Virus record (IMG/VR): IMGVR_UViG_3300042987_000761
Span: 1 to 56,544 of that record
Length of the DNA: 56,544 bases
Source of the DNA: a virus
Lineage: Duplodnaviria > Caudoviricetes
Direction: 5' to 3' (one strand)
Shown: piece after piece, positions 1 through 56,544 of the stretch
How positions within the stretch are numbered: position 1 is the first letter of the stretch
Layout: the number at the start of each line of letters is the position of its first letter
Translations under genes and position numbers: made by a program
The notes under the pieces: generated by a model
Databases searched by the model: none
Seen by the model: only the letters and a program-made list of their open reading frames with translations
Told to the model about the DNA's origin: nothing

Positions 1-2914
1 GTCCTACATACGTTAAATCACCCGGCCCAATAATACCAGTTGTACCTGTCGTTCCCGTGGTACCTGTCGTTCCGGTAGTTCCGGTAGTTCCCGTGGTACC
101 TGTCGTTCCGGTAGTTCCGGTAGTTCCGGTAGTTCCGGTAGTTCCGGTAGTTCCGGTAGTACCTGTTGTTCCGGTAGTACCTGTTGTTCCGGTAGTACCT
201 GTTGTTCCGGTAGTACCCGATATAATACCCGGCATGACTACACCGAGATTTAAATCTAAATCTTCACTATCGTCTTTCTTTATGTCTGTTGGCTCTTCAG
301 GTTTATTAGTGATATCTTTAGTCTTGGTGAAAATCGTATCTTTACTATCGCTGGGTATTTCAAGACCGATTCGCTGAGCATCAGCGGGGTCTATCGCAAC
401 TGGCACTCCATCGGAGATTCTGAAAAAGCTGGCGTCTGAACCGCCTATCTTGCTGCCTTCGAGAACCTGATATTCGTACTGCTTGGTCTTTTGATCGTAT
501 ATTTGTGCGTAGGTTAATTTTGATCCATCAGGGAGTGTGCGCTCAACGAATTGGCCCTGAATAGGGTTGTCCTGCGCGTCGGTGTAGGACATCAAGCCGT
601 GCTCACCGCGTGTTCCTTTAAATTCGCCGATTACCACGTCGGTGTCGGCTTTGCCAAACAAATCACCGTATTGTATTTTGCCCGTGGCATCGTAACCGGC
701 CAGTTCAGCACCTACTTGAGTCTTGTAGTAGTCATCCACATTTTTGTATGTATCGGACAGATCCGAGACTAGATTTTCTCCTATCGGCGTACCGGTAATC
801 AGCGAACGACTGATAGAATCCGCAGCACCTGCGGCATAGGTAGCCGCTCTGCCGAATTTATCAGGATCCAAATCCGCTACGAATTGTTTAACTTTATCTT
901 TAGCTTGTGCGCCGACGAATGTAGCCGCGAGTGTTAGACCAAATGTCTCTAGAGGATCTTGGTTACCGAGCACCGCTGCGTTGAATCCTGCTGCCAGTGA
1001 TGAAGATATTGCATTCTCAACGGTTTTGGTGGATACCCCAGCTGCATCAGCGAGTTGCTTGATCCTAGTCGCACCTAAAGCCTCATCACCGGCACCCAAT
1101 ACATTTGAGGCTATGGGACCGGACATTGATTGCGCGAACCCGCCAACACCACCAACGATTGCACCTTTGACAGGATCGGCACCCACCAATGCATTAATAC
1201 CAGCATTGAATAAAGCACTACCCACGACATTCGCGGCAGTGCCGGACATTCCAATCGCGGTGCCGATTGCTTGACCCACACCCGGAAAGAACATGGGGAT
1301 CGCCATCGCGATCGTTGCAACCGCGTTGCTCTTGACTTGGTAAGGCGCGTTGTAATAAGTCGGGTCACCTTGTGGCACCAATTTATCACCCATCGCCTTA
1401 TACAATATCGATGCGTGATTGCCGGTGATATCCGGACGGTTCACCGCAGCTGAATCTTGCGGCGCAGTACCCACGGCACCGGACACTCTGTAAAAATCAC
1501 GCGTTCTTTCAGAGACCGCATCATAAAGCGCATTGCGATCAATCTCTGACGACGCTGGTCCATATTGGTATTTGATTTCACGCTTGAAATCATCAGGATT
1601 AATGCCTACCGCTCTCGCCAGTCCTTCGAGGTCCCCGGTGATCTGAGTGGTACCACCCATCGCTGGAACATTACGTTCAACACCGAATGCAGCGTTACCG
1701 CGAGCATATTGAGCGCTGTCCGACGCCGTGTCCCAACCCAGTGCGTTGTCATCGTTTACTGGATCGCCACCACCGATCATGTTAGTTCCGGCGGGTTGAA
1801 ACGCTTTGTCACTGTCGATCAGCTGGTCTAATATCCCGCGATTCAGAATCGGCATGCCATTCACGTTGCCGTATTGACCGCCGACACCGCGACCGGGCTT
1901 GTCGATCGGATCGCCGAGCGGAGTGAATACCGGCCCAAAATAATCACGTACCTGATCGTCTCGTAAGCCTGTCGCGCGAGCGACATCAGCACCAGTCAAA
2001 CCTTTAGATGCTGCATATTCCGCGATCTTGAATGGGTTATCTTCGTTCTCGTAAAAGAAATTATGTACATCACGACCGGAGATGTCTTTGTTTGCACCGA
2101 ACTTCAAGTCGCCGGTCATGTCGTACGAGAATCGACGAGCCATATCGGTCGGCGTGAGTTCACCTGACTTTAACTTTTCCGTCCAATACTGGAATCCGCC
2201 CGGATCGATGTTTTCGGCTCCGGTACCGAGTCCTGCACGACCATATAATCCGTAAATGGCTGCGGCTTGCTCTTCAGGAGTCTTCGGCACCCCAGCAGCA
2301 ACGTCAAATGCAGACACGAATTGATCGGGCGATATGCGGCCACTTTCAAGTTCACCAAGCCAATAATCATAACCCGGCTGGTCGATTGATGTCACGCCGG
2401 TGCCAATACCTGCTCTGCCCAAAACCCCGTATTGTTGCTGTATCAGACGATCTGCAGCAGTCCTATTCAATCCGGCGGTAATTGGTTGGATAGTCGGTGC
2501 GGTGCTTACTGTGGCTAGATTACTCGGTAGAGGACCAGCACTCTGCGTGATAACCGGCCCACCAAGTAAATTAATGGCAGGTGATTGAAGATTTCCACCG
2601 ACGTCAACAGGCGCTGGGGGACCCATAACATCTACCGGCCCACTATAACTCAGCGTTGGGGGCGTGGTGGCGGTTTGCGCTACTGACAATGGTGAGCTAC
2701 CAGATGATGCTACTGACAATGGTGAGCTACTAGATGATGCTACTGACAATGGTGCGGCTTGCGTTATCGGAGCAGAAGATGAGGCGTTTCTTGCTGCTTC
2801 TATCGCGGCTACTTCACGCATGATTGATTGCGCCTGCGCTAATCGCTGAGCACCGTCGGGTAGGCTGGCGAAGTAAGCTGCCGCTGCCGGATCTATATCT
2901 AAGGTAGGCGTCAT
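1..2914 (-). CDS. Very large internal virion/ejection protein, N-terminal part (971 codons, open at the left edge; missing from the ORF track)
   Basis: ATG at 2914 ([21 protein letters not shown]...). No stop seen in frame, which explains its absence from the track. It ends ...(GTT)[13 protein letters not shown] at the window edge and probably continues in 55651..56544. Confidence 0.8.
35..219. repeat. Degenerate 9-bp tandem repeat (ccggtagtt / cctgttgtt), about 20 units, encoding Gly-Thr-Thr repeats on the - strand
   Basis: Directly visible; translates as TTGTTG in the 2914->1 frame. Confidence 0.95.
2680..2754. repeat. 30-bp tandem repeat, about 2.5 copies (encodes PLSVASS[S/G]SS)
   Basis: tactgacaatggtgagctac[c/t]agatgatgc repeated. 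Confidence 0.9.
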
Positions 2915-2924
2915 TTCTAAACCT

Positions 2925-3173
2925 TTACATTCTAGGGCTTATAATGCCCACCAATGCCTCTGCCCAATTTTCCCAATCGTCGTATTGATACGGATCAGGA
3001 ATCCCCTCGTTCGTGAATACATCTATAGCTTTAAGTCCCGCTGCCCAGTCTTTCCATTTCGTACTTGCTGTAGGAATAGACAAATTCTGTGCCGCGTATA
3101 GTTCGACCATTAGAGATGCCCAAGATTCGAATGTGTGATATCGTGGGTCATAAATAATAGCGACGTCAGTCAT
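2925..3173 (-). CDS. Small Trp-rich conserved virion-module protein
   Basis: 82 aa, overlaps the upstream tail gene stop. Confidence 0.75.
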
Positions 3174-5149
3174 TAGTAACCTCTCACATCACCGATATCA
3201 GCATTTAGCAAAATGCGACCGGTTTGATATGTACCACCCACCACGTTCGATACAAAGCGGAGTCTCAATTCACGCCGTTGTTCCTTCATGTCGATTTTAT
3301 TCGTGTTTGCATCAAATACGTATGCGCTAGACACTTGGTCTTGTGACTGAGCGTATGGCCTACCGGTTACATATAATGACATTTCTCCGGTCATAATAAA
3401 ATCAGGCTCTACCCTTTCCAGTCTTAACCAGTTATTATCTCCGACTAACGATGGCTGGGACGGACCTCCTGATACCAGACCTAGATCGTTGGTCTCAAAA
3501 TAGCTCTCTATCGCGTATGGGATGTTATTTCGGATCTCATCATTACCAAATTCGTGTTGCCACAGAGATACATAACTCTGGGTGAAATCAACCGTTACTT
3601 GAAAATTCGACCCGCCCGGAATCACTGCAGATAAAACGTCTCCAGCGGTATAAGAGAGGCCTCTATCATCAAGTATCACGGCGGTTACAACACCACCAAC
3701 CACCGTGATGCTTGCGGTCGCACCGGATCCCGTGCCACCGGTTAATGGCAGGTAAGGATATGATCCGTCTGTATATCCCGATCCGGCGTTGCTTAAGGTC
3801 AGGGTACCTATAGCCCCCACACCATTTATGGTGGTTCCAGCGTTTATCGGGTATTGAAATACTTGCGAGAAATAACCCGCTGATCTACCAGCACCTGATG
3901 CTTGACCAGCATCATACCACTTCTGTTCACGCACATTGTATATGATAGCGTCGTTACATTCAGTCGAAGACCCACGTGGATAGAACCACCAAATCTCTCC
4001 GTACCGAGGAACTTTCGTCGCATAAATCTTCTGACGCTGCGAGTAATTTAAGTTATCGAAGAAGTAATTCTGATTAAAATCATTCTCGATCTCTTTGACC
4101 ACACCATTGTAAAGCAAGAAGCGGTCAACGCCACACCAATAATATATACCGTCATATTCGATGACTGATTGGGAAGAAATAATCGAAGACTGGCTCGATA
4201 TAATGTCGTATCGCCAATATTGAGCCGGAGTGCCGACGCCGCCAATAAATGACACGCGCACTAAACTGTCCAAGCTCCAAAACAAGCCAGACGGCGCGTT
4301 ACTACCACCACGCACTGGTAATCCTTTAACGATTTTACCAGTCGCAACGTTGGTTTCATTAGCATCGGCGGACACCCAATCATTAATATTACCCGCTGAG
4401 CAGTTTTTAATCAGCCCATCATTACCGTATATAAACACATATGGATGCAGCACTGCTACCCCACCAGACACCGATATGTTGTTGTCGAACGTAGCAGTGA
4501 TCGTAGCAGAAGCGCTCGCGTTAGCAGACATGGTTACAGTCGTACTGACCACAGACACTACTGTAGTTCCACTCGGGATACCGGTGCCGGATATTGTCTG
4601 ACCCGCCCCGATCAAGATATTCGCGGCAGCAAGAGTTACTGTATTCAGACCGATCGTGGTGGTAACAGTATCTGTAAACACCCCTATCTTCGATAATGAA
4701 GTGCCGGTAATAGGACCCGCTAGAACCGGAGTGTTGAAGGTACTGTCAATGTACTGGAGATTATGACCGGGGTGTGCTAATAAAGTCGCAGCACCACCCG
4801 CAATGTCTGTGAACGAATCGAATTGCCATAAATTTAAATTATCAGGCACGAAATCAGACAACGTAAGATCTATAAGTCCTGAACCCACGCCGTTATTATT
4901 TACTGACAGCGACTGAACACCATCGCGATACCCGTTGAACACTATTGAGAATGCATTCTGCGGTGTTACGTATATACCCCTCGATAGTCCAGCTAAATCA
5001 TTTACTATTTCTCGATAACCACCCATCTTCCGTGGTCGATTTCGCTGAAACCGCACCCACCGCCCATCTGAATAAAATTGTTTATCAAAAACCGTACCAT
5101 CGCGTTGAATTCCAGCGATAGTATCCAATGCGAATACCTTAGCGGTCAT
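3173..5149 (-). CDS. Tail tubular/nozzle (DNA stabilization-like) protein with Gly/Thr-rich beta insertions
   Basis: 658 aa; N-terminal WVRFQRNRPRKMGG, EIWWFYP and YNVREQKW motifs typical of podoviral tail stabilization proteins; position. Confidence 0.7.
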   Translation of the reverse strand: MTAKVFALDTIAGIQRDGTVFDKQFYSDGRWVRFQRNRPRKMGGYREIVNDLAGLSRGIYVTPQNAFSIVFNGYRDGVQSLSVNNNGVGSGLIDLTLSDFVPDNLNLWQFDSFTDIAGGAATLLAHPGHNLQYIDSTFNTPVLAGPITGTSLSKIGVFTDTVTTTIGLNTVTLAAANILIGAGQTISGTGIPSGTTVVSVVSTTVTMSANASASATITATFDNNISVSGGVAVLHPYVFIYGNDGLIKNCSAGNINDWVSADANETNVATGKIVKGLPVRGGSNAPSGLFWSLDSLVRVSFIGGVGTPAQYWRYDIISSQSSIISSQSVIEYDGIYYWCGVDRFLLYNGVVKEIENDFNQNYFFDNLNYSQRQKIYATKVPRYGEIWWFYPRGSSTECNDAIIYNVREQKWYDAGQASGAGRSAGYFSQVFQYPINAGTTINGVGAIGTLTLSNAGSGYTDGSYPYLPLTGGTGSGATASITVVGGVVTAVILDDRGLSYTAGDVLSAVIPGGSNFQVTVDFTQSYVSLWQHEFGNDEIRNNIPYAIESYFETNDLGLVSGGPSQPSLVGDNNWLRLERVEPDFIMTGEMSLYVTGRPYAQSQDQVSSAYVFDANTNKIDMKEQRRELRLRFVSNVVGGTYQTGRILLNADIGDVRGY

Positions 5150-6387
5150 GAGAACACGCCTCCGGTAATGCCCTGAGTGAATGTGCCAGTACCAGTAACC
5201 TCTATCCCGTTGGCGTCTACATCGACGATCTGATTAGTAAGCACTGTAATCCCGAATCGACCCACTCCCGGCCTAAATACACCAGTATTAGTTTCATTTG
5301 CGAAATATAGAGACGGATTGGCTGCTGATCCATTAACTAGCGAGAAACTACTAGCGCCCGACTGCACGGTGTTTGCGTTAAAAAAGTTCGTACCATCGCA
5401 AATCAATGTTGAGCTTTGGCCAGCAGGTACAACGGCGTCTGCACCACCCGGAGCACCCGTGGTGATAGTAAGCGAAAAACCATTACTGGTGACGGTGTTA
5501 TAAATTACGTAGAAGCTCACGACTGGTGGATAAGTGACCACCACGGCACTTGATAAATTACCCACATATTCATGAATGAGGTTCGACGCTTCATTAGCAG
5601 TAAGAGTGTAAGCTCCTCCGGTGACCGATTTTACTAATGCAGAAAAATTATAAGTGGTGCTGCGGCCAAATCCAACAGTCACAAAAGCGGTACCAGTACA
5701 TAATATGAATGCCGAATCTGCTGGCTGGAACGTTTTCGTGGGAAGTCCGTCTATTAATTCACCACCCGTGGTGTTAACCACTAAAGTACCAGTGCCATTG
5801 TTCTTAAGTAATGTAAACCAGTTATTCCCTAAAGTCGTGGCAGCAGGCAGAGTAGCAGACCCAGCACCACTCGCATATACTAAAGTAGATGCCCGATCGG
5901 TCGCCACAAATGTGTAGCCACTTGATATATTGCTAGTTGGGTGCGATTGATTCAGAGTGGCACCAGAAGCAAGAAGTCCTAGCCCGGCGAGACTTGACGC
6001 ATCAGGTGAAGATGTACCAACACCGAAAGCAATGATACCCCAAGTACCTGCCTCGGTCGCATTGGCGGTAATGTAGATATAGCGGGTTTGGCCGGCAGTG
6101 ATAGATGCTATCGTATTACCATCAAAATCTGCTACTGTAAAAGTGTTAGCCCCAGTATTTCGGATGAGTGCATCATTCCCAACCGATGTCTGGTTTGCCG
6201 GTGGCATTCGCAATGTTAGCGATCCTACGGTTGCGTTCACATCCATTATGCGAGCCGCGTAGTTCGGCGTCGCGTTGCCGTTGATGGGCCAAGAAAGTGT
6301 GGTGTTCGCGGATAAAGTTACAGACCGATAAGCTACATCTGTCGGCTGGATGACCTGACCGGTGAATGGAGAAACGTAGGATGTCAT
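5146..6387 (-). CDS. Tail protein / fibre-like protein
   Basis: 413 aa, Thr/Gly/Ala-rich; GSAANPSLYFANETNTGVFR motif common in tail fibres. Confidence 0.65.
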   Translation of the reverse strand: MTSYVSPFTGQVIQPTDVAYRSVTLSANTTLSWPINGNATPNYAARIMDVNATVGSLTLRMPPANQTSVGNDALIRNTGANTFTVADFDGNTIASITAGQTRYIYITANATEAGTWGIIAFGVGTSSPDASSLAGLGLLASGATLNQSHPTSNISSGYTFVATDRASTLVYASGAGSATLPAATTLGNNWFTLLKNNGTGTLVVNTTGGELIDGLPTKTFQPADSAFILCTGTAFVTVGFGRSTTYNFSALVKSVTGGAYTLTANEASNLIHEYVGNLSSAVVVTYPPVVSFYVIYNTVTSNGFSLTITTGAPGGADAVVPAGQSSTLICDGTNFFNANTVQSGASSFSLVNGSAANPSLYFANETNTGVFRPGVGRFGITVLTNQIVDVDANGIEVTGTGTFTQGITGGVFS

Positions 6388-7020
6388 GTATCAAGCACCG
6401 TAGCTTGGCGGTCACCAATGCGGGTGACGTCTTCGTTTTTAAGAGACGCTATCACTTGCGTGTACATAGCCTGCCATAGTGCTACCCGCGAGTCATTCTT
6501 AAGGAATGGCATTGCTTGTAACAAAGAACCATAAAGCATCGCCTGAGGAGCATATTCCGTAAACCAGTTTGACTGATTTGAAGAATCTAACGGTTGAACT
6601 CGCTCGTAATACAATACTTCAAAGTCATAATTGGCGTCCGGCGTTGGACCGACGATCCAGTTTTCAAAGTCATAATCCCCATAGTACAGCGGTGTATCTT
6701 GGCTTGAAGGATTATCAGCATATTCACGGATATACTCATACTTCCTCAGAAATACCGGTTGACGCACACCATTCACGGTGATATTCATCGATACCGTTTT
6801 GCGCCACCGAGCTGGCTTCGCGATGATGGCGGTTCCTTGAACCATCTGAGCGGTCTGCACCGTTAGATTTCCGAGGAATTTGATGTCTGACGCCAGCGTT
6901 TGCTCGGCGAGCATAATGAAAGTAGGAATTTTGTCTACCGTTGCGGTGTCGGTACGCTCCAGATAGCTCTGGATATCGGCCACCAACGAATTGTATGTCA
7001 TCACCGCTGCAGCTGGCATG
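6384..7020 (-). CDS. Head-tail adaptor / tail tubular protein A-like
   Basis: TYNSLVADIQSYLER, GPTPDANY, NWFTEYAPQAMLYGSLLQA motifs; probable start MPAAAV near 7019-7020. Confidence 0.7.
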
Positions 7021-7092
7021 ATGGTCCTTTCGTATCGAAGCAACGGGGTATCATATTATATCACGCCTTTTGTATATCGGCAATTCAAGGAA

Positions 7093-7638
7093 TCACTGTT
7101 TTACACTATCGGCCAGCATCTGCCTTACTTGGTTATACTGTCTGACGCACTGGTCGTAGTCGGCTTGGAGCTTTGCGGCTGAGGCACTGTACCCTGCAAG
7201 AAACTCTCCATCTCGGCGAGCCAATTCCGCTCCTGAGGCTGCGACGCAAGCGGGGGTGGTACTGGACACGGTACTTGGGTTACTGGGGCGCTCGGGACGC
7301 TCCGGCCTGTTGCGCAGGCTGCTAGAAAGAGAGGCAAAACGGCTATTAATCTTTTGTATTTCACGATCCTTCTCCAGTCGTATATGTTCGGCCTCATTTT
7401 GCATAATCTGCTCTTTTTTCCGAGCAAGTTCTATTTCTCGGGCGCGGTCTTCTGCTAATTTTCGCATTTGCTCATCCCACTGCTGCTGGACGAACCCTTG
7501 ACCGGCATTATAACCTTTATAATACGAGGCTGAAGCCACCGCCACCAAAGCTACGACCATCGCGAGGAGTTTATACGGATTCATTTCGGGGGTACTTTTG
7601 TACCGTCGAGCTTCTGATGAATCTTTACGTCCCGACAC
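7093..7638 (-). CDS. Rz-like inner-membrane spanin
   Basis: N-terminal TM (LLAMVVALVAVASASYY) followed by coiled coil and C-terminal Cys; true start probably MNPYK. Confidence 0.75.
   Translation of the reverse strand: MSGRKDSSEARRYKSTPEMNPYKLLAMVVALVAVASASYYKGYNAGQGFVQQQWDEQMRKLAEDRAREIELARKKEQIMQNEAEHIRLEKDREIQKINSRFASLSSSLRNRPERPERPSNPSTVSSTTPACVAASGAELARRDGEFLAGYSASAAKLQADYDQCVRQYNQVRQMLADSVKQ
7125..7364 (-). CDS. Rz1-like outer-membrane spanin lipoprotein, fully embedded in Rz
   Basis: GTG at 7364 after GGAGAAGGA; signal peptide KYKRLIAVLPLF with lipobox LAAC; Pro-rich mature part; alternative frame inside Rz. Confidence 0.8.
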   Translation of the reverse strand: MKYKRLIAVLPLFLAACATGRSVPSAPVTQVPCPVPPPLASQPQERNWLAEMESFLQGTVPQPQSSKPTTTSASDSITK

Positions 7639-7769
7639 ACCTTAACCACCTTCCCTTTTTTATCCTTCTCTTCGTGACACACTTTCTTGGTTTCAGCAGC
7701 GTGGATCTGAAATACTAAAAACAGGCTTAATAGAACGGTCGCAATCATGCGGGAATATAGCAGGATCAT
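7581..7769 (-). CDS. Small secreted protein in the lysis cassette
   Basis: Signal peptide ending IHA, basic mature part with two Cys. Confidence 0.6.
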   Translation of the reverse strand: MILLYSRMIATVLLSLFLVFQIHAAETKKVCHEEKDKKGKVVKVCRDVKIHQKLDGTKVPPK

Positions 7770-8263
7770 GTTATCTCCGGGTGGGGTGGTTGAACAGGGG
7801 CGGGTTTACCGTTATAACCGGTGGACACTGGCGCACCCGCAGATACCGGATCTAGGGTAGGTTCATTCCTTGCCCAATCCGGTGCAGTACCCTTGCTGGT
7901 CCATGTTTCACGTGAACCGCCTGACGATTTCGGTGCCGGTTGTGGCTTGTCTTCGCGCTCTTCTTTGGTGCTCAGATTAGGCGGCACGAACTGCGGAAGA
8001 GCGTCTTTTCCTTTTACCGCCAATAATGTCGCAAGGGATCCTAGGATGTACTTCGACATATCCGACAGGATGAGAAAAAATTGTTTATCGGCAGGAGCCA
8101 TCCCAGACATCGGTTGAGTGACGAACACGACCGAATACAGGCTAACACCCACCATGATGATAACTGTGCAGCAAAAGGTGATCGCGATGCAGAACTTAAT
8201 TACCGCATCGTGTTGTTCCTGTGTCAGGGCAAGAAATTGGCTGATTAGCTTTAGCGGGTTCAT
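7766..8263 (-). CDS. Two-TM membrane protein (holin-like)
   Basis: Two hydrophobic helices and a Pro-rich tail; in the lysis cassette. Confidence 0.6.
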   Translation of the reverse strand: MNPLKLISQFLALTQEQHDAVIKFCIAITFCCTVIIMVGVSLYSVVFVTQPMSGMAPADKQFFLILSDMSKYILGSLATLLAVKGKDALPQFVPPNLSTKEEREDKPQPAPKSSGGSRETWTSKGTAPDWARNEPTLDPVSAGAPVSTGYNGKPAPVQPPHPEIT

Positions 8264-8447
8264 TCTGCTCTACCTTTGCATCCTCGGGTTTAGTCAGCTG
8301 ATCGGGGCAAGTTCCGGTGCTGCTGCAATATGGCCTTTTGCATTCTTTCTTCTCCCAGTTCTCTGGATCCTGACACGGGTACCTGAAACGGTCACACCCG
8401 TTAAGCCATACGACCACCAGAATCAATAATATTAAGCGCAACCGCAT
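8196..8447 (-). CDS. Cys-rich lipoprotein in the lysis cassette
   Basis: MRLRLILLILVVVWLNGC lipobox, then DRFRYPCQDPENW...C...C...C. Confidence 0.65.
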   Translation of the reverse strand: MRLRLILLILVVVWLNGCDRFRYPCQDPENWEKKECKRPYCSSTGTCPDQLTKPEDAKVEQNEPAKANQPISCPDTGTTRCGN

Positions 8448-9054
8448 AATGATGTTCCCTATCTTTGAGTCCAATAGTACCACCGTTGATACGTTTTGTC
8501 ATGGTCATGATATCCGCGTCATCGGCCAGCTTGTTCAGTTTATTAGTCTCCCAAAACCAGCATGCACTTTGAGCAGCCCCTTCAAAGGTCTGGGTATATT
8601 CGGCGGCTTCTTCAGGTGTTATCTCCAGTGATGACGCGAACCAGAAGTAATTATCTTTTCCGGTCAGCTGAATCAAACCGCGACCACGGTACCGATACCC
8701 ATCTCCGGAAGCCTCATCACCATTACCCATGCGGTTGGCGTATACTCGATTTGCGATCTTTTCGGGCGACCGAGCGTAGGCCTTGGCGGTCACTTCATCT
8801 TTGAAGTATTTCTCAAATGTTTTCATCAGACCAGAGGCGCTATAATTCAGATTCTCGCTTAGAAATACAAAACCGCCTGATTCGTGGGCGCATTGCGCAA
8901 TGAATGCGGCGATCCTTTTTGGGGTGTTTATCTCATACTCTTCTAGCAGAGATCTACCATTTAGTTCGGTTTGCGGCCCAAATAACGTGTCGAACCACTG
9001 ATCACCATATTTACTGTTTGGTATAAATTTCTTGAATGCCTGACGGGTGATCAT
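8401..9054 (-). CDS. Endolysin, glycoside hydrolase family 19 (chitinase-like)
   Basis: AAFIAQCAHESGG, YRGRGLIQLTGKDNY, TKRINGG motifs. Confidence 0.92.
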   Translation of the reverse strand: MITRQAFKKFIPNSKYGDQWFDTLFGPQTELNGRSLLEEYEINTPKRIAAFIAQCAHESGGFVFLSENLNYSASGLMKTFEKYFKDEVTAKAYARSPEKIANRVYANRMGNGDEASGDGYRYRGRGLIQLTGKDNYFWFASSLEITPEEAAEYTQTFEGAAQSACWFWETNKLNKLADDADIMTMTKRINGGTIGLKDREHHYAVALNIIDSGGRMA

Positions 9055-9356
9055 TGTCCGTACATCCTTTCAATCTGTATTTCTTTGCGCAGTTCCCGCA
9101 TCTTCTTGACTTCTTGCACCGCCGCTTGTGTCGCGTAATACATGTCGTAGTACATAAAAGCTAACACCGGCATCACAATGAAAAACATCAGCAGTACAGC
9201 CAGCACTACCACGATAAGTGACCAAGGTACATCCTCTGGATTGCGCTTTTCGTTGTCAGCCACATTAGGAACCCCGCCCAAACTACTACGAAAATTACTG
9301 CTGAAACCCACACCGCTTTTGCCCTGAGTTCCGCTATTCTTCTTTTGCGTCGCCAT
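9051..9356 (-). CDS. Single-TM membrane protein (holin/antiholin candidate)
   Basis: TM WSLIVVVLAVLLMFFIVMPVLAF; true start probably the GTG near 9263. Confidence 0.6.
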   Translation of the reverse strand: MATQKKNSGTQGKSGVGFSSNFRSSLGGVPNVADNEKRNPEDVPWSLIVVVLAVLLMFFIVMPVLAFMYYDMYYATQAAVQEVKKMRELRKEIQIERMYGQ

Positions 9357-9901
9357 CTTGCTATCTGAGCTAACCTCAGTTCCTCTGCGTGGGCTACCTC
9401 CTGTTCAGCGACTATGCGCTGCCACATCTCTTCAAATTTGCTCCACAGACTACCTAACTCCGGCGGGGCTTTGTACACCATCGTCTCTCGAATTTCTGCC
9501 AACATCGCATCTAGCCTTGTCGTAATCAGAATCCGCCTTAACGCTCGTCGCCCGATACTTTCATCACCCTTGTATACCTGTTTGGCTTCTAGCTCTTCTT
9601 TCTGCAACGCCTTGTGGATTGCATCATAAGCATCCATCAATGTACCTAACTGATTGCCTATGTCGGTATACACATCTGCCGGATCAGTCTTGGCTATTTC
9701 TTGCACACGCTGGACTTCTGCGTGGTACTGCTGTTTCTGCGCTGGGGTTGGGTCTACGATCTTTTGATACTGCGACTTCAGATCGTCCAGCACATCCTTA
9801 ACTTCACCCGCCGCACCCTTAATCTCTTTGTAAAGCTGACAGCCCTTTTTTACAGCGGCAACAGCCGCATTTGCTGCGGCTAAAAGGGTAAGCGGGTCAA
9901 T
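9206..9901 (-). CDS. Coiled-coil protein with C-terminal TM; probable ATT start at 9901
   Basis: Frame is open upstream of the track start 9793 to ATT GAC CCG (IDPLTLLAAANAAVAAVKKG), with GGAG 6 nt upstream. Confidence 0.65.
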   Translation of the reverse strand: MDPLTLLAAANAAVAAVKKGCQLYKEIKGAAGEVKDVLDDLKSQYQKIVDPTPAQKQQYHAEVQRVQEIAKTDPADVYTDIGNQLGTLMDAYDAIHKALQKEELEAKQVYKGDESIGRRALRRILITTRLDAMLAEIRETMVYKAPPELGSLWSKFEEMWQRIVAEQEVAHAEELRLAQIARWRRKRRIAELRAKAVWVSAVIFVVVWAGFLMWLTTKSAIQRMYLGHLSW

Positions 9902-9904
9902 TTT

Positions 9905-10102
9905 TTACTCCGACGCATGCTCACTGGCTGGAGCCAAAGTTCCATCTTCTTGCAATACCCAGCCTATTTGCGTATCGGCATCGCAAGGGACAGAGCCTGC
10001 TAAAACATCAGGGTGAAAACAATCTTCAATAGCGAAGCCACCAACTGGACGAAGAATCTCGATTACTATGTTGTCTTTGATTCGCGCTCTCATGATTACC
10101 AC
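9905..10102 (-). CDS. Tail fibre assembly/chaperone-like small protein
   Basis: 65 aa; FHPD...C...QIGW motif; follows the Gly-rich fibre gene. Confidence 0.6.
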   Translation of the reverse strand: MVIMRARIKDNIVIEILRPVGGFAIEDCFHPDVLAGSVPCDADTQIGWVLQEDGTLAPASEHASE

Positions 10103-10857
10103 TCCACAATAACTAGACCTGCACCGCCGTTAGATGTTGCTCCACCACCACCACCGGGAAATCCGCCTACGCCTCCATTAGCGGTAGCATGATAGCCACC
10201 ACCTCCGCCGTTGATGCCCGGTTGTTGGTACGCACCCCCACCGCCCACACCAATTAAATCAATACTAAAGAACCCATCGAGTCCGCTAGTGGAAAGATTA
10301 AATGGAACGCCACCGCTTGTAGTAATGGTGTAACCACTCCCACCACGACCGATCAATCCGCTTCCACCGTTTGCAGCCGAAGAATTACCAGCGCCGCCTC
10401 CAGACGCACCCGGACTACCAGAAACAGTAGTGGATGCACCATTGCCACCATTACCAAAAATATTTCCAACGCCCCCACCACCGTGCGAACTGCTCCCAGT
10501 GCCGCCTGAAGTATTTGTATCACCGCCTGAACCAGACCCACCGGTACTATTATTAGTACCTCCAGTAGCGCTGACATACGAGCCAAATGAAGATGTGCCG
10601 CCAGTAGATGAAGATGATGTACCACCTGCGCCGACCGTGACCGATACTGACGTTACCCCAGAGAGATCATAAATGGTTCTTATGGCAAATCCTCCGCCAC
10701 CACCAGCATATGCACCGCCACCCCACATACGCGCACGAACCTTACCTATACCAGTCGGCACTGCCCATGTTCCCGACGAAGGAAATACTTGCACGTTACC
10801 AGTGCCAAATACCCCAGTGACTGGGTTATTAATTTGACCTATTTGCGGAATTGACAT
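10096..10857 (-). CDS. Glycine-rich tail fibre-type protein
   Basis: SGTWAVPTG, WGGG, final GGAGLVIVEW of the glycine-rich phage domain. Confidence 0.8.
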   Translation of the reverse strand: MSIPQIGQINNPVTGVFGTGNVQVFPSSGTWAVPTGIGKVRARMWGGGAYAGGGGGFAIRTIYDLSGVTSVSVTVGAGGTSSSSTGGTSSFGSYVSATGGTNNSTGGSGSGGDTNTSGGTGSSSHGGGGVGNIFGNGGNGASTTVSGSPGASGGGAGNSSAANGGSGLIGRGGSGYTITTSGGVPFNLSTSGLDGFFSIDLIGVGGGGAYQQPGINGGGGGYHATANGGVGGFPGGGGGATSNGGAGLVIVEW

Positions 10858-12434
10858 TATTGTGCTCCTTGCAAATTAATTGCTCGACCGTTGATGGTTC
10901 CACGTTGCGCCCAATACGAATTGCTCTGGTAATCAAACGCATAACCAGTGGAAACACTTGGATAAGTAGACGGTAAAGCAATACCGCCGTTGGTATAAAT
11001 CAGACCCGAACTACCTGCCGCTGCTGTAGTTGCGCCGATACCGAGGAAGTAGTAACCGTTCGTTGGTGTATAAAATCCTGTGTTCGTCAGCGTTGTCGTG
11101 TTCTGAGTGTAAGTGGCTTGATTTATAGTAATGAATGCAGGTTTACTTGAGTTGAATGCTGCAAAGTATAGCGATCCATTTAACGCGTTGTAAAAGTTAT
11201 TGTATAAGTAGTTGCTCGGAGAAAAACCACTTATGTCACTCTGCGATGAAAGCGCAATTGCTGATGAATTAATAGAAGTAAATCTACTTACATTAAAAAG
11301 TCCTGTGTTGTTATTAAGAACAATCATATAAGCTGAGTTATTTTCAGCACCAACACAAACTTGAATTAAAGTGCTACTAAACCCATTCGCTACACCAGTG
11401 CTAATAATAGTTCCGTTATTAGAAATGGAAATTAACCGACCGTTAGAATTCGCAGTATTTCGGTTACTCATAATAAAACCACCATCATATGCCGCCATAT
11501 TAAACGACTCATTTGGTGAATTATTTATGCTTTGTCGCGCAAGTACTTCAGTTGCGCTGGCAGACATTATGGCATAACTAATATTGTTTGAAAAACTATT
11601 TACTCCAATCGCATAATTCCCATTTGACAGCCCCACAATACCATTGTCATATCCATTGCTAGAACTCGTCAAAGTAAGCTGCCCCAAATAGGCATTAGAG
11701 GAACTATATGATTGCCCATACACTTGCTGGTTACTGTTATTCCCAACAATACCAAAACCGCCGTTAACACCCGCAGCAATACTCATATAGTTTTGAGCGC
11801 TATTTAAAGTTCCAGATAGAGCAGTTTCAGAAGCAGTAACAGTCCCAGCGCTGTCAAAACGCTGGAAATAGGAAAGACTAGTACTTGTATAACAAACCAC
11901 AAAACCACCATCAGTCATAGCACTTATTCCAAGTGCAAGGTTTTGAACACCAGCACTCGTTTGGGTAGAAATTGTAGTGGCGGCTTTTACGGATGCTCCT
12001 GCATTAGTAAATACTGCTATCTTTAAATCGTTAGCTACTGAATCTCTAAAAACCAATGCTATATTTCCGTTGTTCAATACACAGGACTTAAGAGTGCTCG
12101 CATTGTTCGCAGAGACGTTCGTAAACGCTTGAAATATCGTATTTTGAGTGCGCGTGGTTCCTGTATAAGTCGCAGAGGCCGAATAAGGCCCAGACATGAC
12201 TGACGTTGGTGTAAATCCGGTTTGCACTGCACCGTTTACCCTAGTTCCGGCGATATAAGTACTAACCAGTCCAACGCCAATCGTCGAACCAAGATTTCCT
12301 ACTTGGTTATTGCCATAGGCATACACATAATCATTCGGGTTAAACCCAACATTCGTTGCCAACTGCGCCGTGACCAGTTGGTTAGGTGATGCATAACCAG
12401 TAGTTGGGGCGATTAAAGAAAGTGCTCGGCTCAT
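10857..12434 (-). CDS. Putative receptor-binding tail protein (Asn/Ser-rich beta-repeat)
   Basis: 525 aa; repeated LxNGNxA / GGFxV units; visibly AT-richer than its neighbours. Confidence 0.65.
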   Translation of the reverse strand: MSRALSLIAPTTGYASPNQLVTAQLATNVGFNPNDYVYAYGNNQVGNLGSTIGVGLVSTYIAGTRVNGAVQTGFTPTSVMSGPYSASATYTGTTRTQNTIFQAFTNVSANNASTLKSCVLNNGNIALVFRDSVANDLKIAVFTNAGASVKAATTISTQTSAGVQNLALGISAMTDGGFVVCYTSTSLSYFQRFDSAGTVTASETALSGTLNSAQNYMSIAAGVNGGFGIVGNNSNQQVYGQSYSSSNAYLGQLTLTSSSNGYDNGIVGLSNGNYAIGVNSFSNNISYAIMSASATEVLARQSINNSPNESFNMAAYDGGFIMSNRNTANSNGRLISISNNGTIISTGVANGFSSTLIQVCVGAENNSAYMIVLNNNTGLFNVSRFTSINSSAIALSSQSDISGFSPSNYLYNNFYNALNGSLYFAAFNSSKPAFITINQATYTQNTTTLTNTGFYTPTNGYYFLGIGATTAAAGSSGLIYTNGGIALPSTYPSVSTGYAFDYQSNSYWAQRGTINGRAINLQGAQ

Positions 12435-12438
12435 GTCT

Positions 12439-12750
12439 TTACTCCTCGTAACCGTAGACGTTGAAGTTTACGTTGGTCGTACTTGCATAGCCGACCACTA
12501 GTTTATTGGCGCTTGCCACTATACCGCCTCGCTCCAACACTCCATTCGGTGGGATGATGGCGTCGTACTCTAAATACTCTCCAGCGGCAGGTGTGCTGGT
12601 TGCACAAACCCCTAGTCGTACCGTTACTGGCGAACCGTTGGTATTGCAGATAGATACGTTGAACGTCGCCGTTTTTGCAGAAGGCACGGTGTACAGCGTC
12701 GTGTTCGTAACGGCACTTGGTGAAGATTGCCCTAATGTTCCAGTAGCCAT
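12439..12750 (-). CDS. Small tail-associated structural protein
   Basis: TTLYTVPS...SICN...YLEYD motif common in phage tail modules. Confidence 0.7.
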   Translation of the reverse strand: MATGTLGQSSPSAVTNTTLYTVPSAKTATFNVSICNTNGSPVTVRLGVCATSTPAAGEYLEYDAIIPPNGVLERGGIVASANKLVVGYASTTNVNFNVYGYEE

Positions 12751-12759
12751 GATTGCTCC

Positions 12760-13485
12760 TTAAAATTGTCCCATGAAATAAACTTTGGCTGAAGAAACGC
12801 TACCACCAGATGGAGTTGATGAAACCCATGTTGTGCCATTTGAAGTGAGTATGTTTCCATTTGCTCCCGGCGCTACAAAATTAACTGCGGAAGTGCCATT
12901 GCCTATAATCACATTGTTCGCGGTTAGTGAAGCAACACCAGTACCACCATTTGCTACACCCACAGTGCCAGTTAAACTAATGTCTGGTGTTGCACCGCCA
13001 GAAGACGCCAACGGAGATGAAGCCGTAACAGAAGTTACTGTGCCTGCATTAGTTGCTGCAATTGTGATTGAACCCGAACCATTCGTAATCGAAATTCCAG
13101 ACCCCGCAGTCAGCGTAGACTTGGTGAGTGTGCTGCCGGTGGAATTACCAATCATCAATTGGCCATCGGTATAGGTCGTTTGACCAGTACCGCCATTTGC
13201 TACTGCAAGTGTGCCAGCTAAGGTAATAGTTCCAGAGGTAGTGACAGGACCTCCAGAGGTCGTAAGCCCTGTCGTTCCACCACTAACATCAACTGAGGTA
13301 ACAGAGCCAGATGCCCCTGCTTTCGATGCGATAAGCTGAACAGAGCCGCCGCTGTCTTTGTAATACAGCTTGCCATCATTAATATTGATAGCCAATTCGC
13401 CATTAGCCAGATTACCTGCCGTTGGCGCGGCAGCAGCGGTGGTGCTGTAGTACAGCGAAATTGGTGTATAGCCTGCCTGTGCCAT
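12760..13485 (-). CDS. Tail fibre protein
   Basis: L.NGELAININDGKLYYK N-terminus; GTLAVANGGTG repeats. Confidence 0.75.
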   Translation of the reverse strand: MAQAGYTPISLYYSTTAAAAPTAGNLANGELAININDGKLYYKDSGGSVQLIASKAGASGSVTSVDVSGGTTGLTTSGGPVTTSGTITLAGTLAVANGGTGQTTYTDGQLMIGNSTGSTLTKSTLTAGSGISITNGSGSITIAATNAGTVTSVTASSPLASSGGATPDISLTGTVGVANGGTGVASLTANNVIIGNGTSAVNFVAPGANGNILTSNGTTWVSSTPSGGSVSSAKVYFMGQF

Positions 13486-15908
13486 TAGAAAGTACCTCCA
13501 AAGATGCCGCTAGTGGCGGTCACAGTTGTGAATGTTCCTGTAGAAGCTATTGTGCCGCCGATTATCGTTCCATCAATTGTGCCACCAGTAATTGCTACAT
13601 TGTTGGCATTTTGGGTAGCCATGCTGCCTAAACCGGTTATATCAGTACTTGGAATAGTCGTCGAGGCGGTCATGGCGCTCGTGCCATTGCCCTTGACATA
13701 CCCAGTCAAAGTGGTGGCTCCAGTACCGCCGTTGGCCACCGGCAGCGCCGTTCCAGACAAACTTACCGCCAAGGTGCCACTAGTCGTAATTGGGTTACCA
13801 CTGACCGATAAGAATGACGGAACCGTCATATCCACTGAGGTCACAGTGCCACCAAATGACGGCGTGGCATCAATCTGAATACCACCGGCAGTATTGGTAA
13901 TCGTGACGTTCGTTCCCGCCGTCAAAGTGCCAAGGGAAAACCCTGTTCCATTACCAATCGGCAACTGACCATTTGTTGGCGTTGCAGTCAACCCAGTACC
14001 ACCGTACCCAACCCCTATGGTGCTTCCATTCCACGTTCCTGCGGTCAGCGTACCCACACCAGTAATACCCGTGTAGGAACCCGTCATACGGCCTGTAGGC
14101 AGCGTTCCTGAGGTGATGTTGGATGCGTTAGTCGTATCGGTCGTCGCGGATGCTGCAAGCCCAGAAACCTGCCCAGAACTGATTGCAATTGACGTATTCG
14201 ATGCAGAGGTTACTTGCCCTTGAGCGTTAATGCCTAAGGTCAGCGTCTGCGATGCCGATCCATACGTTGCCGCAGTGACGCCAGTATTGGCAATATTAAA
14301 AGTGTAAGTAGGCGACTCGGAAAGTCCAGTGCCGGGCGAGTAAGTGATTGGTGCGTTGAACTGAACAAATGTCAGTGCAGTAGTGCCTACAACAATCGGC
14401 AATGGTGTCTGTTGTACCCAAGCGGTTGATGCAAGAGTGCCAGAGATCACCAAGAAATAATCGCCTTGGTCAATCTTATTTACGCCTGCGCCTGCGGTGT
14501 CAAAATCAGTCGCACGAGTGAGAATAAACGGGTTGGAACCATCACCAGCTTGCGTCACTACATACACACCGTTGTACGCAACGTTGCCAGCAGTCTCGTT
14601 CTTCACAAGTACGCGCTGGCCAGCGGTGGGTGACCCACCACCTAAAGACAATGCGCCGTTAGCATTCGCCGTAATTGTCGCGCCTACGCCGCCTGTACCA
14701 TTGTTGTAGGTGTAAGCAGGCAACGCAGCAGTCGAAGCAAAATTAACTGCCTGATGATAATTTAGACCAGCCGCAATGGAATCTGCGTAGTCTTTGTTAA
14801 CAATGTCCGTTGGGTTGGATGGCGTTGTCGATATTGTTCCCGATGTCATTGACACCGAAGTGAACGCACCCGTAGAAGGCGTCAAAGCACCAATAGCCGA
14901 GCCATTTATTGAAGAACCTGTTACTGCTACGCCAGCTACAGTCCCCCCAGTAATGGCTGCAGAATTTGCATTTTGAGTGGACAGTGTACCAAGCCCGGAT
15001 ATATCGGTGTTTGGAATCGTGGCACTCGCAGTCATTGCGGAGGTGCCGTTACCTTTTATATACCCAGTAAGACTGTTTGTACCAGTGCCGCCTGCCAACA
15101 CATTTAGAATACCACCTAACACTACCGCACCACCCGTTGGTGATGATGGAGTGAAACCTGTAGACCCCGCACTAAATGTCTGTACCGCTCCTGCGAGTGA
15201 GAATTGATTCCAACCACCTAATGCATAACCCTCAAATTGGGCAAGATCGGTATTGTATCGTATTTGTCCATCACCACCAACCCCTCGTTGGGCTGTGGTA
15301 CCAACTGGAACGGTGACTGCGGATGTACCCGGCAATATTGGGTTGGTGGCCAAAGCGACCGTGGGATTTCCGGAACCATTCCCGTTAGTAATTGATATTT
15401 GGTTAGTAGTGCCAACAATATTTATGCCAGTTACCGTCGTACCGCCAATTACGGCCAGAATACCCGTGCCACCCAAGTTAGCCAGCGACCCCACGGCGCC
15501 CGATAATGCGAGGGTCGGATTGCCGCCCGTTCCATCAGCATTTGAAATACTTAGCCCCGCTCCGGATACAGCAATCGATCTGGCTGCAACGGTGCTGCTG
15601 CTATTCTTTACTATGATACCACCTGCCGCATTGTTTAGACTGGCTGCAGTACCATCGAGGTCTATCCTGTAAAAGGAAAGAGGACCACCACTGGTCAGAG
15701 TAAGCCCTGAACCAGCCGAAAGATACTCAGAATTAGGCAGTGAAATTTCTTGGTTCTTTGTTAAGAATGTCTGTGTCTGGTTCGGAGATGCGGCAATTGC
15801 CCCAGTGGTCGTCTGGACCGTTTGACCATTTTGAACAATAGGTACGAGTTCCGTTCCGGTGATCGCACCGGCGGCTGGTAACTGCGTAATAGTTACTTGT
15901 GCGGACAT
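13485..15908 (-). CDS. Long tail fibre protein
   Basis: 807 aa; GTTAQR...IRYN, RVLVKNE...NGVYVV...LTRATDFD, ANGGTG repeats. Confidence 0.8.
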   Translation of the reverse strand: MSAQVTITQLPAAGAITGTELVPIVQNGQTVQTTTGAIAASPNQTQTFLTKNQEISLPNSEYLSAGSGLTLTSGGPLSFYRIDLDGTAASLNNAAGGIIVKNSSSTVAARSIAVSGAGLSISNADGTGGNPTLALSGAVGSLANLGGTGILAVIGGTTVTGINIVGTTNQISITNGNGSGNPTVALATNPILPGTSAVTVPVGTTAQRGVGGDGQIRYNTDLAQFEGYALGGWNQFSLAGAVQTFSAGSTGFTPSSPTGGAVVLGGILNVLAGGTGTNSLTGYIKGNGTSAMTASATIPNTDISGLGTLSTQNANSAAITGGTVAGVAVTGSSINGSAIGALTPSTGAFTSVSMTSGTISTTPSNPTDIVNKDYADSIAAGLNYHQAVNFASTAALPAYTYNNGTGGVGATITANANGALSLGGGSPTAGQRVLVKNETAGNVAYNGVYVVTQAGDGSNPFILTRATDFDTAGAGVNKIDQGDYFLVISGTLASTAWVQQTPLPIVVGTTALTFVQFNAPITYSPGTGLSESPTYTFNIANTGVTAATYGSASQTLTLGINAQGQVTSASNTSIAISSGQVSGLAASATTDTTNASNITSGTLPTGRMTGSYTGITGVGTLTAGTWNGSTIGVGYGGTGLTATPTNGQLPIGNGTGFSLGTLTAGTNVTITNTAGGIQIDATPSFGGTVTSVDMTVPSFLSVSGNPITTSGTLAVSLSGTALPVANGGTGATTLTGYVKGNGTSAMTASTTIPSTDITGLGSMATQNANNVAITGGTIDGTIIGGTIASTGTFTTVTATSGIFGGTF

Positions 15909-16268
15909 TTAATTACCCGATTCATTAGGTGGACTTGGTGCGATAGTATCTAAATTTCCGCTCTCTTCAGGCACTTGCGTGTTCTGTTCAGTGGAAATAT
16001 ACACAGTACCATATCCGGTGGTGATTAAATAGTCGTCATTGGTCGCAACACTCACATCTGGTCGTGGAAACCGCAGAGCGATCTTTTCAGTCTTTCTAGC
16101 TGGTAATCGATAAGGGTCAAACTGGTCTTTGCAGCCCTGATCACACACTCGAAGACCCGGAAAATTAGGGTCTGATTCTAACACCGCTAATGGACGCTTC
16201 ATCTTGCAACGGTCGCACACTCCAATCGCGATTGTCGAATACCCCGAAGTGTCAATGAATCGTGGCAT
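15909..16268 (-). CDS. Conserved Zn-binding virion-module protein
   Basis: CDRC...CDQGC.D...RFPRPD. Confidence 0.7.
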   Translation of the reverse strand: MPRFIDTSGYSTIAIGVCDRCKMKRPLAVLESDPNFPGLRVCDQGCKDQFDPYRLPARKTEKIALRFPRPDVSVATNDDYLITTGYGTVYISTEQNTQVPEESGNLDTIAPSPPNESGN

Positions 16269-16270
16269 GA

Positions 16271-17332
16271 CTACCTCGTATATACCGCGATATTTGGAGC
16301 AAAGTATATTGGCGATTTGTCGCGTTCTTCTTGTTCAGCTTGATATAGATATTCGTCAGCCTGACCCTTAAGCATCAATATCCGATCCATAGGGACTTGC
16401 GGTAATTCAAGACTCATTTGATGCGCGAGCATTGACTGAATAGCTAAAAACCATCTTTGAGGTATCTCAAGATCACCAGATAGTGCGCCCACGTCCTGAA
16501 TTTGTCTCGAATACCAAGCGACTATCTGCACGAATGCAGTAGAAGGCACCGGCCATAGGTTTAGAGATGGTCGTGGAATGGTTCTTTCAAAATAAAATTG
16601 ATATGGCTGGTTAGCTATGAAATTCTTGTTGGGTAACGAAGTATAGTCATCACGATTCAACCGAGCCATCGGAACTTCACGAGACATATTTCCGACATAG
16701 AATTCGCGCACATTCAGAGTGTTCCCACCAGTCTCACGCATTCTGTAATAGGTTACCGACGCACCGGGTTCTATTTCATACCAGAGCCATGTGTTGTTAA
16801 CCCACGTCGTAACCCCGCAGTCCTCAAGCAAGCTCCACGTGGAACCATCTTCGGACGTTTCTAAAAGTATATGAAAGCTGCCCGATACCCCCGGTAATAT
16901 TCCGATAGACCCTGAATATATTGGGTTTGTGGCCCCGAAATTTACCGCGATATTCCCGTTGGGTGATGACTGTATACATGCAGTATCAGTGTTACCATCG
17001 AAAGCATTCGCAGCCACGCCGGAAGACGCCGAATACGCGCCGGTGGGTCGGTTCATGGTCCGGTAAAGGACATTCAGCGCGTCGATCGAGCCTTCAGGAA
17101 GGTAATATCTTGCTTGTTCGGGTTTGGTGCCAAATATCTCGGTGCCAATCGCCCAGTATTGGATACCCCGATTAGCGAGGTTAGACAGCAAGAAGAATAA
17201 CGATTCTTTTGCCGATAATACTTGCTCTGATGTTAGTTCTTCGGCGAGTTTACCACACCGACGAGCGCCATGGTCGATGAGTGTTTGTACCGATATTTGA
17301 GTGGCTCCGACAGTGCCTGAAGTATTCATCAA
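16271..17332 (-). CDS. Head-tail connector/adaptor with inserted discoidin (F5/8-C-like) domain
   Basis: LANRGIQYW, RDDYTSLPNK, LWPVP, IPQRW; central NAFDGNTDT. Confidence 0.7.
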   Translation of the reverse strand: MMNTSGTVGATQISVQTLIDHGARRCGKLAEELTSEQVLSAKESLFFLLSNLANRGIQYWAIGTEIFGTKPEQARYYLPEGSIDALNVLYRTMNRPTGAYSASSGVAANAFDGNTDTACIQSSPNGNIAVNFGATNPIYSGSIGILPGVSGSFHILLETSEDGSTWSLLEDCGVTTWVNNTWLWYEIEPGASVTYYRMRETGGNTLNVREFYVGNMSREVPMARLNRDDYTSLPNKNFIANQPYQFYFERTIPRPSLNLWPVPSTAFVQIVAWYSRQIQDVGALSGDLEIPQRWFLAIQSMLAHQMSLELPQVPMDRILMLKGQADEYLYQAEQEERDKSPIYFAPNIAVYTR

Positions 17333-17881
17333 TTACCATCCCGGACAATTCCAACGCTTCATCGACGCTCTTGCACGAGAACCCTCATCCGACTTTTTAG
17401 CCACCGGACCCATACGAGCACAAAACGAATCCCGTCTTGGACCACCCTGAGGCTGCGGAGCTTTGAGGTTAGATCCCGTCTCGCGATTATACTTTGCTCT
17501 ACCCTTTTCCGTCAACCCTGCGCCGCGCTCGACGGGCATTTTCTCGCCTCGACCGATGGCAAGCGATACGTTCCCGCCTTTGGCCATCTTCGCGGTCTTC
17601 GCGGACTCTTTGAATGCCTTCTCGGTGGGTGCTCCGGCGGTACCGGGTTTGCGCATCTTCTCGCCCGATCCTTTGGCGATCCGCTCACGCTTAGCATTAA
17701 TATTCTCGTATAACCCACCCGAAGCCATCTTGTCCGGCAGCTTGCTATATGATTTTTTGCCGACATTGCTAGACGTGTATTCAGCCGCGACGTCCTGCGA
17801 AATACCAGTGCGCTTTGCCAGTTTAGGATTATGCTCCACCGCCTTCATAAAGCGGAATTGGGCTTTAGAGGTCGCTGGCAT
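17333..17881 (-). CDS. Basic virion-associated protein
   Basis: PATSKAQFRFM, GLYENINAKR, RRDSFCARM...RWNC; carries MASGG and MAKGG. Confidence 0.75.
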   Translation of the reverse strand: MPATSKAQFRFMKAVEHNPKLAKRTGISQDVAAEYTSSNVGKKSYSKLPDKMASGGLYENINAKRERIAKGSGEKMRKPGTAGAPTEKAFKESAKTAKMAKGGNVSLAIGRGEKMPVERGAGLTEKGRAKYNRETGSNLKAPQPQGGPRRDSFCARMGPVAKKSDEGSRARASMKRWNCPGW

Positions 17882-18466
17882 TTAGGCCACCTGAATCATC
17901 GCTGCAATGACTGAAGGGATCGCGGGGAAAGCTGGCGTAACACTAACTGGTAAATGCTCTAATGTTACCGTGGTCGATGTAGGTACCCAGTATATCTCAA
18001 CGTAATCGTTTGCATTAAGATCGAGCAAGAACGTCAACGCCACTACACCATAACCGAAAATTGATGCACTTTTTCTAGCGGGTATCGTATATTGGGTCGC
18101 AGAATTAGCAAGGTCTGCACCATTAATTCTTAGCCACACCGTCGCATCTTGCTGCGCATTGTCCACATTTTTGTACTGCGCACTAAATTGCAGATTGTAC
18201 TTTCCATCTGCAGGAACGGTTATACGACTACCACTTGCTAGAGTCACGCCATCCGACACATCAACTGTGTTGAAGGTAATCGCGACACCAGCGGAAACAT
18301 TTCCCGTCTGGTCGGTCGAATCGCTGAAAGCGCCATATGCAGCATCATATGCGCGGATAAAATCTAATGTGGCTTTAACGTTAGCGCCGCCTTGGACCAT
18401 CGGAATTAGTTCGGCACCAGTCAGTGTGGTGGCAGACGGCATTGCGGATATCTTCTGATCAGCCAT
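17882..18466 (-). CDS. Head fibre/decoration protein with C1q-like domain
   Basis: ITFNT...SRITVPADGKYNLQFSAQ, DYVEIYW. Confidence 0.65.
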   Translation of the reverse strand: MADQKISAMPSATTLTGAELIPMVQGGANVKATLDFIRAYDAAYGAFSDSTDQTGNVSAGVAITFNTVDVSDGVTLASGSRITVPADGKYNLQFSAQYKNVDNAQQDATVWLRINGADLANSATQYTIPARKSASIFGYGVVALTFLLDLNANDYVEIYWVPTSTTVTLEHLPVSVTPAFPAIPSVIAAMIQVA

Positions 18467-18705
18467 TATGAGGCCTCCAACACTATTTTATCATCGTTTT
18501 CTTGTAACACATACCCGGGCGATGTTTCATCCAGAATGTAGAATGTAGTTTCGGGTGTTGCGCCATAAACATCCACGACACCATCGTCACCAACGTCTAA
18601 TCCGAAATCAGTGCCACCTATGACATTCTGCGCACCAATACCAAGAGCAAACCCGTCTGAAGTGTTTGCTTGATTGGCAACGCCTGAATATCCGACTTTC
18701 CCCAT
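18466..18705 (-). CDS. Small structural protein
   Basis: 79 aa, translationally coupled to neighbours. Confidence 0.65.
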   Translation of the reverse strand: MGKVGYSGVANQANTSDGFALGIGAQNVIGGTDFGLDVGDDGVVDVYGATPETTFYILDETSPGYVLQENDDKIVLEAS

Positions 18706-19007
18706 CAGATACCAGCCTGAACGAGCTTCAGAGTCGCGGTACCTGACCCACTGTTCACCAAGACTTTAATACCGGTCACTGGAAACGCATAGTTGCCGTC
18801 GGCATTAGCGACCTCGCCAGCCACCGTCGGGTGCGAAAACCAAGTAGAGAATCCCACCGCCGGATCATCAAAGGTATGCTGTACTGTGTAATCGACAGTT
18901 CCATCTGCTATAACGCCAAATCCGACGTTAAACGGGGTGACGTTGGTATTCATCACCAATGCACTGCTACTACCAACACCAGTTTTAGATACGGTCTGAA
19001 CTTTCAT
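18705..19007 (-). CDS. Small structural protein
   Basis: 100 aa beta-rich, YTVQHTFDD. Confidence 0.7.
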   Translation of the reverse strand: MKVQTVSKTGVGSSSALVMNTNVTPFNVGFGVIADGTVDYTVQHTFDDPAVGFSTWFSHPTVAGEVANADGNYAFPVTGIKVLVNSGSGTATLKLVQAGI

Positions 19008-19020
19008 TTCAAAGCCCCAT

Positions 19021-19046
19021 AAAAAACGGGAGGCCGAAGCCCCCCG
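19021..19046 (-). terminator. Rho-independent terminator
   Basis: - strand GC stem with CUUCGG loop followed by U6. Confidence 0.75.
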
Positions 19047-19052
19047 CCGTGC

Positions 19053-19586
19053 TTAACAAGCCATACCACCGCGTACTTTACCGCCCTTACGGAATGTTCC
19101 GGCCAAACGGTCTATACTCACTGGAGCAGACTTCTTGCGTTCGGGCATTGCCACGGGAGCACCCGTCTTAACTTCTCCCCCCGTGGCGTAGGCTTTTTTT
19201 GCTGCACCACCATGCTTGTAACCGCCTTGACCGTTTACCACGCCGCCAGTCTTGTAGCCGCCCTGACCTTTTACTACGCCGCCCGTCTTTAGACCTTTAT
19301 GACCTTTCGAAGCTGGCATATCTGCATGCTTGCTAAGCTTCTTCTCGACGTTTGAAATAGCTTTCTTTTCCTTAGCATGCATTAATGGCGACTCCATCTC
19401 GCCACCGTCTTTCATGCGACCCGGTGTCAGGCCCGAAATCTTACGAGCGACAGCCGGAGGCATTGAACGCGGCATGCCGCCACTAGCCATTTTCTTCGGA
19501 TTAGCTACGGTGCCGCCATTTTTAAGCTTCAGAATCACGGAAGGTTCCGTGGTCATCATCTTTACCATCGGTTTAAACTCAGCCAT
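19053..19586 (-). CDS. Basic internal head protein with eight [FYML]xxGG repeats
   Basis: Lys/Gly-rich; LKNGG, MASGG, MKDGG, LKTGG, YKTGG, YKHGG, YATGG, FRKGG. Confidence 0.75.
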   Translation of the reverse strand: MAEFKPMVKMMTTEPSVILKLKNGGTVANPKKMASGGMPRSMPPAVARKISGLTPGRMKDGGEMESPLMHAKEKKAISNVEKKLSKHADMPASKGHKGLKTGGVVKGQGGYKTGGVVNGQGGYKHGGAAKKAYATGGEVKTGAPVAMPERKKSAPVSIDRLAGTFRKGGKVRGGMAC

Positions 19587-19597
19587 TTTAAGTCTCC

Positions 19598-20047
19598 TTA
19601 AACTTTTTGAGCATAGACGACGGTTAGACGAACGATCGCCTGAGTCGTAGAAATAGTACCATCCGGGTCTAGCGTAATTACTACTGACTGGTTGGTACTG
19701 ATGTCTGCCATTGCAGCAAGCTGCGCAGCAGTGAAGGTTAGAGCAATCCGACCGCCAGCGATAACGTCTGTCGAGGACACATACTGTGTACCTGCAGCAG
19801 CAGTTCCGATGGTCATTGCAATTGCGGTTGCTGTACCGCCACCCACTACCTCATTCTGGACCACATCGACGTAAAAATCGATAATCTGGGCCGAGGCTGG
19901 AAGGGTGAGAGTGGCGCTAGTAGCAGTACCCGCAGCTGCAGTGGTGACTGTAGTGGTTTGGCTTACAACTACAAAACCACCGTCCGTCGTGTCAGTCAGC
20001 GTACCCGAACCGGTTCTAAGAGTAGAACCAATATAGGTTTGAGCCAT
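19598..20047 (-). CDS. Capsid decoration / structural protein
   Basis: 149 aa Thr/Ala-rich, immediately after the major capsid gene. Confidence 0.7.
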   Translation of the reverse strand: MAQTYIGSTLRTGSGTLTDTTDGGFVVVSQTTTVTTAAAGTATSATLTLPASAQIIDFYVDVVQNEVVGGGTATAIAMTIGTAAAGTQYVSSTDVIAGGRIALTFTAAQLAAMADISTNQSVVITLDPDGTISTTQAIVRLTVVYAQKV

Positions 20048-20057
20048 TTTTATCTCC

Positions 20058-20084
20058 GAAAATAACGGGGGGACTAGCCCCCCA
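20058..20084 (-). terminator. Probable terminator after the major capsid gene
   Basis: GGGGGG-CUAGU-CCCCCC stem then GUUAUUUU. Confidence 0.6.
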
Positions 20085-20089
20085 TGAGA

Positions 20090-21004
20090 TTACACACCCG
20101 GGGTGCCGTACATTGCTCGCCAATCGGTAAAGCCAACGTCGTAACGCTCAGTCGCCTTGTAGCGCATTGAGTCAGTTTCGAAGTCACCTTCCATGGTCTT
20201 CTCCAGACGACGACGCATCAAGAGCTTCATACCCTCTGGTGCATCAGTCTGAACCCACCATGCGGTAGCCGAAGTCAAACGAGACATGACAGTCGCGCCT
20301 TCGTCCAGCAGACCGATCGATTTGATCGGGTTGACGTCGTTGTTTGCGGTGCCTGCACGTAGAACCGACTTCAGCAGCACTTCGGCTTGGAACACGTTGC
20401 CCGGAGCCACGACCAACTGCTTCGGAACTAGACGGATTTTTTTGCCGTTGTTGTCTACTGCTTGACGGATCTGGATCAGCATCTGTTCGAGCGAAGTCTG
20501 CGACAAGTTAGCCGCAGTGCTTAACAGGTTAGATGCAGTACCATTTACGATCGGATGCGAAGCCGAGTTCAGCTGCACACCATCGCCGCCCGGATACGAC
20601 GCGTTAAACGCGTAGTTCAGAACGTTTGCCGATAGCGTCTCTTTGGTTTCGACCAGCGACTGCGCCAAGTGTTTGGCGTAGGTCTGACCAATACGGATGT
20701 GATCGCCATCTTCGACCAGCACTTTGGTCAACGCGAAGGCCAAGCCATACACGTTGTACACATAGCGCTTGAGGAAGAGTACACCACCCTGCTGATACGT
20801 TACCGGAGTACCGTCAGGCAGTTGAGGTGCAGCGCCAAATCCGTACAGGACTGGCTCTTCATGGTAGTTACGTGGGATACCGGTCTGCTCGCGGAAAACA
20901 CGCGACCATTCGTCGGCACGTTGATCGTAGACACCATCGAATGCTTCGTTTAGAATAGGTTCGACGATGCTACGAAAGTCTGTACTTCTCATCGGGGCTG
21001 CCAT
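20090..21004 (-). CDS. Major capsid protein (HK97 fold)
   Basis: 304 aa; GGDGVQLNSASHP, LVVAP, GDFETDSMRYKATERY...DWRAMYGTPG. Confidence 0.88.
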   Translation of the reverse strand: MAAPMRSTDFRSIVEPILNEAFDGVYDQRADEWSRVFREQTGIPRNYHEEPVLYGFGAAPQLPDGTPVTYQQGGVLFLKRYVYNVYGLAFALTKVLVEDGDHIRIGQTYAKHLAQSLVETKETLSANVLNYAFNASYPGGDGVQLNSASHPIVNGTASNLLSTAANLSQTSLEQMLIQIRQAVDNNGKKIRLVPKQLVVAPGNVFQAEVLLKSVLRAGTANNDVNPIKSIGLLDEGATVMSRLTSATAWWVQTDAPEGMKLLMRRRLEKTMEGDFETDSMRYKATERYDVGFTDWRAMYGTPGV

Positions 21005-21018
21005 AGTTCAGACCCTCC

Positions 21019-21591
21019 TTAAATGCCAGTGTACGCTGCCGTGACCTGCGACTTGCTGATCTGGGCGCGAACGATTACATAGGAATCACCCCAAGCGTTG
21101 TCAGGGTACGGAGCAATGTTTAGGATCTGCATTTGACCCTGCACACCCGATGCCTTCAAAGTCGAAGACAGAGTGGCCTGTGAGAGACCGGTGGTCGTCG
21201 AACCCGCAGTGGTGTTCGACAAATCGGCTTCTGCACCAATCGATGACTGGGCTACAGTACCATCGGTCTGAATCTCGTAAACGATATTCGGATCTTGGTA
21301 GAAGTAGGTATTGCAAGAACCGGTTACATATGCGGTATTTGCAGGCCAGTAGTTAGAAACACGACGACGGCCAGTGGTGTCAGTCCACTCGACGCCAGAG
21401 AAAGCACCAACGAATGCGTCACCAGCCGATGCGGGTAGAATTACACCAGCAGTGTCTAGCTTCACAGGTTGGCCTTTGAGAATCGACGAGCCATAGCCCG
21501 ACGTAATACCGTCCACGATCATTGTCGCACGATCCAAACCACTCGGATGGAAGGCAGGGCGCAGACCGAACGGAGCAGAGGTAGCACTCAT
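21019..21591 (-). CDS. Capsid cement / minor head protein
   Basis: APFGLRP N-terminus, DPNIVYEIQ, GLSQATL; directly upstream of MCP. Confidence 0.75.
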   Translation of the reverse strand: MSATSAPFGLRPAFHPSGLDRATMIVDGITSGYGSSILKGQPVKLDTAGVILPASAGDAFVGAFSGVEWTDTTGRRRVSNYWPANTAYVTGSCNTYFYQDPNIVYEIQTDGTVAQSSIGAEADLSNTTAGSTTTGLSQATLSSTLKASGVQGQMQILNIAPYPDNAWGDSYVIVRAQISKSQVTAAYTGI

Positions 21592-21616
21592 ATTAACTCC
21601 TAATCAGTAATACCCG

Positions 21617-22165
21617 TCACTCAAAGTGAGGTACGGGCGCACGGTTGTCAATGCTATTCATGCCATCACCCTCGACACTGCCAAGACGCCGACCATTGTT
21701 GTCACGTACCGATTGCAGCTGCTCAACCGAAACGCGGATTTTATCCGCTTCCTCTTGAGGCGCGTAATGGTGGACTTCTGCCATAAGCTGCTGATAAATC
21801 TCCATCGGCATCTTATACAGCACCATCTCGTTACATGACACGAATCCGGCATGCTCACCTGATTTTACCTTGTACGTCTCAAAGCCGGGTAGCTCTTCGG
21901 CTTTTACTGGTTCGTATCCAAGGCGGATGCGCTTGTGGATCGGGTCGTAAGAATTAGTAGTGGAAAGCCAGCACAAATGATAGCCCGGTATTTCCGGTGG
22001 AGTGGGCAGCGCCTCTTGGATCCACTCATTGCGGAACATCTTACGACGTTCTTCGCTGCTTGCGAGTTCAGCGTCGGCACCTGTCGTTCTATCGTCTTGC
22101 ATTGCGCGAGACTCTCGGCCACCGGCGTTTAGATTCTTTTTCAGTCGTTCATCTCTCATGTTCAT
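21617..22165 (-). CDS. Conserved head-module protein
   Basis: PGYHLCWLS...RIRLGYEPV motif. Confidence 0.75.
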   Translation of the reverse strand: MNMRDERLKKNLNAGGRESRAMQDDRTTGADAELASSEERRKMFRNEWIQEALPTPPEIPGYHLCWLSTTNSYDPIHKRIRLGYEPVKAEELPGFETYKVKSGEHAGFVSCNEMVLYKMPMEIYQQLMAEVHHYAPQEEADKIRVSVEQLQSVRDNNGRRLGSVEGDGMNSIDNRAPVPHFE

Positions 22166-23151
22166 CCCCTTTGACTACGGTCATATTCAACATACTTTTT
22201 GATCATCTTCTGACGCTCTGCGGGGTCATCCCACATACCAGCTTCTTTGATGGCCCGGACTCTCTCAGGTGAAAGTCTAATCTCATTGGCCTTCGAACTA
22301 CTTGAAGCTTCGCGTCCAGAACTGGTCTGTATGCTGCGAGGTGTACGATTGTTCGACGAACGATCTGACTGACCACGATTATACCTGTGTGGTAAATACT
22401 TTGTCAAGCGTTCGTCGAGTTCCTCCCAGTAGTCATCGGTAGTCGGATCCCACCCTTCGGACGACAAAATCTCGTCGATCTTGACGGCGACGGCAGAATC
22501 GGCATCCTTCCCCTCGGGGTCGTACCAACTATTTCGCTCCATCCAAGCGGCGGCTTTGCGTTGCATCCGGACGTCCGGCGCTTTAGGCACCCCTTGCTGG
22601 TCCTGAGCGGTCGCCGCCCGACGCTTGATCTGCTCCAGTGCTTCGACCTGCCTCCGAGCTTCGTACCAGTCCTCTTGAGCTTGGACCAGCCGGGCACCAT
22701 CTCGGGCGTCCGAAGCCTCGGCGATCTTAATCTTGGCGAATTTGAGCTTTAGATGCGCGTCCTCGATGGCCTTTTCCATCCGAGCGAGGTCTGCACCCGC
22801 CGACTTTTTCTCCAGAGCCGCCAACCGCTCGGCCATAGCTTCATTTTGCCGCTTCAGCGAATCGATGAGGTGGTTAGACTCGCGAGCCTTCTCACGTTGA
22901 ATCTGCTTTTTGAGCTTCCTCTCCTCTCGCCGCGCAACCCGAATCGCTTCTCGCTCCTCTTCAGTACGCCCCGAAGCCTGTGCTTCAGCCTCATCAGCCT
23001 CCGCATGAGCAGCGTCGTCGTTATCTTCCGACCTCTCATTTGAGGCCTCCTTGTCATCGATGATTACCTCGGGGTCACCCTCGATTTTGACCACCGCAGA
23101 CCCATCCGGATCCTCGGCTACCTGCATCTCTAACTTATCAGTCGCGTTCAT
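22162..23151 (-). CDS. Capsid scaffolding protein
   Basis: Acidic N-terminus, long coiled coil, W..RNSW, YWEELDERL. Confidence 0.7.
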   Translation of the reverse strand: MNATDKLEMQVAEDPDGSAVVKIEGDPEVIIDDKEASNERSEDNDDAAHAEADEAEAQASGRTEEEREAIRVARREERKLKKQIQREKARESNHLIDSLKRQNEAMAERLAALEKKSAGADLARMEKAIEDAHLKLKFAKIKIAEASDARDGARLVQAQEDWYEARRQVEALEQIKRRAATAQDQQGVPKAPDVRMQRKAAAWMERNSWYDPEGKDADSAVAVKIDEILSSEGWDPTTDDYWEELDERLTKYLPHRYNRGQSDRSSNNRTPRSIQTSSGREASSSSKANEIRLSPERVRAIKEAGMWDDPAERQKMIKKYVEYDRSQRG

Positions 23152-23161
23152 GTGAATCCTC

Positions 23162-23587
23162 TCATAGAAACGCTTTAACCTTCAACGGGTCACCAGTGAC
23201 TTTAGCAATCACCTCGTGGTCGTTGAAGATACTAAATAGTGCCACCTCGTCATCATTCATTGGCACCTCCCATCGATCGCCGCCCCATTTGGGCATCCGA
23301 ACGAAATCCCCGACATCGACCCAATTACCCTCGGGCCAAGGTTCGAGCGTATCGCGTTTCTTGAAAGCCAGTGGTCCCACCGCGATGACCTTCGCCACCT
23401 GATTGTTCCACTTTTCGGTTTCTTTAGTTTCCTCCACCAATACGATTCCGGATTTGGTCGTCGTACGCGGAGTCTGTCTCCACTGAACCAAAATGCGGCC
23501 ACCTACTGGTAATGCACCGGGATCTACCTCAGGAAATGCTTCCTTTAACGCTGCTTCATGCGAAGCTACCGGTTCTTCAATCATCAT
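23162..23587 (-). CDS. groES: GroES-like co-chaperonin (Cpn10)
   Basis: PVGGRILV, TKSGIVL, KVIAVGP, VGDFV, KWGG, IFNDHEVIA. Confidence 0.85.
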   Translation of the reverse strand: MMIEEPVASHEAALKEAFPEVDPGALPVGGRILVQWRQTPRTTTKSGIVLVEETKETEKWNNQVAKVIAVGPLAFKKRDTLEPWPEGNWVDVGDFVRMPKWGGDRWEVPMNDDEVALFSIFNDHEVIAKVTGDPLKVKAFL

Positions 23588-23762
23588 TATCCTTTTCTTC
23601 CAAAAGGTCATTTATAATATCCAAAGCCATCTGTAGACCTTGGCGCTGTCCTACCAAATTACGGTAGGAATCATAAGAGGACGCTACTCCGTCCCCCAAT
23701 GAATTCGTGATCTCATTCCGTCGCTTTTCGATCAAAGCGATCAGCTGGCCGACTTCGACCAT
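23577..23762 (-). CDS. Small conserved head-module protein
   Basis: YDSYRNLVGQRQGL motif, typical upstream of phage groES. Confidence 0.75.
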   Translation of the reverse strand: MVEVGQLIALIEKRRNEITNSLGDGVASSYDSYRNLVGQRQGLQMALDIINDLLEEKDNDD

Positions 23763-23765
23763 AAA

Positions 23766-23906
23766 TCAGTAATTAATAGGGCGCGATGGCGCCGGACCCG
23801 GAATGCCACCCGCTGGCACTTTGGTGCCGGTAGATGGAACATCCTGAGCCAGTCGTTTGTGCTGCGGCACTGCTGCCGACTGCTGGGCTTGATCGGTATT
23901 AGCCAT
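23766..23906 (-). CDS. 46-aa ORF below track threshold (MANTDQAQQSAAVPQHKRLAQ...)
   Basis: ATG at 23906 after AGGAGG; fills the gap after the portal gene. Confidence 0.65.
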   Translation of the reverse strand: MANTDQAQQSAAVPQHKRLAQDVPSTGTKVPAGGIPGPAPSRPINY

Positions 23907-26397
23907 TTAAACCTCCTAGGGTGGATTGTGCCTCTTTCAAGGCGGTGATAGCAGTTTTTTCCTGCTCATGCTTTAAAACATCTGCGTCATGCGAAAGCTC
24001 CGCAGTCTTGATGCGCTCATCGGTCAGATTATCTGCCGCATCCATCGCGACACGAATCTGCTGATCCTTGACACGCAACAATGCATCGGTATCTGCTTTC
24101 TCTTCCATTATCTGCAGTTCTTTTGCATCACGCATAGTCTTGCGTTGAGTCTCAGCCAGTGATGTCTCTTTGTAGACCTGTGACGCAGGGTCAAGCGGTG
24201 GTTGTGGTGCGTACGTTGCCGCGATTTGAGCCATCTGCTGCAATACCGGCATCAGCCTTGCGAATGCTTGCTGTGCATCCATGTTCACCAACTGCGAACC
24301 GAGACCAAATAACTTATCCACTTGATCGGTGATTTCCGGCATATCATAATCTTTAACCGGCGATCCTAGTGCTCCTTCCACATACTGACGCATACGATTA
24401 GAGTACCAAAGCACCAAATGCTGCTTTATGTGTTCCATCGCGCTGGGTGTGAACGATGGTGCAATCAATGGATTCGACCCGTAGATCGGGTTCATTGCAT
24501 AATCGAGGTGTGTCTGCAGATGCGCGAGGTGATTTTGATGCGGGTACGCAAACGCTCGACGGCCAAGTGACATTGCGACATTTTCTTCAGCGGCATTTAG
24601 CTCTTCCGGCTCCGGCAAGTTCGGCATCAATTCTTTGATATTTGGAACTTTCAACTGCTTCAGTGACCGCGTGACGATCGCCGTCGGGTCCATCACACCC
24701 GGATACGCTTTGTCCAGCTGGATGATCGCCATATTCTGCGCCATCCGTTGAGTTTCCGAGAATATGTGCGGATCCGACACCGGAATCACGTCGGTATTGC
24801 GTACGAAATCCTCGCGGCGAATAGGTAATTCGGCCACCAAATCGCCCTTGCGCATATCCTCCAGATACCAGCGATTGATGCGTCCAAGTACTTTCAGTAG
24901 CCTCGATTGCGATGCATGCAGACGTGCGTGAATCGATGAGAATACGTGTGCACCCTGTTCAATCAACGCTTGCGTAGTGCCAACTGGCGCATTTGAGTTC
25001 ACATCCGCGATCTTCTCTTCCGACGTCGTTACAACGCCCTTCGCGGCATCGGTGAGCCACCCGAGTAACTGGAAAAGTATCGGCGATGGCGGGTTAAACG
25101 GCATCGGCATCGCAATCTTGCGAATATCATCGACACCCGGCGCACCCTCGATTTCGGTCACTTGGGTGACTTCGACCTGCTGCGACTGACCAGAGATTCG
25201 TGCGCCTTTAAGCTTAAGCATGGTTGCGGCGTTCGAAATATGCGCCGAATCCATCAATGCACGTAGCGAACCGGTTAACGCTGCCGATAACCCGCCGATC
25301 AAATGCGGCAGACCGATCGCGAGTGCTCCACGCCACGGGATGAATTTGAATTCGACGATCCAGTCCAGCTTGGTCATCGTCTCGTCTTCTTCTTCCCAGT
25401 TCCGATATAAGCCCACCACCGTGCGATCGACCTCATCGATCATCATGATGTATGGCGCGGATTCGCCTTTCGAATATTTGTCGTCCTCTTCTTCTAGGTG
25501 TACATATACATGGTAGACCGTACGCACCCCGTCGATATTCTCATCGGCATTCTTGCCCTCGATCTTGCGGTTCGCTTTTTCCGGAGGCGTCGGATCAGGG
25601 TCCTCGGTAGCACGAATTACCGACACATCGCGATAAAGGCCCGACGACACGCGACGCTCGAATTCTTGCTGTGTGATGTGATGCGCTTCAGCCGCCCGTT
25701 GCGCGGTATAAAAATTTGCCGCCGAGAATGGTATGATCATGTTGTCGATCGGAATGAATTCGGCACAAGGGCGCTTCTTCTGATCGTCATACCACAGCTT
25801 CATGTATTGCGAGCCACCGAGCGGCAACTGAGTGAGCATCTGCTCCATCTCGTCGCGGAATTCCTCGATCTGCTCGGTCAACTGCCAATTCATGTAATCG
25901 CGTTTACGTTCGGCGACTTCAGTCTTATCTTCAGTGGCCTCGCCCATCACCTGCGTCCGCACCGGACCATCTGGTGGAAACAGTTCTTTAATGGCGCGAG
26001 ACATGAAATCGATACACGCTTCGGCCATCACTGGGTGCACGACCTTGCTCGCGCCTTGGAAATTCGCACCACCCGGCGCGTCGTTACCTAGACCAGTGCG
26101 TCGAATGCCTTCCTCGTACTGCTCGTCGCGCTTCTTACGTGCCTCTTTGTCCTTCTCGATCAGATTCAGGTATTTCAATGCCATGCCGGATAACTTGCTC
26201 TCCGACATCTTCTCGGCCATATTCGAATAAAAGTCTTCATTCTCGTCTGGACCGCCTAGCTCCATCTTGACGATAGCCGAACCGTCGGGTAGTTCCTCGA
26301 CCTCGGACTCTTCCATATCGAATTCGACGAGCATGCCCTCTTCGTCTTCGGGACCTGCAGCCATCTCCGGTGGCAAAGCGGGTAGTAACTCGTCCAT
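23899..26397 (-). CDS. Portal protein
   Basis: 832 aa; GASKVVHPVMAEA, LPLGGSQYMK, APVGTTQALIEQG, PVSDPHIFS. Confidence 0.88.
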   Translation of the reverse strand: MDELLPALPPEMAAGPEDEEGMLVEFDMEESEVEELPDGSAIVKMELGGPDENEDFYSNMAEKMSESKLSGMALKYLNLIEKDKEARKKRDEQYEEGIRRTGLGNDAPGGANFQGASKVVHPVMAEACIDFMSRAIKELFPPDGPVRTQVMGEATEDKTEVAERKRDYMNWQLTEQIEEFRDEMEQMLTQLPLGGSQYMKLWYDDQKKRPCAEFIPIDNMIIPFSAANFYTAQRAAEAHHITQQEFERRVSSGLYRDVSVIRATEDPDPTPPEKANRKIEGKNADENIDGVRTVYHVYVHLEEEDDKYSKGESAPYIMMIDEVDRTVVGLYRNWEEEDETMTKLDWIVEFKFIPWRGALAIGLPHLIGGLSAALTGSLRALMDSAHISNAATMLKLKGARISGQSQQVEVTQVTEIEGAPGVDDIRKIAMPMPFNPPSPILFQLLGWLTDAAKGVVTTSEEKIADVNSNAPVGTTQALIEQGAHVFSSIHARLHASQSRLLKVLGRINRWYLEDMRKGDLVAELPIRREDFVRNTDVIPVSDPHIFSETQRMAQNMAIIQLDKAYPGVMDPTAIVTRSLKQLKVPNIKELMPNLPEPEELNAAEENVAMSLGRRAFAYPHQNHLAHLQTHLDYAMNPIYGSNPLIAPSFTPSAMEHIKQHLVLWYSNRMRQYVEGALGSPVKDYDMPEITDQVDKLFGLGSQLVNMDAQQAFARLMPVLQQMAQIAATYAPQPPLDPASQVYKETSLAETQRKTMRDAKELQIMEEKADTDALLRVKDQQIRVAMDAADNLTDERIKTAELSHDADVLKHEQEKTAITALKEAQSTLGGLNG

Positions 26398-26417
26398 AAT
26401 CGTCCTTATCGTGTGTA

Positions 26418-26639
26418 TTATTTGTCTACTTTGGCGTCTAGACGATCAAAGATTTTATTCAGCATATCTTTGATGTCGCGCATATCTTCGCGATAATCGT
26501 CGCGATTCACATATTGGTGCGGCATCGAACGTACATCATTATCTAGCTTTTCCAGCGAGCGGTGGATGTTGTTTAGAATCCATCCTCCGAATGCACTGGC
26601 GATCGCCACCGCTATGTTAAAAAACACTTGCATATCCAT
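26418..26639 (-). CDS. Small membrane protein (holin-like)
   Basis: N-terminal TM followed by YVNRDDY coiled coil. Confidence 0.65.
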   Translation of the reverse strand: MDMQVFFNIAVAIASAFGGWILNNIHRSLEKLDNDVRSMPHQYVNRDDYREDMRDIKDMLNKIFDRLDAKVDK

Positions 26640-26641
26640 TA

Positions 26642-28654
26642 TTATCGTCCGAAATAAATAGCTCGCAATGAATCTACCGAGCCGCCCTCTGCAAACTCGG
26701 GCGGTGTGTAATTTTTAATAGTGTCCACCAATGATCGTTCTTTGCCGCTCAGTATTGATTCATAAATAGTGCCTAAATTTTTGACATACTCCGCCATATA
26801 GGGTTCGCTAAGATTATCATAATCCATACCATGCTCTTTAGCTATCTGTCGAAGTTCCGAACTCCGCATTAATTTTCCACCCACATCATACAGATCAGTA
26901 TGTCCGATATCTCCGATTTCTGGGTGCCACTCGCCACGGCGTATGAAATCAGCGATGTAGGGCTGGTAATCTTCAACCGGACGCGCGTTCTGCTTACCCT
27001 TGATCTGAGTTATTTTAGCAGGCCCATCGCTTATCTTTTTCACGAATCCAAGTGCATACTGTTTAACTGGGCCTTCGGCGTTTTCTGCTAACCATTTGTA
27101 ATAATCTTCTATTTTTGCTTCACTACCTACTTCTCTGTACATTCTGTCTTCAAGAGGCGTGTTTGTTCCGACAAGTTCGTCGAGTATGTCATAATCATAC
27201 TTAGTGGGAACGTTCGGTTGTAACACTTCGACCGTTGCGTGTGGCCGACCTTTGTCGTCGATCAGCGAATACACCTTGGCGCGACCGCTCTTGATCGCCT
27301 CCCAGCCACCATGACCATACGACTCAGACCCCGAAGTACCCGAAGCTTCTACCCAGTCAGGGTGACCTTTTGGTGGTTCGTATCCGCGTACTGAATGACC
27401 CATGGCGTCTGACTCCGCTGCAAATGCGCCCGGTTTATTAAGCTCGACCCACTTGTAACCAGTCTTGTACTCTTTGTGCACCGGCAGACCCGAGCGGAAT
27501 GCGGCCTTCTCCGCGTCCATCTTGGCGGCAAGTTCTTGGTCGTACTGGTGGGTGCGACGCACCGCCTGTTCCATCGAAATCTTCGACACTTGCTCGGGTC
27601 GAATGCGACCGGCAGCAAGGTCCTCACGCAGGACGTCAACGATATGCTCAAAGCCCATATTTCGGGTACCCGGAGCATAAACATTCGTGCCCTCAGGTAG
27701 CTTCGCCATCCAGTCGGGCATTTTATTACCAGCTAATTCAAATGCTTCAGCAGTCTCCGGATGTCCAGCCACATAGGGTTCACCGACCGCGTAGTCAGCG
27801 ACATTCTCGTACCTGCGAGCCTCGTCTGACACGCCCATACCCCACGTCGGAAACCCGGCTGAATCTCTCAGCTTCCGCTGGTATGCACTTGAAGCGGCAT
27901 ACAGAGGATCGAATTGCCTGTGCACGATCCCTTCCTCGGCCAACAGTCGTACCGGGTCTTCAGGCGTTCCCATGTCGCGCTTGATGTACTTCGCGAGCGG
28001 GCCTTGGACCCAATTCTTGATCGCGACCTCATTTTTGAGTTCATTTATTGCATTTTCGAACCCCGCACGATCGGTGAATGACTCTGGTGCACCTGCAAGA
28101 GTAGTCTCAAGCTGCGCCAGTGTGCCTTCGGGATTTTGACGACGGTAAAACCGACTAAGTTCTTCGCGCAATCCGGTGTCAATTGTCTGTGACCCGCGAG
28201 TGCGCATCACGTGTGGTGCACCGAGCGCCGATGCTTTTGCGAATTCGGTCGCGCCATGCTTGATGGCACCGGGGATTGCGGCTACTGCTTTAAGTGGAGC
28301 CGTCGCCACGCGGCTGGGTAGTGGTGCGAATTGGCCGAGAGTACCCATGACTTTCGCCTCTTGGCTCGGACCCGCTGACGGCAAAACGCGGTTGAAATAC
28401 TCATAGCCGTACGGAATGTCGGACCCGCCCAACTGCTTGACGCGCAGCAGATTCAGGATGTCGGCGGGTGCTCCAAGCGTTCCAGCCGTCGATCCGCGCA
28501 GGAATCCGGCTCCAGCATCCATCAGCGCTCGCATAGGCTCGGAGATAGTCTCCGTGAGCCGGGAAGCGGCCTCCGAGATGCTGGTGGGCGCTGGGCGCTG
28601 CTGACCCGCATAACGCCCGAAGTAGACCTCGCGGAGCTTATCGGTATCGGCCAT
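26642..28654 (-). CDS. Large putative injected protein with PcfJ-like domain
   Basis: ESDAMGHSV...YSLIDDKGRPHATVEV...QIKGKQN; C-terminal FAEGG. Confidence 0.65.
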   Translation of the reverse strand: MADTDKLREVYFGRYAGQQRPAPTSISEAASRLTETISEPMRALMDAGAGFLRGSTAGTLGAPADILNLLRVKQLGGSDIPYGYEYFNRVLPSAGPSQEAKVMGTLGQFAPLPSRVATAPLKAVAAIPGAIKHGATEFAKASALGAPHVMRTRGSQTIDTGLREELSRFYRRQNPEGTLAQLETTLAGAPESFTDRAGFENAINELKNEVAIKNWVQGPLAKYIKRDMGTPEDPVRLLAEEGIVHRQFDPLYAASSAYQRKLRDSAGFPTWGMGVSDEARRYENVADYAVGEPYVAGHPETAEAFELAGNKMPDWMAKLPEGTNVYAPGTRNMGFEHIVDVLREDLAAGRIRPEQVSKISMEQAVRRTHQYDQELAAKMDAEKAAFRSGLPVHKEYKTGYKWVELNKPGAFAAESDAMGHSVRGYEPPKGHPDWVEASGTSGSESYGHGGWEAIKSGRAKVYSLIDDKGRPHATVEVLQPNVPTKYDYDILDELVGTNTPLEDRMYREVGSEAKIEDYYKWLAENAEGPVKQYALGFVKKISDGPAKITQIKGKQNARPVEDYQPYIADFIRRGEWHPEIGDIGHTDLYDVGGKLMRSSELRQIAKEHGMDYDNLSEPYMAEYVKNLGTIYESILSGKERSLVDTIKNYTPPEFAEGGSVDSLRAIYFGR

Positions 28655-30258
28655 TATTTCACTCCGTAACGACTCATTGCATACATCAACGATGCGCCGG
28701 GATCAAATGCCGGAACGTCAACCGATCCACCACCAGCAAAACCGGGTAGTGACTGGCCCTGACCCTCGAGAATCTCTTGCCGGGCCTCAGGTGAAATCTT
28801 GATCTTGTGATAGGCGGTAGCGGGACCTTCTGCGGCTTCATAGGTCACTGGCTCTACACTCACGCCGGGTATTCTTTGCAGCGGCTCGATACCGTGACGC
28901 ACGACTTCTTGATCGTAGATCGGCGCGAATGACTCTTGAGTGTAACTGGGTCTGATATGCGCGATGGTTCGAGCGGTCGGCATGTAAATGGTGTCATGGC
29001 CTTGCTCTAGCGCATGTTGAACCGCTGCCTTAAATGCGGTGGCATGCGGCTGATGCAAAATTCCCGCCGCCGGAGCTATTTTGTTCGCATCGGATTGTAA
29101 CTCTTCGATCAAGAATGAATTCGGATCCATGCGAATGTCGCTATCGTCCGGCATTCTCATACGTGCTCCGCCTCCGGTACCACGAAAATGAGAAGTCAGC
29201 GGCTCATCCGATTCTGGGTAATGACGGTAGCTGGCTGGCGCATCAGGATGCGACACACCTTTTTCAACATACGCGCCAACGGTATCGGGGTCGTAAGTAT
29301 CCGCAAGTAGTCGCTGATAGTCGCGATGTGAATAATCGCCGGGCAGAGCATGGTCTGCATAATACGTTCGCAGGTATTCGAGGTTAGTGTCGAAAAGGTC
29401 GGTATGGAATTCCTCAAACCATGTACCCAATTTACCTGCGTTAACATTACCGTTTGACATCAATATGCCGCTTTTTTCCAAAGTAGCACGAGTCTCAGGC
29501 GATATTTGGCTTAGAGCTTCCTGAACAACCGGTTTTGTTAAATCGGAATACCCGTAAATCATATCGAGGGCATGGGATGCGTGAGGATCGTCAGCTACGC
29601 CTATATATTCCGCAAATTTTTCCCACAATTCGGGGTCATTCCCAGTCATGTATTCCGCTTCATTTTCCAAGTGAGCCATGGCGTCATCCGCCGCACCCTT
29701 CAAATCGACGATGTTGTATTTTGAAGGCTCGAATGCGTTCTCGACGTAATCCTTGGTGACCACCGCGTTCTGGTCCATCTTCTTAAGCGAGGCGAGTGCA
29801 CCCTCTTTGCCTTCCTTGGTCAGGCCCTTCATGCCGTTGATCTGCTTGATGAAATCACCGACCTTCTGCTTTTCTGGACCTTTAAGATGAGAGGCCAATA
29901 CCGATGGCCGCAGATTCAAATTTCCGACGGGTTTGACCACCATGCCGATCGGCATATTCTTAGTGGCGCGTATTAGTGGACCGGCGGCAGGTGCAAGATT
30001 GAGCGCACCCTCGATCGCGCCTTTGGTGTCGGGGGTTAGCTGCCGCGCAGTGCCGGTGCCATAGGTGAGTGGTGAGCCGTAGTTGATATTCTCGACCGTG
30101 CGAGTGAGCGCCGGTATCTGCAGCAGATCGGAAATCATCGCCGCTGGCGGATTTTCGTAACCGAAAGGCTTTCGTGCGAATTCGTCGGCCTTCGATACTG
30201 CACGGCCTAATGCACCAAGCAGCGGGTATTGTTCAGCACGTGCGGTAAATTCGGCCAT
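28654..30258 (-). CDS. Large putative injected protein (polyvalent-protein-type domain)
   Basis: H.R...FLIEELQSD...A.EQGHDTI...YDQ; C-terminal FAGGG. Confidence 0.6.
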   Translation of the reverse strand: MAEFTARAEQYPLLGALGRAVSKADEFARKPFGYENPPAAMISDLLQIPALTRTVENINYGSPLTYGTGTARQLTPDTKGAIEGALNLAPAAGPLIRATKNMPIGMVVKPVGNLNLRPSVLASHLKGPEKQKVGDFIKQINGMKGLTKEGKEGALASLKKMDQNAVVTKDYVENAFEPSKYNIVDLKGAADDAMAHLENEAEYMTGNDPELWEKFAEYIGVADDPHASHALDMIYGYSDLTKPVVQEALSQISPETRATLEKSGILMSNGNVNAGKLGTWFEEFHTDLFDTNLEYLRTYYADHALPGDYSHRDYQRLLADTYDPDTVGAYVEKGVSHPDAPASYRHYPESDEPLTSHFRGTGGGARMRMPDDSDIRMDPNSFLIEELQSDANKIAPAAGILHQPHATAFKAAVQHALEQGHDTIYMPTARTIAHIRPSYTQESFAPIYDQEVVRHGIEPLQRIPGVSVEPVTYEAAEGPATAYHKIKISPEARQEILEGQGQSLPGFAGGGSVDVPAFDPGASLMYAMSRYGVK

Positions 30259-30260
30259 GA

Positions 30261-31697
30261 TCAGATCGCGTATGGGTTAATACGGCGCGGTTGCGTGTCA
30301 TCGACGTACAAGTCGTCGTTATCCCGAGGCAGGTCAACCGTGATCAAACTCATATCACGCAAAAGGCGCAACGCCTGCGACGTGGTGTCTATTAAATCAT
30401 CCCTTTCGCTTTCTGGGAAGGAACATATCTGCGAGATGAGTTTTTCAGCCCAGTCCCGAGGCTGGCCTCGTTTGAGCGTCGATTCAGGCACGTAAACCCT
30501 GCCGCGCTCGATGATGTTGGCGATCAACGCCAGTCGCTGGGTCTTGTCCGCTCGACCGGGGTTGTACCCGCGAACAGGAATACCGGACCGCTGCAAGTCC
30601 TGAATGAGCGACAGCCCTGATGCCTTCTCTTCTATCAGCACCTGATCGACCTTCTTACCCGGATCACCATAAACCGAGTCGTACTCCTCGATCATTTTGC
30701 TCTTGAGGTCGGGGTAAATCATGAACTCTTCCCAGCAGTCGATCAGCATAACCGACATGGGCTTGTCATCCGATGGTCGAAACACGCCCCAGACCGAGCA
30801 TGCGGTCGGGTCATTGATCGTCTTGTCGGTGTAGGCGGGGTCGTACGACTGGAGGATGTAGACGAACTCGGGAAATGGCTTGTCCGCCGACCAGAGACGG
30901 AACCACTCGCGTTTAACGATACCGTAGTCTTCCGGATCGATAAGCTCGGCATATAGTTCCTGCCGCCCGAGACGCGTTCCCTCGTACTCGGAGATGATTT
31001 CGTCACGAAAGGTCGGCGCGAGATTCGCGAAGTTCTCGTGGGTGGTTCCCGTGGTCACGAGAGTACGTGGGTCGTCCACCAATTTGCGGATGATCGGAAT
31101 GGGCTTTGGCGTGGTGGTCACGCAGCCGCGAGGCTTCTGGCCGAGACGGAGACCGAACATCAGGTTCGACCACACCGAGTCCGGATTCTTGTATTTCGCA
31201 AGCTCGTCGCACCAGAACAAATCGTGCTGCGGACCACGCAGCGCTTCAGGGTCGGCGTCAGAATAGATGGTGGCGATCGCACCGTTTGGCCATTCTAGGC
31301 GGCGCTTAGATGGTACGAAATTCGGGCGGCAACTGGGGTGCGAAATGGCCAGAATGCCGGATTCACCCTCGACCATCACGTCACGAGCGTCGCCCGCGTC
31401 TTCGGCGATCAGCGCCACCCGACCTGCGAGACCGCGCTCGACATGCCAACGGACGAATTCGGCACCACAGCGCGTTTTGCCCCAGCCGCGACCGGCCAGA
31501 ATCATCCAGATGGTCCACCAGTCCTCTTCGACCGGCACCTGCTGATTAGCCCGACCCCACGTGTGCCAGTCGTAAAATAGCTCTATCGCTTCCTGATCGG
31601 AGAGTTCAGACACGAACTCGTCAAGGTTCGACGGGTCAATTATCGTCTGAGGCTTCTGCCTTTGCTTTCGCCCGGAGCCGCTCTGCAAGTTTGTCAC
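30261..31697 (-). CDS. terL: Terminase large subunit
   Basis: Walker A AGRGWGKT, LRGPQ...DELA, TTTPK, nuclease QSYDPA and DDLIDT. Confidence 0.95.
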   Translation of the reverse strand: MTNLQSGSGRKQRQKPQTIIDPSNLDEFVSELSDQEAIELFYDWHTWGRANQQVPVEEDWWTIWMILAGRGWGKTRCGAEFVRWHVERGLAGRVALIAEDAGDARDVMVEGESGILAISHPSCRPNFVPSKRRLEWPNGAIATIYSDADPEALRGPQHDLFWCDELAKYKNPDSVWSNLMFGLRLGQKPRGCVTTTPKPIPIIRKLVDDPRTLVTTGTTHENFANLAPTFRDEIISEYEGTRLGRQELYAELIDPEDYGIVKREWFRLWSADKPFPEFVYILQSYDPAYTDKTINDPTACSVWGVFRPSDDKPMSVMLIDCWEEFMIYPDLKSKMIEEYDSVYGDPGKKVDQVLIEEKASGLSLIQDLQRSGIPVRGYNPGRADKTQRLALIANIIERGRVYVPESTLKRGQPRDWAEKLISQICSFPESERDDLIDTTSQALRLLRDMSLITVDLPRDNDDLYVDDTQPRRINPYAI

Positions 31698-32313
31698 GCA
31701 GTCCCTCTATATTGACGTTAGAGTCGATCGACCCTGAGTGATTTAGTGCGATTTCCTGCTTGCGGAATTTCGCATCGTAGCCCATAAGCGTGAACTGCAA
31801 AAGGGTATCCGAAAATTTCTTGACCGTTTCGCCGGTCTTCATGCCTTGGTGCACCAGAGGCTCGTCGTGACCGACCACCGCGCGTCGGTAGGCTTCGTTC
31901 CTGATCGTCTCGACCATTTCGGCCTGAACCGACTCGATACATGATGAAAACAGCGGGTAAATTTCGCGCCACTTAATAACGGTCATCGCGGAGACACCGA
32001 CCCGCTTGTATGCGCCACTCAGCGAATAATGGTACTCGCCTTTGTCATTGTCACCCCGATAATACGACAAAATCTGCAGCATCAGCCATGCGCGGGTTTC
32101 CTCACGGCGCTTGAGGTCGCCCTCTGCGCGGACCGTCGGATCGACGCACGACACCGAATTAGGCGAGTTTGACGAGTTACCCTCGGCTAAACGCTCACGA
32201 CCGGCTACGATGTCGGCCAGCAGTTCACCGAGCGTACAACCGGCGCGAGCCTCGTGAAAGGCAACCGTGTCGGCACCCAACTGCTCAAACGTGATCAAAT
32301 CGTACTTGGCCAT
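31636..32313 (-). CDS. terS: Terminase small subunit
   Basis: HTH-like GAYKRVGVS..TVIKWR, AYRRAVVG, FSDTLLQF; directly upstream of terL. Confidence 0.8.
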   Translation of the reverse strand: MAKYDLITFEQLGADTVAFHEARAGCTLGELLADIVAGRERLAEGNSSNSPNSVSCVDPTVRAEGDLKRREETRAWLMLQILSYYRGDNDKGEYHYSLSGAYKRVGVSAMTVIKWREIYPLFSSCIESVQAEMVETIRNEAYRRAVVGHDEPLVHQGMKTGETVKKFSDTLLQFTLMGYDAKFRKQEIALNHSGSIDSNVNIEGLRDKLAERLRAKAKAEASDDN

Positions 32314-32469
32314 GGCGCGAATTAAAACACCACAAATTTCACCCGTCAATTATCCACTCTACAACACCGAGCTTGTATCCGGCAGGTGGAACAACCATTC
32401 ACGTCGTTTATAATGCTGCGCCGCATATATTCACGTCGTTTATAGAACTTATCACTTTGATAACGATTT

Positions 32470-32754
32470 TGTATCCGTTGTATCCGTATTATCAGCTTAC
32501 TAACGGATACAGAAAGTTAGTGACCGCTAACTCCAAGCGCGAAGCCACACACGTACGTGAGAAGCACCCCGATTGTTTGTATCCGTTGTATCCGCCGTTC
32601 TGTCGTCTAGAACTTTCCTGTCGCAAGCTTGCGACAAGAATTTGACCCGCGCGTGTGCGGATACAACGGATACAGAACCCCGTTTTTTCGACTGGGAGAG
32701 GGTGTTCCATGAGGTGTTCCATGAGGGGGGTCTGGACCGGATACAGCGGATACA
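32470..32754. repeat. Non-coding element A: iterated TGTATCCG/CGGATACA octamers around a perfect palindrome TGTCGCAAGCTTGCGACA (32619-32636)
   Basis: Octamers at 32470, 32479, 32504, 32578, 32587, 32658, 32667, 32738, 32747 (plus 32373); 12-bp direct repeat ggtgttccatga at 32701 and 32713; inverted homologue of 51049-51329. Confidence 0.92.
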
Positions 32755-32826
32755 GACCTCTTTGAACTTCTGGTGCGCCGCAACAAGACCTTCGATGCGG
32801 ACCCGGTGCTGCAGGGTGTTTGTATT

Positions 32827-33261
32827 CTACCGTGCTCTGAGCAGCGCGTCAATGATGTCTAAATCACTCGCCTTTTGCAGGTCTACCGCTACCGCCGCCA
32901 TCCTGAATTCCGGAGCCGCCATTCCTTCGAACAGCGCCAGCGCCAGTCTCGACGGGAACACGTACATCATATCTTGGTGCTGTACGGCAATCCATGATTT
33001 GGTGCCAAATTCGCGTCGGGTCCAGTGCCAGTTCGCTTGCCACGCCGTGTAGTGCGGCACCTTTACTACGGTCTTGTTCCATTTCGGAAACTCCGGCAGC
33101 ACCTTGAGTTCGATCCAGCCGTGAAGCTGCGGAGACACGCCGAAATACACATCCGGCATGCCTTGCAGCAGCTTATTCTCTACTCGATCTGCTCGCCAGC
33201 GGGTACCCATCACCTTACACAGCCGATCCCACAACGCTTGTTCCGGTTTCCTCATACCCAC
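32827..33261 (-). CDS. PD-(D/E)XK nuclease (VRR-NUC / Holliday junction resolvase-like)
   Basis: E...RVEN..GMPD...WIELK...Q..W. Confidence 0.8.
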   Translation of the reverse strand: MGMRKPEQALWDRLCKVMGTRWRADRVENKLLQGMPDVYFGVSPQLHGWIELKVLPEFPKWNKTVVKVPHYTAWQANWHWTRREFGTKSWIAVQHQDMMYVFPSRLALALFEGMAAPEFRMAAVAVDLQKASDLDIIDALLRAR

Positions 33262-33307
33262 GGGAGCCTCTCCTTGGTACTTTCCTTGCCTTTAGGCATT
33301 GGGGTAG

Positions 33308-33595
33308 CTATATTAGTAGCTGGTAACTATCCAGAAGCGCTTTTCGGGCCTCTTCTGGCGTCCTTCCAGCCTTGAATGGTGACTGCCTATCACCTTTATA
33401 ATCCACAAAATACGCCAAGCTGACGTGTGGTTCTTGGTCTATTTTAACATCCACGCCCGAGGTCTGCTCGATCGCCTCGCAGTCCGGGCATTGCAAAAGG
33501 CTCCCATCGGAGGAGGGGTCGCCGACCCGCTGGACCTCCTCGTCCCAACAGATCGACCCGCATTCGAGGCACTTTGAGAATTCGAACTTATGCAT
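33308..33595 (-). CDS. Zn-ribbon protein
   Basis: CLEC...CPDC; start MHKF after GGAG. Confidence 0.65.
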   Translation of the reverse strand: MHKFEFSKCLECGSICWDEEVQRVGDPSSDGSLLQCPDCEAIEQTSGVDVKIDQEPHVSLAYFVDYKGDRQSPFKAGRTPEEARKALLDSYQLLI

Positions 33596-33605
33596 TTTGC
33601 TCTCC

Positions 33606-34460
33606 TCACCAGCCATATCGTCCGGCACAGATTGGGCCGATCCCGCGTTCGATGCTTTCTTTGTTCGTCAGCTTTGCTCCGCAGCAGGAGCAGACTCCGG
33701 TGCGCATGCCAAATGCCACAGCCGCCATCTTCGGATCTGATGCCACCTGCAATACCTGCTGCTCAGTGGTGTCGTCGCATTCGCGGACCTTGAAGAATCG
33801 GCCAGCGGATATCTTACCCAAATATTGATCGCCGGATTTCACGTAGATCGCACCCGCATTCTTCGATGCGTCGGATGCCGGGGAGAAGATGAAGTCGGCC
33901 AGCCGGAGCTTCGGGAATTTCAGGCCTGATGATTTCGCATTGGCGAATGCGGTCTCGATGGTGGTGATATCGACCGAAGGGGCGGAGGCTTGGCGCTCGG
34001 CTCGCTCGGATTCGATGCGGATTTTGCGCTCGGCGGATTGCGCGGTCAGGCGCTGGACGGTAGCCATCTGCTTCTCGGTCAGGGAGCCGAATTTATACAG
34101 CGCCACCAGCATCGATTGAGCGAATTCGAATGTGGGTGCGGATTCGTTCATCCACTTGAATTCCGCAGGGAAAGAATCGGTCCACTGGATGACCTGCTGC
34201 GCGAGCACCTCGGCGGCGGCTTCCTTGCGACGGGCTGCGCTGGCCTTCGCTTTGGCGCGATGCTCAGGCGACGTCTTGAATTCATGCTTGCCCTGGCCAT
34301 CGCATGCGAAGCATTTGGCTGATCGGACGTATGTGTATCCGATCGTGACGATGCCTTTGCCGCCACATTTCTTGCATGGCTCGGTGAACACTGTCCGACC
34401 TTCCTTGATGGGCGTCGCGGTGAGCGGTGTATCTAGATCGTCGAATGTGATGGTATTCAT
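33606..34460 (-). CDS. DUF6011-like protein with N-terminal DnaJ-type zinc motifs
   Basis: CKKCGGKG, CFACDGQG, C-terminal CSCCGAKLTNKESIERGIGPICA. Confidence 0.8.
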   Translation of the reverse strand: MNTITFDDLDTPLTATPIKEGRTVFTEPCKKCGGKGIVTIGYTYVRSAKCFACDGQGKHEFKTSPEHRAKAKASAARRKEAAAEVLAQQVIQWTDSFPAEFKWMNESAPTFEFAQSMLVALYKFGSLTEKQMATVQRLTAQSAERKIRIESERAERQASAPSVDITTIETAFANAKSSGLKFPKLRLADFIFSPASDASKNAGAIYVKSGDQYLGKISAGRFFKVRECDDTTEQQVLQVASDPKMAAVAFGMRTGVCSCCGAKLTNKESIERGIGPICAGRYGW

Positions 34461-34482
34461 GGTCGGTCTCCTCTATCGTCTA

Positions 34483-34803
34483 TCAGGCGGTGGCTTGGGA
34501 TTGGGCGATGAATGCTTGGGCTTGCTTGATGCGGCGGTCGAGGCCCCACATCGCGATCATGAGGTCGCCGCGCTTGACTGCCTTCTCTGCGCACATTTTG
34601 TACAGCATCAGCTGATATTCGGAATCGAATATGGAATGAGAAAAATCCGCATCGCGCCCGTTCGCTACTATCTCCTCGCGCAACCTGAGGTATTTGGCCA
34701 CCATGCCATTCGGGTTGAATGCGTGGAATTGTGCCCTCTGGCGATTGGTCCAGCTGGACTTGGTGCAGGTCGCGATTTCGGTCACTGTCTTGAGCTTTGC
34801 CAT
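34483..34803 (-). CDS. Early hypothetical protein
   Basis: ATG preceded by the conserved ATAGACGATAGAGGAG box. Confidence 0.75.
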   Translation of the reverse strand: MAKLKTVTEIATCTKSSWTNRQRAQFHAFNPNGMVAKYLRLREEIVANGRDADFSHSIFDSEYQLMLYKMCAEKAVKRGDLMIAMWGLDRRIKQAQAFIAQSQATA

Positions 34804-34825
34804 TTTGCTTCTCCTCTATCGTCTA

Positions 34826-35014
34826 TTAGATGGTACCTGCGTTGATGTCGTCGTGACCGAATGTGGTGCGAGCGATATCAGCGGCTATATCCACACCCTC
34901 GGTCAGCAGCGAATCGGTCCAAGCTGGCGATTGCCCCAATTCGAGCGTGTCGATCACGTCATCGGTCACATCGATCGTCTGGCCGGTGGTATTGTCGATT
35001 ATCACGAATTTCAT
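34826..35014 (-). CDS. Early hypothetical protein
   Basis: First gene after the promoter at 35062-35090; conserved RBS box. Confidence 0.7.
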   Translation of the reverse strand: MKFVIIDNTTGQTIDVTDDVIDTLELGQSPAWTDSLLTEGVDIAADIARTTFGHDDINAGTI

Positions 35015-35061
35015 TTTGCTTCTCCTCTATCGTCTATCCGGTGAAATCCACCGTGAGACAA

Positions 35062-35090
35062 ATTATACCACCACTGGAGTAATCTGTCAA
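35062..35090 (-). promoter_or_regulatory. Consensus sigma70 promoter
   Basis: TTGACA-17 nt-TATAAT with TG extension. Confidence 0.9.
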
Positions 35091-35107
35091 TATATTTCTT
35101 TGCATTA

Positions 35108-35332
35108 TCAGGACAATAATGGGTCAGGCTCGGCCAGCATGCGCTTAATCTCGTGAATCGGAAGTCCGGTGGCGTCGTGGACGCGCAGGATCCATTCGGG
35201 TCCAAAAGCGATGGTGCCGTTACGCAGCTTGCAGATATTCGGGGGTAGCACTCCGAGTGCCAGCGCCAATCGGCGGTCGTTCTTGAGCCGGTAGCGGCGC
35301 TTGAGGTAATTTAGGACTGAGGCGGTAGACAT
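35108..35332 (-). CDS. XRE/Cro-like HTH regulator
   Basis: LKNDRRLALALGVLPPNICKLRNG. Confidence 0.75.
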   Translation of the reverse strand: MSTASVLNYLKRRYRLKNDRRLALALGVLPPNICKLRNGTIAFGPEWILRVHDATGLPIHEIKRMLAEPDPLLS

Positions 35333-35554
35333 CTACGCATTTCCGAATGGTTCGTGGACCATCTCCTCACCACCGAGGATCAGGACCGACATTTCGAGTT
35401 CACCGATCATCTCGTGGTAGAGTCGATCCAGTTCGGCGAGGGTGGTATTTTGCACGGGTCGGAGGCTCTCGTCGATCGCGCAGTCGTACTTCTGGACTGC
35501 CGCCACCAGTGCTCGTAGCTGCCAACGATATGGATTGTCGCGGAATGTGGTCAT
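35333..35554 (-). CDS. Hypothetical protein
   Basis: 73 aa, tiles with neighbours. Confidence 0.55.
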   Translation of the reverse strand: MTTFRDNPYRWQLRALVAAVQKYDCAIDESLRPVQNTTLAELDRLYHEMIGELEMSVLILGGEEMVHEPFGNA

Positions 35555-35671
35555 GGGTCGTCTCTCGAAGTATCAACGCGTATATTAGAACACCGGCCAC
35601 GCCGATGAACAACCCAATGCCGATCAGCCCTCCGGCCAGCATCAGCATGAATTCAGCAAGTACATACGCGT

Positions 35672-35935
35672 TCATATGACCACCTTATTTCGTATAGCGG
35701 CAGCGATCGCCAACGTTCCATACCCTTCGATTCCCATCTGTTCGACCAATGTTGCGTTAAGCTCCCGCGCTACATGAAATCCTTCCCTGTAGCCTTCGTA
35801 GTGCGCGAGCCACTTGCCATTCAATGCGTCTTCACTCATCGGGTCTACTTCACCGCTCTTCATGCCTTCGATGTACGCGTCTTTGCGGTTAGTAGCGAAT
35901 GCTGCAGCCAGTAGGTGTAGATCATCGTCATCCAC
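35672..35935 (-). CDS. Hypothetical protein
   Basis: GYGTLAIAAAIR ending, common in small phage genes. Confidence 0.65.
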   Translation of the reverse strand: MDDDDLHLLAAAFATNRKDAYIEGMKSGEVDPMSEDALNGKWLAHYEGYREGFHVARELNATLVEQMGIEGYGTLAIAAAIRNKVVI

Positions 35936-36242
35936 TGTTCTTCTCCTTTAGCTTGGCTTCGATGGCGCGACCGAGGCTGTACTTCTTTCCTTCGTGGCTT
36001 TGCCCATAGATCATCATCATCTCCTCATCCGTCAACCCTTGCCATTCGCGCTGTAATCTACCTTTCTCATACCCCTGCGCCCAAGCGTTACTCACCTCGT
36101 GCTTCCACCATTGCTCTGAGCGTTGCTCTGGCTGCGCTAGTCGGGCGCGTAGGGATTCGATTGTGTCGCTGTAAATTTCTTTAGCATCACCCACATATGT
36201 CAACGCATACAGCGCCTCTTGCATTAGCTCTTTGTCGGTCAT
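35928..36242 (-). CDS. Hypothetical protein (WQGLTDEE...AIEAKLKEKN family)
   Basis: Recurrent small phage early-gene motif. Confidence 0.75.
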   Translation of the reverse strand: MTDKELMQEALYALTYVGDAKEIYSDTIESLRARLAQPEQRSEQWWKHEVSNAWAQGYEKGRLQREWQGLTDEEMMMIYGQSHEGKKYSLGRAIEAKLKEKNSG

Positions 36243-36448
36243 GACGCACCCCTCTCGCGGATAGCAGAAGCGCAGTCTGCTGGATTCGCGTCAGCGTACT
36301 CATCGCCTAATCTGTCACAGACTGCTGCACACGCCTCGCGCTCCGCTTCTGCTACCAGCTTGGCAAAGCGTTCAAGACTAGGGTGTGAATAGTCATACAT
36401 CACCAGCCCAGCTTCCCGCGCCATGCGGACAATGTCATCTCTAGTCAT
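36239..36448 (-). CDS. Hypothetical protein (AEREACA family)
   Basis: LERFAKLVAEAEREACA motif. Confidence 0.75.
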   Translation of the reverse strand: MTRDDIVRMAREAGLVMYDYSHPSLERFAKLVAEAEREACAAVCDRLGDEYADANPADCASAIRERGAS

Positions 36449-36638
36449 AGTGACCCCGAGGTGAAAATTTTACATCGCGCTTGGCGCTCATGTATTGACT
36501 GATGGTCTTACGTTCAAGGCATGGCTTGCACACCCAACGGGGTACGCCTCGGGTCGGTTTGACAACGCCACCTTCAGTAGATCGGACCGCTTGGCAGGAC
36601 GTGCAGAATCGGGTTTCAACGGTGGTGTCGGTCGTCAT
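36441..36638 (-). CDS. Small Zn-finger protein
   Basis: FCTSC...WVCKPC. Confidence 0.7.
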   Translation of the reverse strand: MTTDTTVETRFCTSCQAVRSTEGGVVKPTRGVPRWVCKPCLERKTISQYMSAKRDVKFSPRGHYD

Positions 36639-36774
36639 ATGCGTCTTTCAGTAAGATGTAAGATATTCCGGCCATGCACATCAGCCAGAACCATTCGCTC
36701 GATTCGAGCGCCAGATAGAATCCGGCAGCGGATACCGCAGATGCGATGAACATATCCCAGTCCTCCATGCTCAT
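36616..36774 (-). CDS. Small membrane protein (52 aa, below track threshold)
   Basis: MSMEDWDMFIASAVSAAGFYLALESSEWFWLMCMAGISYILL...; fills the gap with an ATGA overlap. Confidence 0.5.
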   Translation of the reverse strand: MSMEDWDMFIASAVSAAGFYLALESSEWFWLMCMAGISYILLKDAYDDRHHR

Positions 36775-37127
36775 TCGAGATTCATCTTTTTGATCGCATT
36801 TCGCACCCGCATGACCCCGACGCCCTTATTCGGCGCGTCCAAGTACAGCGAGTGCGATAGGCCGTACCGATCGCACAGGACCGAGGGTGGCTCGGACGGA
36901 CCGGAAGGTACCTTCGTGGCCTTCGGCTCCACGGCGGGTACTGATGTATTCACCCGACCCGTCACGCGTCCCGCAGATACCGTCACGCCGCTCTTGGTGG
37001 TATACGACGTGTTCATCTTCTCGCCGTGCGGAGGCTTGGCCCACCACGGCACGTAATTCGGGTCGTTGAATGACCGGGGCTGGTGCTCCAGCAGCACCTG
37101 CTCGACGATTTCCTGATCAGTCGCCAT
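36771..37127 (-). CDS. Hypothetical protein
   Basis: Probable start MATDQ; C-terminal APNKGVGVMRVRNAI. Confidence 0.55.
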   Translation of the reverse strand: MATDQEIVEQVLLEHQPRSFNDPNYVPWWAKPPHGEKMNTSYTTKSGVTVSAGRVTGRVNTSVPAVEPKATKVPSGPSEPPSVLCDRYGLSHSLYLDAPNKGVGVMRVRNAIKKMNLE

Positions 37128-37314
37128 TGACGATGGCCTCCAATGCCTTGAATAGTTCCATGTCCGAGATGGGTGGTTTACCCTCGGGCTGCTCGAATGA
37201 CGCCTGTAGGCCCCGCTCATTTCGCAGCGCCCAGAATTTCACGATGAAGCGGCCATTGAATAACATCTCGCCGCTGAATTCACCATCAAAGATTCGGATT
37301 TTAGTCATCGCCAT
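37117..37314 (-). CDS. Hypothetical protein
   Basis: Probable start MAMTKIRIFDG after GGGAG. Confidence 0.55.
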   Translation of the reverse strand: MAMTKIRIFDGEFSGEMLFNGRFIVKFWALRNERGLQASFEQPEGKPPISDMELFKALEAIVNGD

Positions 37315-37510
37315 ACTCCCGCTCATATTGGTCCCATGCAAGGTCTGCTGCAGCCGCTTCATGTCTCGCCCAAGCCGAATCCAGCGCCATCTCGCGCAGG
37401 ACCCGACGCGCATCGGCTTCAGAGTCGAATGTCCAGTCGCCATTCATGTGAATGGTGGCATGAGTGATCTGGAATCGACCTTCGGGGGTGGTGATTACGG
37501 AATAAGTCAT
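37301..37510 (-). CDS. Early hypothetical protein
   Basis: Follows the promoter at 37559 and a conserved RBS box. Confidence 0.7.
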   Translation of the reverse strand: MTYSVITTPEGRFQITHATIHMNGDWTFDSEADARRVLREMALDSAWARHEAAAADLAWDQYEREYGDD

Positions 37511-37558
37511 TGAAAATCTCCTCTATCATCTATGGGGTGCCGGATCGCCAGCACCCCT

Positions 37559-37587
37559 ATTATAGCACGGGTGTAGTATTTTGTCAA
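37559..37587 (-). promoter_or_regulatory. Consensus sigma70 promoter
   Basis: TTGACA-17 nt-TATAAT with TG extension. Confidence 0.9.
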
Positions 37588-38054
37588 GCACCACGGAGAG
37601 CCTTGCGGATCATATTGCCGAGATTCATGCGCTGCATGCCGACATTCAGACCCTCATATTTCGCCTTCAGCGCGGTCGGCTTGATGTCCACCAGCTTGGC
37701 CGCGAATGCGTATACCTCGTCGATCGTCATGGCGCGGAGCTTGGCCGCGACTTCATCGCCGCAATCCAGTGCTCGCTTGAGCGATCCATCGGCGCGGGTC
37801 ACGCGGTTCGCCACATATTGCGGCAGGTAGAGGGAATCGACCACGCCATTCTTGCGCTCATTGATGTCGATCACCTTGCGAGCTTTCGGCTCGGCCTTCT
37901 TAACCGGCAGCGCTGCTGCCTCATGGACGTCGGTCACTTCGGTGCTTCGCACAGATACCTCCTTTTTGTCGTGCTGGCGGATGCGGACCCAGCCACGCGA
38001 TACTGTCAGGATTTCAACTGCTTTGCCGGTCTTGGTGTAGGTAGCGATTTGCAT
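37584..38054 (-). CDS. Early hypothetical protein
   Basis: 156 aa; DCGDEVA...LNVGMQRMNLGN; conserved RBS box. Confidence 0.75.
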   Translation of the reverse strand: MQIATYTKTGKAVEILTVSRGWVRIRQHDKKEVSVRSTEVTDVHEAAALPVKKAEPKARKVIDINERKNGVVDSLYLPQYVANRVTRADGSLKRALDCGDEVAAKLRAMTIDEVYAFAAKLVDIKPTALKAKYEGLNVGMQRMNLGNMIRKALRGA

Positions 38055-38101
38055 TTTGTTTCTCCTCTATCATCTATGCTGGGAAAATCCCCAGTAACTA
38101 T

Positions 38102-38130
38102 ATTATACCACGGGTACGATACTTTGTCAA
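38102..38130 (-). promoter_or_regulatory. Consensus sigma70 promoter
   Basis: TTGACA aagtatcgtacccgtgg TATAAT. Confidence 0.9.
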
Positions 38131-38366
38131 GTATTTGCGTGAGACTGTTGTTTCGGTGCAACAAGCGGGTCGAATTGAAATTCGCACATTTTGCCGAGTC
38201 TCGCCGCCGATCCCTCGCCGAACCACTCGTCGTAGTACCGCTCGACCATCGCAAGCGACATACGACTGAAATCCGGAAATTCGACATCGGGAGACGTATC
38301 TTCGATTTCCATCTCCATGATCCGCTTTTCCATCCACACGCGACGCATTTTTCTGGACATTCCCAT
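38127..38366 (-). CDS. Hypothetical protein
   Basis: Start MGMSRK after TAGACGATAGAGG. Confidence 0.55.
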   Translation of the reverse strand: MGMSRKMRRVWMEKRIMEMEIEDTSPDVEFPDFSRMSLAMVERYYDEWFGEGSAARLGKMCEFQFDPLVAPKQQSHANT

Positions 38367-38395
38367 TTCATCACCTCTATCGTCTAAAATGTCAT

Positions 38396-38722
38396 TCATT
38401 TGCGATTCTGCCACGCTTTTTTGATGGCTTCCCACACCCCGGCCCATCCGACCGGCTCCACCTTCTGTATCGGCTCCGGATCGGCTGATCGGACCCCGAC
38501 GATTTCGCCGTACTTGATCTGCGGCACGAATGCGGTGGTCTTGGCCGCGATCGTCTCTTTACGCTTCTTCGACGCCGCTTTACGCTTTTTCTTGCCCACA
38601 ACCCACCGGGCGGTGTATACCTGCTGGCGGGTCAAGCCAAGTGCCTCGGCGACCACTTTCGATGGCGCTTTGGGATTCGCTTCGAGGTACGTTCGTACTC
38701 GATTGGTGATAGATGTCTTCAT
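38396..38722 (-). CDS. HTH DNA-binding protein
   Basis: PSKVVAEALGLTRQQVYTAR, basic linker. Confidence 0.7.
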   Translation of the reverse strand: MKTSITNRVRTYLEANPKAPSKVVAEALGLTRQQVYTARWVVGKKKRKAASKKRKETIAAKTTAFVPQIKYGEIVGVRSADPEPIQKVEPVGWAGVWEAIKKAWQNRK

Positions 38723-38723
38723 G

Positions 38724-38966
38724 TCAGTCCTTCACGAAATAGAGGACGCAGACCGTGATCACGGACAGGATGATTCCCCATTCGAGGACTTCGATCCAGA
38801 TGTTGTGTCGCAGTGGCTGATCCTTCGGCAGCAGCACCCCTTGAATCATTCGCTCGTCATCGGACGGTACGAATCGAGGCTGCTCATATCGGATGCCGAT
38901 CTTGATTTTGCCCGTGTCGTACGGTACCAGCTTCGGCGTGTTGGTGGTGAAGTGTTCGTCGTTCAT
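38724..38966 (-). CDS. Small membrane protein
   Basis: PYDTGKIKIGIRYE, C-terminal TM. Confidence 0.7.
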   Translation of the reverse strand: MNDEHFTTNTPKLVPYDTGKIKIGIRYEQPRFVPSDDERMIQGVLLPKDQPLRHNIWIEVLEWGIILSVITVCVLYFVKD

Positions 38967-39250
38967 CAGACTAGCTCCATCGTCTTGATATTCATCTGCT
39001 CAGATGGCTTCATGAATTCCGGTAGCTTCTTCGGTCCGATGAATGCACGGACCTTTTCGGAATCCAGTATCATCTTGCTGGTGAAGGTAATCTCCACCGC
39101 GCAGTTCTTCGATGAGTAGGTGGCGGCACCACCCTCGCGGAACATCTCCTTCAGCTCCTTCTCGCGAGCGGTCAAGGCGCGTAGCTTCTCGCGCACGGTG
39201 ACCAATTCATCGACCATATCTTCGGTGATCACTACTTTAGACTTTGCCAT
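38966..39250 (-). CDS. Hypothetical protein
   Basis: First gene after the promoter at 39294. Confidence 0.7.
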   Translation of the reverse strand: MAKSKVVITEDMVDELVTVREKLRALTAREKELKEMFREGGAATYSSKNCAVEITFTSKMILDSEKVRAFIGPKKLPEFMKPSEQMNIKTMELV

Positions 39251-39293
39251 TTTACCCTCTATTCGCTATGTTCGGGAAGTCCCCGTGATATGA

Positions 39294-39322
39294 ATTATAC
39301 CACGGGTACCATACCTTGTCAA
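39294..39322 (-). promoter_or_regulatory. Consensus sigma70 promoter
   Basis: TTGACA aggtatggtacccgtgg TATAAT. Confidence 0.9.
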
Positions 39323-39326
39323 GTAT

Positions 39327-39692
39327 CTACCACGTGACGGTGGTCGAAACGGTGTGACCATTATCAGACTGATAAGTCTTTACCAACGGCTCGTCGTGTG
39401 GACCGAGCAATTTGTCAAGCTCTAGATCGTCGGTCAGCCGGTCCCGCGCCAGCTGCGCGTAGCCCACTAGATCGACCCATGAATCCGGGTATCTCGGGTC
39501 GCCATTTACGATCCGCGCCATCTTGTGGCAGATCATATCAAGCGATTCTTTCATGTACGACGGCATGAATTCGTACGACCGGCCATGCCGGATTATATCC
39601 TTCAGATCGATCGCGAGTTTCGCCTGTTCGCGAAAGTCACCATAATTCTTAGCACGTTCACTTATGATCTTGTGTATTGACTCTTGACTCAT
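39327..39692 (-). CDS. DUF6378-like protein
   Basis: ERAKNYGDF...ESLDMICHKMARIVNGDP...DSWVDLVGYAQL. Confidence 0.8.
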   Translation of the reverse strand: MSQESIHKIISERAKNYGDFREQAKLAIDLKDIIRHGRSYEFMPSYMKESLDMICHKMARIVNGDPRYPDSWVDLVGYAQLARDRLTDDLELDKLLGPHDEPLVKTYQSDNGHTVSTTVTW

Positions 39693-39825
39693 CGATTTTC
39701 TCCCTAGTGGTCATACGATGTTTGCATTTCACGTTCTTACACTCACGACGACGCTTTATCGAGTTATCAACATTTTTGTATGTCAATATCACGTGCGTCG
39801 CCGAATCACACTTCACACATTTCAT
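39658..39825 (-). CDS. 55-aa NrdR-N/Ogr-like zinc-ribbon protein (not in the ORF track)
   Basis: MKCVKCDSATHVILTYKNVDNSIKRRRECKNVKCKHRMTTREKI...; ATGA overlap with the datZ stop. Confidence 0.75.
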   Translation of the reverse strand: MKCVKCDSATHVILTYKNVDNSIKRRRECKNVKCKHRMTTREKIDESRVNTQDHK

Positions 39826-40361
39826 ATACCCATTTCCTTTCGGACTTCGAACAATCCCGATCGAATTTTCAAATCCGGATAGTCCTTCTCATACCGATCG
39901 ATCATATCATACATGGTATCATATAGGCCAGATAGTACATTTTTGGCGTGATCGCCGATGCCGTTATCCTTTAAGAACCAGATCGCTTCGAGTATGTCTG
40001 CAAGCTTCACTATCATACCATGCACAGTGCCTTCGGCTTGACGATACATGCCACCGTACTCGGGCATGAATTCTTGCTCGGCATCCAGCATATTCGCACC
40101 GCGTGATTCCAATGCACGTTTGAATGGCGTCGGCATATCACCGGTGTAAATCTCTACGATATCGTGCGACATCGCCCAAGATATCAAATCCAGCTGCTGC
40201 GCATAATGAAACCGGCCATTCCACTCGATCGCGGTAGCGATTCGCATCGCGATGCCGATCACGTTGAATGAATGCTCCGCTACCGATTGCGATTTTATCG
40301 TATTTACTATCGTCCATCGTTTGGTGTACGACGCACGTAACCACTCATTCGCTTTCATCAC
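39822..40361 (-). CDS. datZ: HD-domain (deoxy)nucleotide phosphohydrolase, DatZ-like dATPase
   Basis: KRW...QSVAEHSFNV...HDIVEIYTGDMPTPFK...VKLADILEA; next to purZ. Confidence 0.8.
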   Translation of the reverse strand: MMKANEWLRASYTKRWTIVNTIKSQSVAEHSFNVIGIAMRIATAIEWNGRFHYAQQLDLISWAMSHDIVEIYTGDMPTPFKRALESRGANMLDAEQEFMPEYGGMYRQAEGTVHGMIVKLADILEAIWFLKDNGIGDHAKNVLSGLYDTMYDMIDRYEKDYPDLKIRSGLFEVRKEMGI

Positions 40362-40590
40362 GTACTTTCATCATTGCATCTGCTTGTGCATATGCAGTTC
40401 GAGCATTTGATTCGAGATGATGCGGTTCGACATACCCTTTATTGTTTATCACTAGACTCTGTACTATCTTCGCTGCGAAGTAATCGCGCAATGTCATGCC
40501 GGTGTGCACATAACGCTGATTACTCTGCGGATGGTCGAATGTGAGTGGGAATGCTAGATACTCTTCTTTAGGTTCTACGTTATCAGACAT
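40345..40590 (-). CDS. Conserved small phage protein
   Basis: AFP...GMTLRDYFAAK...AYAQADAMMK. Confidence 0.75.
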   Translation of the reverse strand: MSDNVEPKEEYLAFPLTFDHPQSNQRYVHTGMTLRDYFAAKIVQSLVINNKGYVEPHHLESNARTAYAQADAMMKVRDESE

Positions 40591-41104
40591 GGCGCATAAT
40601 CCTCGTATTTTGGTCTACTCTCCAAGACCGTTGTTCATTAATATCCATCTTGTCCATGATGGCCTTCTGTATATCGATGCCGTTCATATGCGCGACATCG
40701 AGCAGCAGTATCATGATATCGCCGAATTCAAGTGGTGATTTCGGATCACGCGCATACTCACCAAGTTCCTCGTACAGCTTAAGCAGAACATCTGCGGTCG
40801 TGCGATTCGGGAAGTTCGAATCTGCCCATTCGACGATACGATCCTGCAGCTGCTTAATATCGGCACCAGTGCGCTTGTGGTATGCAGACACTGCTCGCAA
40901 TGCGAAATCGGCATTGATGTCGCACGAACCAGTTACACCCTTGTATATATCGCGTGTCTCGAAATCCGCGACCGGCAAGCCATTGGCATCGACCAGCAAT
41001 GCGGGATTGCCTTCGTGCTTGCGCCATGGTAGCGGGTTCATCTCATCGGTGTACCCGATCGCCTCAAAAATCGGCATAATCAATCTCCCTAATATCTGCG
41101 TCAT
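40583..41104 (-). CDS. mazZ: MazG-like/DUF550 dNTP pyrophosphohydrolase (MazZ-like) with an N-terminal extra domain
   Basis: EWADSNFP...KLYEELGE...EFGDIMILLLD...KMDINEQRSW; directly downstream of purZ. Confidence 0.8.
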   Translation of the reverse strand: MTQILGRLIMPIFEAIGYTDEMNPLPWRKHEGNPALLVDANGLPVADFETRDIYKGVTGSCDINADFALRAVSAYHKRTGADIKQLQDRIVEWADSNFPNRTTADVLLKLYEELGEYARDPKSPLEFGDIMILLLDVAHMNGIDIQKAIMDKMDINEQRSWRVDQNTRIMRHV

Positions 41105-42086
41105 CCGGACCGAAGCAAAGGTAATCCGGTCCCCATCCAGTACCGTGCATCCTACGAATGATGTCGGTCAGTGTGTCCTCGTTACAATAATCCGCGAATG
41201 TCAGCACCGTCTTGGTCGATAAACCCGCGCAGTGTAGCATCGCGTGTTGGTATTGTACATCCGAGAATTCGAAGATGCGACGCGGCAGCTTGGTCACCGT
41301 GGTGAGTTCAGGCTCGCGGCCCAAATCGCCCCACGATATCTCTTTCTGCCCCGGATACGCCGGACCCGATGTGCCATCACGATTGTTCACGCGAATCGGG
41401 AACGTACGCGCCACCATCCATACTGTGATTGCTGGTGCCCACACGAACGGTAATCCACAGTCTGCCGCGATCTGCCACGGCGTCACGTCGCGTGATGTGC
41501 AGTACGGCCAGTCACCATGATACAGCGACAGCCCGAATCCTTGTGCGCCTTCGACCAGCAGCGTCCTCGACTCGTTCAGGATGCGGTCGTATTCGAATCT
41601 ATCGACCACGAACTGCCCCAATGGGTGATTCGCGAATCCGAGCTTGGCTACCGCTTTCGAATCCGGATCGCGCATGATCCGATCGACCATCGCCGCGCCC
41701 ACGCCTTTGGTGGTGGATCCAATTTTGGTCATGCCGAGCGATTTCTCGCGCTCCGCGTGGTCATCACGCACTACCGCCGCGTGTTCATGAATCACCAGCC
41801 GCTGACCGCCGGTCATATACTGTTGTATTTCTCGCTGCAGGGTACCCGCATGAATCAGCGATCCCGGTCCGAGCATGACGGTCTTCACCGTCGGACCCGA
41901 TACGCCGACCGGCAGCTGCTGCACCATCATCTTCAGGCCCCGTGCGCGGTCATTGTAGGTATGACCAGCTTGTGTGCCATACGAACATACCACCGTGTCA
42001 TACGGTACGCGCTTGGCGAGCCAGCCGGACACGCCGCCCTTGCCACACGAACCCCACATGCCGTCCATCGTTAAATCGATCTTCAT
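41064..42086 (-). CDS. purZ: PurZ, 2-amino-deoxyadenylosuccinate synthase (PurA paralogue)
   Basis: DGMWGSCGKG has Ser where PurA has catalytic Asp (QWGDEGKG); AGHT, IGSTTKGVG, EGAQG..LS, PYCTSRD, TTVTKLPRR. Confidence 0.9.
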   Translation of the reverse strand: MKIDLTMDGMWGSCGKGGVSGWLAKRVPYDTVVCSYGTQAGHTYNDRARGLKMMVQQLPVGVSGPTVKTVMLGPGSLIHAGTLQREIQQYMTGGQRLVIHEHAAVVRDDHAEREKSLGMTKIGSTTKGVGAAMVDRIMRDPDSKAVAKLGFANHPLGQFVVDRFEYDRILNESRTLLVEGAQGFGLSLYHGDWPYCTSRDVTPWQIAADCGLPFVWAPAITVWMVARTFPIRVNNRDGTSGPAYPGQKEISWGDLGREPELTTVTKLPRRIFEFSDVQYQHAMLHCAGLSTKTVLTFADYCNEDTLTDIIRRMHGTGWGPDYLCFGPDDADIREIDYADF

Positions 42087-42113
42087 GAATGCCCTCTATA
42101 GGTTAGAATGTGT

Positions 42114-42122
42114 ATTATAACA
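42114..42122 (-). promoter_or_regulatory. Extended -10 promoter upstream of purZ
   Basis: TGtTATAAT in the pol-purZ intergenic region; -35 is weak. Confidence 0.55.
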
Positions 42123-42144
42123 TAATCGTACGGGTGACGTAGTA

Positions 42145-43965
42145 TCAGCCTTTCGCCGTGTACCAGTTGTCACCCACACCCCAATCGCAGGTGATCGGCA
42201 CCCGGAACCGCATTTCGCACGACTCTCCGTCGAATGTCGTATATATCTTCGCTATCGCCTCCGGATTCGCGTCCTTTTCGAGCGATATCCCGACTTCATC
42301 ATGTACGGTCAGCAGCAGCCGCCCCGCGTCATGCTCGGTCAGATACCTGTCGATTTCGATGAGTTTGACCTTCATCGCATCGGCGCTGGTGCCTTGGTAG
42401 ATCAGCCCCGACGCCTTGTGCGTAAACTGCCCACCCGGAAACCGGATGTGACGACCCATCATGGTCTGCACGTACCCCCGCTGTTTAGCGATCGCGGATG
42501 CCTTCTGCTGCATGTTGCGCATTCCCGGATTCGCGGTGTGGTACTTCTCGAAGATCGCCAGCGCCTCCGGTCCGGGCTTCACGAATGGCCGACCATCCGG
42601 CATCGTCTCTTCGGTGCACGGTAGTCCGATTTCCTGCGCCAATCGACCAGCGCCCATGTTGAATGCCAGCCCGAGATTAATCGCTTTGGACGATGGGCCA
42701 CCCGCATATTCCGCATTTCGAGGAATTCCGGTCATGTCGGATACTAGCTGGTGGAAATCCAAGTTCGGGTTGTCCTTGTATGCCTTGAGAATGGCGGGGA
42801 CTTGCCCGTAGTGATTAGCGACTCGAAACTCGAACTGCGACCAATCCATACCAAGCCATGCTGCTCCTTCGTCCGGGAGAAAAATGGGGCGTACCAGCGA
42901 CTTGATTTCTTTATCCCGAGACGGTATCTGCTGCAATGCAGGATTAGTAACTGATAGCCGACCGGTTCCGGTGCCAGCTTCAGCGTCGTTTTTAGTCTGG
43001 TTATAGTTACAGTGAATAACACCGTCATTGTGATGTCCCAATATGTGACCAGACAGGAATGTGTCGCGGGTTTTAAGCATTTTGCGCAGGTCGAGGATCA
43101 TCTTCGCCGCCGGATGCTTCATGCGCCGCAAGCACTCTGCATTGATCGACGCCTTGCCTCCTTCGGTCTTATCAGCGCGGGTTCCGTCATTCAGGTACCA
43201 CTCACCGTCTATCTCCAGCTTCGGCTCGAATAGCTTCGCAATCGATCCGGAAGGGTTCGGGTTGACCTCGAATCCGGCCATGGTATTCAGATCCCGCTGA
43301 GCGGTCTCGATGCGCTTCGTGAGGCCACGGACGGCCTCCTCTGCCCGATCGATGTCCACCCGCACACCGCCCTCTTCCATCCGGATGATGACCGGCAGCA
43401 GCCGACGCTCCAGCTGATGAACCTTCGACAGCTTGCCGATTTCACCTTCCTGCCACCGGTACAGCTTCATCGTCGCGAGCGCATCCTGTTTCGCATACCG
43501 TGCCACCATGTCCTCAGGCGCACGAGATATATTTGGCATCTGAGCGTTGCGAGTAGCACGACCACCGAAAAGGGTAGCCATCTCCTCATATATCTCCGAA
43601 TCCTTGCGAGTACCTGCATATTTACGAGCCAAGAAATCAAGTTCATAGGTAGGTTCGTGTTCGGATATCAGAGCGGCGCGGATCATGGTGCAATCGATCC
43701 GATCGTCCGGCAGCTGCACCCCCGCCTCGCGCAGGAAGTGGTAGTCGAACTTCAGATTATGCCCGACCCACACCGTGCGCGGATTGTTCGCGATCAGATC
43801 ACTTAGCCAATCGATAAATTGAGGAGCCGTTCGAACATCGAAATACCAAGTATCTTCGGTCTCCGTACACAGCGAAACCCCAAAAACGCGGTCGTTCCAC
43901 CAGTGCAGCCCGGTCGTCTCCGTGTCGATCACCAACACTTTCGGATTCTCTATGCGCGGAAACAT
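42145..43965 (-). CDS. dpoZ: Family A DNA polymerase with 3'-5' exonuclease, DpoZ-like
   Basis: ExoI DTETTG, HNLKFD, YAKQD; TGRLS..P.LQQIP; motif A DWSQFE; motif B KAINLGLAFN; motif C TVHDE; adjacent to purZ. Confidence 0.85.
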   Translation of the reverse strand: MFPRIENPKVLVIDTETTGLHWWNDRVFGVSLCTETEDTWYFDVRTAPQFIDWLSDLIANNPRTVWVGHNLKFDYHFLREAGVQLPDDRIDCTMIRAALISEHEPTYELDFLARKYAGTRKDSEIYEEMATLFGGRATRNAQMPNISRAPEDMVARYAKQDALATMKLYRWQEGEIGKLSKVHQLERRLLPVIIRMEEGGVRVDIDRAEEAVRGLTKRIETAQRDLNTMAGFEVNPNPSGSIAKLFEPKLEIDGEWYLNDGTRADKTEGGKASINAECLRRMKHPAAKMILDLRKMLKTRDTFLSGHILGHHNDGVIHCNYNQTKNDAEAGTGTGRLSVTNPALQQIPSRDKEIKSLVRPIFLPDEGAAWLGMDWSQFEFRVANHYGQVPAILKAYKDNPNLDFHQLVSDMTGIPRNAEYAGGPSSKAINLGLAFNMGAGRLAQEIGLPCTEETMPDGRPFVKPGPEALAIFEKYHTANPGMRNMQQKASAIAKQRGYVQTMMGRHIRFPGGQFTHKASGLIYQGTSADAMKVKLIEIDRYLTEHDAGRLLLTVHDEVGISLEKDANPEAIAKIYTTFDGESCEMRFRVPITCDWGVGDNWYTAKG

Positions 43966-43970
43966 AGCGA

Positions 43971-44240
43971 TCAGAATGGTAGGTCATCGTAGAATTCCTT
44001 GCCCACTTCGCGACTGGTCGTGCTGGCCGAAGGCGGTGGGTCCTTGCGATTGATCGCGATCGAGAAGTATTTCTGCCCATCGAGCTTCGATCCGGGTCTG
44101 CCTTCCTTAACCCACGCGGACATCCAGTATTCGACGCCCTCGACGTTGATGGTGCCGGTATACTCGGGATGCGTGTCCTTCTCTTTGCGCTTGTTACGAG
44201 CGAGCATGCCGGAATTGGTGTTGTCGTATTCTTTGTTCAT
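43971..44240 (-). CDS. Small ssDNA-binding-like protein
   Basis: HPEYTGTINVEGVEYWMSAW and SSB-type acidic tail DDLPF. Confidence 0.7.
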   Translation of the reverse strand: MNKEYDNTNSGMLARNKRKEKDTHPEYTGTINVEGVEYWMSAWVKEGRPGSKLDGQKYFSIAINRKDPPPSASTTSREVGKEFYDDLPF

Positions 44241-44254
44241 ATGCTAATCTCCAG

Positions 44255-45670
44255 TTAAATTTTATACCCATTAAGACCTTCGACGATATCTAGGGTATGC
44301 TTAGCTCTCGTCATCCCGACATACCAGACGCGAATCTCGTCATCGGGCTTTTTCTCCGCAGTTTCGGTCACTTTCTGCGTAGTATCCGTAAGTAATATGA
44401 CTCTATCGGCTTCATGACCTTTTGATGCATGAATAGTAGAAAGCCGCAGACGAGGCACACTATCGAGATTAGCATCACGATAAAAGTCAATAACCCTAAA
44501 TGGAATATCGAGTGCAATATAGAACGGCTTAGATAGTATGGCCTCATAATCGTTCTTCTCAAGATGTCCTCTAGTCTCTGGCGTCGCCACGTTATATAAC
44601 GCGGTGCGTTCGGATTCCTGCAATATCGCGCCACTCTTTAACTTGTTATACGCCATCACGCCCTTGGCATATTTATTCTGATACATGCCCGGTCTGCCCG
44701 ATTCTCGCAGATAAGGAATGCGTCTGTCAATCAGGTCCTTTTCGATCTCTCGCAAGACCGAATGCGTCCGTCCCAACAATAGGATATCCTCTTGTGGTGA
44801 TATCGCCACCGAGTTGATGTTACCGTGTACCTGTACGGATCCCATATCCGGTCGGGGATTGAACTCCTTATCGACGCGCAGAGTGATTCGACGTATGAGC
44901 GCTTGCGATCTTTGGTGCACACTAACAGGTAATCGATGTGATACCGATAACACTTGGCTATCACCGCTGTGCTTCGCGATGAATCGAGCCATGCCGTGTG
45001 GATCGGCCCCCGACCATGCGAAGATCGCCTGATCGTCATCACCCGCGATATGGATTTCTTCTGCACCTTTCGCAAAGCAGTCGATGACCCGCCACTGAAG
45101 AGGTGATAAATCCTGTGCTTCATCGACGAATATAATTTCGGCGTCAGGGTGCGACTTCTTTTTGGCGACTCGCTCCAGCATGTCGGTGAAGTCGTAAAAT
45201 CCATAAGTATCCTTCCAGTCAGAATACGCTCGAAGAAACATATTGAACTCGGCGCGGGTTCCGGGTCTGGTGCTGTAGTCATACACGATCGCAGGATCAG
45301 TGAAGGTATTCCGTGCATAATTGATGATGTCCAGATAAGAATCGCCGTCTGCTCGTTCTTCGTCGTCCTCGGGTGACTTGCCGATCACCGGCACACCGAC
45401 GAGTGACGAGAATTCGCGCAGCTTTGCAGGGTCCACCACCTGTGACTGCTTGAGATTCAGCAGACGGAAGCACATCGAGTGAATGGTGGATACATTGTTG
45501 CTACGTTTAAGGCCCAAGCGTGACAATGCCTCGCTCGCCGCCGCACGTGTGAATGACACGAATGCGATACGCTCGGCTTGGACACCGGATGACTTGGCTT
45601 CGGCGACGCGACGTAACATCTCGGTCGTCTTACCAGTCCCCGGTGGGCCGTAGATAGCGTAGACTTGCAC
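44255..45670 (-). CDS. UvrD/Rep-like superfamily 1 helicase
   Basis: GPPGTGKT, SFTRAAA, VDEAQDLS, AGDDDQAIF, STIHASKG.E, YVGMTRAK. Confidence 0.93.
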   Translation of the reverse strand: MQVYAIYGPPGTGKTTEMLRRVAEAKSSGVQAERIAFVSFTRAAASEALSRLGLKRSNNVSTIHSMCFRLLNLKQSQVVDPAKLREFSSLVGVPVIGKSPEDDEERADGDSYLDIINYARNTFTDPAIVYDYSTRPGTRAEFNMFLRAYSDWKDTYGFYDFTDMLERVAKKKSHPDAEIIFVDEAQDLSPLQWRVIDCFAKGAEEIHIAGDDDQAIFAWSGADPHGMARFIAKHSGDSQVLSVSHRLPVSVHQRSQALIRRITLRVDKEFNPRPDMGSVQVHGNINSVAISPQEDILLLGRTHSVLREIEKDLIDRRIPYLRESGRPGMYQNKYAKGVMAYNKLKSGAILQESERTALYNVATPETRGHLEKNDYEAILSKPFYIALDIPFRVIDFYRDANLDSVPRLRLSTIHASKGHEADRVILLTDTTQKVTETAEKKPDDEIRVWYVGMTRAKHTLDIVEGLNGYKI

Positions 45671-45954
45671 TAGCGGTACCTCGGTACGCAGGTCACATCG
45701 ACCACCACATCTGCGGTGTAATTCGACACTTTACGCTTGCTGAACACCATCGCGGCTCGCAGACCACTCGACTCGCATTCCTGCACCGCGAGAATGACTT
45801 CATTCCTGCTCATCGGGTGAATGCTCTTATCGAGTATCAAGTCTTGTGTTCCATCGGTGTTGCTGCTGGCGTAATATTTACTCGGCTTGTCGGATGAACA
45901 TCCATACATGATGAAGATGAATAGCATCACGCAGCATAAAAATAATATTCTCAT
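45670..45954 (-). CDS. Putative lipoprotein
   Basis: Hydrophobic signal followed by IMYGC. Confidence 0.65.
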   Translation of the reverse strand: MRILFLCCVMLFIFIMYGCSSDKPSKYYASSNTDGTQDLILDKSIHPMSRNEVILAVQECESSGLRAAMVFSKRKVSNYTADVVVDVTCVPRYR

Positions 45955-45975
45955 ATCTATCCTCTAGTAGTAGGT

Positions 45976-46044
45976 GGGGTACTCACCGCACAGGATTTAT
46001 CCTTAACAATCGTGGTTGACGTTAAGCAAGTGCAGCTTTCCCCC
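45976..46044 (-). ncRNA. Candidate structured RNA with loop-E-like internal loop
   Basis: GGGG/CCCC, GAA/AGUA, GCUGCAC/GUGCGGU and CUUAAC/GUUAAG pairings found by eye. Confidence 0.45.
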
Positions 46045-46049
46045 GTACA

Positions 46050-46787
46050 TCAGAACTCTTCTGCGACCTCTGCAGATTCGTCGTAATCAGCGTTGACCTT
46101 CACGCCGCCCTTCGAGATAACCTCGTACAGCTTCTCGGCGCGGTCGTATATCTCCTTCGACACGAATCCGATCGGGGTTACGTTGAAGTTATGATACTGT
46201 TCATTCCGAGCGTTGGTCTCGACGACCGAAGACAGCTTGTACGCACGTGAGAATGAGTCGGTCTCGGTCAGGCGCATGAGCGAATTCCAGCGCTTGGACA
46301 CTTTGACCTTCGACTTGGCCATCGATACCACTGCTTCCGACCATTTGTCACCATGCAGGACCAGCACGAAATGCTGCGCGGTATCCGAGATTTCGAGACC
46401 TTCCTCGTTCAGACCCGCGATCGCGGCTTCCGCGTCTGATCGGGTGTTGAATGCTCCACGGAATCCGTTGGTGCCGCCACCCATCTTGCGATCCTTCCAT
46501 ACCAAGAACTGCTTCTGGTAGTACACCGGAACGACCATCACTTCGAGACCGTATAACTCGCGTGTGACGTTGTTGAACATCATGCCCTCATCCGCACCTT
46601 CGATGTAGGCAGGGTCCGATTTCTTTCTAGCCGGTGATAGCGCCTGAATGAGTTCGATTCGCGGAATGATGACGTCTTCGGATCCGACGTTTTCAGCTCC
46701 TCGATTCGACCCCTTCTTCAGAAATTCTGGTATGTCGTCGGTCACTGCGAATGCTTCAACCTTCGTCACTGCGTTGCTTTTAGCCAT
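46050..46787 (-). CDS. Putative ssDNA-binding/annealing protein
   Basis: IPRIELIQALSP, SKRWNS, acidic tail EEF; in the replication module. Confidence 0.65.
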   Translation of the reverse strand: MAKSNAVTKVEAFAVTDDIPEFLKKGSNRGAENVGSEDVIIPRIELIQALSPARKKSDPAYIEGADEGMMFNNVTRELYGLEVMVVPVYYQKQFLVWKDRKMGGGTNGFRGAFNTRSDAEAAIAGLNEEGLEISDTAQHFVLVLHGDKWSEAVVSMAKSKVKVSKRWNSLMRLTETDSFSRAYKLSSVVETNARNEQYHNFNVTPIGFVSKEIYDRAEKLYEVISKGGVKVNADYDESAEVAEEF

Positions 46788-46800
46788 GTTAATTCTCCTT

Positions 46801-46856
46801 AAATGGCGTGGATATCAGACACACCGAAGTGTGCCACTTACTACCGCTTGCGCGGA
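46801..46856 (-). promoter_or_regulatory. Structured 5' leader with GCAA and UUCG tetraloop hairpins
   Basis: CCGC-GCAA-GCGG and GGCACAC-UUCG-GUGUGUC directly upstream of AAGGAG. Confidence 0.5.
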
Positions 46857-46857
46857 T

Positions 46858-47292
46858 TCAAGACTTGGTGATCGATGCACGAGTGAATGGTGACACATTC
46901 AACAGCTCTTCCGGCACTACTTCACCCTCGCGGACCATGTTCTTAACGGTTGCCTTCAACGTGCTTGGATTGATATTCGGCTGTATCAGATCGCCGCGCC
47001 CATTATCGCGTAGCCATGTGTAGAACAGCTCCTTGCTGCCCTCCTTGATCGATACATGCATATCTGCGGTGAGCGACACACGCCCCACGCCCTCGACATT
47101 CAAATTACGAATACCTTGATCTTCCATCTCTTGCGGTATCTTGGTGATACGCAGAAAGTCGAAATGCTTATTAAATCTCTTGAGTTCAGCCTCGGCGTTG
47201 TCCTTGTCGGTCTGCACACGACGCATCTCGCGGATGAGTTCCATCAGCGTCATGCCGTCGTACATCGAGAATTCGTTAGTATCAAATGACAT
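46858..47292 (-). CDS. Conserved replication-module protein
   Basis: WLRDNGRGDLI...INPSTLKA motif. Confidence 0.75.
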   Translation of the reverse strand: MSFDTNEFSMYDGMTLMELIREMRRVQTDKDNAEAELKRFNKHFDFLRITKIPQEMEDQGIRNLNVEGVGRVSLTADMHVSIKEGSKELFYTWLRDNGRGDLIQPNINPSTLKATVKNMVREGEVVPEELLNVSPFTRASITKS

Positions 47293-47617
47293 CGCGATCC
47301 CCTTCGAGGTCTATGCGAATCGGAGTGTATGTGTGATCGCGGTTGTTCCACTTCAGGAAATTGAACGAGCTGCCCTTTTCACGCGCAAGCGCCATAGCAA
47401 TGCAAGCGATGATAGGGCTACCAGATGGAGCGAGGTAATCTTCAGCCGGATTAAAATTTCTAAGACGGTCGCGAATATTGTTGACAAGTTTAACATTATG
47501 TAATGAACTCAGTGAACCGGAAACTTCTGAAGCGCATAAGAATACGACATCACCATAACGCTCGGCTGGGCGATAATTGGCAACGGCGACTTCCTGCGTG
47601 ATGTATACTGTAGGCAT
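47282..47617 (-). CDS. Conserved hypothetical protein
   Basis: Start MPTVYITQE after GAGAGG; DYLAPSGSP, FLKWN. Confidence 0.7.
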   Translation of the reverse strand: MPTVYITQEVAVANYRPAERYGDVVFLCASEVSGSLSSLHNVKLVNNIRDRLRNFNPAEDYLAPSGSPIIACIAMALAREKGSSFNFLKWNNRDHTYTPIRIDLEGDRDVI

Positions 47618-47638
47618 CTCTATCCTCTCGGTGGAATA

Positions 47639-47667
47639 ATTATAGCACATTATGCTCAAGCGATCAA
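47639..47667 (-). promoter_or_regulatory. sigma70-like promoter
   Basis: TTGATC-17 nt-TATAAT with TG extension. Confidence 0.6.
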
Positions 47668-49383
47668 TGCCTCGACGTTTTTACTATTGATGCTCTCGCG
47701 TACGAACTCCGATACATTCTTTTTGTCTTGCAAAGCGGACAATATCGCGCCATCGACCGACTTCTCCATCACCAGATCGATGTACAACACCGACTTGGTC
47801 TGACCGATCCGATGCGCACGATCTTCCGACTGATCGCGTTCGACGTAATTGAACGAATTGCTAAAATACACTACTAATTCGGCGGCGGTCATATTCAGAC
47901 CGGTGCCCCCGGTCGCCGCGTTCCCGACCAGAAATCGTGCCTTCTTCTTCTGGAATAGCTCCTGCACGTTGTGATCGCGATCCTTTTCGGACACCTGACC
48001 GTATATCTCGACCACTTGGTCGTGACCATACTTGGCGCGTAGAGCCTCGGACACCATATGAATCTCTTCGATGAATCGGCACCACACGATAGTGGACACT
48101 TGATATTCCTCGGCGATACTGAGCAGTTCCTCTATCTTCGGATTCCGACCGGGGATTCGCGAGTGTTCGTACTTTGAGGGATTGAACAAATCCGGATTCC
48201 TTTCAAATGTGACGATACCTCCGCATATCTCTTGGAGTCGTAGCATTCTCTCCAACACCGTATTGACTGTGAGTCCTCGATCCCCCACGACTGCACGGTT
48301 TTTCTTAGCAATGTCTGTATACAGGCTTTTCTGCTCTTCATTAAACTGCACTTCTCGGATTTCATACACTTTCGGTGGTAATTCGGTTAATACTTCGGAT
48401 TTACGTACTTGATACACATATGGTGACACTAACTCGATCAACTCCTCCATATTCTGATAGCCGATGATCTGCTTACCCTCGAACCCGCCCATTACCGCGT
48501 AGCGGTTCCTGAATGAGAAGAAGTCGCCGCTGCCGATGATATTCTCATCGAGGAATTCGAACTGCATATACAGGTCGAGTGGCGCATTCGCGATCGGAGT
48601 GCCGGTCATGACCAGCTTGTACTTGGCACCACGCCCGATCTTAACCGCATTCTTGGCTCGCACCGCATTATGGGTCTTAATCATATGCGCTTCATCAACG
48701 ATCATGCCAACGCGAGTGGACGTGTTCACGAATCTCTCGGCGTAAGTAGCTGCCGATCCCGCAGCCAGCGATTCAGTACCGACTATCAGTACCTTCAAAG
48801 CGTCGGTGGTGCTGGTGTTGAATGCGTCGAATATTTTAGGCTTGGTGGTGTCCAGTACCATCACTTCATACGGCACCGGGCAGTGAATCGCGAATTCGCG
48901 CTCCCAGTTCATGCGAGTCGAGAACTTGGTCACCACCAACAATCGATCTACATCGCCTTCCATATGATACGCCGAGAATAGATCGATCGAAGTCTTGGTC
49001 TTACCAGTACCCATATCCATGTAGTACGCGAATGACTCCTTTTTCCACGAGTACGACAGCGCTTTAAGCTGATACGCTCGCGGCAGCGTCTTGAATGGAT
49101 ACGTCGATGGGAATTCAGCGATCGGCGCGATCGACTTTACCTGTACAGCATTTCTGGCAACGTCATATGCCTCTTTAGACCAGAACTGATTAGGAAAGCG
49201 GTCAAGCATATAGGCGGCATTTGTTCGCAGCGCAGGTGCGGTCCAAACGCGACGCTTTGCATCCCAACGACGGTTAGGAATGGCACGAATGTGATCAATC
49301 GACCAAGGCGGCGATATGATGATGAACCGACCTGATTTCGGGTCATACGTGATATCAATATTCTGGCGTGAAGTCTGGAGCAT
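47656..49383 (-). CDS. SNF2-family (SF2) helicase
   Basis: MDMGTGKT, VDEAH, MTGTP, GTGLNMTAA, QSEDRAHRIGQ. Confidence 0.92.
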   Translation of the reverse strand: MLQTSRQNIDITYDPKSGRFIIISPPWSIDHIRAIPNRRWDAKRRVWTAPALRTNAAYMLDRFPNQFWSKEAYDVARNAVQVKSIAPIAEFPSTYPFKTLPRAYQLKALSYSWKKESFAYYMDMGTGKTKTSIDLFSAYHMEGDVDRLLVVTKFSTRMNWEREFAIHCPVPYEVMVLDTTKPKIFDAFNTSTTDALKVLIVGTESLAAGSAATYAERFVNTSTRVGMIVDEAHMIKTHNAVRAKNAVKIGRGAKYKLVMTGTPIANAPLDLYMQFEFLDENIIGSGDFFSFRNRYAVMGGFEGKQIIGYQNMEELIELVSPYVYQVRKSEVLTELPPKVYEIREVQFNEEQKSLYTDIAKKNRAVVGDRGLTVNTVLERMLRLQEICGGIVTFERNPDLFNPSKYEHSRIPGRNPKIEELLSIAEEYQVSTIVWCRFIEEIHMVSEALRAKYGHDQVVEIYGQVSEKDRDHNVQELFQKKKARFLVGNAATGGTGLNMTAAELVVYFSNSFNYVERDQSEDRAHRIGQTKSVLYIDLVMEKSVDGAILSALQDKKNVSEFVRESINSKNVEALIA

Positions 49384-50911
49384 CCACTTCTCCCTCTATG
49401 TCGTCGCTAATCGGAGCATACCACACGTTAATCGGGTACGAATGACCCGGAATACGCATCTTGGTATGCGCGGCACCACATTCCCGCCGCAGCGTGGTCC
49501 AAAGGTCCATACCCTGCTGCAGCTCGGCCTTGTTACGCTTCAAGAATTCGGAGAATGCGATACCCTTGAATACTATGCAGCGAATGCCGTCCAGCTCCTG
49601 CACCACCGGAATGTTGCGAGTCAATGCCTTGCGCTCGTGCGGATCCTTACCGTCTGATGTCAGATCGGCTTTCTGCATGAATTCGTGGAACTTCTGCTCG
49701 ATGATACCTGATGCTGATGCCTCCTTCGGTACTTCGATCACGCGGATATTCGGCACCAACGGATCTAGGATTCTTTTTCGCCACGCGTCCTGCGAAATCT
49801 TCGGAATATTGATTTTAAGTTGCTCGAAGATGAGAGTACCCATGGCGTTAGGATCACGGAGTACTACAGTAGGAATATTAGAAATAAGCTTACCGTTAAC
49901 GTGAAGTCCCCAGCGGGGAGGGTCCGACTGGTATTCGATAAGGTCGGTAAAACTAGGAAGGGAATCATACGCCTCCAATGCTTTAGCTTCGTCGGTGGAT
50001 ATTCCATATTCGCGTGTGACACACACTTTGCGATCACACAGCGACTTGCACGGGTCTTCACCACACTTGTACTGGTACTCGCGCCGCGATGCCGAGCGAA
50101 TGACCTTCCGCGCCTCCTGATTATTCAACGGTTTGTCGAACATCGTCCGATTCAGCGCCATCGCGTCATCGAAGAATGTCTCCGGTCGTGCGCGTTTGAG
50201 ATAGATGACCACGTTATACATGGCCTCATTACGAGCACCCGACTCAACACCAGTATGAATCATCTTCTGGATGCAGGGTGGTGCCTCCAAATGCTCACGA
50301 TTCGCCAGCGCGTTCAGCTCTTCGACCGTCAGGCGCTTCGATTGTGCATACTGGATGAACAATTCGAACGACAGGCGCTTGCCGTCCTGATCAAACGCGT
50401 ACCGGTTGGTGTCATCGCCGCCGAAGTAGCAGAGATTCAACCAGTTGCCGAGCGACTTCTCGCCGGATTTGGTCACCACCGAGTCCTGTTTCGGGAATAT
50501 CTCGGTCTTGTGCGGAATCTGCAGGATGTCGCGCCACGATGACAGCAGCCGGATTACCACTTTCGCCGGTAGCCACTCCGAACCGAACAGGTAGCAATGA
50601 GCACCCCCGCGCTTGGACCGACATACCACCAACGGCAATCGGTGCTGCTCGATCTTCCTGATTAGTGCCAGATGATCGATATCCTCCGAACTCTCGTGGG
50701 CGTCCACATCGATCGCCCCGAACATAACAGTGCCGCCATCGGAAATCGGTACGATCCCGAGGCCCATCGTGCCTTCGATATGCGCCTGATAATGGTCAAT
50801 CGTCGGCTCGCCCTTCTCGGTCACCGCCCGATCGGTTTTAGCGTCGTACTGACCGAACGACCGCAGATTTCCCGCGAACAACGCTGCATAATCATTGATT
50901 AAGCTGGACAT
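49355..50911 (-). CDS. AEP-family primase-polymerase with PriCT-like domain
   Basis: AIDVD, RSKRGGAHCYLF, EIFPKQ, GNWLNL, GARNEAMYN, Cys cluster CGEDPC..LC...C. Confidence 0.85.
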   Translation of the reverse strand: MSSLINDYAALFAGNLRSFGQYDAKTDRAVTEKGEPTIDHYQAHIEGTMGLGIVPISDGGTVMFGAIDVDAHESSEDIDHLALIRKIEQHRLPLVVCRSKRGGAHCYLFGSEWLPAKVVIRLLSSWRDILQIPHKTEIFPKQDSVVTKSGEKSLGNWLNLCYFGGDDTNRYAFDQDGKRLSFELFIQYAQSKRLTVEELNALANREHLEAPPCIQKMIHTGVESGARNEAMYNVVIYLKRARPETFFDDAMALNRTMFDKPLNNQEARKVIRSASRREYQYKCGEDPCKSLCDRKVCVTREYGISTDEAKALEAYDSLPSFTDLIEYQSDPPRWGLHVNGKLISNIPTVVLRDPNAMGTLIFEQLKINIPKISQDAWRKRILDPLVPNIRVIEVPKEASASGIIEQKFHEFMQKADLTSDGKDPHERKALTRNIPVVQELDGIRCIVFKGIAFSEFLKRNKAELQQGMDLWTTLRRECGAAHTKMRIPGHSYPINVWYAPISDDIEGEVDAPDFTPEY

Positions 50912-50940
50912 GGTTTCCTCTAGTGTGCTCTATGCGACGC

Positions 50941-50969
50941 ATTATACCACAACTGCCACCCATTGACTA
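50941..50969 (-). promoter_or_regulatory. Promoter for the replication operon
   Basis: TAGTCA-17 nt-TATAAT with TG extension, upstream of the primase gene. Confidence 0.6.
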
Positions 50970-51048
50970 GTAGTAGCCATTGTGGTACACTATATGGGTC
51001 GGGTTCCGCGCAACGCGGGTCTCAGTATCATTTCTTCCCGACAATGGC

Positions 51049-51329
51049 TGTATCCGCTGTATCCGGCATAATGGAACAGGTCATGGAACGGCGAGAATCA
51101 AGACGGACGCGGCTCTTGGGCATTTGTATCCGCTGTTCCACGCGCGTGACCCCCTTATCCTGTCGCAAGCTTGCGACAGAGAACTTCCAGACGACAGAAC
51201 ACCGGATACAACGGATACAAGAAAACTGGAATATGTCTCACGTATGTGCGTGTATTAAGTCTCAAGAGAAGTGAGCGCTAATTAGCCTGTATCCGTTAGC
51301 AGCCTTATAATACGGATACAACGGATACA
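51049..51329. repeat. Non-coding element B: inverted homologue of element A, with palindrome CTGTCGCAAGCTTGCGACAG (51160-51179)
   Basis: Octamers at 51049, 51058, 51125, 51203, 51212, 51288, 51313, 51322; its reverse complement aligns block by block with 32470-32754. Confidence 0.92.
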
Positions 51330-51440
51330 GACTTGGGGTATCCGCCGTGCCGTGAGTGACCCCTGAATAAGAAGACGCCCCCGAGAGACCACGGAAGATA
51401 TCTCGGAGGCGCTGGAAAGGAGGGATAGCTACTAATATAG

Positions 51441-52982
51441 CTATGGTGCCATGACTGGCAAGGAGAAGCCCTCCTGAGGAGCTGCCGAAGATTGTTTTTT
51501 CTTAGCAATATTTGCTCGTATGCCCTGTTCGACCTCTTGGAGGCTCTGTAACATCCCTTCGGTCAGCTGCATTGGGGTGAATGGTTGATTTCGACGATTA
51601 CGGATGTAGTCGGTGATCGCCATGGTGAGGGGTGATGCGACCGCCATAGCAGTCCCCGGTCCGGCAGTCTTTGGGAACATCGACATCGCAGCCCCCAAGG
51701 TACCCGTGGCGCCCAAGGCAGTCCCCGGCATGTCACCGGCCAAATATCTCTCGCCTGTTTCCGCACCCATTGCACCCACTCCCGCACCACCCACTAGACC
51801 GGACAGAATCGGGTGACGCAGGACCGTCTGGGTCGCGGCCTGACCAAAGCGTCTGAGTGGTGACATACTTGGAGGTTCTACCGGAGGAATCGGCGCAGTT
51901 CTGGCTCCACGCGGTCCGCTCCCGACTTGTTCAGGTAGCATAAGGTCGGCGCGTTCTGGCACCATGCGGTAGCCGGGTCCGATCTTGGCTTCGGCTTCGG
52001 CGACCTGTCGAGCGATGTCGTAGTGGCCACCGGGAGCCTTGGACATATTCGCGGCGCGAGCTGCATCAAAATCGGACAATCCGAATGCTTTACCGTAGTT
52101 GAACGTTCCTTTGCCGCCAACCGGAGTACGACTGACTGGTCCTTGGGGTGGCGGTAATGGACCTCCGCGACCGGATGCAACCGGACCTGCGCCGGGACGA
52201 CCCTCGGCGAAAGCATCTGCGGCTCGGGTGATGGCCTGTTGTAATTTAGCTGCCCCTTTACCCGCACCATATATTGCTTTAGACGTTCCCAGCGCCGCGC
52301 CGGTTGGACCACCAAACGTCGCTCCAGCTACCATAGCGGACGGCGAGAATCCATATTCTTTAGGAGCGCTCTCTTGCGACCAGTCTCTCCAAGCTTGGGC
52401 CATCCCCTCCCCCCGATCACGAATATCTAGATCGGGTGAACCATAGGATTCTTCGGACGGGGCTTCAGCGATCGGTGCTTCAACCGGTGCAGGTGGAGCT
52501 TCAGCAGGAGCTTCTTCGGCCATTTTAGCGGCTTCAGGATTTAATAACCCACCAGTCAGAACGTTGAAATCATGCGCATACTGCACAGCTTCTGGCGATA
52601 TATCGTCTTTACTACCGGTCTTGAAATATGTAGAATTTGGCCCATCATGGTAAGCGACCACCAATTTTAATGGATCATATCCTACTTGTTTGTTTTTCAG
52701 CAGGTCATCAATGTATTTTATACCACACCGAACATTATCACCTAAATTTTCGCGGTCGCAATTGTAGGTTTTAGCGGTTGCTTTGGTGAGTTGCATGACA
52801 CCACGTGCACCGGTTTCAGATGTCTTACTTTGATCAAAAGTGCTCTCGATCCATGCCATCCCTAGTACGATGTCTGGATTTACACCCTGACGCCGAGATT
52901 CCTCGATGATCATCTTGGCGATCTTCGCCTGTTCGGGCGTGAGCTTATCCGGATCCCAACTAGTCACTACTTTAGAGGCCAT
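51441..52982 (-). CDS. Internal virion protein with N-terminal lytic transglycosylase (SLT) domain
   Basis: AWIESTF, SETGARGVMQL, AYHDGP. Confidence 0.85.
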   Translation of the reverse strand: MASKVVTSWDPDKLTPEQAKIAKMIIEESRRQGVNPDIVLGMAWIESTFDQSKTSETGARGVMQLTKATAKTYNCDRENLGDNVRCGIKYIDDLLKNKQVGYDPLKLVVAYHDGPNSTYFKTGSKDDISPEAVQYAHDFNVLTGGLLNPEAAKMAEEAPAEAPPAPVEAPIAEAPSEESYGSPDLDIRDRGEGMAQAWRDWSQESAPKEYGFSPSAMVAGATFGGPTGAALGTSKAIYGAGKGAAKLQQAITRAADAFAEGRPGAGPVASGRGGPLPPPQGPVSRTPVGGKGTFNYGKAFGLSDFDAARAANMSKAPGGHYDIARQVAEAEAKIGPGYRMVPERADLMLPEQVGSGPRGARTAPIPPVEPPSMSPLRRFGQAATQTVLRHPILSGLVGGAGVGAMGAETGERYLAGDMPGTALGATGTLGAAMSMFPKTAGPGTAMAVASPLTMAITDYIRNRRNQPFTPMQLTEGMLQSLQEVEQGIRANIAKKKQSSAAPQEGFSLPVMAP

Positions 52983-52990
52983 GATAGTCC

Positions 52991-54712
52991 TTACTTGAGC
53001 TTACCTTCTTTTTCGAGCTTGTCAATCGCGTCTTGTACGCTCTGCGTGGTCAGCGGTCGAAGCGGTTTATCTCTTTTGGTCTTACTAGGTTTTTGGGGTT
53101 TACCTTCTTCTTCAGCTATGCGCTGTAGATCCGGTGTACGACTTCCGGCCATGCGTGGTTCGACAATCGCAGCTGAGGCTTCCCCTGTTTCTTTCTTCCT
53201 GAATGGAATGCCTAGGTTCTCATTCGCCCAACGCTCGGCACCTTCGACCAGTCGTGCGTATCGACCATCGGCTTTGTCGCCCTTGAACTGTTCGAGAGTC
53301 TTGTACTGATTGCCCGGTTTATTACGATAATCGCGGAATGCGGCGGCGATATCCATGTCCAGATCGAAGCCTCGGGCCACCATCGCCATTTTCTGCTGAA
53401 TGGCTTTTGGCGTGTCGTATTTGCTACCCAGAACGTCTTTGATGGGCTGACCTTCGAGGTTTGATACTGAACCCATACCGGATCCGGCGTAGGTCTGACG
53501 ACGAAGCCCAAGCTCCATGCGAGCCAAGTTCCCAACGAAGATGTCCAGATCGGTGAAGTCGGAAATCTTAAAATTCTTATCCAGCTTCTGCAGCGTTTTT
53601 TCGATGTCGGCTTTGGTGACGTTCACATCGACGCCGGACGTCCCAGCCTTGGCGTGGCCGGTCATCGCATCTTGCACTAGTGACCACAATGCATTACCAA
53701 CACCGGGCTTATTCAAATAGCCGAATATCTTCGGATTACGACGTACTATTTCGAGGTTCTGAGCGGCTGCGGCTCTCGACATCCGATGTTCATCGGCTTG
53801 TAATAAGAATTTATTAGTCGCTTCAGCCTGCTCGCGAGCGGTGATCGTAGCGGCTTCTTTTTTAGCGGCAGATTCGGCTTCTCGGCCAGACACTGTAATA
53901 TCTGACGGCGCACTCGGAGGCGCGGCTCCCGTTTCATCACGTGGTCCTACGCCCTGAATATAGCGATCGAGGATGTCGTATACGGCCTTTTTATTATTAG
54001 ATTTCCGCGCCGCCCGAATAGCAATAATATCCTCGGGAGACATCGCGATATCACCCTTGAGTTCGGGCACGTATTCCTTGACCATCTCCCGACCCGGAAA
54101 TGGTGTGAATTCGCCGGTGAGCTTATTATAAGTACCGCTGGGTTGCGACCCCATGGTCTCCAGCTGCAACCTGTACTGAGTCTCCAATGCCTCGCCGAAG
54201 TCCTTGTCGATCAGTTTTGCTTTCGCGATCATGGCCGGTGTCATCATGCGACCCTGCACCATCATCGCCGGACCTGACGCGTCTCCCTTGACGGGACCAA
54301 CACCGCCTTCAGGAGTTATACCCTGTTGCAATGATGTGAATTCTTTAAATGCTTGCGACCGACGTGCGCGATCAAGAGGAATCTGCGCCATCTGCATTTG
54401 CATCATCGCATCTTCGATGTCGCGCTTTTCTTCGGCCAGCTGCGCGGCAGAATAAGCTTTTGCTCCACGACCAATTGCTTCGAATGCGCCACCGGTACGA
54501 CCGGGATCGAGGAGTTCTCCGGCCAGTGCGAGCATTTTAGGATCGAGTCTAAACCCGCCATCTTCGCCCATTCCGGTGCGACGATTCTGCAACATCATCA
54601 TCAACCGATCTTCGGCTTCTTGTGCCGCTCGGTATTTTTGATCGTACTCGGTACCTTCGCCTCCGAAAAATTCGGGCGGTATCATCGAGGCCGATTTTAG
54701 TGCTGAAGCCAT
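52991..54712 (-). CDS. Internal virion/ejection protein
   Basis: 573 aa helical protein, between the pilot-like and SLT genes. Confidence 0.65.
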   Translation of the reverse strand: MASALKSASMIPPEFFGGEGTEYDQKYRAAQEAEDRLMMMLQNRRTGMGEDGGFRLDPKMLALAGELLDPGRTGGAFEAIGRGAKAYSAAQLAEEKRDIEDAMMQMQMAQIPLDRARRSQAFKEFTSLQQGITPEGGVGPVKGDASGPAMMVQGRMMTPAMIAKAKLIDKDFGEALETQYRLQLETMGSQPSGTYNKLTGEFTPFPGREMVKEYVPELKGDIAMSPEDIIAIRAARKSNNKKAVYDILDRYIQGVGPRDETGAAPPSAPSDITVSGREAESAAKKEAATITAREQAEATNKFLLQADEHRMSRAAAAQNLEIVRRNPKIFGYLNKPGVGNALWSLVQDAMTGHAKAGTSGVDVNVTKADIEKTLQKLDKNFKISDFTDLDIFVGNLARMELGLRRQTYAGSGMGSVSNLEGQPIKDVLGSKYDTPKAIQQKMAMVARGFDLDMDIAAAFRDYRNKPGNQYKTLEQFKGDKADGRYARLVEGAERWANENLGIPFRKKETGEASAAIVEPRMAGSRTPDLQRIAEEEGKPQKPSKTKRDKPLRPLTTQSVQDAIDKLEKEGKLK

Positions 54713-54723
54713 GGTGTCACCAT

Positions 54724-55650
54724 TCAGATAATGTCGCCGGTGCCGAAGTCACCAAAATCAGGGAGATATTGCGAAAAGTTTATGCCACCTAGGAATTTAC
54801 CGATGCCCTCGATCGGACTTGAACCGCCTCTCTGAGATGCAAACAGAGAGCCTAAGCCGAGAATAGCCTGCAACGGCGACGTACCATACGCACCCGGCAT
54901 CGGACCTGTGAATGTCTGAGTAGTACCAAGTGGCACCTGATATCCGCGCATTAATTGCGCTGCGTTGCTAGCCATCTTAAGTGGTGCCTCGATCTTTGCT
55001 TGGTCTAACGCTTGCTGGAGAGCACCGGCATCTAGTAATGACTTCGCTCCAGTAAGACCCATTTCTTGTTCTAGCTTACCCATTCCGGCGAGCGCTTGAG
55101 CACCCTCTCGTTGAATGCCTAGATTGCGGAGGGCAGATTCCACGGCGGTGTTGTAGCCTGATTCCAATGCCTTGGTCTGTTGGCCGGTAAGTGCTGCCTG
55201 AATATCGGCGAGCGTCTGCCCGGTCGCGCCCATCATCCGCTGCGAACCATAGCCCCCCGAACCCGCGAATGCCCCTTTGAGACCCGGTAGAATATTTCGC
55301 TGCACGTTTTGCTGCGACAATCTGGCCATTTCGTCCACCACACTTTTGGTGTACGGGTTCATAAAGCTCTGAATTTGCGTTGGTGTGACACCACGCGCCA
55401 CGTCGGTCGCCGTCAGCTGAGCCGACGTTACTGACGGCATCCCGTAACCCGCCGCGTCTTCGGTTGACTTTAACCCTTTAGTTTGAAGATCCGAGAACGC
55501 CGCGACCATCTTGGTCGGGTCCATCGTGGTAGCAGTCTGACCGGCTTTGGCCAGTTCGGTCAGATAGTTCGTGTAATAGTCCGGCGCAGTGGTTAGCTGC
55601 GTGGTGGTGGTTTTTACGTCTGGTAGCGGATCACCCTGAAGGATAGCCAT
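54724..55650 (-). CDS. DNA pilot/ejection protein
   Basis: FMNPYT..VVD, GGYGSQR, Ala/Gln/Gly-rich. Confidence 0.7.
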   Translation of the reverse strand: MAILQGDPLPDVKTTTTQLTTAPDYYTNYLTELAKAGQTATTMDPTKMVAAFSDLQTKGLKSTEDAAGYGMPSVTSAQLTATDVARGVTPTQIQSFMNPYTKSVVDEMARLSQQNVQRNILPGLKGAFAGSGGYGSQRMMGATGQTLADIQAALTGQQTKALESGYNTAVESALRNLGIQREGAQALAGMGKLEQEMGLTGAKSLLDAGALQQALDQAKIEAPLKMASNAAQLMRGYQVPLGTTQTFTGPMPGAYGTSPLQAILGLGSLFASQRGGSSPIEGIGKFLGGINFSQYLPDFGDFGTGDII

Positions 55651-56544
55651 TTATCTTACCTCTTTGAGATATGCTAAAGGCGATTTCGCCTTAGGCGGTA
55701 TTTTATCATTAGAAGCACTTCTTTTGTGTTTCCTTATAGCCTCTCGCATTTTGTCGAGACGTCTCGCGCCCTCAGCGTTAGACCCGTCACCGAGAGCTGC
55801 CACCACGTCGGCATCGAAGACGTATTCTCCGTCGGCCAGTCGCGCGTCGATTAAGTCATCTTGACCGCCCCCGGCGCCTTGCACATAATGCGACCCCTTA
55901 TGAGGCACACCCGAACCACCTGCCGCCATCAAAGGTGTGGCTAAGACGTTTCCACCATCAGCAAATGCGGCCAACCCACCGCGTTTCATGAGCATCCTGC
56001 CCGGCTCAGGCACGGGTTCTATTTCATCATCTATCGCGCCATATGAATAATAGGACGGAGTGTCACCCGACAGCATAGCAATCAACTGCTCTAAAGTGGG
56101 TTCAGGCGTGGTGGCGTCTGGCGCGGAAGTAGCAGGGTATTCCATATCAGCCTCAGTATCAATGCTAGTGGGTATAGTGACGAGTTCAGACGTCCGTTTA
56201 ATAGGATCAAATACTGATTCGAATTTGTTCGGTAGTATGCTCGAAGTTAAATATTTATCAAACCATTCGCGGTTAGCTGGAGCGTTGGCGGATGATTCAC
56301 TCAGCGTCAACGGATTGATAGAAATCGACTGAGGCTGCGTCAAGTCTACTTCGGTGTCTGGTGTCTCTGGGGGCTTTTTGTCATCTGGTGGAGTCAGCGG
56401 GAATTCCTGCGTGGGGATTTCAGGGATTTCATCATCAGGAGGATCTACGATCACGACCGGACCCTCACCGCCGGGACCCTCACCGCCGGGACCCTCACCG
56501 CCGGGACCCTCACCGCCGGGACCCTCACCGCCGGGTAAATGCGG
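55651..56544 (-). CDS. C-terminal part of the large internal virion protein (open at the right edge)
   Basis: Frame open to 56544 (PHL(PGGEG)n...); GGGQDDLIDARLADGEYVFDADVV motif; MKRGG, FADGG, MAAGG. Confidence 0.8.
   Translation of the reverse strand, partial: PHLPGGEGPGGEGPGGEGPGGEGPGGEGPVVIVDPPDDEIPEIPTQEFPLTPPDDKKPPETPDTEVDLTQPQSISINPLTLSESSANAPANREWFDKYLTSSILPNKFESVFDPIKRTSELVTIPTSIDTEADMEYPATSAPDATTPEPTLEQLIAMLSGDTPSYYSYGAIDDEIEPVPEPGRMLMKRGGLAAFADGGNVLATPLMAAGGSGVPHKGSHYVQGAGGGQDDLIDARLADGEYVFDADVVAALGDGSNAEGARRLDKMREAIRKHKRSASNDKIPPKAKSPLAYLKEVR
56459..56535. repeat. 15-bp tandem repeat accctcaccgccggg x5 (encodes PGGEG)
   Basis: Directly visible at the contig end. Confidence 0.95.

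Follow-up and report, generated by a model that had tools for sequence, protein, structure and literature searches.

Genome Organization and Assembly

The window, i.e., the whole 56,544-nt stretch of DNA analyzed here, from an aminoadenine (Z-genome) tailed phage (IMG/VR record IMGVR_UViG_3300042987_000761), carries every gene on the minus strand and has only two long non-coding stretches, at nt. 32350–32826 and 50912–51440; these are the two large intergenic gaps in which the initial annotation had placed the copies of a single element. Other apparent gaps, produced by a greedy set of open reading frames, are covered by a 971 a.a. minus-strand frame that runs off the start of the window. Each of the two gaps holds an array of short repeated words, and the pair brackets the replication and Z-synthesis module, as had been proposed: the ~18.3 kb between the arrays encodes a primase, SNF2 and UvrD helicases, PolA, PurZ, MazZ, and DatZ, while the remaining ~38 kb encodes the small and large terminase subunits (TerS and TerL) and the virion genes. 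In encoding PolA and a UvrD-type helicase together with an AEP primase, the module speaks for an origin function of the arrays. The first gene past the right array is the AEP primase (nt. 49355–50911, minus strand; PF22548 and PriCT_1, with four conserved Cys), and the first gene past the left array is TerS (nt. 31636–32349, minus strand), for which the true start is probably the ATG at nt. 32313.

Contigs from four runs (two samples) span each element in the arrangement of the window. Given that contigs bridge each element and that relatives carry the same pair, the pair is not an assembly artefact. Contig depth was a per-contig mean, which is unreadable as a replication gradient. A switch in GC skew, which had been put forward as a possible mark of the elements, was seen at neither of them, although GC skew is uninformative here because all genes lie on one strand.

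Anatomy of the Paired Arrays

The left array (nt. 32470–32755, plus strand) matches the reverse complement of the right array (nt. 51048–51329, minus strand) block for block, and all ten blocks quoted in the initial annotation were found collinear in both copies, confirming that the inverted homologous pair is real. A repeat search recovered inverted arms of 72 nt (85%; nt. 32568–32639 and 51158–51229) and 43 nt (91%; nt. 32470–32512 and 51287–51329), together with CCGGATACAGCGGATACAG, a 19-nt pair that is 100% complementary (nt. 32737–32755 and 51048–51066). Comparison of the window to itself by blastn returned a match of 175 columns at 76% (E = 1.9e-27), and a MAFFT alignment of the left gap against the right gap gave a mean column identity of 72%, bearing out the proposed homology. 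The longest identical runs between the two copies are at most 23 nt.

Across the window, 20 copies of the word TGTATCCG were counted, compared to 2.12 expected (sd 1.39; maximum of 6 in 100 shuffles), with 18 of the 20 inside the two gaps. Short words are far above chance, as in an iteron cluster, and word enrichment was present in every relative too. Each array is a non-coding assembly of ~290 bp and ~8–10 words, in which 8–9-bp words (TGTATCC, together with a pair of GTTCCA words) are ordered around a perfect 18-bp palindrome, forming tandem pairs with an 8–9-bp period and nested inverted clusters. This layout is origin-like.

Read from A to E, the left array begins with cluster A (nt. 32470–32511), comprising two TGTATCC words forward and one reverse, followed by cluster B (nt. 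32578–32593), the palindrome TGTCGCAAGCTTGCGACA at the array center (nt. 32619–32636), cluster C (nt. 32659–32674, reverse), cluster D (nt. 32704–32721, two GTTCCA words), and cluster E (nt. 32739–32754, reverse). Alternating purine/pyrimidine (Pu/Py) tracts lie at nt. 32546–32559 and 32648–32659. The right array, read in the same order on the minus strand, comprises cluster A (nt. 51329–51288), cluster B (nt. 51219–51204), the same 18-bp palindrome at its center (nt. 51161–51178), cluster C (nt. 51140–51125, one GTTCCA and one TGTATCC word), cluster D (nt. 51089–51072), and cluster E (nt. 51064–51049), with alternating tracts at nt. 51255–51239 and 51148–51139. The arms of the palindrome (TGTCGC...GCGACA) were also found in the relatives G001 and G003 and in SH-Ab 15497, K21lambda1, and PMBT28 phages.

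The arrays also show strong single-strand folding (z = −4.1 to −7.7). Alternating Pu/Py tracts of at least 12 nt number 24 in the gaps of 10 genomes, compared to 1.34 expected from the remainder of the same 10 genomes (~18-fold enrichment). No clear A+T-rich block is present in the window, and the alternating tracts that are present may be prone to unwinding. Covariance models from Rfam returned no matches at E ≤ 1 over nt. 32200–51600; searches against a phage collection gave no match for the left gap (blastn) or for nt. 40000–52000 (megablast), and we found no printed description of these paired arrays in the literature.

Flanking Features

On the right side, a sigma-70-type promoter of the primase operon (nt. 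50941–50969, minus strand; TAGTCA, 17 nt, TATAAT, with TG) sits ~80 nt past cluster E, and its −10 element is conserved. Back to back with this promoter is a promoter-like site on the plus strand (nt. 50963–50991; TTGACT, 17 nt, TACACT, with TG), which aims into the right array from the E side; this segment is conserved in six aligned sequences (the window group and G001) and is missing from the other four. Just ahead of the right array, an intrinsic-terminator-like hairpin with a T run (nt. 51377–51397, minus strand) ends the late (virion) operon, and an AGCTA-N6-TAGCT dyad (nt. 51427–51442) overlaps the stop codon of the last late gene. This dyad is confined to the right side; its arms (GCTA..TAGC) are invariant in all ten aligned regions upstream of the primase gene and also occur in SH-Ab 15497, K21lambda1, and PMBT28 phages.

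On the left side, a promoter-like site on the minus strand (nt. 32824–32852; TTGACG, 17 nt, TAGAAT), located at the 3′ end of a gene encoding a 144 a.a. protein, aims into the left array from the E side, and G002–G005 carry a counterpart (TTGACN, 17 nt, extended −10). Between the left array and TerS lie two copies of the direct repeat ATTCACGTCGTTTATA (nt. 32397–32412 and 32429–32444, plus strand), which are outside the paired element; relatives have their own, different direct repeats at this location. Both arrays lie within ~80–140 nt of promoters, a position that also fits a regulatory role and, in this respect, speaks against an origin.

Conservation in Related Phages

Two arrays were present in all ten related genomes examined. 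In every case, one array directly precedes the AEP primase gene and its partner lies where the early region ends on the far side. Among the carriers are four isolates with Z genomes, namely SH-Ab 15497, PMBT28, K21lambda1, and Kokobel2 phages. The orientation of the right array beside the primase gene is constant in all relatives. The relative orientation of the two arrays is inverted in seven of the ten genomes (all seven assembled with their genes co-oriented) and direct in the other three, K21lambda1, PMBT28, and Kokobel2 phages. As array orientation differs between clades, no general model can need a fixed relative polarity.

The positions of the sites are constant while the word itself differs between genomes, the pattern expected of co-evolving iterons. 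The word is TGTATCC in the window and G001, TGTTACA in G002, TGTTCCA in G003–G005, CGTTCCA in K21lambda1 and PMBT28 phages, CGGTTCC in Kokobel2 phage, and CGGTTGC in SH-Ab 15497 phage; two loci (L010 and L012) contain mixed words at homologous sites. Furthermore, in five of seven genomes, the best match of a copy is its partner in the same genome rather than the ortholog elsewhere. Sites that stay in place while the word drifts, and that change in concert in both copies of a genome, bear the hallmark of binding sites that co-evolve with a protein, and the selection on motifs that the initial annotation had proposed is borne out by it. The graded series of words suits a conserved binder with drifting specificity.

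The four isolated siphoviruses (SH-Ab 15497, K21lambda1, PMBT28, and Kokobel2) have only the replication module and the two arrays in common with the window: 13 of its 81 ORFs have matches in them, all between 32.8 and 50.9 kb. In G001, the replication module is 63–73% identical and the virion module is different. The identity of TerL to that of the window is 37% in G001 versus 72–75% in the other four relatives, and a TerS homologue was not detected in G001, which has the word and layout of the window. PurZ is the one protein that is closer between the window and G001 (73% vs. 40–46%).

Three more distant phages (023Pt_psg01, DSL-LC04, and ct3Et533) encode a member of the primase family (25–32% identity), but in none of them is the gene preceded by a long gap, an observation that weighs against the origin reading. 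The phiVC8 phage has a different layout and a different primase, and the element was thus extendable to none of these groups.

Candidate Binding Protein

The best candidate for the protein that binds the words is the AEP primase encoded beside the right array, for which 476 homologues were counted. Its N-terminal domain, in a fold search, resembles the Prim-Pol 7nqe (E = 4.5e-12) and, weakly, the IncQ primase RepB′ (3h20, E = 3.5e-4), and its C-terminus is predicted to form a helix-helix-wing domain. When the C-terminal domain was searched by fold, nothing reached E ≤ 0.001 (best 0.048), with replication-initiator and winged-helix proteins appearing at E = 0.06–0.9. Against PDB sequences, phmmer returned no match for the primase and chance-level matches only for a Pam3 gp34-like protein and the 144 a.a. 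protein.

Co-variation of a specific protein with the word is weakly indicated. Primase columns fixed differently between the TGTATCC genomes and G003–G005 cluster in residues 445–500, which correspond to the predicted helix-helix-wing region (5 of 31 variable columns vs. 7 of 228 elsewhere; Fisher p = 0.008, for a region chosen post hoc). Only three primase columns strictly split TGTATCC from all GTTCCA genomes, all of them conservative changes, and SH-Ab 15497 phage, despite its very different word, has the residues of the GTTCCA genomes at these three columns. No primase column was found to track the word across the deep split. When whole proteins were considered, only PurZ fitted the co-variation with the word, and PurZ is an enzyme.

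Since G001 has the word of the window with no detectable TerS homologue and a TerL of only 37% identity, TerS is not the binder. No DnaB-type helicase or loader family was detected among the scanned module proteins (in which the AEP primase, SNF2, UvrD, and PolA families were found), nor was a helix-turn-helix regulator family detected in the 27 window proteins scanned using Pfam, PHROGs, or NCBIfam.

Putative Replication Origins

We consider the arrays most likely to be sites at which a protein binds, of the kind seen at replication origins, and less likely to be a switch that flips DNA. With moderate confidence, we read them as origin-type initiator-binding arrays resembling oriL and oriR of SPP1 phage, possibly bound by the C-terminal winged-helix-like domain of the primase. 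The two elements would thus serve as sites of nucleoprotein assembly, at which one phage-encoded protein, perhaps the primase via this domain, would bind the words of both arrays, and the alternating Pu/Py tracts could be the part that is easily distorted or unwound. PolA (DpoZ)-dependent synthesis may initiate primarily at the right array. The left array, which adjoins the packaging genes on the far side of the early region, would then be a further site for the same protein. There it could provide another start of synthesis, perhaps on the opposite strand, or, alternatively, form a fork barrier that triggers a switch to concatemer synthesis, comparable to the proposal for oriR of SPP1. The paired, opposite-facing origins suggested by the initial annotation are retained here in their origin-type role, which is the best reading; the opposite orientation appears dispensable, given the direct arrays in three of the ten genomes.

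In SPP1 phage, two similarly organized origins, each with repeats and an unwinding element, lie ~13 kb apart and share gp38 as their binding protein (PMC6316719). The first is located in or at the initiator gene. The second falls among the late genes, in a long intergenic region, and forks have been proposed to stall there and so bring about the change from theta to sigma replication. Two distant sites of the same organization in one genome were likewise found in all ten genomes here. The replication proteins differ: in SPP1, gp38 acts with a DnaB-type helicase, its loader, and the host replisome, whereas the module in the window encodes PolA, two helicases (SNF2 and UvrD), and an AEP primase, and family scans of the module proteins identified no DnaB-type or loader family and, in this sense, no homologues of the gp38/gp39/gp40 initiation proteins. 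No counterpart was found in this SPP1 account for the words, nested inverted layout, palindrome, or Pu/Py tracts of the window.

Similarities to other replicons are also apparent. The satellite phage P4 has two cis sites, ori and crr, that contain the same octamer words, are both required, and are bound by a primase-type initiator; we take the P4 octamer to resemble the TGTTCCA word. P4 differs in that an SF3 helicase domain is part of the alpha protein itself, in the distance of only a few kb between the sites, and in crr, a direct duplication. The IncQ plasmid RSF1010 has an iteron origin (oriV) served by the AEP-fold primase RepB′, with ssiA and ssiB as opposite-strand hairpin priming sites for strand-displacement synthesis located side by side in one origin. 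The arrays of the window, in contrast, are 18 kb apart rather than adjacent, and no homologues of the RSF1010 iteron binder RepC or helicase RepA were detected in the window. Lambdoid phage and plasmid iteron origins combine tandem short repeats that co-evolve with the initiator, a location in or next to the initiator gene, and an unwinding region, and the arrays would resemble them in these respects. Those origins, however, are normally single-copy with an A+T-rich unwinding element, whereas there are two copies here, in which the alternating Pu/Py tracts occupy the place expected for the A+T-rich element.

A more specific and joint version of the origin reading, which we hold only tentatively and think rather unlikely as a whole, is that the arrays are origins of aminoadenine genomes adapted to A+T-rich DNA that is hard to melt. 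Z:T pairs have three hydrogen bonds, and consequently the A+T-rich regions of Z genomes are not easily melted. Opening could instead occur via the alternating Pu/Py tracts and the cruciform-prone nested inverted words around the conserved TGTCGC..GCGACA hairpin. Recognition of the words would fall to the C-terminal winged-helix-like domain of the AEP primase, the primase would prime DpoZ directly, and the two arrays would provide one start per strand, or a start and a programmed fork barrier beside the packaging genes.

Alternative Functions

The main rival to the origin reading, which we regard as unlikely, is that the arrays are operators or enhancers that switch transcription in time. Early and late expression would be coordinated by a phage regulator bound at the heads of the replication and packaging/virion operons, whether by repression, activation, a roadblock, or looping that brings the two sites together. 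Both arrays occupy operon boundaries near promoter-like sites: the late terminator and the primase promoter flank the right array, and the conserved promoter-like site and TerS flank the left one. In PMBT28 and K21lambda1 phages, both arrays are directly followed by sense-direction sigma-70-like promoters. Word drift and concerted change would fit any sequence-specific binder. However, 8–10 words over ~290 bp with a palindrome and tracts far exceed the needs of known phage operators, the scan of 27 window proteins (a set covering some of the small ORFs) included no helix-turn-helix family, and the genome-specific direct repeats between the left array and TerS are a simpler candidate for control of a late promoter.

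A much less probable function is that of recombination boundaries, chiefly promoting the exchange of whole modules between phages. The swappable cassette of the initial annotation finds partial support here: the replication module and arrays are common to siphoviruses with no detectable shared virion gene, and in G001 the replication module is equally related, but the virion module beside it differs. The words vary by lineage, however, leaving little homology between distant phages (as reflected in low cross-genome scores), and mosaic joints also occur inside the module (PurZ). The conserved internal order of sites points instead to a function in each phage, of which exchange can be a side effect.

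We give still less weight to a joint role at the RNA level, in which the late operon would have the left array as its structured leader or attenuator, of the lambda Q type, and the right array would give rise to a homologous non-coding RNA from the opposite-strand promoter. Promoter-like sites aim into both arrays of the window from the E side, and the sequence has strong folding potential. Conversely, the opposite-strand promoter segment is missing from four of the ten aligned relatives, array polarity opposes sense transcription in the three enteric phages, Rfam gave no match, and tandem direct words with an 8–9-bp period are typical of protein sites and not of RNA helices.

Lower again in probability is a role as pac or cos packaging signals recognized by the small terminase subunit. 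While the left array is directly upstream of TerS in the window, G002–G005, and SH-Ab 15497 phage, the right array is ~19 kb away from the terminase genes, the second array in PMBT28 and K21lambda1 phages is ~2 kb upstream of TerS with genes between, and G001 retains the word and layout despite its divergent TerL and lack of a detected TerS homologue.

Least probable of all is the flip-flop substrate considered in the initial annotation, by which recombination would invert the 18-kb replication segment: the inverted homologous copies in seven of the ten genomes do resemble the inverted repeat pairs that bracket large segments in the yeast 2-micron plasmid and in Gin/Hin systems, but those repeats are near-identical and have a dedicated recombinase, whereas the copies here are only 72–76% identical (with identical runs of ≤23 nt) and direct in three relatives, every genome is assembled with all genes on one strand, contigs of the four runs (two samples), which drop rare variants, contain no inversion joint at either element, and the record has no match to the tyrosine or serine recombinase families (PF00589, Phage_integrase; PF00239, Resolvase; control searches matched in 14 of 14 and 12 of 14 genomes), as that annotation had itself remarked. 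With no recombinase gene and one arrangement in two samples, inversion is unsupported.

Implications for Z-Genome Phages

The biosynthesis (PurZ, MazZ, and DatZ) and polymerization (DpoZ) of Z-containing DNA in phages are well studied. In the papers searched, we found nothing on where or how replication of these phages starts. The paired arrays are of interest because no origin is known for these phages. As a conserved and recognizable paired cis element in cultivable phages, they offer an experimental handle on initiation and bear on the opening of DNA that lacks weak A:T pairs. The arrays could also supply the missing cis part for plasmids meant to replicate Z-DNA in bacteria. If their role is regulatory instead, they would still mark the early/late switch points of this phage group.

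Genome Organization

The window is an entire virus record of 56,544 bp; it carries a completeness rating of 100%, end repeats are absent, and every gene lies on the minus strand. In transcription order, the virion and ejection genes end with that of an SLT-domain protein (52982–51441), followed by a terminator-like hairpin (51397–51377, −), the right element (51048–51329, −), a sigma-70-type promoter (50969–50941, −), and the AEP primase gene (50911–49355). After the primase come a SNF2 helicase, Pam3 gp33-like and gp34-like proteins, and a UvrD-type helicase, then PolA, PurZ, MazZ, DatZ, and many small genes. The gene of a 144-aa protein (33261–32827) is the last ahead of the left element (32470–32755, +), past which lie TerS, TerL, and the rest of the virion genes. 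The two gaps housing these elements are the only long non-coding stretches in the window.

Several further features were noted. At 51427–51442, a GCTA-N6-TAGC dyad shares bases with the stop codon that closes the last late gene; neither arm varies in 10/10 aligned relatives, and both are present in the isolated siphoviruses SH-Ab 15497, K21lambda1, and PMBT28, though their primases are only 40–45% identical. A cassette of ~76 nt occurs in three copies (35019–35094, 38059–38134, and 39251–39326, −), each comprising a consensus promoter (TTGACA, 17 nt, TGGTATAAT), a short hairpin, and a ATAGAGGAG ribosome-binding leader; six further sites, all between 34445 and 38386, carry shorter copies of the leader. 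These are probably early promoters for the host polymerase. Two small genes (35928–36242 and 36239–36448) form a hot spot for metagenome contigs: summed depth reaches up to ~4× the flanking level, and in 4/4 runs joints and loose ends are numerous at 35936–35970 and 36448, which suggests a cassette that many phages share or exchange. Collagen-like repeats of 9 nt and 15 nt are found in a minus-strand ORF (1–2914) that continues past the start of the window, and another ORF comes in at the opposite end (55651–56544); probably the assembly broke within a single long, repeat-rich fibre gene, and the record opens there.

Paired Intergenic Elements

Once reverse-complemented, the right element aligns with the left one: a repeat search gave arms of 72 nt (85% identity) and 43 nt (91%) plus an exact 19-nt block, and self-blastn of the window gave E = 1.9e-27. 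Both copies contain all ten sequence blocks that the initial annotation quoted for the pair, and the blocks keep one order in each. Because each element is spanned, in the arrangement seen here, by metagenome contigs from four runs of two samples, an assembly artefact, named there as a possible refutation, is ruled out. TGTATCCG occurs 20 times in the window against 2.12 expected, with 18 of the 20 inside the two gaps.

Each element is an array of short repeated words (TGTATCC), and the order of parts is identical in both copies: cluster A, with a pair of forward words and a single reverse one; a 14–17-nt tract of alternating purines and pyrimidines; cluster B, with two forward words at 9-bp spacing; the palindrome TGTCGCAAGCTTGCGACA, which is perfect; another alternating tract (CGCGCGTG...); cluster C, a reverse pair; cluster D, where a second word, GTTCCA, stands twice in forward orientation; and cluster E, again a reverse pair. 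The clusters form nested inverted repeats, which lets either strand by itself form long hairpins nested in one another (z = −4.1 to −7.7 versus shuffles). No Rfam family was matched by the elements.

Between the left array and TerS, a 16-mer occurs in two exact direct copies (32397–32412 and 32429–32444), a place where relatives have direct repeats of their own, such as a pair of CGATAGTT in G002 and a pair of GTTTCACG in G003 (full-length IMG/VR relatives); these are candidate late-promoter or terminase recognition sites. Since an extended −10 element (TGTTTTAAT, within 32313–32332, −) ends 7 nt ahead of the ATG at 32313, and a TGT-N-TAAT-like element followed after 6–7 nt by ATG likewise precedes TerS of G002, G003, and G004, the TerS mRNA is probably leaderless and begins at 32313 rather than at the TTG at 32349.

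Conservation Among Relatives

Searches of IMG/VR retrieved 13 loci with the primase protein as query and 9 with TerS, and five full-length relatives (G001–G005; primase identity 71–73%) were taken for comparison. The inverted pair lies at the same two places in all six genomes, window included. The nearest isolated phages by primase (40–45% identity) are known Z-genome siphoviruses: in SH-Ab 15497 the pair is inverted (70.8% over 233 bp), with one copy upstream of primase and the other upstream of TerS, and K21lambda1, PMBT28, and Kokobel2 each carry two arrays in direct orientation, the second lying ~2 kb upstream of TerS in K21lambda1 and PMBT28. The paired arrangement, which the initial annotation proposed seeking in relatives, thus extends to two arrays in 10/10 genomes (seven inverted, three direct). 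The primase-upstream copy keeps one polarity throughout the genomes read (the window group, G001–G005, SH-Ab 15497, and PMBT28).

Only the replication/Z module is common to the window and the isolated siphoviruses (13/81 ORFs match, all within 32.8–50.9 kb); in G001 the replication module is equally related and the virion module different. PurZ (41064–42086) shares 73% identity with G001 and only 40–46% with G002–G005, and the adjacent MazZ has the reverse pattern (42% versus 57–67%), which places a mosaic joint inside the Z module.

An alignment of the window and 9 of the 13 primase loci showed constant site positions and a variable word. Genome by genome, the word is TGTATCC with a 9-bp period in the window and G001, TGTTACA in G002, TGTTCCA with an 8-bp period in G003–G005, CGTTCCA in K21lambda1 and PMBT28, CGGTTCC in Kokobel2, and CGGTTGC in SH-Ab 15497. 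At homologous sites, two of the primase loci (L010 and L012) have a mixture of two words, and cluster D of the window retains GTTCCA. In five of seven genomes, the exceptions being G003 and G004, the best match of a copy is its partner in the same genome. Drifting words, fixed positions, and within-genome likeness together look like the pattern of sites co-evolving with one sequence-specific binder. The TGTCGC..GCGACA palindrome is kept in the window, SH-Ab 15497, K21lambda1, and PMBT28 and replaced in G002, G004, and G005. Alternating tracts of at least 12 nt number 24 in the gaps of ten genomes, which are related and hence not ten independent tests, versus 1.34 expected from the rest of the genomes.

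Candidate Binding Protein

TerS was excluded as the word binder because G001 shares the word of the window and has no detectable TerS homologue, and no whole protein tracking the word was found on comparing the window with its relatives. The primase is the conserved protein to which an array is always adjacent. Its predicted structure (pLDDT 88) has an AEP domain resembling Prim-Pol 7nqe (E = 4.5e-12) and, weakly, RSF1010 RepB' (E = 3.5e-4) by fold search. The protein also has a PriCT_1 region, four conserved cysteines, and a C-terminal part of helix-helix-wing topology, for which the fold search gave no significant structural neighbour. Columns fixed differently between the TGTATCC genomes and G003–G005 make up 5 of 31 variable columns at residues 445–500 and 7 of 228 elsewhere (p = 0.008, for a region picked post hoc in related genomes), and the SH-Ab 15497 primase has unique changes in the predicted wing. 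As the region was chosen after seeing the data and the genomes are related, the column clustering, together with the wing changes, is no more than suggestive of the primase as word binder.

Possible Role of the Arrays

We favour reading the arrays as origin-type sites, a view held with about even confidence. The main rival is a transcription switch, which draws on the fact that both arrays sit at operon heads beside promoter-like sites; we regard it as rather unlikely. The flip-flop recombination substrate put forward in the initial annotation is very unlikely, given that the record shows no match to a tyrosine or serine recombinase family (and none was visible there), the copies are just 72–76% identical, inversion joints are absent from contigs of four runs and two samples, and K21lambda1, PMBT28, and Kokobel2 carry direct copies.

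In open-access full texts and in passages of papers on these phages or on Z genomes, we found no mention of the arrays or of any origin in this phage group. Resemblances are offered by P4 ori/crr, RSF1010 ssiA/ssiB, and ColE2 Rep. If the arrays are origin-type sites, the primase would bind and prime for DpoZ, the PolA of such phages, primarily at the right array; the same protein would find another site in the left array, which would serve either to start the second strand or to block forks close to the packaging genes. A documented precedent for this two-array layout is described for SPP1, where one origin-binding protein acts on two distant, similarly built sites, the second of which is proposed to stall forks (PMC6316719).
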